Below, piece after piece: positions 1 to 64,000 of a stretch of 64,000 nt of DNA. The stretch is from contig CAVRCI010000002.1 of NCBI GenBank assembly GCA_963719495.1, positions 736,001 through 800,000 on the forward strand. Direction: 5' to 3'. How positions within the stretch are numbered: the stretch's first letter is position 1; each line of letters begins with the position of its first letter. The translations under genes and the position numbers were made by a program. Source of the stretch: an uncultured Verrucomicrobiae bacterium (GTDB taxonomy: Bacteria > Verrucomicrobiota > Verrucomicrobiia > Chthoniobacterales > JAATET01). The notes under the pieces were generated by a model. The model had not been told where the DNA came from. It was given only the letters and a program-made list of their open reading frames with translations, and did no database searches.

Positions 1-94
1 AATACTGGGCGAGGAGGGCCGAGACGGTGGTCTTGCCGCCGCCGTCGATGCCTTCGATGGCCACGAGGAGGCCTCCGGGGGCGATGGGTTTCAT
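1..94 (-). CDS. tmk: Thymidylate kinase, N-terminal part (runs off the window edge)
   Basis: Manual translation MKPIAPGGLLVAIEGIDGGGKTTVSALLAQY carries the dTMP kinase P-loop IEGIDGxGKT. Confidence 0.8.
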   Translation of the reverse strand, partial: MKPIAPGGLLVAIEGIDGGGKTTVSALLAQY

Positions 95-318
95 GGCCGC
101 GGAGGGTGGCAGATGTCGGCGGAGTTGGGGAGGGGGAAATTTGAACGAGCTGAGTTGATGTCCCCTGGATCCCGTCGGCAAACGCCTCAAACCTGAATCA
201 ATGACCGATTGCTGCAAAACTTTGGTGCGGCCGCATCAAAGTTTTGTAGGGCTGGGTCGATTGGAGGGGGGCGGTGGCTTTGTCTTGCGGGGTGATGGCT
301 TGTGGGCACAGTGAAGCG

Positions 319-1353
319 ATGAGTTCAGAGGAAGATGTGTTGGGCGCTCTGCGCGGGGTGAAGTATCCGGGGTTCAGCCGGGACGTGGTGTCGTTTGGCT
401 TGGTGAAGGGCGTGAAGGTGGATGGCGGCGTGGTCGACGTGCAGATGACGTTGGCGACGAACGAGGCGGCGATTCCGGCGCGGATCCGCGAGGAATCGAA
501 GGCGGCCATCGAGGCGCTGGCGGGCGTGACCGAGGCGCGGGTGCGGATCGACATTCAGGCTCCGCCGAACGTGGCGGCGAACGCGGGCGCGCGGCGGCTG
601 GACGGTGTGAAGCACGTGATCGCGATCGCGAGCGGCAAGGGCGGCGTGGGCAAATCGACGGTGGCGACGAATCTGGCGGTGAGCTTGCAGCGGGCGGGTT
701 TCCAGACGGGGCTTTGCGACTGCGATCTCTACGGGCCGAGCATTGCCCTGATGATGGGGGCGGACGAGCGCCCGACGGCGGACGCGGACGATCGGATCAT
801 TCCCATTCGCCGGTTCGGGATGCCGATCATGTCGATGGGTCTGCTGCTCGAGCCGGACAGCCCGGCGGTGCTGCGGGGGCCGATGGTGACGCGATACACC
901 CAGCAATTTTTGAAGCAGACGGCTTGGGGCGAGTTGGATTTTCTGATTCTTGATCTGCCGCCGGGAACGGGGGACATTCAATTGACGATCGTGCAGACGG
1001 TGGCGCTGGCGGGTGCGGTGGTCGTGACGACGCCGCAGGAGGTGGCGCTGATCGACGCGCGGAAGGCGGTCTCGATGTTTGCGAAGACGAACGTGCCGGT
1101 GCTGGGAATCGTCGAGAACATGAGTTACTTCGAGTGCCCGAGCGACGGGAAGCGGTATGAAATCTTCGGCGCGGGCGGCGGCGAGCAGGAGGCGGCGCGG
1201 TTGGGAGTGCCGCTTCTCGGGAAGATTCCGATCGACATTCCGGTGCGGGAGGGAGGCGACGTGGGCAGGCCGGTGGCGGAGTTCGCGCCGAAAAGTGCGT
1301 CCGGCATGGCTTTTGCTGACGTAGCACGACAAGTATCAGCCACCGTTGAATGA
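319..1353 (+). CDS. mrp: Mrp/ApbC/NBP35 family Fe-S cluster carrier ATPase
   Basis: SGKGGVGKST, DLPPGTGD, VVVTTPQ and ENMSYFEC motifs; N-terminal FeS-assembly-like domain; ATG at 319. Confidence 0.93.
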   Translation: MSSEEDVLGALRGVKYPGFSRDVVSFGLVKGVKVDGGVVDVQMTLATNEAAIPARIREESKAAIEALAGVTEARVRIDIQAPPNVAANAGARRLDGVKHVIAIASGKGGVGKSTVATNLAVSLQRAGFQTGLCDCDLYGPSIALMMGADERPTADADDRIIPIRRFGMPIMSMGLLLEPDSPAVLRGPMVTRYTQQFLKQTAWGELDFLILDLPPGTGDIQLTIVQTVALAGAVVVTTPQEVALIDARKAVSMFAKTNVPVLGIVENMSYFECPSDGKRYEIFGAGGGEQEAARLGVPLLGKIPIDIPVREGGDVGRPVAEFAPKSASGMAFADVARQVSATVE

Positions 1354-1444
1354 GAGCTTTCGTTCGCCCGTTACAGGTGTGTCGGGCGCTTGATTTTAGC
1401 GCGTTGACTTCTGAAATTGTTCGCCTCTAAATCCGCTTCGTCAC

Positions 1445-1708
1445 ATGAGTTCTCCCAAACCAGAGGTCGTTTTCGACCTTCTTAAAAACTCTTCGCTTTA
1501 CCGCGAATACCTCGCCGAGCGGGAGGAAATCCTCCGTCACAAGTGGATCGAAAGCGAGAAGGCCGGCAAGGACATCGGCTTCGAGCGGGCGCTGTTGGAC
1601 TGGATCATCAAATTTCGCTCCGAGTGGCGGAGTTTGCGTCTGCGTGCCGCCTCGGCGAAACCCGAGAACGACGCCCCCAAATCGGATCAGACGGGCGCGA
1701 GCGTGTGA
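1445..1708 (+). CDS. Small conserved protein, DUF4032-like
   Basis: EILRHKWIESEKAGKDIGFERALLDW motif; stop overlaps the pyrR start (GTGA). Confidence 0.7.
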   Translation: MSSPKPEVVFDLLKNSSLYREYLAEREEILRHKWIESEKAGKDIGFERALLDWIIKFRSEWRSLRLRAASAKPENDAPKSDQTGASV

Positions 1709-2250
1709 GTAGTTCCGGGATTGTCGAAGTGATGGACGCGGCGGCGATCGGGGCGTCCGTCGAGAGGATGGCGGCGGAGATCGCGGAACGGGATGGCGCG
1801 AATGGGCGCTTGGTCCTGGCAGGCATTCCGACCCGTGGCGTGGAAGTGGCGCGGCGGCTGGTCGCGAGGTTGGCGGAGATTTTGGACACGGAGCCCGAAC
1901 TGGGCAGCGTCGATGTCTCGATGCACCGGGACGATCTGGCGACGCGGGGGAGAATGACAACGGTCGAGCCGACGCGGCTGCCGCTTGATCTGGACGGGCG
2001 GACCTTGATCCTCGTCGACGATGTGCTGTTCACCGGACGGAGTGTGCGGGCCGCGATGGACGCGGTGGCGTCGTTCGGGCGGCCGGCGCGGATCCGGTTG
2101 GCGACGTTGGTCGACCGGGGGCACCGGGAACTGCCGATTCGGGCCGACTACGTGGGGGAGGACGTGGAGACGCGGGCGGAGGAAAAAATCCGGGTGCGAT
2201 TCGAGAATCTTGACGGCGAACCCGACAGCGTCAAGGTAGTGCGACCGTGA
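1705..2250 (+). CDS. pyrR: Bifunctional pyr regulator / uracil phosphoribosyltransferase
   Basis: [41 protein letters not shown]. Confidence 0.95.
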
Positions 2251-3188
2251 ACGAGGCCACCTGGACGCGCAAAGATTTGGTTTCGCTCGACGCGTTGTCG
2301 GCGGATGAGATTCGGATCGTTCTCGATACGGCGCAGGCGTTCAAGGGGGTGGGCGAGCGGAATCTGAAGAAGGTCCCGGCGCTGCGGGGGAAGACTCTGG
2401 TGAATCTCTTCGTCGAGCCGAGCACGCGGACGCGGATTTCGTTTGAGTTGGCGGCGATGCGGGTGAGCGCGGACGTGATCAACGTGAGCGCGTCGGCCTC
2501 GAGCTTGAAGAAAGGTGAGACGCTCAAGGACACGGCGATGATTCTGGAGGCGCTGCACGCCGATCTGATCGTGATCCGGCATTCGTCGGCGGGGGCGGCG
2601 CAGTTCCTCGCTGAACGGCTGCGGGCGAGCGTGATTAACGCCGGGGACGGTGCGCACGAGCACCCGACGCAGGGGTTGCTCGATGCGTTCACGATGCGCG
2701 AGAAGCTCGGTGATTTGGCGGGGCGAAAGGTGGCGATCGTGGGCGATATTTTGTTCAGCCGGGTGGCGCGGTCGAACCTGCACGCACTCACCAAGCTAGG
2801 CGCGGAAGTGACGTTGGTCGGACCAACGACCTTGGTGCCTAGAGCCTTTGAGCGATTGGGCGCGAAGGTCACCCACCGACTCGAGGACGTGATCGAGACG
2901 ACGGACGTGATTAATTTGCTGCGGATCCAGCACGAGCGCCAGCGGAAGGAATATTTTCCCAGTCTCGGCGAATACACGTCGCTCTTCGGCCTGACGAAGG
3001 CGCGGGCGGCGCGGCTGAAGCCGGACTGTCTGGTGATGCACCCGGGGCCGATCAATCGTGGCATCGAGATTGATAGCGGGGTGGCGGACGGGCCGCACAG
3101 CGTTATTCTCGAGCAGGTCACGAACGGTTTGGCCGTGCGGATGGCGGTGCTTTATTTGTGCGGCGGCGGGGCGGGGGTGCCGGTATGA
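2247..3188 (+). CDS. pyrB: Aspartate carbamoyltransferase catalytic subunit
   Basis: [31 protein letters not shown]. Confidence 0.97.
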
Positions 3189-3207
3189 TGTTTATGGTTC
3201 TCACGCA

Positions 3208-3297
3208 GAGCACCGGAGCCTGGGAAGGCTCGGGGCAGACTGCATTGGCTCTGCAATGCAGCCCGAAGGGCGAGACGAGCGGGAGCGAGCGAGTCAA
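3208..3297. repeat. Structured multi-hairpin repeat unit, copy 1
   Basis: Near-identical to 57985-58054 and similar to 57914-57983. Confidence 0.85.
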
Positions 3298-3315
3298 TCG
3301 CAGGGACGCAGAGGA

Positions 3316-4587
3316 ATGAAGGGACTGATTATCGAAAACGGTCGGGTGATCGATCCGGCGAGTGGGCGGGATGAGGTGGCGGACATCTTTGTTTCAGAAG
3401 GTCGGTTCGTGGCCGATCGCCCGGCGGACGCGGAGGTGATTGACGCAAAGGGACTCGTGGTCGCGCCGGGGTTGATTGATTTGCACGTGCATTTGCGCGA
3501 GCCGGGTCAGGCGCACAAGGAGACGATCGCCAGCGGGACGGCGGCGGCGGCGGCGGGTGGTTTCACGAGCGTGGTTTGCATGCCGAATACGTCGCCGGTC
3601 GCGGACAGCCCGAGCACGATCAGTTGGATCCGTGAGAAGGCCGCGGAGACGGCGGTCGTGAACGTGTTCTGCACGGGCGCGATCACGCGGGGTCTGGCGG
3701 GTGAGGAATTGGCGCCGATCGGGTCGATGGCGAAGGCGGGCATCGTGGCGATCACGGACGACGGGCATTGCGTGCAGAGCCCCGAGATGATGCGACGGGC
3801 CTTGGAATACGCGCGGATGTTCGAGCTGCCGCTGTTCGATCACTGTCAGGATTATTCGTTGGTCGGTGATGGCGTGATGCACGAGGGCGATTGGAGCGTG
3901 CGGCTGGGGCTGCCGGGTTGGCCGCGAATTGGCGAAGAGCTGATCGTGGCCCGCAACGCGATGCTGGCGGAATTTTGCGACGCGCCGATTCATTGTCAGC
4001 ACCTGACTTCCGGTGGGAGCGTGCGGCTGCTGCGCGAGGCGCGCGGGCGGGGGGTGAAGATCTCCGGCGAAGTCTGTCCGCATCACATCATTCTGACCGA
4101 CGAGCTGCTGGCGGGCTACGACTCGAATTACAAGATGAACCCGCCGCTGCGGACGGAGGCCGACATCGATCTGCTGATCGAGGGCGTGTCGGATGGGACG
4201 ATCAACATTCTGGCCAGCGATCACGCGCCGCACGCCGACTACGAGAAGGAGGTCGAGCTCGACCAGGCTCCGTTTGGGATTCTTGGGCTGGAGACCGAGT
4301 TTGGGTTGTTCTGCGACACGCTGGTGCATCGGCGGAAGGCGATTGATTTGTCACGCTTGATTGCGCTGCTGACGGTCGAGCCAGCGAAGTTGCTGCGGCT
4401 TGATCGTGGGACGCTCGCGGTCGGCGCGCCGGGGGATGTGACGTTGATCGATCCGGATCTCGAGTGGACCGTCGATAAACACGCGTCGTCGTCGCTCTCG
4501 CGGAACACGCCGTTTCACGGTCGCGAGGTGAAGGGGCGGGCGGTGCGGACTATCGTGGGTGGGGCGACGGTCTGGGAGCTGGATTAG
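3316..4587 (+). CDS. pyrC: Dihydroorotase
   Basis: DLHVHLREPG, MPNT, KMNPPLR, ASDHAPH; ATG at 3316 after GAGGA. Confidence 0.95.
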   Translation: MKGLIIENGRVIDPASGRDEVADIFVSEGRFVADRPADAEVIDAKGLVVAPGLIDLHVHLREPGQAHKETIASGTAAAAAGGFTSVVCMPNTSPVADSPSTISWIREKAAETAVVNVFCTGAITRGLAGEELAPIGSMAKAGIVAITDDGHCVQSPEMMRRALEYARMFELPLFDHCQDYSLVGDGVMHEGDWSVRLGLPGWPRIGEELIVARNAMLAEFCDAPIHCQHLTSGGSVRLLREARGRGVKISGEVCPHHIILTDELLAGYDSNYKMNPPLRTEADIDLLIEGVSDGTINILASDHAPHADYEKEVELDQAPFGILGLETEFGLFCDTLVHRRKAIDLSRLIALLTVEPAKLLRLDRGTLAVGAPGDVTLIDPDLEWTVDKHASSSLSRNTPFHGREVKGRAVRTIVGGATVWELD

Positions 4588-4761
4588 TTTGACGGTGATG
4601 GCGGGGGTGCAGATTCAGGTGGGATGGAGGGTGCGACGATCAAGTGGGGAGAGGGCGTCTCGCCCTCTCGATTCATTCGTGAGGACGAGACGTCCTCACC
4701 CCGTTTTCGTGGGGTTACTGCTTTTTCGCGAACCGACTTTCAGCCGTTTTTGGTTTGCTGA

Positions 4762-5919
<1,158 letters not shown>

Positions 5920-6068
5920 CGGGAATGCGAATACGGTTTGGAACAGAAGGTCGCTAAGGACGCAAAGGAATACAGAAGAATACGGGATTCAAAGGGGGTG
6001 AGATCGGGCGGAGCCCGGCCTCACCTTTTGCGAGCTTTGGGCTCTTCTGTTCCAAGCGCATTGAATTT

Positions 6069-6773
6069 TTATCCGCCCCAGCGACCGTCGACGCTGATCT
6101 GGCGGGTGGTGGAGATGTGGGAGTAGTCGGTCTTACCGATGGCACCGATCATTTTTTTGCCCGTGGCTTTTTTCCAGGCGGAGCTGAAGCTCTCGCCGGT
6201 GTGGCAGCCCCAGCTTTTGACGAAGGCGTCTTTAGTGAAGATCCCGCGGCGGATGCCTTTGAGTTCGTCTTCGTGGAGCCAGGCCTTCGAGGCGCTGTCG
6301 ATCTGGTTGCTGTAGTCGAACATGAAGCACTTGCTGTTCGAGTGGCCGAAGAACTCGAAATTGGCGATTTTGACCTGATTGCGGGGCAGACCGCCGTTGA
6401 GGTAGCCGATGACCTGGGATCCCTCGTCGAACCAGACGAGGTTGACGCCGTATTTGTCGCGGACCGAGGTGATGTTCGAGATGATCGCGGGTTCGTTCAT
6501 GCGGTTGGCGCGGCGGGTGTAGGCGGGGCGGTAGACGAGCCAGGTGATGCGGGCGTTGGGGCCGGCTTCCTTGCGGAGTTCTTCGATCCGCATGCGGGCG
6601 GAGCGGATGAAATTGCCCCACCATTGGTCGTGCGGGGCGGCTTTGTATTTCTCCCATTCGTGGAGCGACGGCCCGCCGCTGAGGAGGATGTATTCCCTGT
6701 CGGCGGTCGCGGCGTGGGCAAGCGGGGCGGCGAAGGTGAGGAGAAAAAGGAGTGCGGTGAGTCGGGCGCGCAT
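6069..6773 (-). CDS. Hypothetical secreted protein
   Basis: 234-aa ORF with signal peptide (…APLAHA); FFGHS and SWGCHTG motifs suggest a possible His/Cys dyad. Confidence 0.75.
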   Translation of the reverse strand: MRARLTALLFLLTFAAPLAHAATADREYILLSGGPSLHEWEKYKAAPHDQWWGNFIRSARMRIEELRKEAGPNARITWLVYRPAYTRRANRMNEPAIISNITSVRDKYGVNLVWFDEGSQVIGYLNGGLPRNQVKIANFEFFGHSNSKCFMFDYSNQIDSASKAWLHEDELKGIRRGIFTKDAFVKSWGCHTGESFSSAWKKATGKKMIGAIGKTDYSHISTTRQISVDGRWGG

Positions 6774-6824
6774 GGTGGGCGTGGGAGTGTTGTTGGTTGT
6801 TAGTTATTGGTTATTGGGGATTCG

Positions 6825-7541
6825 TCAATTGAGAGATTTGAGAAAGGCGGGACGATCGGTGGTGATACCATCGACGCCGAGGGCGCGGCAGTAGAACGCG
6901 GAGCGGCGGTCGTTCACGGTGAAGACGTAGATGATTTTGGATTTCAGACTTTGGATTTTGGATTGGGTGAGGTTGCGGGTGTAGCGGAGATCGACGCCGT
7001 CGAGGTTGGCGGCTTCGAGGCGGGGTGGAAGGTCGGGCGGGATTTCGTCGAGCAACCAGAGAGCCGGGTGGCTCGGGAAGCGGGCTTTGGTGGCGGCGAT
7101 GAGGTCGTGGTCGAAGGCGATGAAGGTGGGCTGGACGTCGGGGCGGGTCGCGACGGCGGCGGCGATGGGGGCGAGGAGTTCGGCGCCTTCCTTGAGTTCG
7201 AGGACGACGCGGGAGCAGGGCGGGCAGATGGCGAGGACCTCGGCGAGGGTCGGGATCTGGGGCGCGCGGACGCGGAGGTCGGCGAGGGTGAGGGCGCCGA
7301 GGCGCCCAAAGACGCCGGTCGTGCGGGTGAGGGTGGGGTCGTGGAGCGCGACGACTTCGCCGTCGGCGGTGAGGCGGAGGTCGGTCTCGATGGCGTCGGC
7401 TCCGTGGCGCCAGGCGAGGGTGAAGGCGGCGAGGGTGTTTTCCGGCGCGTGGGCCGAGGCTCCGCGATGGGCGATGATGAGGGGGGTAGGCTTGGGGGGT
7501 GGTGTTGGTTTTTGGTGATTGGTTATTGGTGGGGGGATCAC
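6825..7541 (-). CDS. Glycerophosphodiester phosphodiesterase family protein
   Basis: [45 protein letters not shown]; start uncertain. Confidence 0.9.
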
Positions 7542-7637
7542 GGATCGAGTGACGTTTGGGGCTGGCGAGAGTCGATGGGTGAGGTGAGAAGCCAGAGATG
7601 TTTCGCTTCGCTCAACATGACAAGCGGGGTTTGAGGT

Positions 7638-8796
7638 TAGGGTCTTTCGTTATGAGGACTCAAGAGGCAAGGATGTTGAAGGTGGCCCGAGGGTTGGAAT
7701 CGAGAAGTTCGCGGATTTGAGAGAGAGAGTGGTCGGGGAAAGTGTCGGCGAGTCGGGCGAGCAGGGCGCTGCGCAGAAGGGCGAGGTTGGCCAGGGCGTT
7801 GGGGTTGCGGGCGCGGTCCTCGCCCAGGAGGGCGTCGCGGCGCCAGTGGTTGCGGATCTCGACTCGGGCCCAGTGACCGCGAATGAGGTCGAGCCATTGG
7901 GTGCTGGTGTAATGTTCCGGCGGGGCGCTGGAGAGGTAGTCGCGGGTTTCGGTGGAGGTGGCGGCGGATTTTTTCAGGGTTTGCTCGCAGCGCTGGGTGC
8001 CTTCTTTCTGGTCGTAGACGGCGATGGCTTGGGGGGAGCCGTCTTCGTGCTGGGCGAGGGTCACTCCACCCGGCGCGGTGATGAGCGCACCCCGGCACTC
8101 GGGCGGCAACTCGCAGGCCCGCAGCCGCGCGCGGTCCCCGACCTCCAACTCTCGCAGCCAGAGCTTTTTAGGACGCTCGTTGGGGATGTAGAAATCCGCC
8201 CGGTGCCGACTGTATCCCGCGCTCATTCCCACCGCCTCCCAGTTGCTGGCCACAATAACAGGTGCCCGCGTGGCTCTCCGGGTCGGTGAAACTTTCCGCC
8301 AAAAGCGGCCGGTAGCCAAAGCGCTCCAGCCATTGTCCTGGCAAGGCTCTCAACGCCGCTCCCATCGCCGCGCTGGCCAGATTGGGCTCCTGGCCCTTGG
8401 CCGCGAGCACCAGAAAGCGGCGGTTCTGCACGATCAACTTGAGCCGTTCCACGCGATGCGGCGAGCTCGAGCCAATCCACAGATCCCGATCCTTGAGCGC
8501 GTAGCAGCTCGGTCCCCACACCAGTAGGGCCACCGCCCGCCCTTCGATCTCCACAATCTGCCGCCGGCTATCACCCACCGTTCGCCCCGCTCCCAAGTGA
8601 TGATGCTCCCTTAAACTCTCGTCAAAACTGGCCACTTCTTCCGCCGTGGCCACTCGGGCTTCCAACTTCTGCCGCTTCTCCGATGGTGTTGTGTCTTTCC
8701 TCCCACTTCATCCCATCGGCATTCGCCCTTTTTGTTTACCAAAAAAATACCTCCCCTCTACCTCAACTACTTACTTCCTCAGAAAAATAGACCCTG
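7638..8796 (-). mobile_element. Degenerate ISAs1-family element with DUF4338-fused transposase (frameshifted, internally deleted)
   Basis: Imperfect terminal IRs TAGGGTCTTTCGTTATGAGG and CAGGGTCTATTTTTCTGAGG (rc of 8777-8796); ORF pieces 8168-8665 and 7660-8319 match the 26195 transposase (PLLAESFxDPESHAGTxY, IPNxRPKKLWL) and the ISAs1 C-terminus (IRGHW..EIRNHWRRD). Confidence 0.85.
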
Positions 8797-8917
8797 CCCC
8801 GATTGACGGATCGGCTTAAGAAATCGGCTTAAGAAAGCGTTGTCGACTCGGAAGAAACCTGCTATTTCCCACCGCTGCGGGGGTGGACACGGGTCTGGCT
8901 TGGCGGGCGGAACGGAC

Positions 8918-11833
8918 ATGTTGGCTTCTTCTTTCAAAGGTTGGTTTTACCGGTGGTTGGTGCTCCACCTCCTGGTTTTCGTGGCGCTGGCGGCGACATT
9001 TCCGCTGGTCGGTCAGGGGATCGTCGGCTCGATGGCGGTGGCGTTTTTCATCACGATGGGATTCGGGACAGTCAGTTGGCGGGCCATGCGGGCCGAGGCG
9101 GCGATTCGGGCCTCGGTCGAGGCCGCCCGGTTGGCGGAAAGCCGCTGGACCCGACTCGTCGAAGCGCTCGGTCAGGCGGTCTATCACCACGACCTGATCC
9201 GCGACGAAATCGTCTACTCGGGAGAGACGGTCACTTTGTGCAATCGCACCCTCGGTGAGATGGAACGCAATACGGCCGAGTGGCTGGCGACGATCCACCC
9301 GGACGATCGGGAGGCGGTGGGCGAGCGATTCGAGCGCGCGAAACGCGAAGGCGGTTTGTTCGAAGCCGAGTATCGCATCCGCGAGCGGGACGCGACGGCC
9401 TACCGACTGACCCTCGATCGGGGGATCATTTCGCAATCGGCTTCGGGTGAGCCGCTCGCGATGGACGGTGTGGTCATGGACATCGAACAGGGACGTCGGG
9501 ACGAGGAGCGCTTCCGCACCCTCTTCGAACAGTCGACGACACCGCACTTTCTCGTTGGGCAGGACGGCGTCTTCGAATGCAACGGCGCGTCGTTGGCGAT
9601 GTTGGGCTTGAAGGACAAGAGCGTGCTGATCGGTCGGGATCTCAGGCGATTCTGGCCGGAGCGGCAACCCGATGGTCGAACGACGGAATCGGTCGTGCAT
9701 CGGATGACGGAATCCGTCTACCGGGGGCAGCCGGCCACTGCCGAAATCGTCAAAGTCGCCGCGACGGGCGAGCACATCCCGGTGCAGGTCACCATGTCGG
9801 CGGTGCAACTCGGCGACGAGGAGGCGATGCTGGTCGTCTGGCACGATTTGCGCGAAGCAAAACGGGCGCAGTCGCGGTTGGCAGCCAGCGAACTCCAGTA
9901 TCGGGAGCTGGTCGAGAACCTGCACCAGATTGTCTATCAGGTCGACGTCGAGGGGAATTGGACTTATCTCAACTCCGCTTGGGAGCGCATCACCGGGTTC
10001 ACGGTGGCCGAAGCGCTGGGCGAGAGTTTCGAAGATTTCGTCTGCCGGGAGGATTTGCCGGCCATTCAGAGACTTCGGGAATTGGAGCTGGGTGGCGACG
10101 AGGGGACGCATCGTTTCGAGATGCGGCTGCGATCCCGCTCGGGTCGCTGGCGGCAGGTGGAGGGCTACTGCCGCCCGCTACGCAACGAAGGCGGCGTCGT
10201 GATCGGAACGAGTGGATTACTGACGGATGAGACCGAGCGCCTCCAAACCCAGCGTGAACTCCGTCTCGCCAAGGAGGCCGCCGAACGGGCGAGCCGGGCC
10301 AAGGGGGAATTCCTCGCCGTGATGAGCCACGAGATCCGCACACCGCTCAATGGCGTCCTGGGATTCGCGAGCCTGCTCGGGCAAACCCGGCTCGATGCCG
10401 GGCAGAAGGAGTATCTGCAGACGATCAGCGCGTGCGGGGATTCGCTGCTGACTTTGATCGACGACATTCTGGATTTCTCGCGGATGGAATCCGGGCGGCT
10501 GGAACTCGAGCACCGCCCGCTGCCGCTGCGCGAATGCGTCGCGGGGATCGTCGACGTGCATTCGCACCGCGCCAACGAAAAGGGGATCGAGCTGGTGGCG
10601 GGATTCGCCGAGGATTTCCCCGGGGAGATCGAGGGCGATGTCACGCGATTGCGCCAGGTGCTTTCGAATTTGGTGGGGAATGCGATCAAGTTCACCGACG
10701 ACGGGCACGTGGCCGTGCATGGTCGGCTCGTCTCCCGGGCGGGTGATCGGGTCACTCTCGCATTTCGCGTGTCGGATAGCGGCGTCGGGATCCCGGCGGA
10801 CCAGGTGGGGAAATTGTTTCACCCGTTCGTTCAGGCCGACGCGTCCACGTCGCGGCGCTACGGCGGGACGGGCCTCGGGCTGGCGATTTGCCGACGTTTG
10901 ACCGAGGCGATGGGTGGAGAGATTCGCGTGGAAAGCGTCTTTGGGCAGGGAACGGCGATGGAGTTTACGATCGTCGCCCGCGAGACCAAGTCGGCGCCGA
11001 AGAGCCCGACCTGGCCGGGACGGCGCGTCCTGATCGTGGACCGTAGTGAGGTGTCCCGCCGGAGCCTGACGGAGATCTTCGCGGCCGCGGACGTTGTCGC
11101 CGTCGAGTGCCCGACCGCCCGTTCCGCGCTCACCTGGTTGGAAAGCGGCACGCGGATCGACTTGGTGCTGCTCGGGGCGATGCCCGACGACAGAGAGGTC
11201 GGGGGGGAAATCGAGATCACGAAGCGGGCGGGCGAATTGGGTGTCGACGTCCTTTTGATGATGCCATCCAGCGGCCGGGCGGCGGGACTGCCGAAGGACC
11301 TTCCGGGCGAGAGTGGGCGCGTCGGGAAGCCGATTCATCTGCCGGCGCTGTGGCGGTCCGTGGACCGGATCTTTTCCGACGGAACTTCGGAGCCCGAGGG
11401 AGAAAGTCCCGAGTCCGTTGGAGTCGAAGATGCCCGGACGGGGCGGGACCTGGCGGTTCTCCTGGTCGAGGACAATGCCGTGAACACCAAACTCATGTTG
11501 AGAATGCTGGCGATGCTGGGGTTTCCGGCGGATCACGCGGCGGACGGCGAAGCGAGCCTGCGCTGCTGCGAAGAAAGGACCTACGGGCTCGTGCTCATGG
11601 ACGTCCAGCTGCCGGGCATGGACGGCATCGAAGCGACGCGGCGCCTGCGGGCGAAGGGATTTGCGGGCACGATCATCGCGCTCACGGCGCACGCCATGCC
11701 CGAGGATCGCGAGCGCTGCCTCGAAGCCGGGATGAACGATTACTTGACGAAGCCCGTGCAGCTGGGGCGGCTGCGGGAGGCGCTCGGTGTGGCGGTGCCG
11801 GGGGTGCCGGGGTTGCCGGGGTTGCCGGGCTGA
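8918..11833 (+). CDS. PAS-domain hybrid sensor histidine kinase / response regulator
   Basis: Two TM segments, three PAS domains, FLAVMSHEIRTPLNG H-box, NLVGNAIKFT, GGTGLGL, C-terminal receiver (LMDVQLPGMDG); start could be 8840. Confidence 0.93.
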   Translation: MLASSFKGWFYRWLVLHLLVFVALAATFPLVGQGIVGSMAVAFFITMGFGTVSWRAMRAEAAIRASVEAARLAESRWTRLVEALGQAVYHHDLIRDEIVYSGETVTLCNRTLGEMERNTAEWLATIHPDDREAVGERFERAKREGGLFEAEYRIRERDATAYRLTLDRGIISQSASGEPLAMDGVVMDIEQGRRDEERFRTLFEQSTTPHFLVGQDGVFECNGASLAMLGLKDKSVLIGRDLRRFWPERQPDGRTTESVVHRMTESVYRGQPATAEIVKVAATGEHIPVQVTMSAVQLGDEEAMLVVWHDLREAKRAQSRLAASELQYRELVENLHQIVYQVDVEGNWTYLNSAWERITGFTVAEALGESFEDFVCREDLPAIQRLRELELGGDEGTHRFEMRLRSRSGRWRQVEGYCRPLRNEGGVVIGTSGLLTDETERLQTQRELRLAKEAAERASRAKGEFLAVMSHEIRTPLNGVLGFASLLGQTRLDAGQKEYLQTISACGDSLLTLIDDILDFSRMESGRLELEHRPLPLRECVAGIVDVHSHRANEKGIELVAGFAEDFPGEIEGDVTRLRQVLSNLVGNAIKFTDDGHVAVHGRLVSRAGDRVTLAFRVSDSGVGIPADQVGKLFHPFVQADASTSRRYGGTGLGLAICRRLTEAMGGEIRVESVFGQGTAMEFTIVARETKSAPKSPTWPGRRVLIVDRSEVSRRSLTEIFAAADVVAVECPTARSALTWLESGTRIDLVLLGAMPDDREVGGEIEITKRAGELGVDVLLMMPSSGRAAGLPKDLPGESGRVGKPIHLPALWRSVDRIFSDGTSEPEGESPESVGVEDARTGRDLAVLLVEDNAVNTKLMLRMLAMLGFPADHAADGEASLRCCEERTYGLVLMDVQLPGMDGIEATRRLRAKGFAGTIIALTAHAMPEDRERCLEAGMNDYLTKPVQLGRLREALGVAVPGVPGLPGLPG

Positions 11834-12046
11834 AGGTAGGGCGGCGGCGCCGCGGGTGCCGATTTTGGTTATGGGTTGCGCTGGGTGAGGGCGGGGTCCC
11901 GGTATGCTCGGGTGGTCTGGCGGGACGGCGAGCGTTCCGGATGATCGGGCGCTCTGGGAGATGGTCACGGAACCCGGCGGCGCGGCTTCCCTACCTATTT
12001 TGGACGCGGGCGCGGCTTCTTCGCGGCTTTGGACGTAGAGGGTGCT

Positions 12047-13090
12047 ATGAATGATCGGGATCGACAGGCGGGAGCGGCTTGGGGTGCGTTGATCGGGGAT
12101 GCGGTGGCGATGCCGGGGCACTGGTATTACGACCGGGCGGCGCTCCGCCGTGATTACGGGGAGCTGCGGGGCTTCGTGGCTCCGCGGAATCCGCACCCGG
12201 ACAGCATCCTCTGGCGGTCGGAATACACGGCGCTCAACGAGCGGGGTGAGATTCTGCACGATCAGGCCCGCTATTGGGGGCACCGCGGGGTGCATTACCA
12301 CCAATTTCTGGCGGCCGGGGAAAATACGCTCAATTTCCAACTCACGCGGCTACTCGTCGAATCGCTACGGGCCGAGGGCAACTACGACGCGGACGATTAT
12401 CTCGCGCGCTACGTCGACTTCATGCTCACGCCGGGCTCCCATCGCGACACCTACGCCGAGGAATATCACCGCAAATTCTTCGCCGCCCACGCGCGCGGGA
12501 AAAAGCCTCGGAAGTGCGCCGGGACCGACGTTCACATCGGCGGTCTGGCGCACGTCGGCGTGCTGGCGGCGTATTTCGGATCGGACGAGGCGGGGGCCCG
12601 GGCGGCGGTGCGGGAGCACATCGAGCTCACGCACCGGAGCGACGACGTCGTGCGGGCTGGCGACGCGCTGACCCGGATGCTGGTGAGCGTCTTCGGGGGC
12701 GGCGACCTTCGGGCGGCCATCCTGGAGTTTGGATCGGACTGGATCTCGGGGCGCAAAACGGAGGCCTGGTCGCGCGAACCGGACGACCTCGTCATCGGGC
12801 GGCGGCTGAGCCCGGCGTGCTACATCGACGACGCGTTCCCGGCGGCGCTGTATCTGGCTTGGAAGTACGCTGCGGACTTCGAGGACGGCGTCGTCGCGAA
12901 CGCCATGGTCGGCGGGGATAATTGCCACCGGGCTGGCGTGCTTGGAGCGCTGCTGGGTGCGGCGGCGGGGGCGGAGGGAATTCCGCCGCGGTTCCGGGAC
13001 GGGCTGGTGGCTCGTGAGTGGGTCGGGGCCTCAACGCGGAATGATTTTGGCCGCAAAAAGGCGCAAGAATCGGGAAAGGATTCGGTCTGA
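12047..13090 (+). CDS. ADP-ribosylglycohydrolase family protein
   Basis: GAAWGALIGDA N-terminus and VANAMVGGDNCHRAGVLGALLGA C-terminus. Confidence 0.85.
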   Translation: MNDRDRQAGAAWGALIGDAVAMPGHWYYDRAALRRDYGELRGFVAPRNPHPDSILWRSEYTALNERGEILHDQARYWGHRGVHYHQFLAAGENTLNFQLTRLLVESLRAEGNYDADDYLARYVDFMLTPGSHRDTYAEEYHRKFFAAHARGKKPRKCAGTDVHIGGLAHVGVLAAYFGSDEAGARAAVREHIELTHRSDDVVRAGDALTRMLVSVFGGGDLRAAILEFGSDWISGRKTEAWSREPDDLVIGRRLSPACYIDDAFPAALYLAWKYAADFEDGVVANAMVGGDNCHRAGVLGALLGAAAGAEGIPPRFRDGLVAREWVGASTRNDFGRKKAQESGKDSV

Positions 13091-13141
13091 AATCTCATCC
13101 TTTTTGAGCCTTCTGCGCCTTTTGCGGCCAACCACCTCCAC

Positions 13142-13174
13142 AAAAAAGCGAAGGACGCTCACGCGCCCTTCGCT
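13142..13174 (-). terminator. Rho-independent terminator of the coiled-coil gene
   Basis: rc reads GCGAAGGGCGC-GTGA-GCGTCCTTCGC followed by T6. Confidence 0.7.
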
Positions 13175-13203
13175 GATTCGTTCGCGCCGAATGACGGCGG
13201 AGC

Positions 13204-14400
13204 TTAGAGGTCCTCCAGCTTGGTGCCTTCCGACTTGGCCTGGTCGCCGTTCATCTCGCGCATGCGGGCGCGCAGGCGGTCGAGGCGGGCGGCCTGGTCG
13301 CTGAGCGACTGCTTGAGTTGGGTGCGGGCTTCTTCGCTGGCTTTGAGTTCAGCCGCGACCTTCTCGAGCTGTTTGGCGGCGGCGGCCTGCATTTCCTCGG
13401 CCTTCTGCTTGGCGGCGATGGCGGCTTCGCTCTGCTCACGGTAGAGGTTCAGATTCGTGGCGGTGGCCTCGGTCGACTTCTTTTCGGAAGAAGCGGCCTT
13501 CTCGTTGGCGGCCACCTTGGCGTTGGCCTCGGCGAGGGATCTTTTCATCGCCGCGGTCTGCGTGGTGAGTTCGTCCTTGGTCGATTTGAGCGATTTGATC
13601 TGGTCGGTCAGCTTATTGACCTGGTCGCGCATCGATGATTTTTCGCCGGAGAGATCCTTGATTTGAGCCTTCAGCTCGGTGTTGGTCTTCTCGAGCGCGG
13701 CCATTTTCTTGCTCGTCTGCTCGGTTTTTTTGCTCTCGGCGGTGAGGGCGGCTTTTGACTTGTCCAGGTCACCCTTCATGCCTTCGGAGGATTTGCGAAG
13801 CTCGGCGTTCTCCTTCTTGAGGGCGACGCGCTCGGCTGGGGCTTCGAGTTCGCCGCGGACGTTGTCGAGTTGCTTGTTGAGGGTGGCGACTTCCTTGAGC
13901 GCGCCGTCCATCTCGCTGCGGAACTTCCCGAGCATTTTGTAAGCTTCTTCGCCGGAAGAGAGCTGCTTGGTGAGGTCCTCGGCCTGCGCCTTGTATTTGG
14001 CCTCGCTGGCTTGGACGGTCTTCAACTCTTCCTCGACTTTCGAGAGGCGGCTCTGCATTTCGGCCTGCTCTCCGCGGCGGGAATCGAGCTCCTTGATCGC
14101 GAGATCGCGCTGGGCGAGGGCTTCCTCGACCTGCTTGCGAGCCTTGTCGAGCACGCCGACGAGGGAGTCGAAGCTGGCATCGATGCCGGTCGCGGTTGAA
14201 CTTTTCTCTTCGGCTTGCGGAGCCTCGGCGGGTTTGGCCTCCGCTTTTGGCGCGGGAGCCTCGGCCTTCTCGGCCGGGCTTTTTTCAGGCGCGGGAGTCT
14301 GCGCTTTCTCGTTCGCGGCGAGCGAGTTGGGGGCCAGTAGAGCGGTGGAGGCCAGCAGCGTGGCCCCGAAGATGAGGTTTTTTCGGAATGGGATTTTCAT
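13204..14400 (-). CDS. Secreted long coiled-coil protein of unknown function
   Basis: Signal peptide MKIPFRKNLIFGATLLASTALLAPNSLA, then a Lys/Glu/Ala-rich helical region. Confidence 0.8.
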   Translation of the reverse strand: MKIPFRKNLIFGATLLASTALLAPNSLAANEKAQTPAPEKSPAEKAEAPAPKAEAKPAEAPQAEEKSSTATGIDASFDSLVGVLDKARKQVEEALAQRDLAIKELDSRRGEQAEMQSRLSKVEEELKTVQASEAKYKAQAEDLTKQLSSGEEAYKMLGKFRSEMDGALKEVATLNKQLDNVRGELEAPAERVALKKENAELRKSSEGMKGDLDKSKAALTAESKKTEQTSKKMAALEKTNTELKAQIKDLSGEKSSMRDQVNKLTDQIKSLKSTKDELTTQTAAMKRSLAEANAKVAANEKAASSEKKSTEATATNLNLYREQSEAAIAAKQKAEEMQAAAAKQLEKVAAELKASEEARTQLKQSLSDQAARLDRLRARMREMNGDQAKSEGTKLEDL

Positions 14401-14556
14401 GGTTTTGAACGACCGAATGGTCGGGTAGACGCTACACAATATCCGGCGGCGTGAAAGGGGCTTTCGGAGGTGGGCGGGGTTTCGCAGGAAGGATCGGACG
14501 TCGGGCGGAAATTGCGCTGGTCAACGGGGAGGGGGGTTTCGCAGACTCCGCGCCTT

Positions 14557-15468
14557 ATGTCTGTTCTCGTTGTCGGTTCGATCGCCCTGGATACCATCAA
14601 AACCCCCGTCGAGGAGCACGCCGATCTCCTCGGCGGTTCGGCGTCCTACGCGGCCGTGGCGGCGAGTTTTTCCGCCCCGGTGAACTTCGTCGGCGTGGTC
14701 GGCGAGGATTTTCCAAAAGAGCACATCGAGCTGCTCGAGAGTCGCGACATCGACGTCGAGGGCCTGCAAATTGTTGCCGGAAAAACCTTCCGCTGGTCCG
14801 GCGAATACCTGTGGGATCTGAACACGCGGGAGACCCGCTCGGTCGAGTTGAACGTCTTCGAGAATTTCACCCCGACGCTGCCGGACGGCTACAAGGGAGC
14901 GAAGATCATCATGCTGGCCAACATCGGGCCGGAGCTGCAGCACCACGTGTTGGATCAGGCCACGGCGCCGGAGTTCGTGATCGCCGATACGATGGATCTC
15001 TGGATCGACATTGCGAAGGAGTCGTTGGTCAAGCTGGTTGGACGGGTGAACATGCTGATTCTCAACGACGGCGAAGCCCGCCAGCTCACCGGCGAGACCA
15101 GTCTCATCCGGGCGGGACGCAAGATCCGTAAAATGGGCGCGGAATACGTCGCCATTAAGAAGGGCGAGCACGGCTGCCTGCTCTTCGGCGAAGACAACTT
15201 CTTCAGCTGCCCGGCCTACCCGCTGGAAGACATCCACGACCCAACCGGGGCGGGGGACACGTACGCCGGCGGCGTGGCGGGCTTCCTGGCCAAGAGCGAC
15301 GAACCAGTGACGTTCGAGCGCCTGCGGCAGGCGGTGGTCTACGGCAGCGTGCTGGCCAGCTTCAACGTCGAGGCCTTCTCGCTCGAGCGTCTGAAAACGG
15401 TGACCGACGAGCAGATCGCCGACCGCTTCCGGACCTTCCGAATGCTGAGTCAGTTCGCGGAGATTTAG
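14557..15468 (+). CDS. PfkB family carbohydrate/nucleoside kinase
   Basis: VVGSIALD, LGGSASY, DPTGAGDTYAGG. Confidence 0.92.
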   Translation: MSVLVVGSIALDTIKTPVEEHADLLGGSASYAAVAASFSAPVNFVGVVGEDFPKEHIELLESRDIDVEGLQIVAGKTFRWSGEYLWDLNTRETRSVELNVFENFTPTLPDGYKGAKIIMLANIGPELQHHVLDQATAPEFVIADTMDLWIDIAKESLVKLVGRVNMLILNDGEARQLTGETSLIRAGRKIRKMGAEYVAIKKGEHGCLLFGEDNFFSCPAYPLEDIHDPTGAGDTYAGGVAGFLAKSDEPVTFERLRQAVVYGSVLASFNVEAFSLERLKTVTDEQIADRFRTFRMLSQFAEI

Positions 15469-15726
15469 GCCTGCTGCGGCGGCGCGGACGGTCGATCTGA
15501 AAACGCGGAGGCGTTGGGAGGTTCTGAATAAGACAGGATTGACGGGATTTTCAGGATCGAGGAGCTCGTGCGGATTTTGCCTGTTCCCGGCTGAGGACCC
15601 TGAATTTTGCATGGTCAACGGGCCCCTTTCTCCGTAGATCGCCCCCTTATCGAAATGAAGTGTTCCCCGGGTGATTGGTTTTTCAGGTTGGGTTCCCGGG
15701 CTCGAATCGAGTCGACCCGTTAATCC

Positions 15727-16440
15727 ATGGACCCGCATCGGAACCCCAAGCAGAGGGCGCGAGCGGGCATCGACGCCACGCTGATCCAGTCCGGTTGGAC
15801 CGTGCAGAGCCTGACGGAACTCAATCTACACACTTCGCTCGGCGTTGCCGTCCGCGAGATGCAGTCCCAACGCGGCCCCGCCGACTACGGTATCTTCGTT
15901 CAGGGCAAGGCGCTCGGCATCGTCGAGGCGAAAAAGGAAGGCGAGACGCTCTCCCTCGTCGCCGAGCAGTCGGCGCGCTACTCCCATGCCCGCAAATGGA
16001 TCCCGCAGACGTGGGCCGATCCACTGCCCTTCCCGTACGAGTCCACCGGCGTCGAGACCAATTTCCGCAGACTAATATCCGCGACCAGCGCGACCCGGAT
16101 CCCCGCTCGCGTCCCGTCTTTGCCTTCCACCGTCCCGAGTATTTCCTCGAGCTGGTCCAGCGACCCGGCACTCTCCGCGGGCGGCTTCGCCAGCTTCCCG
16201 AGCTGATCATCGCGCCACAGCGCGACTGCCAGATCGACGCCATTCATGGGCTGGAGGCATCCCTTGCCGATAATCGTCCCCGGGCGCTCATCCGGATGGC
16301 GACCGGCTCCGGCCAGACCCTCACCGCAGTCACGCAGGCCTACCGCCTCATCAAATTCGCGACGCCTTCCGCATCGGCCTCACCGCAACGCCGAACAAGG
16401 CCACACTCGGCTTCTTCAATCGCAACCTCGTTATGTCGGA
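15727..16440 (+). pseudogene. hsdR: Type I restriction enzyme R subunit remnant
   Basis: GPADY…VEAKK nuclease motif, YESTGVET; frameshift from an imperfect 14-bp duplication near 16054-16081; MATGSGQT (Walker A K to Q); jump to IGLTATP..TLGFFNRNLVM; truncated. Confidence 0.85.
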
Positions 16441-16456
16441 GGGCTCAGTCGGGCGG

Positions 16457-16483
16457 TTCTGAACCAATGAACGGACTGACCCC
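16457..16483 (+). repeat. REP-like motif TTCTGAACCAATGAACGGACTGACCCC
   Basis: Identical at 34621-34647; one mismatch in rc at 24088-24114; variant near 21310. Confidence 0.85.
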
Positions 16484-16808
16484 TTTGACGGGTCCTGACC
16501 CGGGAGCCGTAACAAACCCGCCGACGGTTAGCGGAGATATTGTGAACGTGACAGGTGAGGACGGTCCCACAATCGCGTATGCAACTTGGAAGTTTTATAG
16601 CGTTGTCGAAATCGATTACAAATTCAACCTTTACATGCAATACAAGTTGAAAGGAGTCGAAGGCTCTTCTTGGAAAACTATCGGCAAGGCTCACTGGACA
16701 TGGTTAGGGGGTTGCTACTTATACCATAATCCGGAGCAGCAGCTGCCTTATGGAAATACGAGCAGCACAAGTGGAAATGCGAGTAGTGAATCACCAGTTG
16801 CTCCTTAA
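16484..16808 (+). pseudogene. 3-prime fragment of an unknown lower-GC gene
   Basis: Open frame ending …FNLYMQYKLKGVEGSSWKTIGKAHWTW… that begins directly after the REP-like motif; visibly more AT-rich. Confidence 0.5.
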
Positions 16809-16826
16809 CAGGGTTAGAAGAATTAT

Positions 16827-17378
16827 ATGAAATTAATACCTATCATCGCATTAGGAGTTGGGTGCTTTTCGACTTTGACAATGTGGGCAGTGCCTGTAAA
16901 CGAAGCAGAGGTAATTGAGTGGTTGACTGATCGCTGGTCCGAAGACTCCTCTCGTGCTGAAGAACTCGTCGAGTCGATTGACCTACGTCTTCAAACAGCG
17001 TCAGGGATAGAAGCTAAGGCTTTGCGCCAACAGCGGGATGGTTACTTAATGCCGCGTTTTGCTCTGCAGAAATTGGAGGCTGTCATGATCGGTCAGAAGA
17101 TGCGACGAGGTCAAATTCGTGATATGCCGTCGGAAAGCAGGGTGGCATCTCAATCGCTTGCCGCTTCTCGGCTTACGCAAAAGTTCCTGATACTTAAATT
17201 GCTTCAGTTCACGGAAGCTGGCGAGGGTGCTGCGTCTGCGGAAACGCGAGAAAGTGTGAGGAAAGTTGTAGAAAGAGCGGATGTTTACAACATATCGTTC
17301 AGCTCACTCATACAGGAGTATCTCAAAATGAACGGCGTGGCGAGCGACGTTGTTGATGAAACGCTTCGCAGAGAATAA
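16827..17378 (+). CDS. Hypothetical secreted protein (lower GC)
   Basis: 183-aa ORF with a signal-peptide-like N-terminus. Confidence 0.65.
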   Translation: MKLIPIIALGVGCFSTLTMWAVPVNEAEVIEWLTDRWSEDSSRAEELVESIDLRLQTASGIEAKALRQQRDGYLMPRFALQKLEAVMIGQKMRRGQIRDMPSESRVASQSLAASRLTQKFLILKLLQFTEAGEGAASAETRESVRKVVERADVYNISFSSLIQEYLKMNGVASDVVDETLRRE

Positions 17379-17495
17379 TTAGAAGCAGGCGGAAGAGTAG
17401 ACTGGCGGCTTTTTTTGGGGCGTCTCCGAACATTATGGTGTTTGCCCTCCGACAGTGCAATCAGGAATAAGGAATGGGGTCAGTCGAGAATGGCA

Positions 17496-19002
17496 CTAAG
17501 ATAAGGGGGATTTGGGAGGATTTTCGACCCCGGATTTTCGGTGAGGGAGCGGTCCCATTTGGCGGCGGGGCTTGGTCAAGAGGCGATAGTTTTTGGGGCG
17601 GCGTTTTCTGACTCTGGGGTTCGGATCGGTCTGGGCGCAGCGGAACGAGATCGCTGGCGATGGCAGAGAGCATGGCGTCGAGGATGGCGGAGATGGTGCG
17701 GGGTTTAGCGTTGGCCCCACTGGTGGCGTTGGCGAACTGACGGACGGTATCGAGAGTGCCCTTGAAGGAGACGCGATCCAGGTCGAGTTCGTGAATCAGG
17801 GCGGCTTTCTGCATGACGCTGCGGACGAGGTTGGAGGCGATGAAGTGCATGAGGAGTTCGCGCTCGATGAGGGCCGGGGATTTGCAGCGCAAGACGTCCA
17901 TGTTGAGAGCGATCTTGATCTCGCGAAAATGGAGTTCGACGCTCCAGCGGCGGAAGTAGAGGGAGGCGAGATCATCGGCGGGAATGGCCGTCTCGGAGAG
18001 CAGCAGGGTGGTCACCAAGGTGACGGTCTGGGTGCGGAAGCCGGGTTGGGCGATGGTGTAGCGCACGACGCGCACTGGAATATCCGCGGGCCAGAGCGCG
18101 AACTCCTCGGGCGTCATCCCGCGTGGTCGCTGCGCGGGGCGCTTCCAGACAATGTTCACATCGAAATTTGCCGACTTGGGAAGCTGAGCACCAATGGCCT
18201 TGCGGAACCGTTTTTCGGGCAAGCGCATCAACGAGTCCACGCCCAGGGAGAGCAGACCGGCAATAGCCCCGAAGGAACAAAATCCCCGGTCGGTGAGAAC
18301 GAGATCGCCACGATTGAAAATGCTCCAAAGGTTGCGAAAAAGCCGGGTCTCATGGGTGAGACGATCGCCCCAATCCGCCTTGAGAAGAGCTCCGGTGAGA
18401 AGGCAGAAAACGCCAACCAGATTGATTGCGGGAAAGCCACACCCCGGCTTCTGACTGCTGCTCTGCGGCCAACGATCTTGATTGGCTTCGGTGTCGGGCA
18501 TGGAGACACCCGTGCCGTCCACGAGCCGTACCTGGCGACCATGCCAGAGAGCGCCGCTGGGAATATTGGCTTCCATGCGCACGGCCAGATGGGTGTTGAT
18601 TCCTTCCAGTGTCGCCACCGGGAGCTTGGCTCGCGCCTGGCAATAAGCGCTGGCATTGCCACTCATGACCTCGGTCTCTGTAGTGCCAGACGGTTTGGAT
18701 TTTCTGCTCACCAAAGCCATGACCTTGCACACGGCTTCGCGACAGGAACCGTTCGGGGTTTGCACCTGATCCAGGAAGCTCCAGAAGACACGTTCGAGCG
18801 AGAAAATGCGCTTGCGGCTGTGAGCACAGCTGGGCGTTGAGCTAAGTAACTTCCGTGGAATGTAGGAGCCAAAGACGTTGACCAACACCGAGAGCGAACC
18901 GCTCTGCCTGAGCTTGGCAAGGGCCTGCGTCAGGGGTGAGACTGGCGGTCGTCCAAAAAGCCGCGAACTAAAATTTGGGAAAAACGGGTTGAAAGAACGC
19001 AT
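17496..19002 (-). CDS. IS4-family DDE transposase, frameshifted near the C-terminus (about 17615)
   Basis: LVDGT, LTDRGFCS, YFRRWSVELHFREIK (YREK motif); C-terminal RVRKRRPKNYRLLTKPR lies in another frame (ORF 17496-17720). Confidence 0.88.
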
Positions 19003-19044
19003 CCAATACAAGTATATATACTTAATCGAAGCCGCCAGTGAATT

Positions 19045-19398
19045 ATGCCGAAAACCGCTAAAAAATCCGACCTCACCGCCCGGGAAATCCGTCGACTCGA
19101 AGCACGCTACAGCACCCTGGCCTCGGAGCTGGGAAGCTTCCCCGAATTGAGTCAGGGAAGCGTGATGCCCCAACCTCCCCGGGCTTGGCGGTGGACCCGC
19201 AAAGTTGCCGGAAAAACCGTCACCGTTGGGCTCAGTCCCCTCAAAGCCCAGAGGATGAAACTAGCCATCGCCAACCATCGAAAGCTGGAAAAGAACATTA
19301 CCGAGATGCGCGAGATAACCCAGAAACTCATCTTGAGAACCCCAGATCCCTCCCCGATTCCCAAACGCGAGCCGCCTCCTAAATCCTCCTTAAGTTAG
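19045..19398 (+). CDS. Small IS-associated protein, DUF6788-like, divergent from the transposase
   Basis: LSQGSV…WRWTRKVAGKTVTVGL; stop codon lies inside the TIR. Confidence 0.7.
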   Translation: MPKTAKKSDLTAREIRRLEARYSTLASELGSFPELSQGSVMPQPPRAWRWTRKVAGKTVTVGLSPLKAQRMKLAIANHRKLEKNITEMREITQKLILRTPDPSPIPKREPPPKSSLS

Positions 19399-19417
19399 TG
19401 CCATTCGGGTCAGTCCG

Positions 19418-19683
19418 GAATGGCACTGTTTTAAGCCGATTTTCGGTGAAGAGCGCAAGGCGGTGAGGACGGCTTGGCAGGCCGTCCCGCGCGAGATCAT
19501 TGGCAACCGGGGTCTTTTCGATCAACGCTGGCGGTGTTGGTGGGGTGAGCGCGAAGTTGTAGCGGCGCGTCTGTGACCGCCGCGAACCATCTCGCTGAGT
19601 TTGCGCACCCGAGTCTGACGGCACCGGCGGTCACAGACCGCCGCTACAGCCCTGCCGACGATCCGCTTAAAACAGTGCCATTC
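19418..19683. mobile_element. MITE with IS4-type ends carrying a REP-like hairpin
   Basis: Both ends GAATGGCACTGTTTTAAGC; internal inverted pair TGTAGCGGCGCGTCTGTGACCGCCG / CGGCGGTCACAGACCGCCGCTACA (about 19559-19648). Confidence 0.8.
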
Positions 19684-19694
19684 CGGACTGACCC

Positions 19695-21249
19695 GAATGG
19701 CACTGCTTTAAGCCAGTTTTCGGGGAGAAAGATGGAGGGAGATCCGCTGATTTGGTAGATTAAAGTGTGAGCAGCAACCAACCATTTCTCAGCGGATTCC
19801 CAACTCAAATATGTGGCAGAATGCGGCGGCGTCTGCAAGCGGTCATCGCGGAGCGACGGAGCGCATTGGCAGAGTCATCCATAGCGACCTACGCGCTGCA
19901 GTTTTCCCGCATCCTGCCGGCCGATTTTTTGGAGTCACTCTCGCTCACGCAACGGGTTCGGCAGTATTGCAATGTGGTCGTCTTCTGGGTGTGGCTGGCT
20001 CAGATTTTAGAGGCCAATGCGTCGCTCTCCAAAGCGGTGAGTCTGGTCCAATGCTGGTGCGGCGAGGCGGGTCTGCCAGTTCCCAGTGGGGATACCGGAG
20101 CCTTCAGTCGGGGTCGGGGACGACTCGGAGAGGCGTTTCTGGCCGGGGCGAGCCAACGCGTGCGCACTCATCTGGGAGCCCGGATCAGGCCCGAGGATAC
20201 TTACAAAGGACACGTGGTCAAATCCATCGACGGCAGCTCGTTGACTCTGGATGACACAGCGTCCAATCAGGAGCAATATCCGCAACCCACGAGCCAGAAA
20301 GCGGGTTGCGGCTTCCCGGTCATGGGCATCATGGGCGTGCTCAACCACGCCCATGGCGGATGGGAGGATTTCGTTGAAGGGCTGCAGAGCGCGCACGATG
20401 CACCGATCTTTCACAAGCTCATGCACTGCTTCGAACCCGGGGATTTACTTTGCGGTGATCGCGCTTTCTGCACCTACGAGTTGATGTCCACTCTGGACCA
20501 AAGGCAGGTCCATACGCTCATGCGTTTGCACCAATCCCGGCACCGCGTCCTGAACTGGAGCCGTGGCAAAAAGCTCGGCAAGCACCAACGCCTGGTTACT
20601 TGGAAGAAGCCCGCTAAACGCCCCGTGGGCAGCACCTTGAATGATTTGGAATGGGCGGCACTACCCGAAGAACTCCAAATCCGTCTCATTCGCTTTGAAT
20701 ACAAGGATCGCGCCGGGAGCAAACGCCGCATGGTCCTGGCCACGACCATGACTGACTCCCTTCGATACGACTGGCGCGAACTGGCCGCCATCTACGCCCA
20801 GCGCTGGGACATCGAACTACGTCTGAGGGACGTGAAAACCACCCTCGCCATGGATCACCTGCGCGTCAAAACGCCCGCGACCGCCCGCAAGACTCTCACG
20901 ATGAGTTTGATCGCCTACAACCTTCTCAAGGCCACCAGCCAGCAAGCCGCGCACAGCACCGGGCAGGACCTCCGACTCATGAGTTTCAAAGCCACTCTGG
21001 ACACCATCGTCGCCAACACCGCTCGCTACCTCCGCCGTCAAAAACACGCCCGCCTCATCAAGGAAATCTGGTCCGACACCATCGAAATGATCGCCGCAAA
21101 AATCATCGATCTCCGCCCCGGCAGGCACGAACCTCGTGCCCAGAAGAAGCGACCTAAAAACTTCAGTTATCTCACCGCTCCTCGCGCTCTCTACCAAGAA
21201 ATCCCTCACCGCGGCAAATCCCGATCCTTCGCTTAATGCAGTGCCATTC
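19695..21249 (+). mobile_element. IS4-family element no. 2
   Basis: TIRs GAATGGCACTGCTTTAAGC / GCTTAATGCAGTGCCATTC; perfect 11-bp DR CGGACTGACCC. Confidence 0.93.
19767..21236 (+). CDS. IS4-family DDE transposase, apparently intact
   Basis: SIDGSS, CGDRAFC, YAQRWDIELRLRDVK. Confidence 0.92.
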   Translation: MSSNQPFLSGFPTQICGRMRRRLQAVIAERRSALAESSIATYALQFSRILPADFLESLSLTQRVRQYCNVVVFWVWLAQILEANASLSKAVSLVQCWCGEAGLPVPSGDTGAFSRGRGRLGEAFLAGASQRVRTHLGARIRPEDTYKGHVVKSIDGSSLTLDDTASNQEQYPQPTSQKAGCGFPVMGIMGVLNHAHGGWEDFVEGLQSAHDAPIFHKLMHCFEPGDLLCGDRAFCTYELMSTLDQRQVHTLMRLHQSRHRVLNWSRGKKLGKHQRLVTWKKPAKRPVGSTLNDLEWAALPEELQIRLIRFEYKDRAGSKRRMVLATTMTDSLRYDWRELAAIYAQRWDIELRLRDVKTTLAMDHLRVKTPATARKTLTMSLIAYNLLKATSQQAAHSTGQDLRLMSFKATLDTIVANTARYLRRQKHARLIKEIWSDTIEMIAAKIIDLRPGRHEPRAQKKRPKNFSYLTAPRALYQEIPHRGKSRSFA

Positions 21250-21360
21250 CGGACTGACCCCTTTGATGACCCCTTTGACTGACCCCTTTGATGAACCGAC
21301 CCCTTCGATGAACCAATGAACGGACTGACTCCTTCGATGACCCCTTCGACAATGAACGGA
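21250..21360 (+). repeat. Degenerate tandem GACCCCTT(T/C)GA repeats mixed with REP-like motif copies
   Basis: Seen directly; continues beyond the IS110 at 22955-23002. Confidence 0.8.
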
Positions 21361-21362
21361 CT

Positions 21363-21661
21363 TCTCTGAAAAAAGGGTCGAAGGGCTGTCAAGGGTCTAA
21401 TTTAGAGGGTTCTTGGACCGAGTGGGGCATGGGACGCAGAAGAAAGCGCCCAATGGGTGACCATCAGGGCAGGGAAAAGCGCGGGCTCTTACATTAAGGG
21501 AAGGAGCCTGTAAACTTGGGACGATAGCGATGCTGGAATCACACTTCTCTGCGGGGCGGGCACTTCTGGCCCCCATCCATTGTGGCGATCAGATCCCCAG
21601 CCCTCCATCCTGACCCAAGGTGCGCCGACTAAGTGCTAAGACTTAGCGACCAACCAGTCGT
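21363..21661 (-). ncRNA. Putative bridge/seek RNA region of the IS110 element (boundaries approximate)
   Basis: Contains GGGTCAG (target left half plus core, 21610-21616) followed by CAGAGAAG (donor left half plus core, 21544-21551). Confidence 0.65.
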
Positions 21662-22873
21662 TCATTGGAGCGGCTGGGGAAATTGTTTTCGAGAAGATCG
21701 ACTTTGGCGTCCCTGGCGTTTTTTCGGGGTTTTCATGTTGCCAGGTTTTTCCTTGGCCAAGCCTGGTTTGGACGAGATTTGTTCTTCCGCGTTGCGGCTC
21801 TGGCTTTGAAGTTTTTGGGACTCGGGAAAGTTCGTGTAGGAACGCCCCTGGGTCAAGAGGCTGCAGGTGATGCGGGCCATCCGGCGGGCGGTGGCTAGGA
21901 TGGCGGTGTTGGCTTTCTTGCCGTGAGCGCGTTTGTTTTTGTAGTAGTCGCCGAAGTAGGGCGAGCAGCCAACAGCCACCCAGGCGGCCTCGACGAAGGC
22001 CCAACGCAGCCATTTGTTGCATTGGGGCAGCAGGCGTCCGTGGTAGGTCTTGCCGCCGCTGCTGCTCGTCGCCGGGCAGAGTCCCGCGTAGCCGCAGAGC
22101 TTCTGCGCGGAGGCAAAGCGAGAGATGTCGTCGATCTCGGCGACGACAACCGCGGCCAGGATGGGTCCCATCCCGGGGAGACTGCAGACGTGGGTGAGCT
22201 CGGGGCTTTGGCTCATGAGATCTTTGAGCGCTGCCTCGTCCTGCCGGATGCGAGCGACCAACTCGTTGTGGAGGGCGAGTTGCTGGGTCAGGAGCATGCC
22301 TGCTGGTTCGGCCAACTCGAGCTTCTCCAAGAACCCCAGCCCCTTCTTGCCGAAGAGATCGCTACAGACAGGAAGTTTGAGTTCGTGCTGGCCGCCGAGT
22401 AACCGGTGGATGCGGTTGCGCAGCATCGTGCGTTGGCGCACGAAGAAACAGCGCTGGCGCAGCACGTTCTTGATGTCGCGGGTCTCGCGACTGGGGATGT
22501 GGACGCTCGAAATCAAATTGGCCCGCAACAGATTGGCCAACGCTCGGGCGTCGATCTTATCGGTCTTGATTTGGGCCTCGGCGATGATCCGCGTCTTAAA
22601 CGGGTTGGCCAACACGATGTTCTCGGCGGGCATCACCTGCTCGAGAATCTCGTAGAGCCAGTGCCAGTTCATGCTCGCTTCGAAGACGATCCGGCACCCC
22701 GGCCACCGCTCGACGAGCCGCCCAAAATCTCCGCTGATCGCGTGCTCGATGCGCCCTTGGCCGAGCACCTCGCCGTGGCCATCAACCACGCAATAGACGC
22801 TGTATCGCTTGTGATAATCGATGCCAATGAAGCTCGATTCCGTCGGTAGGCTTTTTGGTTGGGTTTTCATCAC
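21662..22873 (-). CDS. IS110-family DEDD recombinase/transposase
   Basis: FIGIDYHK, VFEAS, KTDKIDA, LPGMG, YAGLCP..SSSGG. Confidence 0.95.
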   Translation of the reverse strand: MMKTQPKSLPTESSFIGIDYHKRYSVYCVVDGHGEVLGQGRIEHAISGDFGRLVERWPGCRIVFEASMNWHWLYEILEQVMPAENIVLANPFKTRIIAEAQIKTDKIDARALANLLRANLISSVHIPSRETRDIKNVLRQRCFFVRQRTMLRNRIHRLLGGQHELKLPVCSDLFGKKGLGFLEKLELAEPAGMLLTQQLALHNELVARIRQDEAALKDLMSQSPELTHVCSLPGMGPILAAVVVAEIDDISRFASAQKLCGYAGLCPATSSSGGKTYHGRLLPQCNKWLRWAFVEAAWVAVGCSPYFGDYYKNKRAHGKKANTAILATARRMARITCSLLTQGRSYTNFPESQKLQSQSRNAEEQISSKPGLAKEKPGNMKTPKKRQGRQSRSSRKQFPQPLQ

Positions 22874-23002
22874 CCCAACCTACACCATTCATTTCATCAG
22901 GCTCTCCGGGCCCCACTTCCCAGCAACGCTCTATTCATCAGCCTTTCATGCCGCCTGACCCCTTCGAGACCCCTTCGAGACCCCTTCGACGGGCCCTTCG
23001 AC

Positions 23003-23178
23003 AGGAAATGCTCTGCCACGCCTCGCTTCTCACCACGCAGGTTCACACCCGCGTCGTCCCCTCCGATCTCCAGCGCGTCCACAAGTTCACCGCCCCCAGC
23101 GAACGCCGTGGCGTAATCGACGTCCCCACCTTCGAACTCCACGCCTGGCGTGATCGCAAGAACCGTCACCGCTCCTGA
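23003..23178 (+). pseudogene. C-terminal remnant of a XerC/D-like tyrosine recombinase
   Basis: QEMLCHASLLTTQVHTRV..DLQRVH matches QELLGHxSxxTTQxYT with G to C and catalytic Y to H. Confidence 0.75.
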
Positions 23179-23215
23179 TCCGGTCTCGCTCCAACTCCTT
23201 CCCAGCCGTAATCTC

Positions 23216-23698
23216 ATGCCCGTGCGCACGCTCCCGCTCTACCTCGACACCTCCGTCATCGGCGGCTACTTCGACGACGAGTTCGAGGAGGCTACCCGCG
23301 AACTCTGGCGGCAGAAAAAAGCCGGGCGCTTCCGGTTTACGACCTCGGCGGTGACCCGGCAGGAAATCGAGGAAGCTCCGGCCGACGTGCGCGAGTTGAT
23401 GGAAGAGACGTTCCCCGACGCCGATCTCCTTCCGCTCACCGCCGAGGCCATCGAGCTGGCCCGCGCCTACCTCGACGCCGCGGTCGTCCCGGAAACCTAC
23501 GCCGACGACGCCCGGCATGTCGCCATCGCGGTCGTTCACGAACTCCATCTGCTCGTTAGCTGGAACTTCCGTCACATGGTCAACGTCCGCCGATCGGATG
23601 CGTTCAACGCCGTGAACCTCTTGCAGGGTTACCCCCCAATCCGTATCGTTAGTCCGTTGGAACTCATCTATGACGACGAAGAAGAACAAACGCTTTGA
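23216..23698 (+). CDS. PIN-domain protein (putative toxin)
   Basis: LYLDTSVIGGYFDDEF, DDARHVAIA, LVSWNFRHMVN. Confidence 0.88.
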   Translation: MPVRTLPLYLDTSVIGGYFDDEFEEATRELWRQKKAGRFRFTTSAVTRQEIEEAPADVRELMEETFPDADLLPLTAEAIELARAYLDAAVVPETYADDARHVAIAVVHELHLLVSWNFRHMVNVRRSDAFNAVNLLQGYPPIRIVSPLELIYDDEEEQTL

Positions 23699-23840
23699 TG
23701 CTGTCGCCGAATCCCGCAAATGGCGGATCAAAACCGGCGCGATTTTGGCGACCATGACCCCCGAAGAACAGATGGCGTTCCTCAACCGGCGCATCCCCAA
23801 GAACCAAGCCAGGAAACGCCTCGCTTCTGCTTCTTCCTAG
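23670..23840 (+). CDS. 56-aa protein overlapping the PIN gene, putative antitoxin (not in the ORF track)
   Basis: Manual translation MTTKKNKRFDAVAESRKWRIKTGAILATMTPEEQMAFLNRRIPKNQARKRLASASS. Confidence 0.65.
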   Translation: MTTKKNKRFDAVAESRKWRIKTGAILATMTPEEQMAFLNRRIPKNQARKRLASASS

Positions 23841-24053
23841 CCGTTCCTCACTGTTATGAGCACGTTGGCCGCCCTTCGAGAACACTCGGGGCAAGCCGTC
23901 GATTGTTTTGCTCCCCCCTACGCATTAAACCTTGTCCCCATTGACATCACTTTCGAGAAGGTCGACGACAACGAGGAGCTTAGCGATAACAAGAAGCCCG
24001 TCGAATGGGATCAGGCGGGCGTGCCAACTAAGTGGGAATGGATGCCGGGCCGC

Positions 24054-24114
24054 GGCCAGTCGGAGGGGTCAGTCCGGGCCAGTCGGAGGGGTCAGTCCGT
24101 GCATTGGTTCAGAA
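24054..24114 (-). repeat. REP-like motif (reverse) preceded by a 23-bp tandem duplication
   Basis: GGCCAGTCGGAGGGGTCAGTCCG twice, then TGCATTGGTTCAGAA. Confidence 0.8.
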
Positions 24115-24298
24115 CCCCCCTCCTCACGCACGCTCGCTAACAGCAAGTGCCCCCCGAAATCCCAGCCGGTCCGCCGCGTTCGACCATGACATCACACAAC
24201 AGCGGCACCGTATAGCCGTGCCTGATGCGGCCCCTCCCTAAAGGGACCCTCCGCGGCACCGCTCGCCAGAGCGCTGGGTCGGGAAGGTCTCGCGCTAG

Positions 24299-25510
24299 TA
24301 TACTGTAACGCGCTATCTTGCGTATTGAGTCGCGCTCATCGGAGCGGTATGTGGGTGGATGGCAAATCGATATCGCATCACTTTAACCGAGTCCGAACGT
24401 GAGTATTTGAGCGCGCTGGGCCGGACTTCCAAAACCGACGCCAAGCGATGTGTGCATGCTCGAACGCTTTTACTTTGCGACGTTGGCGAGCACGCGCCAG
24501 GTAGAACAGTGTGGAGGGTGGCGGATGTCGCCAGTGCTCTGGGGATCGGCGTTCGCACCGTCGAACACATCAAGGAGCGCTTCGTGGAGGATGGGTTGGA
24601 GGCAGCGCTTGGACGCAAGCCGAGAACCGGTCCTCCGAGGATTACCTTCGATGGAGCCTTTGACGCGAGGGTGACCGCCTTGGCGTGCTCCGATCCTCCC
24701 GATGGACGCGCCCGGTGGACCGTCCGTCTTCTCGCCGACAAAGTCGTGGAACTCAAGATTGCCCCCAGCGTTTCGACGATGACCATTCAGCGGTCTCTAA
24801 AAAAAACGAATTACGCCCTCATCTGAGCAAATATTGGAAGATCCCTCCAGACGGCAGCGCCGCTTTCGTTGCTTGCATGGAGGACGTTCTCGAACTCTAT
24901 CACGCACCCTACGATGCGCTCTTCCCCCTCGTCTGTATGGATGAGTCGAGCAAGCAACTCGTTGGCGAAGTCCACGCGCCCATCGCCAGCGCTCCCGGCA
25001 GGGCGCGGATCGAAGACCACGAATACGTCCGCAACGGCGTGGCCGAAATTTTCCTCGAAGTCGAGCCGCTGGGCGGACGCAGACATCTGGAAATCACCGA
25101 ACGCCGCACCCGCATCCAATGGGCTCAGTTCATTCGCAGCATGCTCGACGAACGCTATCCCCACGCGACCAAGGTGCGCTTGGTCATGGACAACCTCAAT
25201 ACGCACAACATCGCTTCGCTCTACGAAGCCTTCCCTCCCCAGGAAGCTCGCCGACTGGCCCAACGCCTTGAGATCCACTACACCCCAAAACATGGCAGTT
25301 GGCTCAATGTCGCCGAGATCGAGTTCAGTGTCCTTCAGTCCCAATGCCTGAATCGTCGCATTCCTAACATTGAAACGCTGCGCTCGGAAGTCGCGGCTTG
25401 GGAGGCCGCCCGGAACGAAGCCGCCCGCACCACTTCGTGGCGCTTCACCACCGCCGACGCGCGGGTCAAATTGAGACGGTTATATCCGCAGCTTTAGTCG
25501 TTACAGGATA
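24299..25510 (+). mobile_element. IS630-family element
   Basis: Ends TATACTGTAACG / CGTTACAGGATA, flanked by CTAG at 24295 and 25511. Confidence 0.9.
24359..25497 (+). CDS. IS630 transposase, OrfA/OrfB joined by a probable -1 frameshift
   Basis: HTH ORF 24359-24826; DDE ORF (CMDE, VMDNLNTH, HGSWLNVAEIE); A8 run at about 24799-24806. Confidence 0.9.
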
Positions 25511-26105
25511 CTAGCAGCCTGTCGGACTTAGAGGGACGACAAAAGGAGAGGAAGCTGTCAGCTTGGGGAAATGGCAGTGCGATACGTCAACGTCGATCAT
25601 GAAACCCCGTTACTTTTGCCGCCGAACCTTCGGGACTGGGTTCCGGCGGGCCACATGGTTCATTTTGTGATGGACGCGGTGGGAGCGTTGGACCTTGGAG
25701 CCGCGAAGAAGAACGAACGAGGGACGGGGTCGGCGCAGTATCCGCCGTCGATGATGCTTGGGTTGCTGATTTACAGCTATGCCACGGGGACTTTCGGCAG
25801 TCGGCGCATAGAGACACTCACGCATGAGAACGTGGCCGTTCGCTACCTGTGTGCCGAACACCATCCCGACCACGACTCGATTTGCAAGTTTCGGCGCGAG
25901 AACGCGGAGTTGCTGAGCAGCAGCTTTCACCAAGTGCTCGAGCTGGCAGCCGGGTCCGGAGTCCTGAAGGTGGGAGAGCTGAGCGTCTCGCTCGACGGCA
26001 CCAAACTTCTGGCCAAAGCCGAAGAGGCCGACAGCACCCCACCGGCCGACGGGTTGGAGATCCCGCAGGAAATCAAGCTCCGAGATGACCGATTGGCCAA
26101 GCTCC

Positions 26106-28011
26106 CAGGGCATTTGGCTTGAAGCGCGAGGAAGCTGATAGGTAGGGGAAAAGAGAAATGGCTAGACAAAAGCGCGTCGAAAAGCTGAACTACGGTGGTG
26201 AAAAAGCAGGAGACCAGGAAAGGCGAGGGCATTGAAAGCAAGGCAACGCGATTGGAAGTGAAGGTAGCGCATTCGGCGGGGGACTGGCGCCGAGCGAAAG
26301 AGGCCCTTGGGCGAGAGCATGGGTTGGGAGCTGGGAGCGAGGCGGGAGACCGGCTCTGTCAGTTGGTAATGGAGGAAGGGAAGCTTGCCGGGGTAATGGT
26401 GTGGTGTGCGGCGGCGTGGCATTTGAAGGATCGGGACGAAGCGGTGGGATGGGATGCGGTGACGCGCTCGGAGCGGCTCAAGCTGGTGGTGCAGCTGCGA
26501 CGCTTTCTGGTTTTGGAAGAGGCACGACGGCCGAACCTGGCCAGCCAATGTCTTGGGGCCGGGATGCGGGAACTGGTGGAGCAATGGGAAAAGGCCCACG
26601 GATACCGACCACTTCTGGCCGAAAGCTTCAGCGATCCAGAAAGCCATGCGGGAACGGTTTACAAAGCGACGAACTGGACGCAGGCGGGAACGACGAAGGG
26701 GTTTTCGCAAGACCACACCGACTACTACATCCCCAACGGGAGGCCCAAGAAGCTGTGGCTCAAAGAGCTCGCGCCCAAGGCCTGCGAGTTGATGAGCGCG
26801 CGCGAGTTGCCCGAAGCCAGCAAGGGGGCCTTGGTCGGACGCGGGGGAGCCCGCAGTCCGCTCAAGAACGCCGGACTCAAAAGCCTGCGCGACGCCTTGA
26901 GGGAGGTGCCCGATCCGCGTCACCCCAAAAGCCGCCGCCACCCCCTATCGGCGATGTTGACCCTGATCTCGCTGGGGTTGCTCATGGGAGCGCGCGACGT
27001 GCTCGATATCTGGAGGAAAGTGGCCTGCCTTTCCCAGAGCCAAAGAGAGGTGATCGGCCTGCGGGTGCGCGACAAGCAAAGTAAGCGGCTCAAGATGCCC
27101 GGCTACGATGCGCTCAACGACCTGCTGGCCGCCGTGGAACCCCACGCCTACGCCCATGCGCTGACGGCCTGGTTGCAAGCCAACGCGGGAGTGCTGCCCC
27201 GCAGCCTGGCCCTGGATGGCAAAAGCGTGGGCGATGGACGCTGCGGCATGATCGTGACCCTTTGCCGTCATGAAGACGGGCGTCCGGTGGCCATGATCCC
27301 GGCCAGCGGAAAAAAAGAAGACTGCGAAGTCTCCGAAGCCCGCGCCCTGCTCTCCAATCCCGGGGTGGAACTGGTCAACGCGCTGGTCACGGCCGACCCG
27401 CTTCACAACAAAGAGGCCACCGCGCGAGTCATCCTGGAAAAGGGAGGCGACTACCTCATCGGCACAAAAGCAAATACCTCCAAACGATTGGAGGCAGCCA
27501 CCCGCGCCCTGGAGGGCTCCCCTTTTTTGACCTGAGCTGCGAAGGCGATCACGGGCGCATCGACTCCCGCAAAGCCGCCGTCCAACCCATCTCCCCAGTC
27601 TCCGCCGGGCTGCCCGGTGCCCGCTCCGCCATCACCGTGCAGCGCGACTGGCAGGAAAAGAAAGACCCCCACCAAACGCCCAAGAGCCATACCCGTATCT
27701 TCCTTTCCAGCCTGAAACCGGAAGAAAAATCCCGTTCCACCCGCGCCGTTCGCGAGCACTGGAGCATCGAGAACCGCAATCACCACAAACGCGACGCCTC
27801 CGCCTGGCAAGAAGATCGGCACCGACATCGCAGACCAAAAGCTGCCCTCAACCTCGCCCTCACCCGCAACGTCCTGCTCGCCCTCATTCCCTTTGAGCAC
27901 GGGCAACCCCTCGCTCACTTCTTCGAACTCTACCACCGACACCCAGCAAAAGCTCTCAACCTTATCCTTCACGCTCGCCCCGCCCTATGACCCTTCCAGC
28001 CAAACGCCCTG
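26106..28011 (+). mobile_element. ISAs1-family element nested in IS1182
   Basis: IRs CAGGGCATTTGGCT / AGCCAAACGCCCTG; 10-bp DR GCCAAGCTCC (26096-26105, 28012-28021). Confidence 0.92.
26195..27990 (+). CDS. DUF4338-fused ISAs1 transposase with a -1 frameshift at CCCCTTTTTT (about 27519-27528)
   Basis: N-terminal RRFLVL…PNLASQCL…PLLAESF; VPDPR, LALDGK, VTADPLH; the -1 frame continues DHGRIDSR and VREHWSIENRNH. Confidence 0.85.
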
Positions 28012-28974
28012 GCCAAGCTCCAAGAAGCCAAGACCGCCTTGGAAGCCCGGGCCAAAGTCCGCTTCGAGCAGGAAAGCGCGGCCCACGCCGAAAAGCTCGC
28101 CGCCCGCGCTCAAAAGCATCAAAGCACCGGGCGCATGGCCCGGGGCAAGGAGCCCGCGCTGCCCATCGAAGGCCCTGGACCCAAGGACCAGTATAATTTT
28201 ACCGACCCCGAGAGCCGAATCATGAAGGACAAAGGCAGCTTCGCGCAGTGCTACAATGCGCAGGCCGCCGTGGAGGTCGAAACCATGCTCATCGTCGGCG
28301 CACACCTCACCGACGCACCCAACGACAAGCAACAACTCCAACCCGGGCTCGAGTCAGTGAGTCCGGCCGTGGGCAGCGTGGCCCGCGTGCTCGTTGACAG
28401 CGGCTACTACAGCCAGGAAGCGGTCGCAGCCGCGGAAAGCCGGGACGGGAACCCGAAAGTTTACGCCGCACAAAAACGTCAGCCGCACGGGCGCAGCGTC
28501 GCCGATCTGGAGCAACGAGAAGACCCTCCCGCGCCGCCGCCCGACGCGACGTCGGCCGAAATCATGGCCCACCGACTGGCCACCGCATCGGGCCGCAACC
28601 TTTACGCCCTGCGTAAACAGACCGTCGAACCAGTCTTTAGCATCATCAAAGAGGCCATGGGATTCCGGCGATTGCTATTGCGTGGCCAAGAGAAAGCCGC
28701 ACTGGAATGGTCGCTTGTGACCACCGCCTACAACCTCAGACGCCTCTTCGGACTCGGAATGAAGGTCGCAAGAGCGTAAAGAGTCCGCCATCACGCCACC
28801 ATCCGTGCTGGCAGAGAGTCCAAAACGCTCTTCACCGGGTTCCCTCGCTCCAATCCCATCTTTTTCGTCATCGCCGCCGGCCAATCCAACCTCGTTTCAA
28901 GAAACTTCCACGCCAACGCTCTGGCTCCAAGTCCGACAGGCTGCTAGGCCGCAATACATCGAAGGGTCAGATCA

Positions 28975-29152
28975 AAACGCCACTGTTTTGCGGGTTTTCG
29001 GCAGGAATGTGCAAGATTCCATTCGCTTTGAACTCCGGCCCTTTCGAGGAATACCCTCCGTGCATGCTGCTCTGGATGCTCTGACTCATGATCTCGAACC
29101 TTGCTCAACAGAGTAAAAAACTGCCAACGGTGTGCTTAAAGCAGTGCCATTC
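28975..29152. mobile_element. MITE with IS4-type ends (left end degenerate)
   Basis: Right end GCTTAAAGCAGTGCCATTC; left end AAACGCCACTGTTTT; flanks GGGTCAGATCA / GGGTCAGGTCA. Confidence 0.7.
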
Positions 29153-29617
29153 GGGTCAGGTCATTCCTTTGACACATCGGTTGGACAAACGGGTCTGGAA
29201 CAGGGTTTTCGGAAGGGTCGCCCGATGTGCCATTGTGATTTGCCAATCCCGTTTCCTTTTCCTCGCGGGCCGGATTCACGGGATTGGAAGGATTGAGTTC
29301 CTGTTTTTTCTGGATGAATGCCCGTTCTCCCAAGGGGTAAGGGAGTCATTTCCCTGACTTCCTCATCATCCTGTCAATCCCGTAAATCCTGTCTCGAATT
29401 CCTCTCGAGATTAAAGGGTTGGGGAAGCGCGCTGGGCGCTCCGTGGTAGCGGCTCGGTGCGTTCGGATGACGATCGGACTCGTGTGAGTGACTGCGGGGT
29501 CTATCGCGGAGTATCGTGGGTTTTCCTGTTGCTGGACGGAACTGGTGACCGGAAGTGGGCACCCGGCGGCGCGGCTGCCCTACCCTGGACGGGGTGCGGC
29601 TTCGCCGCTGAATTTTT

Positions 29618-30412
29618 TTACTCGGTCGTTTGGAGGAGGAAGGCCCGGTCGGCTGCTTCGATGGGGTCACTGATGGGGATCGCGGGGGCGATGGGGTCGG
29701 CTGCTGGGGCGGGGATCGACTGTTCGAGCGTGCTGGGTTGCTCGTCGGCTAAGTCTTCCTGACGCGGTGCCTCGCTCGGGAGAATGGTGATGGGGGCGTC
29801 GAGGGTGGGGGTCAGGGGGTTGTTCGCGGGAGTCGGGCTGACGTTGGCGGCGAGCGGGAGGCCGCGGACTTCGAATTCGGTGCGGGTGGTCTCGGCGAGG
29901 ACTTCTTCGGCGGATTTGAGGGGCTCGGTGGCGGCGGGCGGCGGCTGGGGTTTATCCTGATCCTCGCGCAGGCGGATGACGTTGATGGTGAGGGCGTAGA
30001 TGAAGACGCCGAGGGCGACGAGGACGACGAGGACCGCAACGCCGATGAGCGTGGGCAGGAGCGGGCTTCGCTTGGGGCGGTTGACGATGTTGGGGCGGAG
30101 GGGGGGGAGATCGCTTTCGGCGTAGCGGGTGTAGGCGTAGCCTTCGACGGCGACCTGGCCGCTGTCGGGGAGGAGTTCGCGCACTTTTTTCAGGGGAACG
30201 CCGAGGTATTTGGCGTAGGCGATGATGAACATGCGCGCGTAGCTGGGGTTGCTGAAGGAGGAGAGGTCGTCGTTCTCCATGTCGCGGATGCGCTGGGCGC
30301 GCATGCGGGTTTCCTTGGCGGCCTTTTCAACGGGAATGCCTTTGCTTTCGCGCTCGCTGGAGAGGAGGACGCCGATGGAGAGGGCGAGTTGGCCGGTGGT
30401 GTCGCTTTTCAT
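29618..30412 (-). CDS. RodZ-like XRE helix-turn-helix membrane protein
   Basis: ERESKGIPVEKAAKETRM…YARMFIIAYAKYLG, one TM segment; start overlaps the ftsK stop. Confidence 0.8.
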   Translation of the reverse strand: MKSDTTGQLALSIGVLLSSERESKGIPVEKAAKETRMRAQRIRDMENDDLSSFSNPSYARMFIIAYAKYLGVPLKKVRELLPDSGQVAVEGYAYTRYAESDLPPLRPNIVNRPKRSPLLPTLIGVAVLVVLVALGVFIYALTINVIRLREDQDKPQPPPAATEPLKSAEEVLAETTRTEFEVRGLPLAANVSPTPANNPLTPTLDAPITILPSEAPRQEDLADEQPSTLEQSIPAPAADPIAPAIPISDPIEAADRAFLLQTTE

Positions 30413-33140
30413 CAGAGGGTGTCGAGGTCGACGAGGATTTCGCGGTCTTTGGCGCCGTCCTTGGGGCCGACGATGCCGCGGGATTCGAGGATGTCGACGA
30501 CGCGGGCGGCCCGGGTGTAGCCGAGGCGCAGGCGGCGTTGCAACATCGAGGTGGAGCATTTGCCCTCCTGCTTGATGATGTCGAGGCACTTGTCGACGAG
30601 TTCTTCGTCGGCTTCGCTGATTTCTTCTTCGGGCGGGGCGTTGCTGGTGAGTTTGTCGTGGATGCTGGGCTCGAAGTGGGGTTTCGACTGGTTGGAAACG
30701 AAGTCGACGATGCGGGCGATCTCGTCGTCGGTAACGAGGACGCCCTGGGTGCGGACGAGCTTGGCCGTGCCGGGGGGGAGGTAGAGCATGTCGCCCTGGC
30801 CGATGAGGCGCTCGGCTCCGTTCTCGTCGAGGATGACGCGGGAATCGATCTTGGAGGCGACCTGGAAGGCGATGCGGGAGGGGATGTTCGCTTTGATGAT
30901 GCCGGTGACGACGTCGGCGCGGGGCGTCTGGGTGGCGACGACGAGGTGGATGCCGGAGGCGCGGGCTTTCTGGGCGATGCGGGCGATGCTGGATTCGACG
31001 TCGGCGGGGGCCGTCTGCATGAGGTCGGCGAGTTCGTCGATGATGACCACGATGTAAGGCATCTGCTCGGGGATGATGATCTCGTCGACGTCGCGGGGGA
31101 CGGCGATCTTGTTGCGGGACGTGGTGGTCCAGTCGTCTTCCTCGTTCTCGGGGATCTGGTCCTCGAGCTCGGCGGCGGCGGCGAGGGCTTCGATGGGGTC
31201 GAGCTTTGGCTGGGCGGCATTTGGGGTGGGGGGGGGCGCCTTGGGTGAGGAAAACGGCTCGGCGGGAGCCTCGCCCTCCGGGTTTGGAGCGCCCTGCGGG
31301 CTTGGTGCGCCCGGCGGGCTCGAGTCTTCCCAGGGCGGGGTGTCTTTTTTGCTTTCGGCTTCGTCGAGTTCGGCTTGGGTTTTTGGTTTGGGTCGGTCGT
31401 TGAAGGTGGCGATGTTGCGGACGTTCGTTTTGGCGAAGATGCGGTAGCGGTTTTCCATTTCGTCGACGACCCAGCGGAGGGCCATGAGGACCTTCTTGGG
31501 GTCGGTGACGACGGGGGTGACGAGGTGGGGGAGGGTGTTGTAGATCTGCATCTCGACGACCTTGGGGTCGATCATGATGAAGCGGAGCTCTTCGGGGGTG
31601 AAGCGGAAGAGGAGGCTGGCGATGATGGAGTTGATGCAGACGGATTTGCCGGAGCCGGTGGTGCCGGCGACGAGGCAGTGGGGCATGGCGGCGAGGTCGC
31701 CGATGATGGCGTTGCCGTAGACGTCCTTGCCGAGGGTGAGGGGGAGGCGGGCTTTGGAGTCGGTCCAGGCCTCGGACTCGAAGAGCTCGCGGACGGTGAT
31801 TTTCACCTTCTTCGCGTTGGCGATTTCGATGCCGACGGTGTCCTTGCCGGGGATGGGGGCGATGATGTTGATGCGCTCGGCGCGGGTGGCGCGGGCGATG
31901 TCGCGTTCGAGGGTGACGATGCGGTCGACGCGGACGCCTTTGGCGGGGTAGATCTCGTAGCGGGTGATGGTGGGGCCCTTGGTGATGTCGCCGGGCGAGG
32001 TGGTGATGCCGAACTGGGCGAGGGTGTCGATGATGATGTCCTGGACGGCTTTGAGCTCGGTCGGGTCGACGGCGACGCGGCCGTCGTCGTCGGGCGGGTC
32101 GAGGAGGTCGAGGTGGGGGAGTTCGTAGTTGTCGAGGTGGACTTCCTGGAGGCCGCCGAGGGCGTCGGGGGCTTTGCGGCGCGGAGGGGCGGGGGGAGCT
32201 TCTTGGTGCCGGGTTTTGGGACCGAGGTGTCGATGATCTTGGGCTCGGGGAGCGGGGGGTCGTCGGAGGCGACGGGGGTGGCGGAGACGGATTCTGGTTC
32301 GTCGGAGGGGTCGGGGTCGGTTTTTGTCGCTCGCTTGGGGCGGAGGCGTTTCTCGATTTTTTCGGCCTGGCGGTCGATTTCGCGCTGGTTGGCTGCGAAG
32401 AGCTCTTCCTCGGTGAGGCGTTCGCGCTGGCGCTCGCGGCGGTCGGCGAGGCGCCCGCTCGCGGCGGCGGCGCAGAGTTTGACGAATTTGAAGGGGTGAA
32501 AGCCGGTGAGGAGGATGAGGCTGGCGAGGTAGAGAACGATCAGGACGATGGCGGAGCCACCGGATCCGAGGGCGTTGGTGAAGGCTTTGCCACCGACGTA
32601 GTATCCGGTCCAGCCGCCGGGGCTCTGGATGCGGAAGGTGTCGCCCCAGCTTTGCAGGAAGAAGGGCTGGATGTGGAGGAGGCTGGCTCCGCAGATGAGG
32701 AAGAGAAAGGCCCAGCCGAGGCGACCTTTGAGGCTGAAGCGGGGGAAGAAAAGCTTGGCGATGCCGAAACCGAGGAGGAGGACGGCGAGCAGGTAGGAGG
32801 CGGCTCCGAAGAGGAAGTAGAGGAACCCGGCACCGAGGACGCCGAGGATGCCGACGTAGTTGCTGATCTCCTCGTTGGGCGGGCTGACCCAACTGAAGAA
32901 GACCCAGGAAGGGACGTCGGCCGGGACGTAGGAGATGAGGGCGAGGAGCAGCAGGACGCCGACGCCGACGAGGACCACGCCGAGGGCTTCGTTTACGGCG
33001 GTGTTGCCGGTGCGGGCCGGTCGGGAGCCTCGTTCGGTGGTGGCGGGAGCCGAAGGGGCGGCCTTGGTCTTTCGACTGCGTTTGGGAGTGGATTCGGTCG
33101 TGGCGGCGACGCGGCGGCGGGTGCGTTTGGGCGTGCTCAC
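30412..33140 (-). CDS. ftsK: DNA translocase FtsK with one frameshift near 32170
   Basis: N-terminal TM domain (ORF 31803-33140); motor domain HCLVAGTTGSGKS, IIDELADLM and gamma domain LQRRLRLGYTRAAR (ORF 30412-32892). Confidence 0.92.
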
Positions 33141-34069
33141 TGAGTGGATGGGGTGGATGCTTCGAGTCCGTGGAGGCGAACGGGCTGGTTCTTACCCTTG
33201 AGGCGGTGTTCTCCGAGATCGTGGGTGGGGTGTTCGACGGGGCCGAGGGCGGCGAGGAAATCGCCGGACATGACGAGGCGCTGGTCGAGGAGTTTCATGG
33301 TGGTTTCGATCCGAAATGCCGTGTTGACGGCGTCGCCGATGATGGTCGCATCGCGCTGGGCGACAAGCCCGATGTTGCCGCAGGTGACGGTGCCGTGGTG
33401 GAGGGCGACGGCGATGCGGAAGGCGGGATTGGCGGGGCCGGGCCAGCGGCGGGTGGCGGCTTCGCGCAGGAGGCTCTCGCCGACGCGGAGGGCGGCGCGG
33501 GCTTCGGCACCGGGTTCGTCGGTCTTGGTCCAGTAGGCGAGAATGGCGTCGCCGATGAACTTGTCGATGGTGCCGCCGCTGCGTTGCACGAGATTGCCGG
33601 CGGTGCGGAACCAGTCGCCGAGGGTGCGGGCGAGGTCCTCGTCGGAGATTTGTTCGGACATCGTGGAGAAGGCGCGGATGTCGCAGACCATGATGGCGAC
33701 GTCGGCGGCGGCTTCGAGGCCGTGCTCGGTGCCGGCGATGGTGCGGTCGGCTCCGGGCGCGGGGGTGGCGTCGTCGTTTTGATTGAAAAGGAGTTCGTTG
33801 TTGGTGATGCGGATGACGGAGCCGTCCCGGAGGGTGACGGGGGTGATGACGCGGCGGCCATCGACGTAGGTTCCGTTGCGGCTGCCAAGGTCCATGATTT
33901 GGTATTCGAACGCGTTGTGGCAGCGGATGATGGCGTGCTGGCGGGAGACGTGTGGGCTGAAGTCGAGGGCGACGGTGTTGTCGCGGCTGCGGCCGATGGT
34001 GGCGGTGTTGGCGATGGCGACTTCGAAGGAATCGCGGTCGGGTGGTTGGACTTTGAGCGTGGCTCGCAT
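33137..34069 (-). CDS. FHA-domain class III adenylate/guanylate cyclase
   Basis: IGRSRDN, VSRQHA, DLGSRNGT; CDIRAFS, IDKFIGDA, GDAVNTAFR, LKGK. Confidence 0.92.
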   Translation of the reverse strand: MRATLKVQPPDRDSFEVAIANTATIGRSRDNTVALDFSPHVSRQHAIIRCHNAFEYQIMDLGSRNGTYVDGRRVITPVTLRDGSVIRITNNELLFNQNDDATPAPGADRTIAGTEHGLEAAADVAIMVCDIRAFSTMSEQISDEDLARTLGDWFRTAGNLVQRSGGTIDKFIGDAILAYWTKTDEPGAEARAALRVGESLLREAATRRWPGPANPAFRIAVALHHGTVTCGNIGLVAQRDATIIGDAVNTAFRIETTMKLLDQRLVMSGDFLAALGPVEHPTHDLGEHRLKGKNQPVRLHGLEASTPSTQ

Positions 34070-34179
34070 GGAGACCGGGGAAGGTAGCCGGGGATTGGGG
34101 AAGTTTTAAGTGCGAAGTTCGGGCGATTTTGTGGGACGCGGCGCTTGCCGGGCGGGCTGGGACGGGTAATTTTGGCGCG

Positions 34180-34590
34180 ATGAAATCCGCCCTTCGCCTC
34201 GCTCTTCTCGCCACGTTGATTCTGCCCGCAACCGCGCTTCGGGCGCAGGACGCCACCGATCCGGATGCGATCGTGCAGGTCGAGGCGGACGACCGTGATG
34301 CGCTGATGGGGATGGAGGGGCAGATCGTGACGGTGACGGGGACTCTGACGGGGGTCGGGGCGACGCCGACGGGGAGTTTGACGTTTTTGAATTTCGCGAA
34401 GGTGCCAAATTCGTTCGTGGCGATCGTTTCGGAGCGTAATTTGGCGATGTTTCCCGATGGGTTCGACGATCTGAAGGGGAAGCGGATCGCGCTCACCGGG
34501 ACGGTCAAAATCTATCGTGACGAAACCCCGCAGATCGAGCTCGAGACGGCGGGTCAGATCGAAGTGGTTGAGGCCGTCAAACCGGAGTAG
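34180..34590 (+). CDS. Secreted hypothetical protein, possibly OB-fold
   Basis: Signal peptide; GQIVTVTG…TFLNF…GKRIALTGTVKIY..PQIEL. Confidence 0.7.
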   Translation: MKSALRLALLATLILPATALRAQDATDPDAIVQVEADDRDALMGMEGQIVTVTGTLTGVGATPTGSLTFLNFAKVPNSFVAIVSERNLAMFPDGFDDLKGKRIALTGTVKIYRDETPQIELETAGQIEVVEAVKPE

Positions 34591-34620
34591 ACGAGGGATT
34601 CGCTTCGGGGTGATGCGGCT

Positions 34621-34647
34621 TTCTGAACCAATGAACGGACTGACCCC
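34621..34647 (+). repeat. REP-like motif copy between convergent genes
   Basis: Identical to 16457-16483. Confidence 0.85.
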
Positions 34648-34656
34648 TCTGGGTGG

Positions 34657-35253
34657 TTAGGTTGTTTTGGGGTCGAACTGGCGGGCGGCGTATTTGGCGA
34701 GGACGTCGTATTCGACGTTAATGGGGTCGCCGGGGCGGAGGTCGCCGAGGTTGGTGTGGTCGCGCGTGTGGGGAATGATCCAGATGGTGAGGCGGTCGGC
34801 GGCGAGGTCGGCGATGGTGAGGCTCACGCCATTGAGGGCGATGGAGCCTTTGGGGATGACGTAGCGGGCGAAAGCGGCGGGGAGCTCGATGGTGAGGCCG
34901 AGATCCGGGCCGCGGGCGGTCACGTCGATCAGGGCGACGGTGGCGTCGACGTGACCTTGGACGAAATGCCCGCCGAGGCGCGCATTGGCGGCGAGGGCGC
35001 GTTCGAGGTTGAGGCGGGAGCCGGGTTCGAGTTTCCCGAGGTTGGTGCGGTCGAGGGTCTCGGCGAGGAGGTCGAAATCGATCGTTTCGGTGGTGGTCGC
35101 GACGGCGGTCAGGCAGCAGCCATTGGTCGCGAGGCTCTCGCCGAGGGTGAGCTGGGAAGCAAGGCCGGGGGCGCGGAGGCGGAAGCGGCGGCCACCCGGA
35201 GTATCGGTGAAGCTTTCCAGCGTGCCGATGGCTTCGACGAGTCCGGTGAACAT
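34657..35253 (-). CDS. ribE: Riboflavin synthase (alpha chain)
   Basis: MFTGLVE start, NGCCLT, LGGHFVQGHVD, NGVSLT. Confidence 0.96.
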   Translation of the reverse strand: MFTGLVEAIGTLESFTDTPGGRRFRLRAPGLASQLTLGESLATNGCCLTAVATTTETIDFDLLAETLDRTNLGKLEPGSRLNLERALAANARLGGHFVQGHVDATVALIDVTARGPDLGLTIELPAAFARYVIPKGSIALNGVSLTIADLAADRLTIWIIPHTRDHTNLGDLRPGDPINVEYDVLAKYAARQFDPKTT

Positions 35254-35380
35254 GCGGGCACGATACCTGACGTTCGCGCGGGGTGGATAGAGCTTTTCGC
35301 CAAGGAGCGGCTGGTGCATTGTTCCGCGACGAAACAATGGGAACGAGCCAAGCGCCGCCCTCCGAATCGAGTCCGCTCCC

Positions 35381-37126
35381 ATGAGTCAATTTCCCATCTC
35401 CAGTGCCGCGGAAAACTTGTCCGCTCTCGACGTTCTCATCGTGGAGGATGATCCGGTGACCCGGGCGCTGTTGGATCGGTTGATGAAAAAACGGGGGCAT
35501 CACACCGTTCCGTGCGAGACCGCGGAGGACGCCTTGGCCCGGTTGATGGAGCGTTTCTATCCGATCATTCTGCTCGACGTGCAGCTTCCGGGGATGAGCG
35601 GCCTCGAACTCTCGAAGCATCTGCGGTCGCAGCCGGACGGCGATCAGTATTACATCCTGGTCGGCACCGGAAACGACCGGCCGGAAGACTTGCGCGACAT
35701 TCTCGACGCGGGTGCGAGCGATTACGTGGCGAAGCCTTACGTTCCCGATTTTCTCAACGTTCGGCTGACGGTCGCCGAGAAGCAGGTGAAGGACATCGCC
35801 GCGCGGAAGCGGCTCGAGCGGGAGCTTAAATTTCTCGCCACGCGCGACCCGCTCACCAAGTTGCTCAATCGCAGCCAGCTCGAGCCGGCGCTCGAGGCGG
35901 CCGTTCGCGCCTCGCAGGAGGGGCGTCCCGGCGCGGTCCTCTACCTCGATCTCGACAACTTCAAGGTTGTGAACGACACGCTCGGCCACGAGGCGGGAGA
36001 TCGCCTGCTCACGACGCTTTCCGCGATTCTGAAAACGGCGACCCGACCGCAGGACGAGCTCGTTCGCTTCGGCGGCGACGAGTTTGTCGTGATTCTCACC
36101 GACGCTTCGGTCGACCACGCCATGGCCATCGCCGGGCGGCTGCGCGAGAAGGTCGAGGAATTTCGATTCATCGAGGGCGAGCGCACGTTCCGGGTCGGCG
36201 CGTCCATCGGCGTGGCCCCGATCAATCCGATGCTCACGCCCAGTGAGATCCTCGTGGCGGCGGACTCCGCCTGCTACACCGCCAAGGCTCACGGGCGCAA
36301 CCGCGTCGAGATTCACAACGAGAGCGACAGCGAGATCGCCCGGTTGATCGCCGATACGAATTGGGCGGCGCGCATCAGCGAAGCCATGACCGATGGAGCG
36401 CTCGAACTTTGGTTCCAGCCCGTCGTTTCGACGCGCGGCGGCGAGATGCTCTACCAGGAGGCGCTGCTGCGCTACATCGACCCGGCGCAGACGGTGATCG
36501 TGAGCCCGGGCGCTTTCCTGAACTCCGCCGCCCGCTCGGGGCAAAGCGCGAAACTCGACCGCTTCGTTGCCGAGAAAGCCGTGCGCAAGCTCGAGCAATA
36601 CCCGGATCTCATCCTCGGCGTGAACCTGTCGGCCCCATCGTTCAACGACCTCGAGCTTCTTGAATTCGTCGAGGAAGTGCTTTCCCACAGCTCGGTGACG
36701 CCGGATCGACTGCACTTCGAGATCACCGAGACCGAGATCATGTCGAACCTCGAGAAGGCGCGGGAGATTTTGGAAAAAATGTCGGCCATTGGGCTGAAGA
36801 TCGCGCTCGACGATTTCGGGGCCGGATTTTCGTCCCTGGCTTACCTGAAAAACCTGCCCGTTGATTTGCTCAAGATCGACTGTGCGTTCGTGCGGGATCT
36901 GCCGAACAACTCGTTCAATCAAGCCATCCTGCGGGCGATCCGCGAGGTGGCGAAGATCCGGAACATCAAGACCGTCGCCGAGTGCGTGGAGACCAGCGAG
37001 CAATACGAACTGCTGGCCGAGCTGGGGATCGATTACGCGCAGGGATTCTACATGGGGCGGCCGCGGGCGACGCCCTACGTTCACGAAGATTTGAACTCCG
37101 CTTTTCTGGCCAGTCTGAGCGCCTGA
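35381..37126 (+). CDS. Response regulator with GGDEF and EAL domains
   Basis: Receiver (LLDVQLPGMSG), RFGGDEF, QEALLR, DDFGAGFSSL. Confidence 0.95.
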   Translation: MSQFPISSAAENLSALDVLIVEDDPVTRALLDRLMKKRGHHTVPCETAEDALARLMERFYPIILLDVQLPGMSGLELSKHLRSQPDGDQYYILVGTGNDRPEDLRDILDAGASDYVAKPYVPDFLNVRLTVAEKQVKDIAARKRLERELKFLATRDPLTKLLNRSQLEPALEAAVRASQEGRPGAVLYLDLDNFKVVNDTLGHEAGDRLLTTLSAILKTATRPQDELVRFGGDEFVVILTDASVDHAMAIAGRLREKVEEFRFIEGERTFRVGASIGVAPINPMLTPSEILVAADSACYTAKAHGRNRVEIHNESDSEIARLIADTNWAARISEAMTDGALELWFQPVVSTRGGEMLYQEALLRYIDPAQTVIVSPGAFLNSAARSGQSAKLDRFVAEKAVRKLEQYPDLILGVNLSAPSFNDLELLEFVEEVLSHSSVTPDRLHFEITETEIMSNLEKAREILEKMSAIGLKIALDDFGAGFSSLAYLKNLPVDLLKIDCAFVRDLPNNSFNQAILRAIREVAKIRNIKTVAECVETSEQYELLAELGIDYAQGFYMGRPRATPYVHEDLNSAFLASLSA

Positions 37127-37160
37127 GCCGAGCGCTGGCGGCAGCCGAACGATCTGAAGA

Positions 37161-37236
<76 letters not shown>

Positions 37237-37470
37237 GGAAATCTGGCGGGACCGCGAAAATAAGATGGCTTGGGCCGCCGGAGCAAGCGGGAAGCGATGG
37301 AATGAATCGAGCGGGGGTGCGCGGCACCCGCTCTGGACGGATTTGGCCGGCGGCGGCGAAATCGTCCCGGCGAGAAGCGCGCGATCGCGTTGTCGTTGGG
37401 AAAGTGGCGCGGGCTCCCAGCTTGCTCGGATGGGATCTCGCAAGCTGGAGGCTTGCGCCACTTTGCGGGA

Positions 37471-38076
37471 TCAGTCGGTGCGGGCGCCGGAGAGGATGTC
37501 ATCGACGGCTCCCGGTCTCAGATCGGCGGACTTGACCGCCTCGGCGCTCATCGCGCCCGTCCGATAAGCTTCGGCGATGATGATCTCGGTCGTTCGGGCG
37601 CGGAGGTCGGGCTCGGCGATGGTGTCGGCCCATTCGCGAGCGCTTTGGTAATCGCCACCGGTCACCAAAAACTCCGCGACGGTCGCAATGGCGGGGCCGT
37701 AGTTTTCGCAGTCGGGTTGGGCGTCGAGCCACTCGGAGGCGGCGGCGGGGTCGGACGTGAGCCAGCGGCCGATGATCTGGTTGAGGACGACGAGTTCGGT
37801 CGGAGTGATGGATTCGGCCCGGAGGGTGTTGGCGAAGGCGGCGTAGGTTTGCGAGCGGGTGGAGATCGGGCCGAGCGACGTGGCTGAATTCGGCTCGGGA
37901 TTCGGCTCGGGGGTTGGCTCAACCGTGAAAGGAATGGCCGGGGTGGGTGGGTGGAAAGCTGTGACTGCGGGTGGTGCCGGGAGCGAATTTGTCCCCGGGC
38001 GGGCGGCGGCGAGGACGAAATTGAGGACGACGGAGGCGGCGAGGAGCGCCCACGGGAGGATCGTGCGAGCGGTCAC
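37471..38076 (-). CDS. Hypothetical protein with N-terminal TM/signal and helical repeats
   Basis: 201-aa ORF; WLTSDPAAASEWL repeat-like motif. Confidence 0.65.
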   Translation of the reverse strand: MTARTILPWALLAASVVLNFVLAAARPGTNSLPAPPAVTAFHPPTPAIPFTVEPTPEPNPEPNSATSLGPISTRSQTYAAFANTLRAESITPTELVVLNQIIGRWLTSDPAAASEWLDAQPDCENYGPAIATVAEFLVTGGDYQSAREWADTIAEPDLRARTTEIIIAEAYRTGAMSAEAVKSADLRPGAVDDILSGARTD

Positions 38077-38612
38077 GGGGCGGGTGCGGGGACGAGGTTG
38101 GGTGCGGAATCCGCGGTCTCGTCGGATTCGAGGCCATCGAAGCGGAGGAGCCGGGCGCTGTTGAAGATGACGAAGAAGGCGCTGAACTCGTGGACGAACG
38201 CGGCGAGGATCGGGGTGATGAGGCCGAGGGAGGAGGCCGTGATGGCGAGGATGATGAAGACGAAGCCGCAGAGGAGGTTCTGGTTGATCACGCCCACGGT
38301 GCGATGGGAGAGCTCGAGCAGGTCGGCCAGGCGGCGGAGGTCGTTGTTCATGAGCGCGACGTCGGCGGTGTGGATCGCGACTTCGTTGCCGAGCGCGCCC
38401 ATGGCGACGCCGAGGTGGCCGCTGGCGAGGGCGGGGGCGTCGTTGAGGCCGTCGCCGACGACCATGACGTGCGCGCCCTCCGTCTTGAGCGCTTCGATGC
38501 GGGTGCGTTTGTCCTCGGGCAGGCAGTCGGCCTGGAAGTCGGTGAGGCCGAGGCGGGCGGCGATGGCCGCGGCGACGGGTTGGCGGTCGCCGGTGAGGAG
38601 GACGAAGCGGCC
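38073..38612 (-). pseudogene. C-terminal fragment of a heavy-metal P1B-type ATPase
   Basis: VLLTGDR…CLPEDK…VGDGLNDAPALA…IFNSARLL; all upstream domains missing. Confidence 0.85.
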
Positions 38613-38980
38613 GCGATCACGCCGGACGCTTCCCAGATCCCAGCCGGAGAAGGGGCGCTGCCGTCGCGGCTGTTGACGTAGCTGAAGTTGAAGTCGGCTT
38701 GATACTTCGCGGCGAGGTTGGCGTTGCGGTCGAGTGACCAGACGCCGCCGTTGCGGAAGTATTTCGCGTAGACCGCGGTGGCGGGGCTGTTGGTGTTTTC
38801 ACAGATGACGATGAAGTCCTTGGTGACCGCAAGGTTGTCGATGGAGACGGGGTAGTCGGTGCCGTTGTTGGTGTTGCCACCCGTGTAGGTGGGGATCACC
38901 TGCGCGCCGCCGTTGGCGGTGTAGAACGGGCCGGTGTAGGCCCCGACGATCGTCCCGCCGGGTGTGACGATCTGGCCCGC
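38613..38980 (-). pseudogene. Internal fragment of a PhoX-like / beta-propeller protein
   Basis: IDNLAVTKDFIVICEN…GIWEASGVI, joined out of frame to the ATPase fragment. Confidence 0.5.
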
Positions 38981-39154
38981 ATTGTTTTTGTGACGAAATC
39001 GTCGTTGATTTGGTGCCGTCGGTGCGGCTGGGAGCGGGACGGTTCCCCCAAAAACGTGGGGAGGAAGAACTCAAGAGTCAGCGATCCTTCACTCCGTTCA
39101 AGCTGACAGGATTGGGGGGACGGGGAGCGCTGCGCTCTCCGGTCCGCCCAGCAC

Positions 39155-40171
39155 TCAGTAGCTGTGACTCGTGAGCGTCACTTTCCCGCGGAAGATGTAG
39201 TAGATGCTCGCGGTGTAGGCCAGGACGATGGGGATGCCCAAGCAGGCGATGATGAGCATCGTCATCAGGGTGCCCTGGCTGGAAGCGGCGTTGATCACGG
39301 TGAGGGAATTTTCCGGCAGCGGATTCGAGTAGACCATGTTCGGGTAGTAGCTCAGTCCGAAGGTGGCCATCATGAGGGCCATTCCGGCGCACGACGACAG
39401 GAAGGCATTGAACTCGCGCCCATTGTGGATCTCGCGGGGGACGTTGAGCACCACGAGGATGCCCAGCGCCGCCACGGCGAAGATGTAGGACCGCTCGCGA
39501 ACGAGGCCGATGATGCGCTCGACTTCGATGAAGGTGAAAATATTGAAAATGAAGTAGGCGGCGATGAAGAGGCCGATGAGCTTGGGAATCCAGCTGCGGA
39601 CGATGGCCTGGAGTTCGCCCTCGGTCTTCATCGCCACGTAGATCGCCCCGTGCATGGCAAAGAGGAGGACGGTGGTGACGCCCATCCAGAGGGCGTAGGG
39701 GTTGAGCAGACTCAGGAGGGTGCCGGCGAACTCGTGGTCGGCGTCGAGCGGGATGCCTTGCACGATATTTCCCATCGCGACCCCGATTAAAAAGGCCGAC
39801 ATCACGCTGCCGCCAGCGAAGGCGACGTCCCACATTTGCCGCCACCAGCCCCACGATTCTTTACTGCGGAACTCGATCGCGACGGCGCGAAAGATCAGGG
39901 ACACGAGCAGCAGCATGAACGGGAGGTAGAAGCCGGAAAACACCGTCGCATAGGCCTCGGGGAAGGCGGCGAAGAGCGCGCCGCCGCCCGTCACCAACCA
40001 CACCTCGTTGCCGTCCCAGACGGGACCGATGGAGTTGAGCATCAGGCGGCGATGCTCGTCCTTCTTGACGAAGAGATGCAGCGCGCCGACGCCGAGGTCG
40101 AAGCCGTCGAGGATGGCGTAGCCGGTGAACAGGACTCCGACGAGAATGAACCAGATGAGGTTGAGATCCAT
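39155..40171 (-). CDS. cydB: Cytochrome bd oxidase subunit II
   Basis: LDGFDLGVG, GPVWDGNEVWL. Confidence 0.97.
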   Translation of the reverse strand: MDLNLIWFILVGVLFTGYAILDGFDLGVGALHLFVKKDEHRRLMLNSIGPVWDGNEVWLVTGGGALFAAFPEAYATVFSGFYLPFMLLLVSLIFRAVAIEFRSKESWGWWRQMWDVAFAGGSVMSAFLIGVAMGNIVQGIPLDADHEFAGTLLSLLNPYALWMGVTTVLLFAMHGAIYVAMKTEGELQAIVRSWIPKLIGLFIAAYFIFNIFTFIEVERIIGLVRERSYIFAVAALGILVVLNVPREIHNGREFNAFLSSCAGMALMMATFGLSYYPNMVYSNPLPENSLTVINAASSQGTLMTMLIIACLGIPIVLAYTASIYYIFRGKVTLTSHSY

Positions 40172-40196
40172 TGGTTTCTAGATTGCCAGGGTGGGC

Positions 40197-41717
40197 TTAG
40201 GTCCGGGGCAGCTTGTCGTCCGCCCGGAGGATGGCTTTCCAACTTTCGGGTAGTTCTTCGCTTTGTTCGCCTTCGTCGGGACCGTGCTGAATCTTGCGGC
40301 TCAGCAGGTAGATGAACAAGACGAAGAGGAGAAGGTAGACGAAAGCGAACATGATGAGCGAGGCGAGGACCTCGTTGGCCGTCACGACTTTCGAGAGGGC
40401 CTGAGACGTCTTGAGAAGCTCGTAGACGATCCAGGGTTGGCGACCAAGTTCGGCGGTGAACCAGCCGGCTTGGTTGGCGATCTGCGGCCCGATCACGGAA
40501 AGGACCAACGACCACAGCAGGAGACGCGTCGGCAACCAGTCCGTCTGAAAAAGCCAGCCGCGCCACCAGAAGAAGCAGGCCACGACGACGAGTCCGGCGA
40601 GAGCGGTGCCGATGGCGATCATGAGGTGATAAGCCTGGAAGACCGCGTTGACCTTTGGCCAATAAGACGGGCGGATCTCGGCGAGTTCTTCCTTCGTGGC
40701 GTCCGGGTAACGTTTGAGAAGGAATTCGTCCGGTGGGAGGTCGTTCAGACCAGTGACGGGCTGCTTGAAATTGTCGAAAGCGAGAAAGCTCAGAAGCCCG
40801 GGAATCCCCGGACCGGAGGTCGTGCGGTTCTTCGTATCAACCCAACCGAAGAGGGTCATCGGCGTGTAATCGGCGGTTTCGAAGACGCCTTCCATGGCGG
40901 CCAGCTTCACGGGTTGATTCACGACGACGCTCTTGGCTCCGACGCTTCCGCTGACGATCTGAAGGAGCGTTGCGACGGTCGCAAACGCGAGGCCGACTTT
41001 GATCGAGGCGCGGGAGAAATCCTTGTGACGGCCACGCAGGATGAAGAAGGCGCTGATGCTGACGACGAGAAAGGCACCGGCCATCCAAGCTCCGAGGACG
41101 ACATGCGTCAGCCGCTCGACGGAGGAGGGATTGAAGACCATCGCCCAGAAATCGGTGACGACGGCGCGGACCGAGCCCAGGTCGTCGGCGGTGACGACGT
41201 GGCCGGCGGGCAGGATGTTGGGCACTCCGTCGATCATCGTTTCGAGGTGGAAACCGGCGGGCGTCTGCATCCACGAGTTGGCGACCACGATCCAGACGGC
41301 GCTGAAGTGGGCTCCGGCGCACACCATGCAGGTGGCGAAGAAGTGGAGGCGCGGGCCGACCTTGTCCCAGCCGAAGAGCAGAAGGGCGAGGAAGCCGGAC
41401 TCGAGGAAGAAGGCGAAGATGCCCTCGGCGGCGAGGGCGCTGCCGAAGATGTCGCCGACGAAGCGCGAGTAGGTCGCCCAGTTTGTGCCGAATTCAAATT
41501 CCATCACGATGCCCGTCGCGACCCCGATGGCGAACGTGAGCGCGAAGACCCGCGTCCAGAAGCGCGCCATGTTGTGGAAGAGCGGGTTGCCGGTTTTCAG
41601 CCAGATTCCCTCCATGATCACGAGCGAAACCCCTAGGCCGATGGACAACGGCGGGTAGATGTAATGGAACATGATCGTGAATGCGAACTGCACCCGCGCG
41701 AGGATTTCGACGTCCAT
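40197..41717 (-). CDS. cydA: Cytochrome bd oxidase subunit I
   Basis: ARVQFAFTIMFHY, EFGTNW, QPVKLAAMEG, ELGRQPW. Confidence 0.97.
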   Translation of the reverse strand: MDVEILARVQFAFTIMFHYIYPPLSIGLGVSLVIMEGIWLKTGNPLFHNMARFWTRVFALTFAIGVATGIVMEFEFGTNWATYSRFVGDIFGSALAAEGIFAFFLESGFLALLLFGWDKVGPRLHFFATCMVCAGAHFSAVWIVVANSWMQTPAGFHLETMIDGVPNILPAGHVVTADDLGSVRAVVTDFWAMVFNPSSVERLTHVVLGAWMAGAFLVVSISAFFILRGRHKDFSRASIKVGLAFATVATLLQIVSGSVGAKSVVVNQPVKLAAMEGVFETADYTPMTLFGWVDTKNRTTSGPGIPGLLSFLAFDNFKQPVTGLNDLPPDEFLLKRYPDATKEELAEIRPSYWPKVNAVFQAYHLMIAIGTALAGLVVVACFFWWRGWLFQTDWLPTRLLLWSLVLSVIGPQIANQAGWFTAELGRQPWIVYELLKTSQALSKVVTANEVLASLIMFAFVYLLLFVLFIYLLSRKIQHGPDEGEQSEELPESWKAILRADDKLPRT

Positions 41718-41842
41718 GTCGGGAAGGTAGCGGGGTTTCCGTCGGCGGAGCCATAAGTTTCTCCCAGCGCGGCCCGGAAACGTAAAGACGCCCGTAATTT
41801 TGGTCCCAACCGAGTCGGATGAGCGCGACGATCCGGGGGAAA

Positions 41843-43408
41843 TCAGACTCCCCGGGGGGCGACCAGGCGCTCGACGCGGCCGAGGACGAGGTCGACGGCG
41901 ATCGCCAGGAGAGCGGCGGGGATGGCTCCGGTGAGGATGAGGTTGGCGTCGTTGAGTTGGAGACCGGTGAGGATGGGCTCGCCGAGGCCGCCCGCTCCGA
42001 CGAAGGCGGCGAGGGTGGCGACGCCGACTCCGATAACGGTCGACGTGCGGACGCCGGCCATGATCGTGGGGGTGGCGAGGGGGAACTGGACGATTCGGAG
42101 GACTTGGAAGCGGGTGAGACCCATGCCGCGGGCGGCTTCGAGGAGGTCGGCGTCGACGCCGTTGATGCCGGTGAACGTGTTGCGAACGATGGGGAGGAGG
42201 GCGTAGAGGAAGAGAGCGGCGATGGCGGCCGGGAAGCCGAGGCCGAGGATCGGGATCATGAGTGCGAGGAGGGCGAGACTGGGAATCGTCTGAATGACGC
42301 CAGTGGTCCAGAGGACGGGCGGGGCGAGCCGACGCCAGTGAATGATGGCGATGCCGAGCGGAACGCCGACCGCGCAGGCGAGGAGGACGGAAAGGCCGGT
42401 GAGTTGGAGGTGCTCCCAGGTGAGCCGGGCCGTGACGCCAGCGCGCGAGAGCATGAGGGGTCCGAAACCGCGGGCGCGGGGAGCGGTGGATGCGACTTTG
42501 GGTGCTTCGGAACGGGCGTCGAGGTCGGCGAGTCGGCCGCTCGCGCGGAGGGTGAGAAACTCGGTGGCGACGTCGGCGACGCTGCGACCGCGGCCTTCGA
42601 CTTCGGCGTTGAGTTGGCGCACGCGGGCGTCGGGGAGGGTGAACGCGAGTCCGGCGAGGGCGGGTGCGATCTCGGGGTGGCGGGCGAGGATTTCGGAGCG
42701 AACGAGGGGGGCGGAATTGTAGGCGGGGAAGAATTGGCGATCGTCGAGGAGGACGCGGAGGTCGAGTTCGGCGAGTTTGCCGTCGGTGTTGTAGACGTCG
42801 ATGAGGTCGAGCTGGCCGGCGGCAATGGCGGGGTAGGCGAGGCCGTGCTCGATGCCGCGGATGTCCGGGAAAGTGAGTTCGTAGGCGGCGCGGAGGCCCG
42901 GCCAGCCGTCGGGACGGTTGAGGAATTCGTGCCCGAATCCGGCGCGGAGGTCGGGGTGGTCGGCCAGGTCGGAGATGCGGGTGATGCCGAGGGCCTCGGC
43001 CTGCTCGTCCCGCATGGCGAGGGCGTAGGTGTTGTTGGCGCCGAAGGGAGCGAGCCAGGTGAGGTCGAAGCGGTCGGTGAACTCGGTCCGGACGCGGTGG
43101 AGCGTGCGCATCGGGTCGCCGGTGGGCGATTCCTCGAGGATGGCGACGAGGCCGGTGCCGGTGTATTCGGCGTAGAGGTCGAGGGCTCCCTCCTGGAGCG
43201 CGGAGAAACAGATCATGGTCCCGCCGAGGCCGAGGCGGCGTTCGACGGTGAGGTCGGTCTCGGTCTCGATGACCTGCGCCATAATTTCGCCGAGGAGGCG
43301 AGATTCGGTGAAGTTTTTCGATCCGACGACGATCGAGTCGGATTGGGCGGTGGCGGTCGCGAGCACGCCGAACAGGGTGGCAATGAGCAGGGTGGCGATG
43401 CGGAGCAT
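41843..43408 (-). CDS. Glycine betaine/osmoprotectant-type ABC transporter, fused substrate-binding protein and permease
   Basis: VGSKNFTES, YAEYTGTG, NNTYALA, TDG; QTIPSLAL, AARGMG, VGAGGLG; start could be 43429. Confidence 0.92.
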   Translation of the reverse strand: MLRIATLLIATLFGVLATATAQSDSIVVGSKNFTESRLLGEIMAQVIETETDLTVERRLGLGGTMICFSALQEGALDLYAEYTGTGLVAILEESPTGDPMRTLHRVRTEFTDRFDLTWLAPFGANNTYALAMRDEQAEALGITRISDLADHPDLRAGFGHEFLNRPDGWPGLRAAYELTFPDIRGIEHGLAYPAIAAGQLDLIDVYNTDGKLAELDLRVLLDDRQFFPAYNSAPLVRSEILARHPEIAPALAGLAFTLPDARVRQLNAEVEGRGRSVADVATEFLTLRASGRLADLDARSEAPKVASTAPRARGFGPLMLSRAGVTARLTWEHLQLTGLSVLLACAVGVPLGIAIIHWRRLAPPVLWTTGVIQTIPSLALLALMIPILGLGFPAAIAALFLYALLPIVRNTFTGINGVDADLLEAARGMGLTRFQVLRIVQFPLATPTIMAGVRTSTVIGVGVATLAAFVGAGGLGEPILTGLQLNDANLILTGAIPAALLAIAVDLVLGRVERLVAPRGV

Positions 43409-43425
43409 GGGATAATTCTTAACGA

Positions 43426-44178
43426 TCAATTCGCCGTGCCGACTTGGGTCTTGATGAACTCGCGAACGAAATCGTTGGCGGGATTTTCGCGGAGATCGGA
43501 TTCGGTGCCGAGCTGGACGAGGCGACCGCGGTCCATGATGGCGACGCGGTCGCCGAGGTCGAAGGCTTCGGCGAGATCGTGGGTGACGAGGATGACGGTC
43601 TTACCGACTTTGGCCTGGAGGTCGCGGAATTCGGCGTGGAGCTGGCCGCGGGTGATCGGGTCGAGCGCGCCGAAGGGTTCGTCCATCAGAATGGTGTCCG
43701 GGTCGAGGGCGAGCGCGCGGGCCACGCCGATGCGCTGACGCTGACCGCCGGAGAGCTCGCGCGGGAGGCGGTGGGCGAACTCGGCGGGCGGAAGGCCGAC
43801 GAGTCCGAGCAGGTCGTGAACGCGGTCGCGGGTGCGGGGTTTTTCCCAGCCCTCGAGGTCGCAGAGGAGGCCGACGTTGCGACCAACGGTGAGGTGGGGG
43901 AAGAGCCCGCCGCTCTGGATGACGTAACCGATGCGTCGGCGGAGCGCGATCTCGTCGAGGTCACGGACGTTGGTCCCGCCGAGCAGAATCGTGCCACCGG
44001 AGGGTTCGATGAGACGATTGATCATCTTCATGACCGTCGTCTTGCCGGAGCCGCTGGTTCCGATGAGGCAGAGGGTCTCGTGCTCTTGGATCGTGAAGCT
44101 CACGCGGTCGACGGCAACGACAGCGTCGGAGCCGCGATGGGCGGGGAAGGTCTTGGAGATGTCGCGGAGTTCGATCAT
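43426..44178 (-). CDS. Osmoprotectant-type ABC transporter ATP-binding protein
   Basis: GTSGSGKT, LSGGQRQR, MDEPFGALDPITR. Confidence 0.93.
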   Translation of the reverse strand: MIELRDISKTFPAHRGSDAVVAVDRVSFTIQEHETLCLIGTSGSGKTTVMKMINRLIEPSGGTILLGGTNVRDLDEIALRRRIGYVIQSGGLFPHLTVGRNVGLLCDLEGWEKPRTRDRVHDLLGLVGLPPAEFAHRLPRELSGGQRQRIGVARALALDPDTILMDEPFGALDPITRGQLHAEFRDLQAKVGKTVILVTHDLAEAFDLGDRVAIMDRGRLVQLGTESDLRENPANDFVREFIKTQVGTAN

Positions 44179-44438
44179 GGGGCGGGTTTAGCGGTGGGGC
44201 TTTGAGGGGCGGCGGACGAATCGAGCCCCGAAGTGAATGGTAGCAAGTGTCGCCGTGGGCTGGCGAGGCGCCTCCTTCGGCGGGTTCATCGACAACCAAT
44301 TCTTCATGGGTCGACAAGGTTTGGACGGCCAGATACATCAAATTGAAAGGCCTGCTTCCTCGACGAATATGCAGAATCTCTGAGGCAATACACGCCATCG
44401 GCGTCGATTTTGGACGAAAGTAGCCTTGGGTAATCGGC

Positions 44439-44966
44439 TTATTTCGGGAGCGCGCCGGTGATCAAAAATTCTACGAAGCGAATTCGGGTCAGCTTCTCCA
44501 CCGATTCCGACTCAAGGCCGTCGCTGGAACTCTTCATGATCTCAAAGAAGACGGAACCCGGGCTTTCGATGCCGGCGGCTTCTGCTGATTTCACGGTCAA
44601 GGCCCGCGTGCCACGTTGAAGGGTTTCCGCCCAAGTCTCCCGACTTGAGATCACGCGGTCATAAAGAACGTCACCGGCTGAAAAATCGAAGAGCGCGCCC
44701 TGAGTCCAAATCATTTCGACAACCCCCTTCGCTTCTTTCGCGTCCTTCTTGAATACGCGTTGTGTCATCCGAATATCGAGAGCGGTCTTGAAAAATTTAC
44801 TGACAGGAAATGCCCACCCAACAGCGTAACCTTTCTCGAAATCGGAGAATATCTCCGTCAATCGCTTGCTGCTTTGGCACGCTCGTTGGAGAAGCTCCAG
44901 CGATCTTTGTTGATCTGGATTCAGCGAGGCAGGCGATTGGGTATTGAATTCTAGTTGGTCAGTCAT
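44439..44966 (-). CDS. Hypothetical protein (lower GC)
   Basis: 175-aa ORF; ATGA overlap with the BRCT gene. Confidence 0.6.
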   Translation of the reverse strand: MTDQLEFNTQSPASLNPDQQRSLELLQRACQSSKRLTEIFSDFEKGYAVGWAFPVSKFFKTALDIRMTQRVFKKDAKEAKGVVEMIWTQGALFDFSAGDVLYDRVISSRETWAETLQRGTRALTVKSAEAAGIESPGSVFFEIMKSSSDGLESESVEKLTRIRFVEFLITGALPK

Positions 44967-45601
44967 CGAAGGAAGCGAGTAAAGGTCTCTTCGCTAATGA
45001 TCGAAAGCTCCGATCCAGCGTTCCGTAGTTCGATCCCACGTTCGATTTTCGTTCCATAGTTGGAATACTTCCAATCCCGGCTGACAAAATGCCCGATGAC
45101 GAGGTAGCGAGTGGCGTGACGAGGCGTGCTGCTATGTTTTCCGCCCCTGGCGACGATAGCCTCCACAACCTTTGCTCGTGTTCCCAAGGCGAAGCGTCCG
45201 GTTGTGCAGAATTCAGAATTGAAGCTGAGTGCCGGAGGTTGGGGGGCGCAAAGTGGCAGTCGCGTCGAAGGGCTCTTTGCTTGCGGCGAGAAGGTCTGTT
45301 CAACTTCACCGCCAATGATCATCTCCAATATCGCCTGAAGCTCCTTAAATTCCTCGTCCGTTACGACTTCGTCCTCAAATACTTTTCCAACTCGGTCGGA
45401 TATTTCAGAGAACGGCCAAATTCCCTCCACCTCACGATACCTCGAGACCCAGTTGCGAAAAACATTTGCCTCAGCCCGATTGACTTCACCGTCCGCAAGG
45501 ATTCCCTCGCAGAGGCCGCGCAATTGGTCGAAGGCTTTTGAAACGCAGTTGTCCCACGAAGCTTTCGATCGGACAATCGGTTGCCCGTCAGAATCCCGCA
45601 A
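44963..45601 (-). CDS. BRCT-domain protein with a TerB-like N-terminal helical region
   Basis: LRGLCEGILADGEVNRAEA; FCTTGRF..GTR…YLVIG…WKYSNYGTKIERG. Confidence 0.8.
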   Translation of the reverse strand: MRDSDGQPIVRSKASWDNCVSKAFDQLRGLCEGILADGEVNRAEANVFRNWVSRYREVEGIWPFSEISDRVGKVFEDEVVTDEEFKELQAILEMIIGGEVEQTFSPQAKSPSTRLPLCAPQPPALSFNSEFCTTGRFALGTRAKVVEAIVARGGKHSSTPRHATRYLVIGHFVSRDWKYSNYGTKIERGIELRNAGSELSIISEETFTRFLR

Positions 45602-46139
45602 ATACGAGTCGTCGTTACTTATTTAGAGAGTCTATTTCCTGGGCATTTTTCCGAGAGGGGAAAGAGTGCGGGAACTTCGAAAGGTTCGTCAACTATGATC
45701 AGCTTCTGCTCGCCACCCTTCGGGAAATCGACGGATTCGAGTGGAGCTTATCCGGGCCGCCCTGCCCACCGGTGAGGATGTCTTGTCAAACCTCCGATAC
45801 GATCTGCCAGTTGGACGAGGAGACGCAGAATTCATCCCGATCTCTTATAGCCTGAATTCGATCAAACAGGCGCCGGACTCGATGCGGTTATTGATGTCGG
45901 GTCAGAGCGGCAACAACCGCGATCTCAAACAGCGATTCGATGGGTTGGTGATCCTACGCCAGATGATGAGTGGGAAGGATCGGTGGCGAGGGAGCGGTCA
46001 GCGAAATTGTGAGCTTTGGTGATGATGCCCGCCTGACCGGACAGTGGCCGATTCCTAACATCCGAGTCTTCGGCTTCGCGAAGCCCGGGGGTTTGAACCG
46101 ACTTCTCGTCGCTCAACAGTCGGTCTTCCACGCTGACCC

Positions 46140-46419
46140 GAATGGCACTGCTTTAAGCGGTTCGTCGGCGGAAAACGGGTTACTGGTTCACCGGATGACT
46201 TGAGTCCAAACTGGCTTATTTACCCTCGCAGGGCAGTTGCGCGCAGTGTGCAGAAAGTCAGAGATTCTTCGGATTACCTCAGAATGACAGCTTGGGGGGA
46301 CGGGAGACATTCGTTGCGAAGCAACGTCTTCGTCCAAACCTGTCATCCTGAATGCAATGAAGGATCTCTGACTTTTCAGGACGAGAGCGGTCGAAAACTC
46401 GCTTAAAACAGTGCCATTC
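46140..46419. mobile_element. 280-bp MITE with IS4-type ends
   Basis: TIRs GAATGGCACTGCTTTAAGCG / CGCTTAAAACAGTGCCATTC; perfect 11-bp DR CACGCTGACCC; internal hairpin pair 46257-46372. Confidence 0.92.
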
Positions 46420-46574
46420 CACGCTGACCCATTTGGTGCGCGATGCCCGGGACGCTTCGCTGGCGATCAGTCAAAGGTAAGTCTGGGTCTTCGGCTGCAG
46501 CCGGGCGATTCGTGAAAACACCGCTGTTTTTCGCGCTGCCGCCAACCGAGGATTCGACGCGCTGCGGCTACAGA

Positions 46575-46603
46575 TTGACAGCAACCCAGTAACCCAGCAA
46601 AAT
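46575..46603 (+). promoter_or_regulatory. Sigma70-like promoter of the TA operon with possible operator repeats
   Basis: TTGACA-17bp-CAAAAT ending 6 bp before the ATG; spacer holds AACCCAG twice. Confidence 0.6.
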
Positions 46604-46609
46604 TGCACA

Positions 46610-46912
46610 ATGAAAGCGACCTTCGATCTGCCGCCGGGTCTGGTGCGGGAAATGAAGCTTCGCGCGGTTCATGAGGGCCGAAAGCTCAAGGATCTCGCCG
46701 CAGACCTTCTGGAGCGAGGGCTCGCGACTCGGCAGAGTTCCGCGCCACCGGAACCCTCCAAGCCCCGGATCGAGATTCAGCCCAACGGAGTCCCGGTGGT
46801 TCGTTGTGGCGAGCGGGCTCCCGCAAGCCATATGAAGGTCGAAGAATTGCTCCGTTTGGAGCAGACCGCCGTCCACCAGGAGGATCTCCAGCGCCTTGGC
46901 CATTCTTTTTGA
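46610..46912 (+). CDS. Antitoxin (ribbon-helix-helix type, VapB-like)
   Basis: MKATFDLPPGLVREMKLRAVHEGRKLKDL; overlaps the PIN gene. Confidence 0.8.
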   Translation: MKATFDLPPGLVREMKLRAVHEGRKLKDLAADLLERGLATRQSSAPPEPSKPRIEIQPNGVPVVRCGERAPASHMKVEELLRLEQTAVHQEDLQRLGHSF

Positions 46913-47342
46913 TTCGAACGTCTGGGTGGCACTCACGTTTTCCGCCCACCCGCATCACTCCCTCGCTCTGCGGGAGTTCGCGACCGCAACCGCCGGAAAT
47001 CCGGTTTGTTTCTGCCGATCAACCCAGCAGAGTTTCCTGCGTCTCGCGACCACCCCAGCTCTGCTTCGCGCTTACGCTGCCGAAGGGTTCACCAATCGCG
47101 ATGCGTTGAGCGTTGTGGATTCGCTCTCCAAACTTCCCACCGTGAAGCTGCTTGCCGAGCCGACAGACTTGGAATCAGCCTGGCATCGCATCGCCAACCT
47201 GCCCTCGGCCTCGCCGAAGGTCTGGATGGATGCCTACCTCGCCGCGTTCGCCATCGGTCACGATGCCGAGTTCGTCACGCTGGACAAGGATTTCCAATCG
47301 CTCGTGAAACACGGATTGAAATTGCGGCTGCTTTCTCCGTGA
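46896..47342 (+). CDS. VapC-family PIN toxin
   Basis: LFDSNVWVAL, WMDAYLAAFA, VTLDKDF. Confidence 0.88.
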   Translation: MAILFDSNVWVALTFSAHPHHSLALREFATATAGNPVCFCRSTQQSFLRLATTPALLRAYAAEGFTNRDALSVVDSLSKLPTVKLLAEPTDLESAWHRIANLPSASPKVWMDAYLAAFAIGHDAEFVTLDKDFQSLVKHGLKLRLLSP

Positions 47343-47487
47343 GTCGGACCAAACGCTGTGCCTGGTCGGACTCGCGCGAACGTTTGGAGAATACGTCGAA
47401 AAGGAGGTTTTTCGCGGCTTTGGGCGAGAGCCCTGATATTTGCTGGAACTGATGTGAGTTGGCCGCCGCGTCATAACGAACTCAGTG

Positions 47488-47586
47488 AATAATGAGACTC
47501 ACGCGAAGCCGCGAAGGCGCGAAGAACACGTCGTTATTTGAGACCATTTCGCGCCTTCGCGCCTTCGCGTGAGAATCCAAATATTT
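47488..47586. repeat. About 100-bp palindromic REPIN-like unit (CTCACGCGAAG arms)
   Basis: rc similar to 54057-54150 and 56932-57033, including the spacer. Confidence 0.8.
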
Positions 47587-47723
47587 GTTAGAAACGATAT
47601 CGGTCGCTCGTCCCGCGCGGGTCCGGCGCACGAATCCGCATTTCACGCGCACGCTCCAGTCTTGCCGCGTCGGTTCGCGTGAATTGGCCGTCCCGGATTC
47701 TTCCTCTGGTCGGGGATTCGGTT

Positions 47724-48464
47724 TCAGCTCGTTGCCTCGCAGACGGGCCAGATGGTGAGTTGGTCGACGTTGACTCGTTTGGGGAGGCGGAGGCAGGTGA
47801 TGGCCAGCTCCGCGAGGTCGGAGGGTTGGATGCGGTCTTCGCGGGGCCAGGGCATGGAGTTTTCGCCGCCGGCGAGTTGGGACCAGGCGGTGTTGACGGC
47901 GGCGGGGCAAAGGCAGTGGACCCGGATGCCGTGGGTGCGGATTTCTTCGTAGAGGGATTTCGAAAATCCGAGGACCCCGTATTTAGCAGCGGCGTAGCTG
48001 GCGTATTGCGGGAAAGGGAGGACGGAGCAAATGGAGCCGACGTTGAGGATGAAGCCGTGGCGACGGGATTTCATGGTCCCGACGACGGCGCGGCTGCCGT
48101 AGATGACGCCCTTGAGGTTGACGTCGATCTGGAGGTCGATTTCCTCGGCGCTGGTATCGTCGAGGGGTTTGGCGACGGCGTTGCCGGCGTTGTTGACGAG
48201 GATGTCGACCTGGCCGAAGTGGTCGAGGGCGCGGGCGACGAGGCGGTCGCAGTCGGCGGCTTTGGAGACGTCGGTGGGGACGGTGATGGCTTCGGTGCCG
48301 GGCGGGAGTTTGGTGAGGAGTTTCTGGAGTTTGTCTTCGCGGCGGGCGGCGAGGACGAGGCGCATGCCTTCGGCGGCAAAGCGTTCGGCCATGCCCCAGC
48401 CGATGCCGGAGGAGGCTCCGGTGATGATGGCGACTTGGTTGGTGAGGGTTTCGGGTTCGTTCAT
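47724..48464 (-). CDS. Short-chain dehydrogenase/reductase
   Basis: TGASSGIG, ARR (NADP-preferring), NNAG, YAAAK. Confidence 0.95.
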   Translation of the reverse strand: MNEPETLTNQVAIITGASSGIGWGMAERFAAEGMRLVLAARREDKLQKLLTKLPPGTEAITVPTDVSKAADCDRLVARALDHFGQVDILVNNAGNAVAKPLDDTSAEEIDLQIDVNLKGVIYGSRAVVGTMKSRRHGFILNVGSICSVLPFPQYASYAAAKYGVLGFSKSLYEEIRTHGIRVHCLCPAAVNTAWSQLAGGENSMPWPREDRIQPSDLAELAITCLRLPKRVNVDQLTIWPVCEATS

Positions 48465-48574
48465 AAGCCTGTTGGGAGGAGTGAATAGTTGAGAGTTAGC
48501 AGTTGAGAGTTTGAGATGGGCAACGCGGACCGGACCGTTGAGTCCTCAGGCATTCGACTCTCAACTAGGAACTC

Positions 48575-49966
48575 TCAACTTCCTTTCTTCGAGAAGAGCG
48601 TGCGGGCGGCGACGAGGGCGGGGGCTTCGCCTTGGGCGAAGATGGTGCGGGCTTCGCGGGCGGGGTTGGTGCGGGCGGCGAAGCGGGCACGGAGTGGATC
48701 GAGGTGGCGCTCTTCGTCGAGGCCGCGGCGGCGGAGGCCGAGGTTGGCGACGTCGAGCATTTGGGTGATCAAGTCGGTGACCGGACGATCGCCAACCCGG
48801 GCGTCGAGGCCGTGGCGGTAGGCGTCGGGGCGGGCCCGGGTGAGGTCGGGCCAATCCCAGGCGGCGAGGGCTTCCCCGGCCTCGGGGAGGGCGGCGGTGA
48901 GACCGGTCGTGAGCGCGGCGGGGAGGAGAAGGTCGGTGGGAGGTTGCTGGTCGTTGACGCGGTTTTCGACGGTGAAGTAGCGGGAGATGCGGGCGTTATA
49001 CCAGTAGCAGGAGTTGTGGAGATCGAGGTCGCCGGGCTCGGGGGAGACGCTGACCCGTCGAGGATTCTTGCGGTCATCGGTGGTGGCGAGTTGGGCGGGG
49101 TGCGACGGCGCTTCGAGAAATTCGCCGAAGGTCGGTGGGTCGGGGAAGGTTGGCTGGCCATCGGGGCGTCGGACGTAGAGGAGGTCGAGCTCGGCGATGG
49201 TGTCGGCGTAGTGGTCGAGGTCGGTGAAACGGTGGGGTGGGAGCCCGACGCGGCCGCGGGCGGGGGCCCACCAATCCCAGAACGCTTCGCTGACCATTTC
49301 GTGATCGGGGTCGACGGCGTTGCGCCAGACGCTGGAGTTGGCGTTGATCGCGATCTGCGCGGGGGCGAAGCCGTTGAGGACGTTGACCGCGGAGATGGCT
49401 TCGCCGGGCGGGAGGGAGACGTGGACGTGCGATCCGGCGTTGATGGTGAAGAGATCCATGTCGTCGCCGGTGCCGGGCGGGATGACTTCGTTGGATCGGA
49501 AAATTTCGCCCCAGACGCTGGCGCGTTTTTTCGTCATTCGGAGCTCGGGCGACGGCGGCGTGACCGGGTGAATGCCGCAGCCGAGGAAATGGCGGTCGGT
49601 GTGCTCGGTGAACTCGCGAAGGTCGGTGCGGAGGTCGGTGATCTGACGGTCGAGGGCGTGGAGGTCGGCGACGTGGGCGAGGGAGAATTCGACTTTGCAG
49701 TAGCCGGTCTCGGAGGAGCCGACGGTGTCGTTGCGTTCGCCGGGGCGGGTGGCTCCGATGAGGTGGCCTTCCTCGGTCTGCGGGGTCCACTCGCGATCAG
49801 CTAGGAAGCGCCAGAGGTGTTGGACGTCTTCGCGGGATGCGGCGGTGCCGTCGGGGGCGACGAGGGGGAATTTCAGTTCAGCCCCGAGGCGGGTGGAGCC
49901 GGGCTGGTCGAAGCGGGCGAGTCCGCGGGCGAAGGCCTCGCGGACCGGTGTGGAGTCAACCGTCAT
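48575..49966 (-). CDS. Glutamate-cysteine ligase (GCS2) family protein, divergent
   Basis: LGAELKF, SETGYCKVEFS, GCGIHP, AGSHVHVS, ANSS, WYNARI, TVENRVNDQQP. Confidence 0.8.
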   Translation of the reverse strand: MTVDSTPVREAFARGLARFDQPGSTRLGAELKFPLVAPDGTAASREDVQHLWRFLADREWTPQTEEGHLIGATRPGERNDTVGSSETGYCKVEFSLAHVADLHALDRQITDLRTDLREFTEHTDRHFLGCGIHPVTPPSPELRMTKKRASVWGEIFRSNEVIPPGTGDDMDLFTINAGSHVHVSLPPGEAISAVNVLNGFAPAQIAINANSSVWRNAVDPDHEMVSEAFWDWWAPARGRVGLPPHRFTDLDHYADTIAELDLLYVRRPDGQPTFPDPPTFGEFLEAPSHPAQLATTDDRKNPRRVSVSPEPGDLDLHNSCYWYNARISRYFTVENRVNDQQPPTDLLLPAALTTGLTAALPEAGEALAAWDWPDLTRARPDAYRHGLDARVGDRPVTDLITQMLDVANLGLRRRGLDEERHLDPLRARFAARTNPAREARTIFAQGEAPALVAARTLFSKKGS

Positions 49967-51245
49967 GAGGCTCGTCCCAGTTGCCCATGGCGTCGCCGTG
50001 GCCGCGGATGACGTAGCGCGGGATGGTGAGGTCTTCGAGGCCAATGGGGCCGCGGGCGTGGAGCCGGTCGGTGGAGATGCCGATCTCGGCTCCGAGACCA
50101 AGCGCCGCGCCGTCGTCGAACATGGTGGAGGCGTTGACGAGGGTGACGGCGGAGTCGACTTCGGTTTCGAACCGGCGGGCGCTGCCCTCGCTGTCGGTGA
50201 TGATCCTGTCGGTGTGGTGGGAGCCGTGGCGCTCGATGTGGGCGATGGCGGTGGCGAGGTCGGGGACGACGCGGATGGCCAGGGTGAGACCGAGGTATTC
50301 GGTGTCCCAATCGGCGTCGGTGGCGGCTTCGACGTCGGGGAGGACGGCTCGGGTTCGCTCGCAGCCGCGGAGGGTGACGCCCTGGCGCTGAAGGGCGGCG
50401 GCGATGGTGGGCAGGTGAGTGGCGGCGGCGGATTCGTGGACGAGAAGGGTCTCGAGGGCGTTGCAGACTTCGGGGAGGAGGCACTTGCTGTCGACGACGA
50501 TGCGGGTGGCGGCGGCGAGTGGGGCGGTGGCGTCGACGAAGGCGTGGCAGATGCCGTCCTCGTGTTTGAGGAGGGGGATTTTCGACTGCTCGCGGATGCG
50601 GCGGACCATGGGTTTGCTGCTGCGGGGGATGACGAGCGTGATGAGGTCGTCCATTTGCAGCAGCTCGCCGACTTCGTCGTGGGAGCATTGGACGACCTGA
50701 ATGGCGACGGGTGGGAGGTCGGCGGCGGCGAGCGATTGGGTCCAGAGGTCGGCCAGGGCGGCATTGGTGCGGGCGACTTCGGAGCCGCCGCGGAGGAGGC
50801 AGGCGTTGCCGGATTTCAGGCAGAAGGCACCGGCGTTGACGGTGACGTGGGGGCGAGCCTCGTAGATCATGAGGATGAGCCCGAGCGGGGTGCGGACGCG
50901 GCGGACGTCGAGGCCGCGGTCGGTGCGCCAGGCGCGGACGGGTTGGCCGACGGGGTCGGGCAGGGCGGCGATGTCGCGGAGGGCGTCGCGGCGGGAATCG
51001 ACCTTCGCGTTGTCGAAGCTGAGACGCTTGACGAGGGCGGTTGGGAGGTCGCGTTTGCGGGCGGCGTCGAGGTCGCCTTGATTGGCGGCGGTGAGCTGGT
51101 CTCGGTGGGTGTCGAGGAGGTCCCGGAGGTGGAGGAGCGCGTGGTTTTTTGCAGAGGTCGGGCTGCGGGCGAGGATGCGGGCGGCGGACGCACCCGCGTG
51201 GGCTGCTTCGAGAACGGAGGACGTGGTGGGTTGGTTGGGCGTCAT
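49956..51245 (-). CDS. proA: Gamma-glutamyl phosphate reductase
   Basis: PLGLILMIYEARP, LKSGNA..LRGGSE, GICH, CNALETLLVH, HGSHHTD, NAST.FDDG..GLGAEIGIST..LHARGP. Confidence 0.92.
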   Translation of the reverse strand: MTPNQPTTSSVLEAAHAGASAARILARSPTSAKNHALLHLRDLLDTHRDQLTAANQGDLDAARKRDLPTALVKRLSFDNAKVDSRRDALRDIAALPDPVGQPVRAWRTDRGLDVRRVRTPLGLILMIYEARPHVTVNAGAFCLKSGNACLLRGGSEVARTNAALADLWTQSLAAADLPPVAIQVVQCSHDEVGELLQMDDLITLVIPRSSKPMVRRIREQSKIPLLKHEDGICHAFVDATAPLAAATRIVVDSKCLLPEVCNALETLLVHESAAATHLPTIAAALQRQGVTLRGCERTRAVLPDVEAATDADWDTEYLGLTLAIRVVPDLATAIAHIERHGSHHTDRIITDSEGSARRFETEVDSAVTLVNASTMFDDGAALGLGAEIGISTDRLHARGPIGLEDLTIPRYVIRGHGDAMGNWDEPHDG

Positions 51246-52138
51246 TTTGGAGGAAGGAGGGCCGCGCGTTTTTCGAGGACCTGACTGCCGAGTCGCACGG
51301 TGATCTCGAGTTCGTCGATGAGGCGGAAGGGAAGGCGGTCGCGTTGGCGGGCGAGTCGTTGCCAATCGAGCGCGACGGTTTGGAAATCGCTTTCGTAGCG
51401 GGCGAGGCGGGCGATGAGGGCACCGTCGGGAGCGGCTACGTGGGACCCGCCGGTGAAAACGAGACCGCCCTCGGGACCGGCGATGTTCGTGCAGGCGACA
51501 TACATCGAGAGGGTGAGCGCGTGGGTTTGGTTGAGGCGTTCCCAGGCGGCCATGGTGTCGAAGGCGGGATCGAGTCCGCCCTCGGGGCTGGCGGTGAGCA
51601 CGAGGATGAGGTCGACGCCTTCGTGGGCGAGGAGGTAGGCGAGGGAGGGGTGCCAGGCGTCGGCGCAAATGAGCATGGCCAGACGGCCCCAGGGGGTGTC
51701 GAACGACCCGAGGTGCTGCCCGGCTTTGAAGCGCCGGCCTTCGTCGAAGCCGCCGTAATTGGGGAGGTAAAGTTTGCGGTGGACGTGCCAGATCTGCCCG
51801 GCGTGGAGGAAGGCGGCGCTGTTGTAGCATTCGCCGTTGGGTCCGTGTTCGGCGAATCCCACGGCGAGGGCGACCCGTTGCGAGGCTTCGAGGAGTGGTT
51901 TCCAGATGGGGTTGTCCAGCGAGATGGCGCTGTCGGCTTGCTCGAGCGGATCGACGAGGTAGCCGGTGAGGCAGAGTTCGGGGCAGAGAAGGATTCCCGC
52001 GCCGGCGGCGTGGGCCCGCTCGGCGTGGTCGAGGATCAGGCCCGCATTGTGGCCGGTGTCGTAGGTATGCGACGCGAATTGGGCGAGCGCGAGGGTCAGA
52101 TCGCGCTGCGGGGAGGGGATCGGCTCGGATGGCGCCAC
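51242..52138 (-). CDS. Carbon-nitrogen hydrolase (nitrilase superfamily), resembling the NadE glutaminase domain
   Basis: E-K-C triad: CPELCLTGY, HRKLYLPNYGGFDE, LICADAWHP. Confidence 0.9.
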   Translation of the reverse strand: MAPSEPIPSPQRDLTLALAQFASHTYDTGHNAGLILDHAERAHAAGAGILLCPELCLTGYLVDPLEQADSAISLDNPIWKPLLEASQRVALAVGFAEHGPNGECYNSAAFLHAGQIWHVHRKLYLPNYGGFDEGRRFKAGQHLGSFDTPWGRLAMLICADAWHPSLAYLLAHEGVDLILVLTASPEGGLDPAFDTMAAWERLNQTHALTLSMYVACTNIAGPEGGLVFTGGSHVAAPDGALIARLARYESDFQTVALDWQRLARQRDRLPFRLIDELEITVRLGSQVLEKRAALLPPK

Positions 52139-52158
52139 GGGCGATCCCTCGAGCAAAC

Positions 52159-52932
52159 TCAGAGTCCGATCTGCTTCAGGAAATCCGTGGGCACGGGCGC
52201 CTTGATGCGTCCGATGAGAGCGTAGTATTTCAGCGGGACGCCTTCCATGGAGAGTCGGTGCACGTAGCGCTCGAGGTGGCAGACCTGCAGATATTCCGAG
52301 AAGATGAGCTCGCGGACGAAGACGGAGAATCCGGATTTGTCCGAGCGGTCGAGGAAGGTCTCTTTGATGTTGAAGGCGACCCAGCCACCGGTCGTGATGA
52401 ATTGCAGCGCCTGGACGAACGCCGCGGTGGGAATGTCGCCGAACCCGAGCGCGGCGACGGAGGTGAGGCAATCGAAGTTCCATTCGTGGAGCTCGCGTTT
52501 TTGGTCCTCGTTCAGATTGGTGAAATCGGAGATGAGGTAGTCGTCGTAGGCGGTCGGCCGGTCGCGGTAGGCGGCCCGGCGGGCCGACTCGATGATGTCG
52601 GCGCCGACGATTCGGGAGGCACCGTGGCAGCGGAGTTCGTCGGCCATCATGCCGTTGCCCGCGCCGAGATCGAGGGTGCGGAGTTCGCTCATTCCGAGCC
52701 ATTCGGCGCGAAGACTGGCCTCGAGCAGGTCGCAAACCTTGCGGGGTGAGCAGCACTTGAGGCGCTCGTAAAACAGCTGCTCGTAGAGGCCGGGGCGCTC
52801 GTAGATTGCTTCATAGTCGTGGAACCGAATGCGTTGTTTCGAGTCTCCTTCGATGAGATTGAAGAAGGCGGTGTCCTGGCTGAGATCGTGTTCCTGGCTG
52901 GACGGAAACTGGATTCGGTGGCGAGTGAGCAT
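52159..52932 (-). CDS. Class I SAM-dependent methyltransferase
   Basis: TLDLGAGNG, VGADI, FDCLTSVAAL, GGWVAF. Confidence 0.88.
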   Translation of the reverse strand: MLTRHRIQFPSSQEHDLSQDTAFFNLIEGDSKQRIRFHDYEAIYERPGLYEQLFYERLKCCSPRKVCDLLEASLRAEWLGMSELRTLDLGAGNGMMADELRCHGASRIVGADIIESARRAAYRDRPTAYDDYLISDFTNLNEDQKRELHEWNFDCLTSVAALGFGDIPTAAFVQALQFITTGGWVAFNIKETFLDRSDKSGFSVFVRELIFSEYLQVCHLERYVHRLSMEGVPLKYYALIGRIKAPVPTDFLKQIGL

Positions 52933-53223
52933 ACGGATATTGTGAGGGTGACTGGCGGTAAGAGTGCTGATCTTTGGTTTGGATTCCCGGCTGGAAGTCG
53001 GGGGACGAGCTTCGAGTTGCTCGTAGAAACCAGCTCGCGAGATTGGGACCCGAATCCGGAACCGCAAGGGTAATAAATTCGGACGGCAGCGTAATGACCT
53101 CGTTTTGGGGGGGGAACCGCTTCGCTCGGGCAAGGATGTCCGGACTTAAAAAATGCGCTTTGTGAGCCCAGCTCGACGAGCGTGCTTGCACCGTTGCCCG
53201 GACCGCAGATAGCTATCCAGTAT

Positions 53224-54024
53224 ATGATACGGCAAATTACTTTTACGGCGCTCGCGCTGACGGCCTGGTTCGGAACGTCACTGCTCCGTGCGGAGACCGT
53301 GGCGTATTTCCACACTTGGGACGACGACCTCTCCGTCCTGCGGAGCGAAGCGATGGAGCCTGGGCAGCGAAGCACGGCGGGTGGCGCCGAGGTTGAAATC
53401 TTCAAGCTCGGTGAACACCGCGTTGTGGCGGCGAAAGTCGGTGCCGGCGACGTCGCCGCGGCCGTGATCGCTCAGGGTGTGTTGACGAAGTTTCCCTGCT
53501 CCCGGGTCATCTCGGTGGGGCCGGTCGGCGCTCTGGAGGGAGCGGCTAAGATCGGCGCGTGGTTTTTCGTGGAGCGGGTCGTGGCGTATCAGCGGGGGAC
53601 CGAGGATGCCGGAGGATTCTTGTTGGCCCGGGCTGCGACGCAGACGTTGACGGTGCTGGAAGCCGGTGGAGGTGTGAGAAAACTGCCGCGCCTGGTGGTC
53701 GCGAGCGGTGAAGTTTTCAGCGGGTCGAATGCCTTTCGCGCCGAGGTGCGGGGGCGGAGTGACGCGGACGCGATCGACATGAACCTCTTCGGGTTGGCCG
53801 CCGCGGCTCGCGCTCACGACGTGCCGATGACGGCGCTCCGCGTGATCAGCAATCACGCGGGTGACGGGGCGGGCGTCGAATTTGGGAGGTTTTCCCGGGA
53901 TTACGACGGTGAGGGTGGGCGACTTGCGGTGGCGCTGATTCGGAGCCTCTCCGCGGAAGATGGGGAGCGGGTTGCGGAGGGCATTTCAGAAATCGATCCG
54001 TCGAACGAATCCTCGGCGGAATAG
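53224..54024 (+). CDS. MTA/SAH nucleosidase-like (PNP/UDP phosphorylase fold) protein with signal peptide
   Basis: VISVGPVGAL, VASGEVF, AIDMN, ALRVISNHA. Confidence 0.7.
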   Translation: MIRQITFTALALTAWFGTSLLRAETVAYFHTWDDDLSVLRSEAMEPGQRSTAGGAEVEIFKLGEHRVVAAKVGAGDVAAAVIAQGVLTKFPCSRVISVGPVGALEGAAKIGAWFFVERVVAYQRGTEDAGGFLLARAATQTLTVLEAGGGVRKLPRLVVASGEVFSGSNAFRAEVRGRSDADAIDMNLFGLAAAARAHDVPMTALRVISNHAGDGAGVEFGRFSRDYDGEGGRLAVALIRSLSAEDGERVAEGISEIDPSNESSAE

Positions 54025-54056
54025 TTTTCGGAGGAAGTTCAATTAAACCAGTTCTT

Positions 54057-54150
54057 GAAAATATCGGGATTCTCACGCGAAGGCGCGAAGGCGCGAAAAG
54101 GTCTCAAATGCGACGGATTCTTCGCGCCTTCGCGTGAGTCTGATTATTTA
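54057..54150. repeat. REPIN-like unit, copy 2
   Basis: Similar to 56932-57033 and rc of 47488-47586. Confidence 0.8.
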
Positions 54151-54162
54151 TTCGGTTTGGAA

Positions 54163-55110
54163 TTAGTCCGAGTTTGAGCGCGAGGGGCGGCCCGGGCCGG
54201 GTCCGGCTCCCGGTCGGCGGTTGCCGCGGCGTTCGAAGCTGGGGTCGGGGGTGCCGCGGAAAAAACGGGGGACGTAGGGATAATCGGCGGTGATGACGTA
54301 GTAGTAGGTGCCGTCGGGGAATTCGGGCGTCGGGGCGGTGCGGCCATTGCACTCGTCGAGATCGCCGGACTCGGCGACGTATTCGAAATCCTCGTCGTAG
54401 GTGCCGTCGTAGTCTCCGCCGGGCGAGTCGGCCGGGCGCTCGCCGGTTTTCATTCGATACCTGGACTCGAGCGCGACGATCTCGCTGGACGGGTCTTCGG
54501 GGTCGCGGGGTGCGAGTGGTCCGTAGATCGGAAATCCATCCGCCGCCCAGCCGAGGAGGGTCATTTTCCTTTCGTCCGTGAGCAGCGGCTTCGGGATGCC
54601 GTGGTAGTGGTAGGCTCCGTTGGGCTGGACGTGGGCGTGGTTTTCGTCGAGGCCGAGGTTGCGCTGGACCGGGTTGGCGGCTTCGCGCCAGCCGGATTCG
54701 CGGTCGTCCTTCCAGAATCCGGCCGTGAAGGGATCGAAGGTGACACCGTTGATCGCCACGCCGAAGGGCTGGCGGTCGTAGGGCGTCGGGGTCGGATTGG
54801 CGACGGGCTCGAGGGGCACGCGGAAATGGTAATCCTGGCTGGTGATCGCGTTGGGATTACCGCGACCGGGAAACTGGCCGGTCTCGTGATTTGGCAGGCC
54901 GTTTGCGACGATGGCCCGGTAGCCGTCGCTTTCGGTGATCGTGACGCTGGACTCGGTGCCGGGTGCCGGTGTGGCCGATGAGCCGCTCGATTGAGCCGAG
55001 TGATCCGGGTGGCCAGGATGGGCGGCGCACGGGAGCGCCAGGGCTGCGAAGAGCGCGGTGGCAGTGCGCCAACGGTTTGGCCGAAAAAGGGAGGAAATGG
55101 ATGTCGACAT
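54163..55110 (-). CDS. YHYH-domain secreted protein
   Basis: GVAINGV, HAHVQPNGAYHYHG, GWAADGFPIYG, GDLDECNG. Confidence 0.9.
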   Translation of the reverse strand: MSTSISSLFRPNRWRTATALFAALALPCAAHPGHPDHSAQSSGSSATPAPGTESSVTITESDGYRAIVANGLPNHETGQFPGRGNPNAITSQDYHFRVPLEPVANPTPTPYDRQPFGVAINGVTFDPFTAGFWKDDRESGWREAANPVQRNLGLDENHAHVQPNGAYHYHGIPKPLLTDERKMTLLGWAADGFPIYGPLAPRDPEDPSSEIVALESRYRMKTGERPADSPGGDYDGTYDEDFEYVAESGDLDECNGRTAPTPEFPDGTYYYVITADYPYVPRFFRGTPDPSFERRGNRRPGAGPGPGRPSRSNSD

Positions 55111-55315
55111 TAAATTGGAGCGATGTCCGTTCAACCCGGGTGGCCCCGGAAAGTTGCGGGGTGCTCCGGACGACGGATCGAATGATGGTGGAGGGGTTTT
55201 GGGGGCCTGATCAACGACCGAAAACGACGAGGAAAGTTCAAAACCCCGGACATCCCGCTCGAGGCTCATGTTTTTGGCGTGACATTTCCCACACCGAACG
55301 GCTTATTCCTTAGCC

Positions 55316-55627
55316 ATGACTTGGCTGCTCATTGCTGGTGGGATGATGGTGACTTCGGTCACCACCACGGAAACCACCACGTTCCCCGACATGTATAACC
55401 ACACCCTGCTGGGCGAAGAGATTCTCGCTGAGAAGGTGGTCACCCGCAATCGCTGGGGCACGCCGATGCTGCCGGACGGCAAGGGCGGCTACAGCCTGAT
55501 CGCTCCGATCAACGAGGAATACATCGCCCGCAGCCTCGTGATCCCGCCGAAGACGACGGGCGTCGCCTACCGCCCACTGCCCGCGTTCACGGCTCCAGCC
55601 GCGGCTCCGGTGATCGTCAATCCTTAG
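55316..55627 (+). CDS. Hypothetical protein
   Basis: 103-aa ORF with host-like codon pattern, followed by a terminator. Confidence 0.65.
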   Translation: MTWLLIAGGMMVTSVTTTETTTFPDMYNHTLLGEEILAEKVVTRNRWGTPMLPDGKGGYSLIAPINEEYIARSLVIPPKTTGVAYRPLPAFTAPAAAPVIVNP

Positions 55628-55658
55628 GGTTTCTTGGGAAAATTCTCAGTGGATTTGC

Positions 55659-55698
55659 AATCCCGCGGTGAGTTGTCTCGCCGCGGGATTTTCTTTTT
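55659..55698 (+). terminator. Rho-independent terminator
   Basis: AATCCCGCGGTGAG-TTGT-CTCGCCGCGGGATT followed by TTCTTTTT. Confidence 0.7.
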
Positions 55699-55711
55699 GG
55701 ATGGAGTGCCG

Positions 55712-56629
55712 ATGCGACGGATGGTGACGGCTCGATGGGTGACCTTGGTCTTGGTGATGCTGGCGGGATGCGGGGTTTCGTCGGTCTGGGCGGTGGACGC
55801 GATCCAGCTCAAGACGGGGGAGTTGGTTTACGGCGACATCGTGAGTGCGACGGAAGCGGATCTGGTGATCGTGATGGACTATGGGGTTCACCGTTACCGC
55901 ATGGACGAGATCGACCGGATCTCGGCGGACGACGGGAAAGTGACGTTACCGGACGCCGAGCGGGAGAAGACTCGGCGGAAATTCCCCAGTTGGCGGGCGA
56001 TTTACGGGCGTTTGATTCAAATGCCGTGGGGCACGGACGCGCACCAGGCTCCCGCGGCCGTGATCACCGAGGGGGTGCTCAACGGAGTGCCCTACACGTC
56101 GTATCGGAGCGCGGCGGGCAAATACGAAATGAACATCTACGGCGATCCGGATTCGCCAGCGGCGGTTGAGATCGGGGTTTACGATGAGCTGATTGGGAGC
56201 ATCGAGGCGCAGCAGAATTGCCGGGATTTCATCGCGGGGTTGTTGGATTTTCCGCCCGACGCCGACGCTGTCATGGAACTTGATCCCGCCGGGGGACGGA
56301 CGGAGCGCGGGAATCTGCGGATCGAGATCACGCCGCCGGGAGCACCGGGGAGTTACGGCGGGTGGTGGGTGTTGGCGAGTCGGCCGAAGGCGCTTGATGC
56401 GACGCGGGCGACGCCGACGGAGATCGACGCGATTTCCGAGCCGGTGCGGGAGGCGCGGAAGGGCGAGGCCGGGTGGACGCGCGAGGAGATGAAGGGATTT
56501 CGTGGGACCGGGGAGGATTCCGACCGGGTGTTCGACCGGGGGTTTTATCGGAACGCGGCGGGGGAATACGCGAGTGGAACGACGAATCCGGAGCCGAAAT
56601 CGTGGTGGCAGCGGGTGTTTGGTCGGTGA
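55712..56629 (+). CDS. Hypothetical secreted protein
   Basis: Signal-like N-terminus and DAIQLKTGELVYGDI motif. Confidence 0.7.
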   Translation: MRRMVTARWVTLVLVMLAGCGVSSVWAVDAIQLKTGELVYGDIVSATEADLVIVMDYGVHRYRMDEIDRISADDGKVTLPDAEREKTRRKFPSWRAIYGRLIQMPWGTDAHQAPAAVITEGVLNGVPYTSYRSAAGKYEMNIYGDPDSPAAVEIGVYDELIGSIEAQQNCRDFIAGLLDFPPDADAVMELDPAGGRTERGNLRIEITPPGAPGSYGGWWVLASRPKALDATRATPTEIDAISEPVREARKGEAGWTREEMKGFRGTGEDSDRVFDRGFYRNAAGEYASGTTNPEPKSWWQRVFGR

Positions 56630-56637
56630 GGTGAGGG

Positions 56638-57174
56638 TTCTCACGCGTGGGCGCGGAGGCGCGGAGAAGATTCTCAAAATCACCCGGCACCCCTCCCGGA
56701 CTTGTCATGTTGAGAACCACGAACGCGCAAGCGCGTCAAGAAGCCGGGGATGACAGGGCGGCGCCAGCCGACCCCATCTGGCATTCGGAGGGCAGCCGGA
56801 GCGAAGCGGAGACAGTCGGGATACTTCCGACAACGCTCCTGCCGAGCCGTGGCTTTCACGTCCGACGCCGCCTCACCTGAAGCGATGTCATTGGCAGCGA
56901 AGCGAAACATCTCTGGTTAATACCATTTCAAGAAAATATCTGGATTCTCACGCGAAGCCGCGAAGCCGCGAAAAGGTCTCAGATGCTACGTATTCTTCGC
57001 GCCCTCGCGGCTTCGCGTGAGTCTGATGATTTACTGGGTTTGGTATAACACCCGTTCGGTGGACGCAGATGCAGTGTAAGCCAGAGATCCTTCACTTCGT
57101 TCAGGATGACAGTTTGGGGCTTTATAAGGCTTCGCAACCTCTTCTCCGCGCCTCCGTGCCCTCCGCGTGAGAAT
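56638..57174. repeat. Nested inverted-repeat complex (three repeat types)
   Basis: Outer arms 56638-56669 / 57141-57174; middle arms 56886-56916 / 57081-57111; inner unit 56932-57033. Confidence 0.8.
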
Positions 57175-57215
57175 CGTATCCGTATCACCCAAAATCGATT
57201 GGCGGGCGCCTCGAC

Positions 57216-57235
57216 TATCGTGTAATTACACGATA
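57216..57235. promoter_or_regulatory. Perfect 20-bp palindrome, putative LexA operator
   Basis: TATCGTGTAATTACACGATA, overlapping the A of the lexA ATG. Confidence 0.7.
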
Positions 57236-57867
57236 TGGAGCGATTGACGGAGAAGCAGGCGCGGATTGCGCGGGTGATCGGGGCCTTCGAGGACCGGGGG
57301 GAACCGGCTTTCGTGCCGGATCTGGCGCGGGCCTTGGGGTTGGCGGGGGAGAGTAGTCTCACGCCGACGTTGCGGATCCTCGTGCGCGAGGGTTGCGTGA
57401 CGATGCGGGGTGGCGGGAGCAAGGGGCGGTCGCGGGTGGTGCGTTTGACGCCGCGGGGCCGCTACGCGGTGGCGCTGGGTGGGGTGCCGCTGCTGGGATC
57501 GATCCCGGCGGGGCCGCTGGCGGAGGCGATTCCGGAGGATGTGCTCGAGGAGCGGGAGCTGCTGGCGGTGCGACCGGGGGACTTTCTGCTGCGGGTGCGG
57601 GGGGATTCGATGATCGGCGATGGGATCATGGACGGGGACAAAGTGCTGCTGCGGCCGGAGGTCGCGGCGCGGTCGGGGGAGATCGCGGCGGTGCTGGTGG
57701 GCGACTCGCACGAGGCGACGCTCAAGCACGTGATCCCCGATCCGAAGCGGGGGTTGGTAATCCTGCGGGCGAGTAATCCGTTCTACGTGGACGTGCGGGT
57801 GCCGGTGGAGGAGGTGCGGATCGCGGGGGTCTTTCGTGGGTTGGTGCGAAACGTGGTGGAGGGGTGA
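57235..57867 (+). CDS. lexA: LexA-family repressor (S24 peptidase) with a divergent HTH
   Basis: LGSIPAG cleavage site, RVRGDSM (Ser), EATLK (Lys). Confidence 0.9.
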   Translation: MERLTEKQARIARVIGAFEDRGEPAFVPDLARALGLAGESSLTPTLRILVREGCVTMRGGGSKGRSRVVRLTPRGRYAVALGGVPLLGSIPAGPLAEAIPEDVLEERELLAVRPGDFLLRVRGDSMIGDGIMDGDKVLLRPEVAARSGEIAAVLVGDSHEATLKHVIPDPKRGLVILRASNPFYVDVRVPVEEVRIAGVFRGLVRNVVEG

Positions 57868-57913
57868 GTTTTGAACGGAGCACCGGAGGCTGGGAGCACC
57901 GGAGGCTGGGAAG

Positions 57914-58054
57914 GCTCGGGGCAGACGCCATCGGCTCTGCGATGGTGCCCGAAGGGCGAGACGCTTGGGAAAGCGCGAGTCCACGCTCGGGGCAGACTGC
58001 ATCGGCTCTGCGATGCAGCCCGAAGGGCGAGACGAGCGGGAGCGAGCGAGTCAA
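57914..58054. repeat. Two tandem copies of the structured multi-hairpin repeat
   Basis: Match to 3228-3297. Confidence 0.85.
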
Positions 58055-58282
58055 CACAGCACAACTTTCAAAATGGGTGATGGGTTTGAGCTTCGCTTGG
58101 GGTTGGGTCGGCGATTGGAAATCGCCGCTCCTCGAGGGGGCGGCTCTCTCGCTTCGCTCGATTTGCCGGGTGCCGCGGCGGGACGCCGCGGCTTGCACGC
58201 GGGGACGCGTGCGCTCCCCAACTTCGGCGGCTGGAGCCGGAGCAAAGCGGAGACAGACGAAGTCAACCCGCCGCTCCTTGAA

Positions 58283-58957
58283 ATGAATTCGGATAAGATC
58301 ATTCAGTTTGAAGCGCTTCGGGCGAAGCTGGCGGCGGATTTTCCGGCTCCTCCGGCGGAGAATGGCGGGCGGGTGCCGACTGGCGTTGCCGCGTTCGATG
58401 GTTCGGCGGGTGGGTTGCGCCGGGGGGCGGTGAGCGAGTTTGCGGGGTCGCTGGGTTCGGGGTCGCTGTTCTTGGAGGTGTTCTTCGCGGCGGCGCGGGC
58501 GGCTCGGTGTCCGGTTGGTCTCGTGGATGGTGGGTGTTCGTTCGAGCCGGGGGATTGGGATCCGGTTCTTTTGCGGCGGGTGCTGTGGGTGATGGCGGCG
58601 GAGGGGCGTCAGGCTCTCAAGGCGGCGGATCTGCTGCTGCGGGACGGGAATTTGCCGATGGTGGCGCTGGATTTGCAGGGGCTGCCGGAGGCGGAGGTGC
58701 GGCGGATCCCGGCGAGCACGTGGCACCGGTATCAGCGGGTGGCGGAGGGGACGGAGACGGTGTTCGTGGTGGTGACGCGGCGTCCGCTGGTCGAGGGGGC
58801 GCGGGTGCGGATGGTCGCGGGATCGCGCTGGGGCCTGGAGGCGATGCGGCTGCTTCGGAGCGAGCTGGTGGCGCGGATGGAGGTGCGGGTGACAGAGCGG
58901 GTCGTGGCGGGGCCGGTGGAGGCAGTGGAATCGGGCGAAAGGCGGTGGTCGGCGTGA
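58283..58957 (+). CDS. imuA: ImuA-like RecA-fold accessory protein
   Basis: VPTGVAAFD…GLRRGAVSE, LVDG..SFEP, ALKAADLLLRDGNLPMVALD; position in the cassette. Confidence 0.82.
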   Translation: MNSDKIIQFEALRAKLAADFPAPPAENGGRVPTGVAAFDGSAGGLRRGAVSEFAGSLGSGSLFLEVFFAAARAARCPVGLVDGGCSFEPGDWDPVLLRRVLWVMAAEGRQALKAADLLLRDGNLPMVALDLQGLPEAEVRRIPASTWHRYQRVAEGTETVFVVVTRRPLVEGARVRMVAGSRWGLEAMRLLRSELVARMEVRVTERVVAGPVEAVESGERRWSA

Positions 58958-59064
58958 GGGGGGGGATATTTATGATTTATGATTTACGATTGATGATTTT
59001 GGGAGAAGTCCCGGTGATATCGGGTCAAGCTTCTCTCAACTTTCGACTCGCAACTTTTAACTTC

Positions 59065-59511
59065 TCACTCAGGCAGCTCCAGGCCTTCGGCCTTGGCGAG
59101 GGTTCGTTGGTTTTCGTCGAAGGTGAGGAAGACGCCGGCTTCGAGCTGGAGGGCGGTGGCGACGTGGAGGATGTCGAAGGCGCGGTGGCCGCCGACGAGG
59201 GTGTGCGTGGCGGAGAGGCGTTTGGCCTCGGCGAGGACGGCGGGGAGGCTGACGGCGGCGATGGCGATGCGCTCACCTACGATATCGACTTCGAGATCGT
59301 GGATGATGCGATGAGCCTCTTCGACGGTCTGAAAGCCGCGGCAGGCTGCGAACCTCATGGCGTTGGTGAATTCGTAGAGAATCAGCTCCGAGACTCGGAT
59401 GCGTCGAGCGTAGGACGCGGCGATGGTGCGGGCGCGCTCGGAGTGGACTTCTGTTTTGTAGAGGGAGACGAGGAAGCTGGTGTCGCAGCAGACCGGGCGA
59501 AAGGCTACCAC
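59065..59511 (-). CDS. VapC-family PIN toxin
   Basis: CDTSFLVSLY, RAFDILHVATA, FLTFDENQ. Confidence 0.88.
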   Translation of the reverse strand: MVAFRPVCCDTSFLVSLYKTEVHSERARTIAASYARRIRVSELILYEFTNAMRFAACRGFQTVEEAHRIIHDLEVDIVGERIAIAAVSLPAVLAEAKRLSATHTLVGGHRAFDILHVATALQLEAGVFLTFDENQRTLAKAEGLELPE

Positions 59512-59756
59512 TTGCCGCTGGCCTCTTCGCGGATGATGCGGGATTCCTCCTCGGTGAGCATGCGCTCGTTGGTGCGATCGCGGGTGAAGGCGGCGCTCTT
59601 CGACCAGTCGACGAAATCGTCGGCGCGGTCGTTCTCCGGCACGAGGCGGGCGATGTTTTTGCCCCGGCGGGTGATGATGATTTCTTCGCCGGCTTCGATC
59701 CACTTGAGGAGGTCGGCGTAATGATTGCGAAGGTCGCGGACGGTGGCGGTGCGCAT
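59505..59756 (-). CDS. Phd/YefM-family antitoxin
   Basis: MRTATVRDLRNH…GEEIIITRRGKNIARLVP; palindrome GCTACA-AAG-TGTAGC just upstream. Confidence 0.9.
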   Translation of the reverse strand: MRTATVRDLRNHYADLLKWIEAGEEIIITRRGKNIARLVPENDRADDFVDWSKSAAFTRDRTNERMLTEEESRIIREEASGKW

Positions 59757-59905
59757 GGTGCTACAAAGTGTAGCGAAATCGGGGGCGGGTCAATGGGGGG
59801 AATGAAGGGGATTGCGGATTTCGGATTGCGGATTGCGGATTGGTTGGGTGGGGCGGCCTCTTTCGACTTGGGACTTTCGACTTTCGACTCTTCACCTCTC
59901 CCGCC

Positions 59906-61480
59906 ATGCACGCGGTGATTTTGCTGCCGAAGTTCCGCCTGCAGGCCGTGCTGCGGTGGCGGGAGGCGGGTGGGCCGGTGGCGGTGGTCGACGGGGACGC
60001 GACCCGGGGGGTGGTGCTCGACGCCACGGATGCGGCAGTGGCGTTTGGTGTGGGGCCGGGGGTGCCGGTGGCTCAGGCGATGGCGCGGTGCGAATCATTG
60101 CGGGTGCTGGCCCGGGTGCCGGCGCAGGAGCGGGCCTGCAATGGGGCGTTGATCGAGGCGGCGCTGGCGTTTTCGCCGAAGGTGGAGTGGACGGCTGACG
60201 GGGTGGCGACGGTGGATCTGTGGAACGCGTCGCGGGCGGTGTGCTGGCAGCAACAGGCGGAGCGGATGATCGGGCGGCTGGCGGCGGTGGAACTCCGGGG
60301 TCGGGTCGGGGTGGCGAAGAATCCGGATCACGCGATGCTGGCGGCGCGGTGCGCGAGTCACGGGGAGCCGGTGTGCGTGGTGCGGGACGCGGGGGAATTT
60401 TTTGCGCGGCTGCCGATGAGCGCGCTGGTGCCGGGGGGCGAGGTGGCGGAGGTGCTGGCGGATTGGGGGGTGCGGACGGTCGGGGAGTTCGCGAAACTGC
60501 CGAAGACTCAGGTGATCGAGCGGTTGGGGCCGGAGGCGGGGTTGATGTGGCAGCGGATCGCGGGGCGGAGCAAGCGGGTGCTGCGGCTGGTGACGCCGCC
60601 GGAGGAATACATGGAGGCGTTCGAATTCGAGATGCCGGTGGAGACGACGGAGCCGCTGCTGTTTCTGCTGCGGCGGTTCGTGGATTCACTGGGGTCGCGG
60701 CTGCGGGAGGCGGGGCGCGTGGCGGGGCGGATGACGCTCACGCTGCCGGTGGACGGGGGTGAGGAGGTGCGGCGGGTCTTTGCCGTGCCGGCTCCGACGA
60801 CGGACGCGGAGGTGCTTTTCCGCATCCTCGACACGTATTTGGAGACGTTGCGGCTGGAGGGGCAGCCGAAGGGGGTGAGGCTGGAGATCGGGGCGGAGCG
60901 GCCGATGAACTGTCAGCTGCAGTTGTTCGGTCAGGGTCTGCGGGACCCGAATCGGTTCGGCGAGACGCTGGCGCGCTTGCAGGCGGTGGTCGGGGAGGGG
61001 TGCGTGGGCGTGCCGCGGGCGGCGGATTCGCACCGACCGGGGGCCTACGAATTGGTGGGGACGGAAACTCTCGATCTCGACGAGGAGAGCGACGCGGTGG
61101 TGAGTGAATCGCCGGTCGGGTTGCCGCTGCGGCGGGCGCGGGGCGGCGGGGTGGAGATCCGGCGGGAGGACGTGGTGCGGGCGGTGGGGCCTTACCGGAC
61201 GTCGGGGGATTGGTGGGACGTGGGGTGGGAGGTCGAGGAGTGGGACGTGGAATTGCGGAGCGGCGAGGTCGTGCGCGTGGCGCGGCGCGGGGAAGCGTGG
61301 GTGGTGGAGGGGGGGTATGAGGGTCGGAAGGTCGCAGGTCAGGAAGGTCAGAAGGTCCAAAGTGGGGAATTCGGTGGGAGCGATTCGGCTCGCTTCGCAT
61401 TGCCGGGTGCTGCGGCGGGACGCCGCAGCTCGCACGCGGGGACGCGTGCGCTCCCCATGCAAAAAGGAGGTGCGGCTTGA
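59906..61480 (+). CDS. imuB: ImuB, inactive Y-family polymerase homologue
   Basis: GVGPGVPVAQAMARC, FSPKVE, WGVRTVGEFAKLP, GPYRTSGDWW; C-terminal tail comes from repeats. Confidence 0.88.
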   Translation: MHAVILLPKFRLQAVLRWREAGGPVAVVDGDATRGVVLDATDAAVAFGVGPGVPVAQAMARCESLRVLARVPAQERACNGALIEAALAFSPKVEWTADGVATVDLWNASRAVCWQQQAERMIGRLAAVELRGRVGVAKNPDHAMLAARCASHGEPVCVVRDAGEFFARLPMSALVPGGEVAEVLADWGVRTVGEFAKLPKTQVIERLGPEAGLMWQRIAGRSKRVLRLVTPPEEYMEAFEFEMPVETTEPLLFLLRRFVDSLGSRLREAGRVAGRMTLTLPVDGGEEVRRVFAVPAPTTDAEVLFRILDTYLETLRLEGQPKGVRLEIGAERPMNCQLQLFGQGLRDPNRFGETLARLQAVVGEGCVGVPRAADSHRPGAYELVGTETLDLDEESDAVVSESPVGLPLRRARGGGVEIRREDVVRAVGPYRTSGDWWDVGWEVEEWDVELRSGEVVRVARRGEAWVVEGGYEGRKVAGQEGQKVQSGEFGGSDSARFALPGAAAGRRSSHAGTRALPMQKGGAA

Positions 61481-64000
61481 GTGATTACGTGGAGTTGCAC
61501 GCGCGGAGTGCGTTTTCGTTTCTTCGCGGGGCCTCCCAACCGGAGGACCTGGTTTTGGCGGCGGCGGCGCTGGGACTGGCTCGGCTGGCGGTTTGTGATC
61601 GGGATGGGGTTTACGGGTCGGCCCGGGTGAACGCGGCGGCGAAGGAGGTGGGGGTGCGGCCCATCGTGGGGGCGGAGCTGACGCTCGAGGATGGGGGGAT
61701 TCTGCCGGTGCTGGTGAAAGATCGGACGGGGTATCAAAATCTGTGCCGCTTGATCACGCGGGCGAAATTGCGGGGGACGAAGACGGAGTGCGCGGTGCGG
61801 TGGGACGAGGTGGGTGGGGAATCGACCGAGGGGCTGATGGCCTTGGTGGGGGGGCGGGCGGACGCGGTAAGGTTGGACCGGGTGGTGGGGGCTTTTGGGC
61901 GGGACGACGTCGTGGTGGAGGTGCGGCGGCACTTTTTGCGGGGGGAGGAGCGGCGGAACGAATTGATGGTCGAATTGGCGGCGAGTCGGCGGGTGCCGGT
62001 GGTGGCGACCAATGGCGTGCTCTACGCGACGCCGGAGCGGCGGCGGGTGCTGGACGTTTTTACCTGCATCCGGCACCACACGCACCTCGACCGGGCGGGG
62101 CGGCTGCTCAGCGCGAACGCCGAGCGGCACCTCAAGCCGGGGCGGGCGATGGAGCGGCTCTTCAAGGACCTGCCGGAGGCGATCACGAACACGGCGCGGA
62201 TCGCGGAGCGGTGCGAATTTTCGTTGGAGAATCTGGGTTATGAATTTCCGACGCTGGACGTGCCGGAGGGGCAGACGATGGCTTCGTGGTTGCGGGTGCA
62301 GGCTTACGAGGGGGCGCGGCGGCGGTATGGGACGATCTCGGAGGCGGTGCGGCGGCAGCTCGAGCGGGAGCTCGAGCTGATCATCGAGCTGGGGTTCTCC
62401 GGCTATTTTCTCATCGTTTGGGATCTGGTGAATTTCTGCCGGGACGAGAACATTCTCGTGCAGGGGCGCGGGAGCGCGGCGAACAGCGTGGTCTGCTATT
62501 GCCTGGGGATCACGGCGTGCGATCCGATTCATCACAAATTGCTCTTCGAGCGTTTTCTCAGCGAAAGCCGGAAGTCGTGGCCGGATATCGACCTGGATCT
62601 GCCGAGCGGCGACCGGCGGGAGCGGGTGATCCAGGAGGTGTATCGGCGCTACGGGAAACAGGGGGCGGCGATGACGGCGAACGTGATCACCTACCGGGGC
62701 CGGAGCGCGATGCGGGAGATCGGGAAGGCGCTGAACTTCCCGCCGGAAATCCTCGACCGGTTCTCGCGGCTGCACGCGGCGGGTGACTTCCCGCACACGC
62801 TGGAATTGCGCGAGCAATTGGCGCAGGCGGGGTTGCCGGTGAGTCACGCGCGGTCGGAGGCGGCCATCGATCTTTATCAGCAGATGCGCGGGTTGCCGCG
62901 GCATTTGGGTCAGCACTCGGGCGGGATGATCATTTGCCGGGGGGCGCTCAGCTCGGTCGTGCCGCTGGAGAACGCGTCGATGCCGGGGCGGGTGGTGGCG
63001 CAGTGGGACAAGGACGATTGCGAGGATCTCGGCATCGTGAAGGTCGATTTGTTGGGGCTGGGGATGATGGCGGTGATGCAGGATTCGCTGGAAATGTGCC
63101 GGGAGCGGCGCGGCGACGTGGCGGACATGGCGGCGATCCCGGCGGACGACGCGGCGACCTACGATCTGATGTGCGCGGCGGACACGGTGGGCACGTTTCA
63201 AGTCGAGAGCCGGGCGCAGATGGCGACGCTGCCGAAGCTGAAGCCGCGATGTTTTTACGACGTGGTGATCCAGGTGGCGGTCATTCGGCCGGGTCCGATT
63301 CAGGGTGGAATGCTCCACCCGCTCTTTGCGCGGCGGGACGGCGAGCCGTTCGAACACATTCACCCGCTGCTCGCGGACACGCTCGAGCGCACCTACGGCG
63401 TTCCGTTGTTTCAGGAGCAATTGCTCAAGATGGCGATGGTGATGGCGGACTTCACGGGCGGCGAGGCGGAGGAACTGCGGCGGGCGTTGAGCTTTCATCG
63501 TTCGCACGATAAAATGGACAAGGTCTGCGTGAAGCTGCGGGACGCGATGGCGGCGAAGGGGATCGCGGATTCGGTGGCGGAGGAGATCGTGCGGTCGGTG
63601 CAGTCGTTCGCGGTGTATGGGTTTCCCGAGAGCCACGCGATCAGTTTTGCGCTCATCGCCTACGCGAGCTGCTGGTTGAAAACGCACCGGGGGCCGGAAT
63701 TTTTCTGCGCGCTGTTGAACAATCAGCCGATGGGTTTCTACTCGGCGGCGACGCTCGTGCAGGACGCAAAGATGCGGGGCGTGAAGATGCGGCCGGTGTC
63801 GGTGCTGACGTCCGGATGGCGCTGCACGGTGGACGCGGACGATTCCGTGCGGCTGGGGTTGTGCGTGGTGAAGGGAATCAGCGAGGCGGAGGGCGGACGG
63901 ATCGTGGCTGAGCGGGGGGTGCGGGCGTTCGCGAGCGTGACGGATTTCAAGGCGCGGACGGGGCTGCCGAAGGACGTGCTGCGGAATCTCGCGCGGATCG
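61477..64000 (+). CDS. dnaE2: Error-prone DNA polymerase DnaE2 (partial, runs off the window)
   Basis: TTG start after AGGAGG; DYVELHARSAFSFLRGAS, QGRGSAANS, WPDIDLD, PRHLGQHSGG, YGFPESHA, LNNQPMGFYS. Confidence 0.95.
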   Translation, partial: MSDYVELHARSAFSFLRGASQPEDLVLAAAALGLARLAVCDRDGVYGSARVNAAAKEVGVRPIVGAELTLEDGGILPVLVKDRTGYQNLCRLITRAKLRGTKTECAVRWDEVGGESTEGLMALVGGRADAVRLDRVVGAFGRDDVVVEVRRHFLRGEERRNELMVELAASRRVPVVATNGVLYATPERRRVLDVFTCIRHHTHLDRAGRLLSANAERHLKPGRAMERLFKDLPEAITNTARIAERCEFSLENLGYEFPTLDVPEGQTMASWLRVQAYEGARRRYGTISEAVRRQLERELELIIELGFSGYFLIVWDLVNFCRDENILVQGRGSAANSVVCYCLGITACDPIHHKLLFERFLSESRKSWPDIDLDLPSGDRRERVIQEVYRRYGKQGAAMTANVITYRGRSAMREIGKALNFPPEILDRFSRLHAAGDFPHTLELREQLAQAGLPVSHARSEAAIDLYQQMRGLPRHLGQHSGGMIICRGALSSVVPLENASMPGRVVAQWDKDDCEDLGIVKVDLLGLGMMAVMQDSLEMCRERRGDVADMAAIPADDAATYDLMCAADTVGTFQVESRAQMATLPKLKPRCFYDVVIQVAVIRPGPIQGGMLHPLFARRDGEPFEHIHPLLADTLERTYGVPLFQEQLLKMAMVMADFTGGEAEELRRALSFHRSHDKMDKVCVKLRDAMAAKGIADSVAEEIVRSVQSFAVYGFPESHAISFALIAYASCWLKTHRGPEFFCALLNNQPMGFYSAATLVQDAKMRGVKMRPVSVLTSGWRCTVDADDSVRLGLCVVKGISEAEGGRIVAERGVRAFASVTDFKARTGLPKDVLRNLARI

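Follow-up and report, generated by a model that had tools for sequence, protein, structure and literature searches.

What draws transposable elements of unrelated families to one place in a chromosome, so that they come to lie end to end? In the window, by which we mean the whole stretch of 64,000 nucleotides from an uncultured Verrucomicrobiae bacterium that was analysed, IS4 elements, MITEs and an IS110 element are stacked between positions 17477 and 22961, and an earlier note on this DNA proposed that the motif CTGACCC is a shared, orientation-specific landing site for all of them.

The first IS4 element, IS4a (17488..19406, minus strand; IS4 family, subgroup IS4; 1919 bp, three copies in the genome), encodes a transposase on the minus strand from 19002 that matches NF033592 at 194 bits against a cut-off of 115 and has the DDE residues plus the Y(2)R(3)E(6)K signature (YFRRWSVELHFREIK). 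This copy has one base more near its 3' end than the other two, so that the reading frame continues through the end repeat. At its right end lies a target core, GGGGTCAGTCGA, of repeat family D type (17476..17487, minus strand), which differs by two bases from the other flank; that flank is the 11-mer CGGACTGACCC (19407..19417, minus strand), common to IS4a and to a 266-bp MITE (19418..19683; nine paired copies in the genome). The MITE, which the earlier list of elements omitted, contains a GTAG-REP-like inverted pair and is probably a recombinant; its flanks are perfectly inverted, not direct. Beyond it follow CGGACTGACCC (19684..19694, plus strand), which is the left-hand target duplicate of IS4b, and IS4b itself (19695..21249, plus strand; 1555 bp, with a perfect 11-bp duplication), whose transposase (19767-21236, 489 aa) scores 157 bits with NF033592 against the same cut-off of 115 and has YREK at 343 (YAQRWDIELRLRDVK). 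IS4a also holds a divergent accessory ORF with DUF6788 (19045..19398, plus strand); because IS4b lacks it, DUF6788 would be dispensable for targeting and is an unlikely targeting factor.

Outside the stack, a 178-bp MITE (28975-29152, in a region spanning 28964..29178) lies between GGGTCAGATCA and GGGTCAGGTCA, which differ by one base; its left end is degenerate (AAACGCCACT) and its right flank runs on as a family-B-like repeat. A 280-bp MITE (46140-46419; 46129..46430 with its flanks) is flanked by a perfect duplication, CACGCTGACCC, and lies outside any TIRtron repeat; in the window, only it and IS4b have perfect duplications. The four 11-mers quoted in the earlier note proved correct. By eye, the IS4 ends follow the subgroup IS4 pattern -AATR--------WTW (Table 1 of PMC2266710), one IS4a end having ATA, still WTW, at the last positions; the 11-bp direct repeats fall within the 10-13 bp of the subgroup, and against its typical size of 1400-1650 bp with a single ORF, IS4b has 1555 bp and IS4a 1919 bp plus the DUF6788 ORF.

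The claim that every GAATGGCACT end is flanked by an 11-mer with CTGACCC holds in the window, where all nine exact GAATGGCACT matches have the motif in the 11-bp flank register, but weakens genome-wide. Tallied by eye, the motif is in register at 26 of 40 exact matches (17 of 31 outside the window). Among 64 ends curated from 146 fuzzy matches, which were judged by look to be true ends and from which C2:148672 was left out prior to the motif count, 37 have the exact 7-mer and 27 do not, against a random expectation for 11-mers of 1.1e-4; at one mismatch or fewer the count is 48 of 64 (random expectation 2.8e-3). Ends from other loci numbered 171, or 164 after removal of 7 duplicates, short or N-bearing flanks having been filtered beforehand; the metagenome-derived loci among the matches listed numbered 144 (279 kb), and L153 has no upstream end. 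Among the matches listed, GGGWCAG was exact at 55 of the 164 ends (0-1 in six shifted registers) and within one mismatch at 101 (0-2 in six shifted registers), 47 ends being more than two mismatches away. In G306 the motif was exact at 14 of 21 ends and within one mismatch at 19, in both orientations. That these DDE transposases are sequence-specific, as had been proposed, is supported by all three sets. The target combines a strong half-site, (G)GGGWCAG, with a second half that is less constrained and with A-rich/T-rich arms, and it is asymmetric, the centre base going with whichever half-site is the better (Fisher p=5e-7). Not all elements with this type of end share the specificity: G368 and an 'ACC'-ended subtype use other targets, and a sister end type inserts into GTAG-REP-like repeats. 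Judged from these junctions, the GAATGGCACT-ended elements of the IS4 subgroup and their MITEs share their target with IS110.

For the repeat in which many of these targets lie, we reject an identity as a REP: the copies inspected have neither a GTAG/CGTC tag nor a hairpin, and the repeat flanks Y1 genes in the manner of a TIRtron. Rather, it forms the ends of TIRtrons, in which long Y1 (HuH) transposase genes lie between inverted copies of GGGGTCAG. These repeats, with GGGGTC[AG]G, number 114 full copies across the genome, many in tandem arrays. HUH and Y---NP are present in all six long Y1 frames (315-356 aa); five of the six genes have repeats on both sides and one, within 1.5 kb, upstream only. 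One gene's repeat pair reads GGGGTCGG, as family B does; the other flanking repeats have the published GGGGWSAS form. The TIRYT C-terminus is a ~200-aa extension that had no HTH family match at E 0.05. In the window, a solo family A repeat (TTCTGAACCAATGAACGGACTGACCCC) with a partial tandem copy (16457..16501, plus strand), of a kind that also flanks the Y1 gene at C11:169361, is an empty landing site, and two more family A repeats are empty (24066..24115, minus strand, with a partial tandem copy; 34621..34647, plus strand, solo). A tandem array of repeat pieces (21250..21362, plus strand) ends in the IS110 target-side core CT at 21361-21362; each piece has an identical 5-base outer flank, a pattern that was counted genome-wide. 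The description of the repeat as a safe harbour suits the 34 of 36 junction motifs that are non-coding under a rough gene model calling 75% of the genome coding, but TIRtron ends and genes are themselves disrupted by IS4, MITE and IS110 insertions.

The ends of the IS110-family, IS1111-like element (21363..22954, minus strand) were set from five full copies and one fragment, chance matches to IS110 end patterns at C15, C4:252294 and C8 being left out. Its recombinase (21662-22873) has PF01548 and PF02371 (DEDD, Transposase_20) and scores 227 bits with NF033542. In IS1111-like fashion, the right end, downstream of the gene, has ~300 bp of non-coding DNA against ~80 bp at the left; the sub-terminal inverted repeats, judged by eye, measure 5 bp in G000 and 9/10 in G433 (IS1111 norm 7-17 bp). 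Insertion is always in one orientation. The motif had been assigned to this element too, and both junctions (21361-21362 and 22955-22961) do use it, but the CTGACCC at 21610 is no flank: it is internal and coincides with the predicted right target guide. On the donor side the core CT is followed by GACCCC and tandem flank pieces (22955..23001, plus strand), and the motif survives insertion. GGGGTCAG stands at the left junction in 10 of the 11 parsed loci, a separate analysis showing it at the remaining one, and IS4 ends sit on such an IS110-type left end in C4 of G000, at L006, L080 and L003, and in one contig of run X1.

A bridge RNA is predicted at 21530..21682 (minus strand), conserved in six genomes, with a fold that shows compensatory pairs in an alignment of six sequences only. 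Its predicted target guides lie at 21656-21664 (left) and 21610-21616 (right, GGGTCAG) and its donor guides at ~21582-21589 and ~21544-21551, all on the minus strand. In five genomes the predicted guides fit the site and vary together with their targets: the left guide agrees with its own genome's targets at 8/9 positions in four and 7/9 in the fifth. Cross-genome pairs give 4-6/9, except for G000 and G003, which have targets in common and similar scores. Family-A targets match the G000 left guide at 5/9 unless a one-base bulge is allowed, and the left donor guide matches weakly (4-5/5 in a sliding test, not clearly above cross-genome values). In Rfam, positions 16000-30000 returned one chance match only, below threshold, and no IS110 circle joint was among the contig joints listed. 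From the covariation, IS110 is predicted to be led to its site by the bridge RNA.

We consider it likely that TIRtron ends make the locus an insertion hot spot that renews itself. Their junctions show that the GAATGGCACT-ended IS4 elements and their MITEs use the 11-bp target in either orientation; a transposase dimer would read the target itself, without RNA and without TIRYT. The IS1111-like recombinase would insert at a C[CT] core in a single orientation, its right guide, GGGUCAG, being fixed on the motif and its left guide tracking the inner repeat, as covariation predicts. Family-A repeats, as the best-scoring, non-coding sites of the genome, may take insertions often and tolerate them. 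The sequence shows the core doubled where an IS4 element has inserted and GGGGTCAG standing at the left end of an inserted IS110 element; with the motif kept by both, the site would renew itself, each event leaving the next target. Recombination between IS copies may have shuffled or inverted flanks, which would account for the window's mismatched and inverted 'duplications'. For the IS4/MITE/IS110 stack at 17477-22961 the motif provides an explanation, as had been suggested for stacked insertions at large, but not for the stack of IS630, IS1182 and ISAs1 at ~24300-28950, of which 0 of 23 ends lie at the motif.

These 23 ends also bear on whether the motif belongs to the elements' own ends, or whether the pattern arises from selection or assembly alone, to which we give practically no credence. 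We found no public contig spanning the whole stretch, and a perfect 11-bp duplication is missing in 13 of 26 paired elements here (present in 12 of 35 pairs elsewhere, among the matches listed); however, the four free bases of the 11-mer vary between sites yet agree on both sides in the other 13, ~720 CTGACCC sites in the genome besides the occupied ones are empty, new motif junctions are present in runs X1 and X3, and one and the same end may have the motif in either direction. The last point extends to the proposal that IS4 elements always face the same way with respect to the motif, which is highly improbable and, as a strict rule, ruled out. Both window transposases do read along CTGACCC, all three IS4a copies have the same orientation, and relatives lean 11 to 7. 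Two of the IS4a copies, however, share one 4.2-kb duplicated segment, the lean has p=0.48 (among the matches listed), IS4b-type ends in this genome are 3 same and 3 opposite, the related element IS4c is opposite in 3 of 3, G306 has 3 same and 7 opposite left flanks and 5 and 5 right flanks, and an IS4b contig of run X1 is in the opposite orientation. Flanks taken genome-wide and from relatives, as the earlier note had advised, are thus enriched in CTGACCC/GGGWCAG but do not uphold an orientation bias for IS4, where a mild one may still exist; only IS110 is orientation-specific.

A stronger version of the dependence on TIRtrons would make the IS4 clade their dedicated parasite, with a half-site evolved to GGGGWSAS and with TIRYT protein or a TIRYT-made DNA state aiding recruitment. 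The target is asymmetric, 70% of ends (among the matches listed) have G at -1, and the W position is degenerate just as in the TIRtron motif described in the literature; these features point that way, as does the sister end type's use of GTAG-REP-like repeats. So does the share of TIRs among occupied sites. In favour of the hot-spot reading, a site matrix built from other genomes places TIR cores at 31 of its 50 highest-scoring positions in this genome; with a core-only matrix the number is 0 of 50, so the arms are needed. TIR-type flanks (15 of 26 elements by pattern, 16 once the 28975 MITE is added by eye) exceed the 30% that the matrix predicts at non-coding sites (p ~1e-3 for 16/26), so the motif alone may not suffice. 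This test counts events that are not independent of one another, relies on a rough gene model and uses a matrix that may itself derive from TIR insertions. We nevertheless regard the parasite reading as unlikely. Among the matches listed, TIRYT matches occur at 6 of 144 loci (279 kb), with none near the other 138, these being short loci whose genomes may hold TIRYT elsewhere; 10-11 of the 26 elements here occupy non-TIR sites; and the IS4b structure model, nearest to Tn5 transposase, contains no extra targeting domain, its basic tail (455-489) being modelled at low confidence (IS4b had no sequence match in the PDB). G306 also keeps its specificity at unique sites, with reciprocally swapped flanks, and no intact TIRtron gene was found there, the best Y1 match being stop-broken with no GGGGWCAG within 2 kb. 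Since G306 displays it although no intact gene turned up there, the transposase itself seems to be the source of the IS4 specificity. The proposed convergence with an RNA-guided recombinase stands in that the core is common to IS4 targets and the predicted IS110 guide, but IS4 may not have converged on this repeat in evolution, given that G306 has the same specificity.

Self-renewal of the hot spot can tentatively be set within a three-enzyme system on one 8-bp motif, a doubtful but possible extension: TIRYT would nick 5 bases outside GGGG and re-copy the ends, DDE and RNA-guided clades would have specialised there, and the DDE clade would switch between TIRtron ends and GTAG-REP-like sites. 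If so, the cut site of TIRYT enzymes is located, and a single-protein cut-and-paste transposase family has a natural, switchable 7-8-bp specificity. Independently, the analysis names a target for two IS groups that are widespread yet apparently undescribed, points to a hot spot able to renew itself, and allows protein-read and (predicted) RNA-read recognition of one 11-base site to be compared directly. A compact one-protein tool of ~7-bp specificity may be had from the IS4 clade, and the fixed 5-base array flank points to a candidate cut site for TIRYT enzymes. A repeat as common target of IS4 and IS110 is known; the CTGACCC target and these elements are apparently undescribed, and the open-access literature that was searched yielded no description of IS targeting of TIRtron repeats.

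Among known systems, IS231A, also of the IS4 family, uses an 11-bp GGG(N)5CCC target and has a hot spot in the ends of Tn4430. It thus resembles the present elements in its G-rich/C-rich 11-bp target and in a hot spot that is another element's terminal repeat; it differs in belonging to another subgroup (CAT ends) and in being symmetric and less specific, and we know of no IS110 partner for it. Subgroup IS4, in the accessible text of PMC2266710, has -AATR--------WTW ends, YREK and 10-13-bp repeats, all as here, and a 'spectacular apparent insertion specificity' in the target arms, whereas here the information lies mainly within the duplicated 11-mer. TIRtrons (TIRYT, TnpA-Y1 subclass 2.1), as far as the available parts of PMC3733652 and 10.1101/279083 describe them, likewise have long Y1 genes, non-hairpin GGGGWSAS inverted repeats and single, paired or grouped copies; the IS targeting of the repeats, the fixed 5-base array flank and the family B reading GGGGTCGG set the present ones apart. 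Elements of the IS1111 group with bridge or seek RNAs, which in the available portions of PMC11208160 and PMC11187229 include IS4321 and IS5075 (Tn21 terminal repeats), ISPa11 (REP) and ISKpn4 (attC), share with ours a long downstream non-coding end, two core-sharing target guides, one orientation and a target in another element's end; ours differs in its TIRtron motif target, a target CT core antiparallel to the recombinase gene, a left guide overlapping the stop codon and apparently short sub-terminal repeats. The closest pairing of families that we found in the accessible text of PMC1525189 is that of ISRm22 (IS4 family, subgroup IS4Sa) and ISRm19 (IS110), which target S. meliloti REPs: as here, an IS4-family DDE element and an IS110 element use one genome's repeats, and imperfect duplications are ascribed to recombination between copies. 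Those two elements go to a palindromic REP, with 6-bp repeats, whereas the target here is a non-palindromic TIRtron end with an 11-bp duplication and subgroup IS4, and both families cut inside the same 11 bases.

Nine exact matches to the IS4-type end GAATGGCACT occur in the window, and at all nine the flanking 11-mer contains the 7-mer CTGACCC, of which the window holds 28 sites versus 10.6 expected from the genome average. The nine matches make up five elements, namely IS4a (17488-19406), whose flanks differ at two bases, a 266-bp MITE (19418-19683) with perfectly inverted flanks, IS4b (19695-21249), a 178-bp MITE (28975-29152) whose flanks differ at one base, and a 280-bp MITE (46140-46419); only IS4b and the 280-bp MITE are bounded by perfect duplications. 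The 11-mers quoted in the earlier note were correct on re-reading of the window, but its list of elements omitted the 266-bp MITE and the inverted flanks of that element. (Host repeat pairs lie inside two of the MITEs: the one at 19418-19683 has a GTAG-REP-like pair in inverted arrangement, and the one at 46140-46419 a pair of GTCAT-type hairpins.)

Both window IS4 transposases passed the NF033592 profile and contain the DDE and YREK residues, and they are 31% identical to one another; their ends and repeat length agree with subgroup IS4 as set out in part of De Palmenaer et al. (PMC2266710). Close relatives of IS4b came from Verrucomicrobiota records, the end type was present in 24 of the 401 genomes of a phylum sample, and the predicted structure of the IS4b transposase is Tn5-like with no extra domain (pLDDT 82). 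Genome-wide, CTGACCC was in register at 26 of 40 exact end matches counted by eye. Among 64 curated ends it was exact at 37 (versus 1.1e-4 of random 11-mers) and within one mismatch at 48 (versus 2.8e-3). Although paired ends of one element do not count as independent, the gap to random is too wide for any correction to close. Perfect 11-bp duplications flanked 13 of 26 paired elements. At 164 ends in 144 loci from elsewhere, GGGWCAG was exact at 55 (shifted registers, 0-1) and within one mismatch at 101 (shifted registers, 0-2), and 47 ends were more than two mismatches away. The target consensus reads as an A-rich arm, G, GGGWCAG, four loose bases and a T-rich arm; because its centre base tracks the better half-site (31:8 and 13:38, p=5e-7), the IS4 target is asymmetric. 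Elements of genome G368 and GAATGGCACTACC-type ends have targets other than GGGWCAG. The latter, a sister end type found in loci L160, L163, L166, L170, L171, L173, L177 and L182 (genomes G070, G073, G154 and G157), often show, by eye, 10-bp duplications in GTAG-REP-like sites (G[AG]GACG).

In the genome under study the target core is part of non-palindromic repeat families, which form the inverted ends of six long Y1 genes (315-356 aa, with HUH and YxxxNP motifs; both ends in five of the six). By sequence, these repeats and genes match TIRtrons, for which the consensus GGGGWSAS is given in part of PMC3733652 and whose transposases (TIRYT) are placed in subclass 2.1 in part of 10.1101/279083. 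The genome contains 114 full repeat copies, and 48 tandem arrays were counted. Pairs of adjacent copies have a common outer flank of exactly five bases in 30 of 95 cases and of five to six in 47, whereas in unlinked pairs its length peaks at zero (79 of 151). The array unit is this five-base flank plus a variable stretch of the inside, in some cases together with part of an IS4 or IS110 element, and such units also lie at 21250-21362 and 22955-23001 in the window. Nicking at five bases outside GGGG and then copying only part of the repeat would yield such arrays, and the fixed flank possibly marks the TIRYT cut site; slippage is another possible source. A Y1_Tnp domain also lies in frame within three long ORFs (C10:2659, C14:101784 and C13:379694) that, from our reading of their sequences, presumably resemble housekeeping LeuRS, RecG and AlaRS. 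At 15727-16440 in the window, the end of a frameshifted type I restriction subunit fragment adjoins a TIRtron repeat.

Whether IS4 aims at TIRtrons as such was weighed against a preference intrinsic to the transposase. TIR-type flanks were found by pattern at 15 of 26 elements, or 16 with the 178-bp MITE. When a site matrix built from other genomes was applied to this one, TIR cores made up 31 of the 50 top-ranked sites, and the expected TIR share was 30% of non-coding sites and 14% overall. The 16 of 26 exceed that expectation at p about 1e-3, a value subject to non-independent events, a rough gene model and possible circularity. Of 144 loci, 6 had TIRYT genes in the neighbourhood of IS4 ends. 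We favour an intrinsic preference, as judged from sequence, because the IS4 element of genome G306 keeps the same target where Y1 matches are only broken or partial and where no GGGGWCAG was found up to 2 kb from the best match.

The earlier note had also held that IS4 inserts in a fixed orientation relative to CTGACCC, which the wider sample contradicts: IS4b ends divide into three same and three opposite, IS4c ends are opposite in 3/3, and 22 other loci with a transposase match gave 11 same, 7 opposite, 3 unclear and 1 conflicting (p=0.48). IS4a is same in 3/3, yet two of these copies lie within one 4.2-kb duplicated segment (C14:27360-31601 and C13:505699-509941, 99.1% identity), one end of which is near a TIRtron repeat. 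The single G306 element, in 11 copies with the target exact at 14 of 21 ends and within one mismatch at 19, gave three same and seven opposite for left flanks and five and five for right flanks. Its flanks match in only 3 of 10 paired copies, and several 11-mers recur as the left flank of one copy and the right flank of a second. Such swapped flanks are expected if copies recombine with one another, and we infer the same origin for the mismatched and inverted flanks in the window.

The claim that IS110 shares the motif was borne out, with every copy in the genome at GA-C[CT]-GACCC. Comparison of five full copies and one fragment delimits the window element to 21363-22954, with a core of two bases; the sites belong to repeat family A in the window, family B in four cases and a D-like repeat in one. 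At the right junction the core is CT throughout, including copies with CC on the target side, so CT is donor-derived. Relatives (E 1e-100 or better) occur in 6 of 401 genomes, this one included, and TIRYT genes adjoin 2 of 12 IS110 loci. On the recombinase strand every parsed left junction is GGGGTCAG (10 of 11 loci, the remaining one being read separately), and this element is thus orientation-specific, as is known for the family from part of PMC11187229. The downstream end includes a conserved region that folds to give an internal loop closed by a stem, with two-sided changes in 11 of 35 pairs across six sequences; within the loop lie a left guide, with GACT as its last bases, and a right guide of sequence GGGTCAG. 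Target loops of bridge RNAs are laid out in this way, as described in part of PMC11208160, and the region is a predicted bridge RNA. The left guide matches its own genome's best target at 8/9 in four genomes and 7/9 in G003, which has targets in common with the genome under study; other cross-genome pairs score 4-6. The right donor guide matches the element end, and the left donor guide is weaker. A PIN-domain gene lies beside IS110 (23150-23800).

IS4 insertion doubles the core, and GGGGTCAG is retained at the left end of IS110; IS4 ends that directly abut an IS110-type left end occur on contig C4, in loci L003, L006 and L080, and in sequencing run X1. The IS630, IS1182 and ISAs1-like elements stacked at about 24300-28950 are not at the motif, which was found at 0 of 23 of their ends genome-wide, and the insertion site of IS630 and IS1182 is CTAG. 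The IS630 and IS1182-like elements meet at a common CTAG (25510-25513), and other members of both families in the genome likewise lie at CTAG. The IS1182-like element is interrupted by an ISAs1-like element (26106-28011, three copies) in whose ORF a DruA/Mom-like N-terminal portion is joined to the start of the transposase.

The target shared by IS4 and IS110 is real. IS1111 elements that target the ends of another transposon are already known, and IS231A has an 11-bp target consensus. In the open-access literature we found no description of insertion sequences targeting TIRtron repeats; ISfinder, subscription papers, Figure 9 of PMC3733652 and the PMC2266710 figure on target sites may bear on novelty. 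The sharing of one repeat by IS4 and IS110 elements is itself already known, from ISRm22 and ISRm19 as described in part of PMC1525189.

Follow-up and report, generated by a model that had tools for sequence, protein, structure and literature searches.

How does an insertion sequence find the terminal repeats of another mobile element, and can its address be read from its own DNA? The question is raised by an IS110-family element in the window, the 64,000-nt stretch of contig CAVRCI010000002.1 analysed here (assembly GCA_963719495.1, positions 736,001 to 800,000) from an uncultured Verrucomicrobiae bacterium. Comparison of the element with its relatives makes it very probable that it is an intact IS with a predicted two-loop bridge RNA encoded at its downstream end and likely guiding the recombinase into the terminal inverted repeats (TIRs) of TIRtrons. 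Table 1 gives the positions.

Table 1. Features of the IS110-family element and of its target in the window
Feature	Position	Strand	Basis or remark
IS110-family element, 1594 bp, including one core dinucleotide (22955-22956) constant in all copies	21363..22956	-	ends common to five full copies
Short subterminal inverted repeat, left, TGAAA, 6 nt inside core	22944..22948	-	sequence; 50 elements have 4-8 bp, most often 5
Short subterminal inverted repeat, right, TTTCA, 4 nt from end	21367..21371	-	sequence
TTGACA, -35-like hexamer, 24 nt from right end	21387..21392	-	TTGAC in 60/62 right ends, mostly at 14-15 or 24 nt
DEDD/Ser recombinase, 403 aa; D19, E65, D105, D108, S272; last ~55 aa a variable basic tail running into the RNA	21662..22873	-	
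Predicted bridge RNA core, 142 nt	21537..21678	-	target-binding loop 21678-21596, donor-binding loop 21595-21537
Right target guide (RTG), ATGAACGACT; pairs with core and inner TIR; overlaps TGA stop 21662-21664	21656..21665	-	covariation z=11; 11/14 independent pairs
Left target guide (LTG), GGGTCAG; TIR tip and core	21610..21616	-	switches together with flank
Likely handshake guide of target loop, GA; first base = first base of left end	21608..21609	-	z=7.7; 5/5 independent pairs
Right donor guide (RDG), GCCAC; pairs with GCGGC, 4 of 5	21582..21586	-	z=7.3; 7 wins, 0 losses, 4 ties
AATGGAT, no guide for the target; the inner donor-loop stem begins with its GG (21577-21578)	21575..21581	-	
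Left donor guide (LDG), CAGAGAAG	21544..21551	-	matches right end and core
Possible donor-loop handshake guide, TG	21542..21543	-	fits all six sites in genome; weak family-wide, z=1.9
Inner part of target TIR fragment and target core, CAATGAACGGA-CT, family A TIRtron end	21350..21362	+	
Target TIR tip, GACCCC	22957..22962	+	
Empty family A TIR copy	16457..16483	+	
Empty family A TIR copy	34621..34647	+	

The element, its copies and its junctions

Five full copies are present in the genome, at 94.8-96.6% nucleotide identity to the window copy, and a sixth insertion is a 125-bp right-end fragment (C7). In element orientation the left junction is GGGTC-AG-GCGGCA in 5/5 full copies, and the six right junctions consist of TCAGAGA followed by AG-TCCGTT (window), GG-TCATTC (C14 twice, C9 and C7) or AG-TCGATC (C4). 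All six insertions lie at GGGTC-RG-TC or its right half, and the five full copies, all at GGGTC-RG-TC, occupy related sequences, as the first-pass annotation of this DNA had expected of guided insertion. CT stands at both 21361-21362 and 22955-22956. Once the element and one CT are taken out, the sequence again reads AATGAACGGA-CT-GACCCC, a motif that is uninterrupted at 16457 and at 34621 and is found 22 times genome-wide (the window's empty site, AATGAACGGACTGACCCC, has 22 occurrences in the genome). Duplication of CT is not universal: three of the five full copies and the C7 fragment have, in element orientation, AG on the left and GG on the right. Insertion is site-specific at a two-nucleotide core with the empty site restored, as in the IS110 family, and the AG/GG core mismatch is tolerated. 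At C14:86950-90900 (G000) two copies lie 2 kb apart in near-identical MITEs of about 110 bp belonging to repeat family B (see below), a pair that is possibly a segmental duplication; at C7:83312-83435 (G000) the right-end-only fragment (125 bp) is adjoined on both sides by a family B MITE.

The gene product is an IS110 recombinase by PF01548 and PF02371, and scores 227 bits with NF033542 (cut-off 140). Its catalytic residues are intact: D19, D105, D108 and S272 were counted, E65 was read from the motif, and D105/D108/S272 align with D102/D105/S241 of IS621, to which the protein is distantly related (E 2.5e-10). The best plasmid matches are 38-40% identical, and there is no named IS among them. 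Six nucleotides before the ATG stands the hexamer TAGGTT (TAnnnT; 22877-22882, minus strand), possibly a leaderless promoter; similar hexamers recur in relatives.

Homologous loci, those with names being mostly from Verrucomicrobia, were drawn from genomes (37), metagenomes (63) and a 401-genome phylum sample (7 more). Together with the five own copies, 112 loci were matched, 78 of them with the RNA region; two were dropped before counting (L015, in which the RNA is interrupted, and L016, in which no RNA was found), and merging of identical rows left 70. L080 and L082 have mis-called left ends, and were kept in the 58-element guide counts and excluded from the LTG and RDG pair tests.

To which group of the family does the element belong? 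Its non-coding sequence is 299 nt downstream and 81 nt upstream of the gene, the long downstream region being that of the IS1111 group, as is the order of guides, in which the match to the top strand comes first in the RNA. IS1111 elements are described as having subterminal inverted repeats that measure 7-17 bp, most often 11-13, and carry 7/3-nt extensions. The repeats here are 5 bp, and 4-8 bp in 50 elements, of which 6 reach at least 7 bp. Because its inverted repeats are too short, we file the element as IS110 family, IS1111-like, and not as a member of IS1111. The IS1111 circle-junction promoter has its -35 in the right end and its -10 in the left end; TTGAC stands 14-16 nt from the end in 41/62 relatives, a spacing that fits this pattern, and 24 nt from the end in 18, the window element among them, a spacing that does not, and the -10 is not evident. 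The circle-junction pattern was found neither in viral contigs nor in 111 loci, contigs of four DNA runs contain near-identical elements with other flanks and no end-to-end joint, and among the sequencing runs no RNA run is listed as containing the stretch; these blanks are not evidence either way.

A predicted bridge RNA with two loops

What does the downstream end encode? A four-helix model fitted to 40 homologues, in an alignment extended into the end of the ORF, pairs 94.6% of cells; 22 of the 35 pairs have changes on both sides, none of 500 shuffles reaches the model, and slid controls reach 37-49%. The target-binding loop is closed by a 12-bp stem, the 5' strand of which lies inside the ORF, and the stop codon falls within or beyond this 5' stem in 66/70 elements. 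The consensus ensemble leaves each of the four guides unpaired (0.93-1.0). RNAalifold, given the extended alignment, called the target loop alone unaided; the stems of the donor loop were drawn by hand and by symmetry, and then counted. A two-loop bridge RNA, with internal loops bearing target and donor guides as in the IS110 family, is well supported computationally as a predicted structure, with an alternative hairpin possible at its 3' end. Single-sequence folding of the window RNA is no better than shuffles (z=+1.09), nor is folding of the range that had been proposed earlier, rc(21363-21661) (z=-0.71), which omits the 5' stem of the RNA and part of the RTG. An RNAalifold stem obtained on a 5'-truncated alignment, A2, was rejected as partly an artefact of that truncation, and a nested single-hairpin layout with the RTG after the LDG was dropped, the upstream guide and its closing stem having been found. 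Rfam gave no match at E<=1.

The order of guides on the predicted RNA is RTG, hairpin, LTG, and then RDG, hairpin, LDG. On the strand that bears the CT core (the plus strand of the window), this layout is that of IS621: long guide, hairpin, short guide, handshake bases. In that CT-core frame the RTG corresponds to the left target guide of IS621.

Guides change together with their sites

The RTG consists of the 8 nt before a conserved CT, on the 5' side of the first hairpin, and pairs with the right flank. Elements match their own flanks at 4.81 of 8 positions and shuffled flanks at 2.81 (n=58, z=11), and one element per distinct guide gives the same picture (n=31, z=10). Among relatives, TTGCACA-CT accompanies the flank TGTGCAA, GCACGGA-CT accompanies TCCGTGC and TTATCGC-CT accompanies GCGATAA; ATTGCACACT is another guide found at this position. 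For the LTG the scores are 4.71 and 3.75 of 5 (n=58, z=8.7), and guide and flank switch together: GGGTC-AG with GGGTC-AG, TTAAT-AG with ATAAT-AG, TAATA-AG with TAATA-AG, and GGGAC-AG with GGGAC-AG. In 90% of the 58 elements, against 48% when shuffled, the base that follows the LTG GGGTCAG is the one with which the left end begins, in agreement with the published handshake with donor position 7. The five nucleotides of the RDG pair with the start of the left end (4.05 against 3.33, n=58, z=7.3). Since kin are not independent, elements were also paired on disjoint paths of the recombinase tree and their own sites compared with swapped ones; own beats swapped by 11:1 for the RTG (2 ties, p=0.003), 7:0 for the RDG (4 ties) and 3:0 for the LTG. 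The LDG and its partner, the right end with the core, are invariant across the family. RTG, LTG and RDG thus covary with targets or donors in the manner of IS110 guides.

These results bear out part of the first-pass decoding. It had recognised GGGTCAG at 21610-21616 as a guide, which is correct, and had placed CAGAGAAG rightly at 21544-21551, where it is the left donor guide; both are unpaired, and the former covaries with its flank. The annotation had also judged no right donor guide convincing by eye, and none was spotted in that way; the covariation picks out GCCAC (21582-21586). Its wider claim, a natural IS110 bridge recombinase with target, donor and guides readable from the sequence, is supported by the predicted structure and by covariation of guide and site.

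Its remaining guide fared otherwise. AATGGAT had been taken as the right target guide, pairing through two G:U wobbles in an RNA read in IS621 order in element orientation and aimed at the single repeat AATGAACGGACTGACCCC. The heptamer can pair with 7 nt of the window site. It does not covary with its flank (own site 2.47, shuffled 2.51 of 7 in 58 elements, z=-0.6), and loses or ties in 14 of 18 tree pairs (4 wins, 6 losses, 8 ties). It is identical in the five copies though their right flanks differ (TCCGTT, TCATTC three times, TCGATC), and the same heptamer stands beside many different right flanks across the family. Its GG pairs in helix 4. Moreover, 4/6 insertions fall in a different family of repeats: the target is no single repeat, and ends belonging to at least two families of TIRtrons are hit. 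This reading is almost certainly wrong. The decoding was half wrong because it read the element's own orientation in IS621 order; in this RNA the guide to the top strand precedes the other.

The targets in this genome are ends of TIRtrons

What is the repeat that the element enters? To judge from its sequence, it is the terminal inverted repeat of TIRtrons or TIRYT, elements with an HUH/Y1 transposase. Such elements (TnpA-Y1 subclass 2.1) are described as having GGGGWSAS-tipped inverted repeats and a long Y1 transposase with Y---NP (PMC3733652; bioRxiv 10.1101/279083), and the TIRYT consensus tip is given as GGGG[AT][CG]A[CG] (PMC3733652, bioRxiv 279083). The target tip fits this consensus, and the family B tip, GGGGTCGG, is one base off. 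Family A TIRs flank a 332-aa Y1 gene (C11:169361) and family B TIRs a 311-aa Y1 gene (C13:310175); at both loci a Y1 HUH transposase with Y---NP lies between TIRs with tips of the GGGGWSAS kind, and Pfam did not detect the C-terminal HTH of subclass 2.1. Three further TIR families (C-E) have the same GGGGTC tip, and of 12 PF01797 matches genome-wide, 7 are flanked by GGGGTC repeats or adjoin one.

GGGTCAG would read the conserved tip of the TIR, and ATGAACGACT would read its inner part, fitting family A (with one DNA base looped out) and family B (one mismatch, one wobble) and not families C-E. The RTG has one mismatch with the C4 site, and one mismatch and a core wobble with the family B sites; with the window's own site it matches 3 of 8 positions ungapped, and scores 7.5 if one DNA base is looped out. 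We infer this one-base bulge, which gives a continuous match at the window site, and the bulge cost in the scoring was set after that site had been seen. A genome scan using just the guides covered 2867 GGGTC[AG]G sites. Of these, 69 score at least 7, and 66 of the 69 belong to TIRs of family A or B; the six insertion sites all have scores of 7-7.5 (the bulge cost being post hoc). Families C, D and E score 2.5-4.5 and carry no insertion, six events being few; the two families that were hit are the two best fitted by the guide.

Across the family, the identity of the targets as TIRtrons is partly shown, by sequence comparison. Left flanks of elements guided by GGGTC or GGGAC fit GGG[AT][CG]A[CG] in 46/49 cases and the full consensus in 36/49. 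Short homologue loci contain a Y1 gene in 5/57 cases and an inverted TIR copy in 9/57. When up to 8 Y1 loci were read in each of 10 host genomes, an intact TIRtron bearing the site's own TIR was recovered in 2, other families in 5, and none in 3. The host of L020 (G409) has 58 PF01797 matches, most of them in frames of 350-500 aa that match the first half of the profile only. A subclade (L017, L030, L031, L051-L053, L066, L069, L071, L086, L087 and L091) lies off TIRtrons, and its targets are palindromes, CAATAAT-N-ATTATTG with a variable spacer, which we take to resemble tyrosine-recombinase (dif-like) sites.

Ends of TIRs also form arrays of fragments of variable length (window 21249-21350 and 22957-23001; C11:170300-170440; C1:166260-166420), each fragment ending in GACCCC followed by the same 5-nt flank (TTCGA/TTTGA in the window), and the window insertion is inside one such fragment. 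IS4-family elements and their MITEs, with ends AATGGCAC..., are found at TIRtron tips too, 29/50 end-pattern matches abutting the motif genome-wide; in the window this is seen at 17476-17490, 19405-19420, 19681-19697 and 21249-21261. These IS4-family insertions apparently have repeats of about 11 bp, of GGGTCAGTCCG/TCGA, and the C4 copy of the IS110 element is inside such a repeat. Adjoining the window element is a PIN-domain ORF (23150-23698, plus strand; PF01850 below cut-off), with a family A TIR on either side, at 22957 and at 24088.

What else might direct insertion

Could the tip alone suffice? A half match of GGGTCAG, together with recognition by a protein or host factor, for instance of DNA opened by the TIRYT enzyme, would then select the site, and the RTG would be a passive copy of an often-visited sequence. 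Half-match recombination has been reported for IS621 (bioRxiv 2026.08.31.748434), the sites of L059, L083, L021, L042 and L077 fit their own RTG poorly, and the presence of the unrelated IS4 family at tips (29/50 end-pattern matches) suggests a general hot spot. Against this, the RTG tracks the right flank in 11/14 independent pairs, and families C, D and E possess the tip and carry no insertion, although six events are few. We regard targeting by the tip alone as improbable.

It is somewhat less unlikely, though we do not favour it, that the target loop works by itself, as a seekRNA-type RNA trimmed to about 85 nt, the donor loop being dispensable or used for circle formation only. ISEc11 moves with a short seekRNA (PMC11187229), an RNA with the target-binding loop only supports one-end transfer by CazIS110-1 (bioRxiv 2025.10.25.684509), and the target loop is the stronger fold here. 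However, RDG and left end change together (z=7.3; 7:0 among tree pairs), and compensatory changes are seen in the donor stems, which argues that the donor loop is under selection. A working target loop is also compatible with a two-loop bridge RNA, the explanation that we prefer, and the readings are not exclusive. By analogy with IS621, ISEc11 and CazIS110, the RNA would bind the recombinase, the element would form a circle, and the CT strand would be cut 3' of the core and then exchanged. The likely benefit to the element would be a supply of about 70 intergenic landing sites.

Unlike cores and the strand of integration

Unlike cores occur in six elements with both junctions (C14a, C14b, C9, L001, L067 and L087), all with AG on the left and GG on the right, and in 6/6 every junction retains the core of the 5' partner on the CT strand. 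This is the product expected if the CT strand alone, cut 3' of the core, is carried through, as has been reported for CazIS110-1 (bioRxiv 2025.10.25.684509). C14a and C14b may be one event, leaving about five, for which a sign test by hand is near 0.06. There is a counter-example, a 13-nt left-end remnant at C13:681104 with GG on the left; it lies inside an array of family B TIR fragments (C13:681090-681135, G000), and reflects either the transfer of a single end or the copying of a TIR fragment out of an end that was occupied.

Relation to known systems and significance

With IS621 and ISCro4 (IS622) (PMC11208160, PMC11208158; PDB 8WT6, 9T56), the window element shares the DEDD and Ser recombinase, the CT core, a pair of pseudo-symmetric loops in each of which two guides flank a hairpin, and a handshake base that matches donor position 7. 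It differs in that its RNA is downstream of the gene and overlaps it, and that its core is AG in gene orientation. The target core is CC in 4/6 insertions here, whereas the second T is described as almost invariant in IS621 (PMC11208158). The IS1111 seekRNA elements ISEc11, ISPa11, ISKpn4 and ISPst6 (PMC11187229) are alike in having the non-coding region downstream of the gene, a top-strand guide before the bottom-strand guide, and naturally reprogrammed relatives, but have subterminal repeats of 11-13 bp and end offsets of 7/3 (5 bp and, counting the core, 8/4 here); unlike for those elements, donor guides have been decoded for the window element. Bridge RNAs are predicted in 86-93% of catalogued IS110 members (PMC11208160; related work in PMC13626964 and bioRxiv 2025.05.14.653916). 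Homing on the ends of other elements is a known habit, reminiscent of IS4321 and IS5075, IS110-family elements that land in the terminal inverted repeats of another mobile element (Partridge and Hall 2003), there a Tn21-family transposon and here a TIRtron (HUH/Y1).

The machinery is ordinary, the known mechanism is left unchanged by this element, and the choice of TIRtrons as target alone was not found in print. The accessible text of PMC3733652 has no mention of IS110, and that of bioRxiv 279083 has one, unrelated; neither reports IS110 insertions in TIRtrons. Our literature search, made in the text of papers, found none naming TIRtrons as IS110 targets; supplements and ISfinder may include the clade. 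The Durrant Supplementary Tables reportedly hold many predicted targets.

Could a Verrucomicrobia-centred IS110 clade be a dedicated parasite of TIRtrons? Its address would have two parts: one guide, which is fixed, would read the conserved tip, and the other, which changes fast and is written into the end of the recombinase gene, would choose the TIRtron subfamily. Its core-mismatch insertions would record top-strand-only integration. We propose this tentatively, as a possibility somewhat short of an even chance. If it is true, unlike cores match a single-strand paste-in model, and a symmetric two-strand exchange would not predict them.

The element adds a predicted bridge RNA that is fully decoded and has the downstream (IS1111-like) layout. 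Several reprogramming events have occurred naturally, and provide a ready panel for testing the rules on bulges, core mismatch and handshake bases. Since the target loop starts within the coding sequence, mining or cloning that begins only behind the stop codon would miss a guide. The finding also links RNA-guided insertion sequences to TIRtrons, a little-studied class of HUH elements.

Follow-up and report, generated by a model that had tools for sequence, protein, structure and literature searches.

A paralogue of gamma-glutamyl-phosphate reductase (ProA*) and an enzyme of the GCS2/plant-GCL fold (Lig*) are encoded as a conserved gene pair in several bacterial phyla. Both enzymes have changed residues that likely grip glutamate, and they therefore probably form a two-step route on which a methylated solute of the betaine type, not glutamate, would have its acid group converted to an aldehyde and then to an alcohol. 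In the window, the 64,000-nucleotide stretch of DNA analyzed here, the pair lies among five co-oriented ORFs on the minus strand (47724..52932; Table 1), which an earlier note had proposed to be one pathway. Re-reading of the coordinates confirmed the arrangement described there, with a gap of 20 bp between MTase and nitrilase, an ATGA overlap between nitrilase and ProA* and an 11-bp overlap between ProA* and Lig*. The 110-bp gap between Lig* and SDR, with its inverted repeat, was absent from that note. Promoter and terminator scans of the cluster gave scores at shuffle level, and the sole match in an Rfam scan was a tRNA outside the cluster.

Table 1 Features of the cluster and of the nearby importer genes in the window
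Feature	Position	Strand	Description
MTase, class I SAM methyltransferase	52159..52932	-	257 aa; Methyltransf_23/11
Nitrilase-family amidase	51242..52138	-	298 aa, GTG start; CN_hydrolase, like NadE glutaminase domain
ProA*, gamma-glutamyl-phosphate-reductase paralogue	49956..51245	-	429 aa; module core
Lig*, GCS2/plant-GCL-fold enzyme	48575..49966	-	463 aa; module core
SDR	47724..48464	-	246 aa; adh_short; accessory redox step
OpuA-type ABC ATPase	43426..44178	-	3.5 kb downstream of cluster
Fused OpuC-type binding protein and OpuB permease	41843..43429	-	
24-nt inverted repeat	48487..48580	.	within Lig*-SDR gap

A conserved pair within the cluster

In 71 of the 72 loci with enough flank, drawn from several phyla, Lig* is preceded by ProA*, which ends at a distance of 1.5 kb or less. 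This pairing is far beyond chance and rules out an artefact or a chance neighbourhood; loci of the cyanobacterial type contain little besides the pair. Among 101 related Lig* loci, which are redundant and related to one another, the window MTase was found in none, the nitrilase in one and an SDR orthologue (subfamily 49-74% identical) in eight. What recurs in other taxa is the ProA*-Lig* pair; these low counts rule out a conserved five-gene pathway. A predicted complex of ProA* and Lig* scored 0.00, which counts neither for nor against an interaction, and from one DNA sequencing run in which the share was small came only short, scattered contigs that bridged nothing. A search for Lig* in 60 relatives gave no match, and at full length it was found in only one other of 400 phylum genomes, which makes it unlikely that this lineage inherited it vertically.

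The window MTase is a passenger or a local replacement. Its family is widespread (7078 matches), and its absence from the related loci together with its unrelated contexts in 5 other genomes weakens the suggestion that it methylates the pathway product. The nitrilase has an invariant Glu-Lys-Cys triad (E54, K122 and C158) and a KxxLPNY motif. Its best NCBIfam match is NAD+ synthase, below cut-off, its best PDB match is 5KHA, and it is closest to NadE glutaminase domains. A role as a NadE subunit was ruled out by the genome's separate NadE, which is encoded in a 677-aa frame on contig C14, not adjacent to the nitrilase. The nitrilase subclade contains 8 close homologues (66-70% identical) and seems to go together with the subclade to which the window Lig* belongs. 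Ergothioneine biosynthesis, whose egtB and egtD the earlier note had also reported absent, was ruled out: in this 98.6%-complete genome egtD was not found, and egtB gave only a partial match, elsewhere and below cut-off.

Altered residues in ProA* and Lig*

ProA* scored above the ProA cut-offs (NF001221, 503 bits versus 289; TIGR00407, 408 versus 317). Nevertheless, it is not the housekeeping enzyme but a dedicated paralogue, as had been supposed. The genome has a second, canonical proA on contig C13, 44.7% identical to ProA*, and its proB (contig C1) and proC (contig C4) likewise lie away from the cluster; neither is present in the window, as noted earlier. The ProA of contig C13 clusters with class relatives, whereas ProA* forms a separate clade in the ProA tree (SH-aLRT 98) and is tied to Lig*. 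In the carrier genomes, whose assemblies are incomplete, a second proA match was found in 17 of 21 (one partial) and proB in 15 of 21. ProA* retains C261, R131, H228, K254, D378 and E387; the Glu matching E. coli Glu383 is kept. The Cys, Arg and His, named as active-site residues of ALDH18 in PMC12041015 (section 34), are present in all 69 ProA* sequences. The diagnostic changes are R375M, Q256L, N133H, D137N and F382L. Position 375 is Met in 69/69 ProA* sequences versus Arg in 45/45 canonical ones, and position 256 is Leu in 68/69 versus Gln in 45/45. Two motifs that every canonical ProA shares, NASTR and K-x-Q, are thus not kept: NASTRF and K-x-Q-R-P read NASTM(F/Y) and K-x-L-M-P in ProA*. 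The R375 position adjoins the Phe matching E. coli Phe372, a specificity position according to PMC6941894, and the replaced Arg, its role mapped by alignment, probably recognizes glutamate. The G5P-binding residues of P5CS, possibly relevant to R375, are not named in the passages covered of PMC8963878 or PMC11208152.

Lig* exceeded the cut-off for GCS2 (PF04107, 31.7 bits) and fell below every NCBIfam GCL/YbdK cut-off (best 49 versus 332 bits). Plain sequence search of the PDB gave no match and only a profile did; the predicted model (pLDDT 94.3) is closest to plant GCL 2GWC (Foldseek, TM 0.78, E 4.5e-20). Lig* shares the fold and E30, E93, H182, R326, E334 and R336 with plant-type GCL, EgtA and YbdK (PF04107; 2GWC, 1R8G), at an identity of 19%, and also retains E86 and R148. 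Unlike these enzymes, it carries K32 in place of the second Glu of ExE, has lost R226 and Y149, and has gained K91, W152 and W233. The G-x-E-x-E motif, which serves metal and glutamate-amine binding, has become G-x-E-x-K (E32K), with Lys in 131/132 Lig* sequences versus Glu in 104/107 outgroup relatives; when plant GCL is aligned by HMM a gap falls at ExE, and the Glu-to-Lys change is read from the closer outgroup. R226 is present in 0/132 Lig* sequences (A/S/G/N/T instead) versus 104/107 of the outgroup. The position aligns by HMM to the Arg of plant SMRSHIW, the Arg of the R-x-x-x-W helix, which we take to be the glutamate alpha-carboxylate site in plant GCL. Tyr occupies position 149 in 87/107 outgroup sequences, and its equivalent presumably lines the acceptor site of plant GCL. 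In yeast GCL, the second Glu of ExE contacts the glutamate N and Mg1 (PMC5613772 Table 3). With the roles of R226 and the T242-equivalent N176 also mapped by alignment, the replaced E32 and R226 probably recognize glutamate. Because both ProA* and Lig* have replaced conserved residues that probably bind the alpha-carboxylate or alpha-amine, plain glutamate or proline is an unlikely substrate.

Neighbouring genes and mutual exclusions

In other loci, two non-pyrrolysine MttBs, a 430-aa SAM methyltransferase and an OpuABC importer are encoded near the ProA*-Lig* pair, and many related loci have MttB, corrinoid protein, methyltetrahydrofolate methyltransferase and importer genes. OpuA lies within the locus in 40 of the 59 long Lig* loci and a SAM methyltransferase in 42. 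MttB and the 430-aa methyltransferase are absent from this genome. The window OpuA ATPase shares 45-59% identity with its counterparts in related Lig* clusters, and the closest PDB entry to the window's OpuC-type binding domain is the iAChSnFR/iNicSnFR sensor scaffold, with EgtUC, OpuCC and OpuBC behind. The model of the 430-aa methyltransferase matches N-methyltransferases weakly (TM 0.3-0.4). The earlier idea of a methylated osmolyte is strengthened by the MttB pair, the 430-aa methyltransferase and OpuABC, although these genes are outside the window cluster. At the position of MtgB R312, the neighbouring MttBs have Tyr (56/57 and 34/34), the R312/H348 equivalents being Y/D in 56 and 53 of 57 and Y/Y in 34/34. 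According to PMC13080624, R312 of MtgB binds carboxylate and is conserved in characterized MttBs of acidic quaternary amines.

Two exclusion patterns were found. Across 35 loci, 5 have only the SDR orthologue, 26 only DUF362/[4Fe-4S], 0 both and 4 neither, at a DUF362 identity threshold of 38%; locus L097, with an SDR and a distant (30%) DUF362, falls below this threshold. DUF362 matched only ferredoxin-like domains, and no chemistry is known for it. Zinc alcohol dehydrogenases are encoded near Lig* in loci L044, L069/L070 and L095. Moreover, among 19 genomes, 8 have only Lig*, 7 only an AsnB-like gene, 0 both and 4 neither. The AsnB-like gene is in none of the Lig* loci and takes the place of ProA*, Lig*, SDR and DUF362 in 7 sister clusters, a replacement that occurred at least 3 times on the methyltransferase tree. 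The MttB pocket residues are identical in the two cluster types. The Fisher values obtained (0.0004 and 0.013) are overstated because the loci are redundant and related. AsnO of NAGGN (TIGR03104) is likewise an AsnB-type gene in solute synthesis, whereas by score the AsnB-like genes are nearest to asparagine synthase B and do not reach the TIGR03104 cut-off. The N-terminal Cys is missing from several of them, and no Ngg partner was seen.

Proposed route, alternatives and implications

From these observations, we infer the reactions, their direction and the substrate. Lig* would use ATP to phosphorylate the carboxylate of a non-glutamate, N-methylated betaine-type amino acid, as ProB does; ProA* would reduce the resulting acyl phosphate to an aldehyde, and the SDR would reduce the aldehyde to an alcohol. 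One carboxylate would thereby be masked, leaving a net-neutral or choline-like solute, and the AsnB-like enzyme would do so by amidation in the sister clusters. In this genome, the nitrilase would either release the acid from an amide that the cell has taken up or provide ammonia. We prefer this relay with Lig* as a ProB-like kinase, while giving it somewhat less than an even chance: amide formation accounts no less directly for the AsnB swap and for a nitrilase resembling NadE, and the SDR orthologue is in few of the loci.

An amide could be formed if the SDR or DUF362 oxidized an imported choline-like alcohol, ProA* oxidized the aldehyde to the acyl phosphate and Lig* joined ammonia (the nitrilase acting as glutaminase) or an amine, giving the same product as the AsnB-like enzyme. 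The AsnB-like exclusion with its shared MttB pockets speaks for this course, as do a nitrilase closest to NadE glutaminase domains (even though the genome already has a NadE), amide ligation as the native chemistry of the Lig* fold, the retained E86 and R148, and the failure to find betA and cutC in G000. It is nonetheless rather unlikely, as the nitrilase is so rare in the loci, no known solute fits (betaine amide is a permanent cation) and Lig* lacks Tyr149, at the acceptor site in plant GCL. We regard energy-conserving catabolism as improbable. There, a non-acidic methylated amine would be imported, demethylated by MttBs where present and oxidized to an aldehyde, with ProA* and Lig* running in reverse to yield acid and ATP. 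The importer, MttB, corrinoid and methyltetrahydrofolate genes and the MttB pockets without a carboxylate Arg would suit it, and ProA works in the oxidative direction in vitro (PMC6941894); yet SAM methyltransferases are frequent in the long loci, the AsnB-like replacement consumes ATP and is biosynthetic, and cyanobacteria and MttB-free genomes carry the pair as well.

Marginally less probable still is the version in the earlier note, in which Lig* and ProA* act on glutamate, or on N-methylglutamate or glutamate betaine, to give a methylated proline- or glutamate-derived osmolyte with methyls added by the window MTase. ProA* does pass the ProA cut-offs with D378 and E387 retained, glutamate betaine is reported as a cyanobacterial solute in PMC6753628, and both MttB-free Verrucomicrobial-type carriers have the 257-aa MTase somewhere in the genome, while 4 tested carriers of the 430-aa methyltransferase lack it. 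However, an Arg for the adjacent carboxylate is missing from three of the cluster's enzyme families, which are unrelated to one another, and the distribution of the window MTase described above does not fit. The gamma-glutamylation and deglutamylation alternative raised there (Puu/Ipu type), in which Lig* glutamylates an amine, SDR and ProA* oxidize it and the nitrilase removes the glutamyl group, would explain why one operon combines a ligase with dehydrogenases and an amidase. It is very improbable, weakened by the changes in ProA* and by the loss from Lig* of glutamate-recognition residues that the outgroup keeps; moreover, the nitrilase is missing from 100/101 loci, and ProA* is of the phosphorylating, not the hydrolysing, aldehyde dehydrogenase type.

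The preferred acid-to-alcohol relay resembles ProB plus ProA (P5CS in eukaryotes) in the ProA fold, with about 45% identity between ProA* and the other ProA of the genome, in the catalytic Cys and in that a labile acyl phosphate would pass between the products of adjacent genes, but the partner there is an amino-acid kinase instead of a GCS2-fold enzyme. Aspartokinase, Asd and homoserine dehydrogenase follow the same series of acid, acyl phosphate, aldehyde and alcohol with unrelated folds. Homoserine betaine (Trichodesmium), choline-to-betaine GbsAB/OpuB and BetAB likewise concern a methylated amino alcohol or betaine as solute; GbsAB and BetAB use non-phosphorylating aldehyde dehydrogenases. 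With the non-pyrrolysine MttB systems (MtgB, MtpB, MtcB, MtyB, MthB/MthK), related loci share MttB paralogues, an Opu-type importer and sometimes the corrinoid protein and methyltetrahydrofolate methyltransferase; MthK, in contrast to ProA*/Lig*, activates choline by a serine-kinase-like enzyme. In agreement with the earlier note, no description of the ProA*/Lig* system was found in the titles and abstracts of the non-subscription literature covered.

More speculatively, and with a low probability, a GCS2-fold enzyme may have turned from amide ligase to carboxylate kinase, Lys replacing one metal site, and paired with a re-specified ProA to give a ProB-free route to a methylated compatible solute. 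Sediment Planctomycetota and Verrucomicrobiota, together with other phyla and some cyanobacteria, would make this solute either as an alcohol, through ProA*/Lig* with SDR or DUF362, or as an amide, through the AsnB-like enzyme. In anaerobes, corrinoid MttB enzymes would work toward methylation and add the methyls, and DUF362 proteins would act as ferredoxin-linked alcohol/aldehyde oxidoreductases. The exclusions suggest testable functions for orphan families, with DUF362/[4Fe-4S] replacing SDR and ProA*/Lig* replacing the AsnB-like enzyme. The window copy is the simplest test case, with four soluble, cofactor-simple enzymes and no B12 chemistry. Annotation calls for caution, as these genes are labelled ordinary ProA and glutamate-cysteine ligase. 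If the proposal is true, the GS/GCS fold would gain a new type of reaction, either a kinase-only one or aminolysis of an acyl phosphate, and a ProA acting on a new substrate would exist in nature. The proposal would also offer a candidate pathway for a methylated solute that bacteria of sediments and marine cyanobacteria produce.

The window cluster and its conserved core

The five genes that the earlier note had claimed as a cluster were confirmed, all of them on the minus strand, and their junctions are as it gave them: a 20-bp gap between methyltransferase and nitrilase, an ATGA overlap between nitrilase and ProA* (the ProA paralogue) and an 11-bp overlap between ProA* and Lig* (the GCS2-fold enzyme). 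A 110-bp gap containing an inverted repeat separates Lig* from the SDR. ProA* scored above both curated ProA cut-offs, Lig* was assigned to GCS2 and lay under every equivalog cut-off, and the other three products are a class I methyltransferase, a CN hydrolase and an SDR. The separate housekeeping proBA for which the note had advised a search is present in the source genome (98.6% complete), with proB on contig C1 and proA on contig C13, and proC lies on contig C4.

Conservation of all five genes as a unit, on which the note's pathway depended, did not hold up. Among 8000 candidates scored, 337 matched Lig*, and 101 loci were compared (21 from genomes and 80 of 105 from metagenomes, duplicates among them). 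The window methyltransferase occurred at none of them and the nitrilase at one (L013), where a close homologue was seen directly. This methyltransferase belongs to a common family (7078 matches among 7533 candidates), whose surroundings in five other genomes bear no relation to this cluster, and the nitrilase has eight close homologues at 66-70% identity before the next ones drop to 45%. For five of these eight, the longest contig is as long as that of a top Lig* match (11362, 16121, 7500, 13356 and 20038, the last being L013). An SDR was found at 12 of the 101 loci, eight times with 45% identity or more. ProA* ended no more than 1.5 kb upstream of Lig* at 71 of the 72 loci whose flank measured 1.5 kb or longer. 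Where the flank of a Lig* locus was 8 kb or longer (59 loci), the genes nearby included MttB (55), MT430, a 430-aa SAM methyltransferase (42), OpuA (40), a DUF362/[4Fe-4S] protein (37) and a corrinoid protein (11); neither MttB nor MT430 was found in the source genome.

The distribution of the module is patchy. It was absent from the 60 relatives searched, and 400 genomes of the phylum held one other full-length match. Named carriers belong to Planctomycetota, Verrucomicrobiales, Hydrogenedentota, Sumerlaeota, Nitrospirota, Latescibacterota and Deltaproteobacteria, as well as to cyanobacteria named Rivularia and Microcoleaceae; on one cyanobacterial-type contig, ProA* and Lig* make up a unit of two genes, and the SDR that comes after them is unrelated. 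The nearest match of the window's Opu binding protein was the scaffold of acetylcholine/nicotine sensors, ahead of EgtUC, OpuCC and OpuBC; that scaffold is a choline/betaine-binding OpuBC.

Features of the window and of related loci (L-numbers, fetched loci)
Feature	Position	Strand	Remark
OpuA gene and fused OpuC-OpuB gene	3.5 kb downstream of the five genes	-	Separated from them by a PIN gene and two low-GC ORFs
Cytochrome bd oxidase cydAB	39155-41717	-	Immediately follows the Opu transporter
Two low-GC hypothetical ORFs	44439-45601		With the PIN pair, interrupt the stretch from SDR to OpuA
Small ORF and PIN-domain gene	46610-47342	+	Between SDR and OpuA; likely a VapBC-type toxin-antitoxin; a second such pair may lie near 59065-59700
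REP-like palindromic element, ~90 bp	47498-47573, 54072-54138, 56947-57021		Two copies in inverted orientation flank the five genes and the next gene; further copies on contigs C2, C4, C8, C9, C13
MTA/SAH-nucleosidase-like gene	53182-54024	+	Divergent from the methyltransferase; could recycle its SAH
Candidate mutagenesis cassette	57235-63687	+	Looks like lexA-imuA-imuB-dnaE2
LexA-like gene	57235-57867	+
ImuA-like ORF	57965-58957	+	No Pfam match
ImuB (IMS)	59840-61480	+
ORF in the dnaE2 place	from 61454	+	Downstream of ImuB
~358-aa ORF between ProA* and Lig*	L042, L055, L072, L088 (e.g. L088:8853-9929)		By eye like the cobalamin-independent methionine synthase core; at 1e-5, no match in Pfam
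Two small receiver-like ORFs and sigma-54 response regulator	L008:1657-2456, 30+ related loci		Often upstream of ProA* in anaerobe-type clusters
AsnB-like genes in MT430/Opu clusters	L195:4476-6080, L202:10115-11596, L203:2467-3942, L204, L208, L209, L210

Residue changes in ProA*, Lig* and MttB

ProA* is a paralogue and, judged from its sequence, appears to be re-specified. A second proA match (one of them partial) was present in 17 of 21 carrier genomes, and proB in 15. The phylogeny that the earlier note had called for, built from 69 ProA* and 45 canonical sequences after leaving out those with stops or fewer than 340 aligned residues, separated ProA* from the canonical set by a branch whose support was 98. 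Both sets share invariant C261, R131, H228, K254, D378 and E387; Cys, Arg and His are the ALDH18 active-site residues according to a review (PMC12041015). Fixed differences include R375M (R in 45/45 canonical and M in 69/69 ProA*), Q256L (Q in 45/45 and L in 68/69), N133H, D137N and F382L. Specificity of E. coli ProA is governed by Glu383 and Phe372 (PMC6941894); these correspond by motif to ProA* E387 and F376, which makes R375 an immediate neighbour of the specificity positions. R375 of canonical ProA probably binds the alpha-carboxylate.

Lig* seems to have kept its activation machinery and changed its glutamate site. Its model (pLDDT 94.3) is closest to the plant GCL (TM 0.78). The alignment set 132 sequences of the Lig* group against the 107 GCS2 proteins that came next in a profile search, fragments below 400 aa being dropped; the group was delimited with these data already in view, and a 70-row tree made afterwards gave the K32 group a support of 99. 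E30, E93, H182, R326, E334 and R336 are kept; the group has gained K91, W152, N176 and W233 and has lost Y149. Position 32 is K in 131/132 of the group, and E occupies it in 104/107 relatives; the ExE motif's second Glu touches both a magnesium and the glutamate nitrogen in yeast GCL (PMC5613772). A gap at this motif in the plant GCL alignment speaks against the reading. Position 226, which aligns with the Arg of the plant SMRSHIW motif, is never R in the group and is R in 104/107 relatives. In plant GCL, this Arg binds the alpha-carboxylate. The sister group of Lig* consists of many diverse GCS2 proteins of ~420-480 aa, all uncharacterised, whose ExE and Arg motifs are intact (P0140-P0269).

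The MttB neighbours appear to point the same way. R312 and H348 of MtgB bind the carboxylate of betaine, and R312 is conserved in characterised MttBs of acidic quaternary amines (PMC13080624). At the equivalents of these residues, MttBa, one of two non-pyrrolysine MttBs at related loci, has Y (56/57) and D (53/57), and the other, MttBb, has Y and Y (34/34). An Arg for an amine-adjacent carboxylate would thus be gone from three unrelated families. We infer that the substrate class is an N-methylated amino acid, giving a product without a free carboxylate beside the amine. Against the model of the pyrrolysine TMA-methyltransferase, MttBa (L007 and related loci) reached 387 bits; it has no stop at the pyrrolysine position, where its motif looks one residue short. 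Speculatively, a free pyrroline-type cofactor might be the product of the ProA* module.

Module exchange and the candidate reaction

ProA* and Lig*, together with either the SDR or DUF362, appear to be interchangeable with one carboxylate-to-amide enzyme. Among 35 well-flanked loci, five had only an SDR orthologue, 26 only DUF362, four neither and none both (at L097, a distant 30% DUF362 under threshold accompanies the SDR). MT430 was present in 19 of 401 Planctomycetota genomes. Eight of the 19 carried Lig* (three already known and five from searching the other 16), seven had an AsnB-like (amide-synthetase-type) gene next to either MT430 or Opu genes with no Lig* in the assembly, four had neither and none had both. 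No AsnB-like match was found at any Lig* locus, and the seven AsnB loci also had no SDR orthologue and no DUF362. On the MT430 tree, three or more changes are needed to explain the swap, and MttB pocket residues are identical between the two cluster types. These exclusion counts, drawn from incomplete assemblies of related organisms, are no more than suggestive. The N-terminal Cys of the AsnB-like genes is kept in L203 and lost in L195, L202 and L209, the loss suggesting ammonia- or amine-dependent forms.

Two schemes would account for the exchange. Module and AsnB-like enzyme could start from the same acid, masking its carboxylate as an alcohol and as an amide, respectively, or reach the same amide from different precursors. 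We tentatively favour the same acid, because ProA would then run in its native direction, no donor of ammonia is required (100/101 loci lack the nitrilase) and the scheme would also suit cyanobacteria, among whose solutes homoserine betaine and glutamate betaine (PMC6753628) set a precedent in kind. A common amide ranks close behind, as a possible if less probable outcome, since the AsnB swap and a nitrilase resembling NadE both speak for it. ATP-yielding catabolism is an unlikely use of the module. The glutamate-based route proposed by the earlier note, set against the changed residues at the putative glutamate site, is slightly more doubtful still, and gamma-glutamylation, its alternative, is very improbable. 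In the favoured same-acid scheme, the pair would work like ProB-ProA, yet by the features tested it is not a member of ProBA, nor of GCL/EgtA.

The literature listings and abstracts covered, outside which most subscription journals lie, nowhere describe the pairing of a ProA paralogue and a GCS2 enzyme. The ProA*-Lig* system is real and, as far as this coverage reaches, undescribed; the window contributes a form of it that lacks MttB and carries SDR and nitrilase, along with the evidence from single residues and the two patterns of exclusion.
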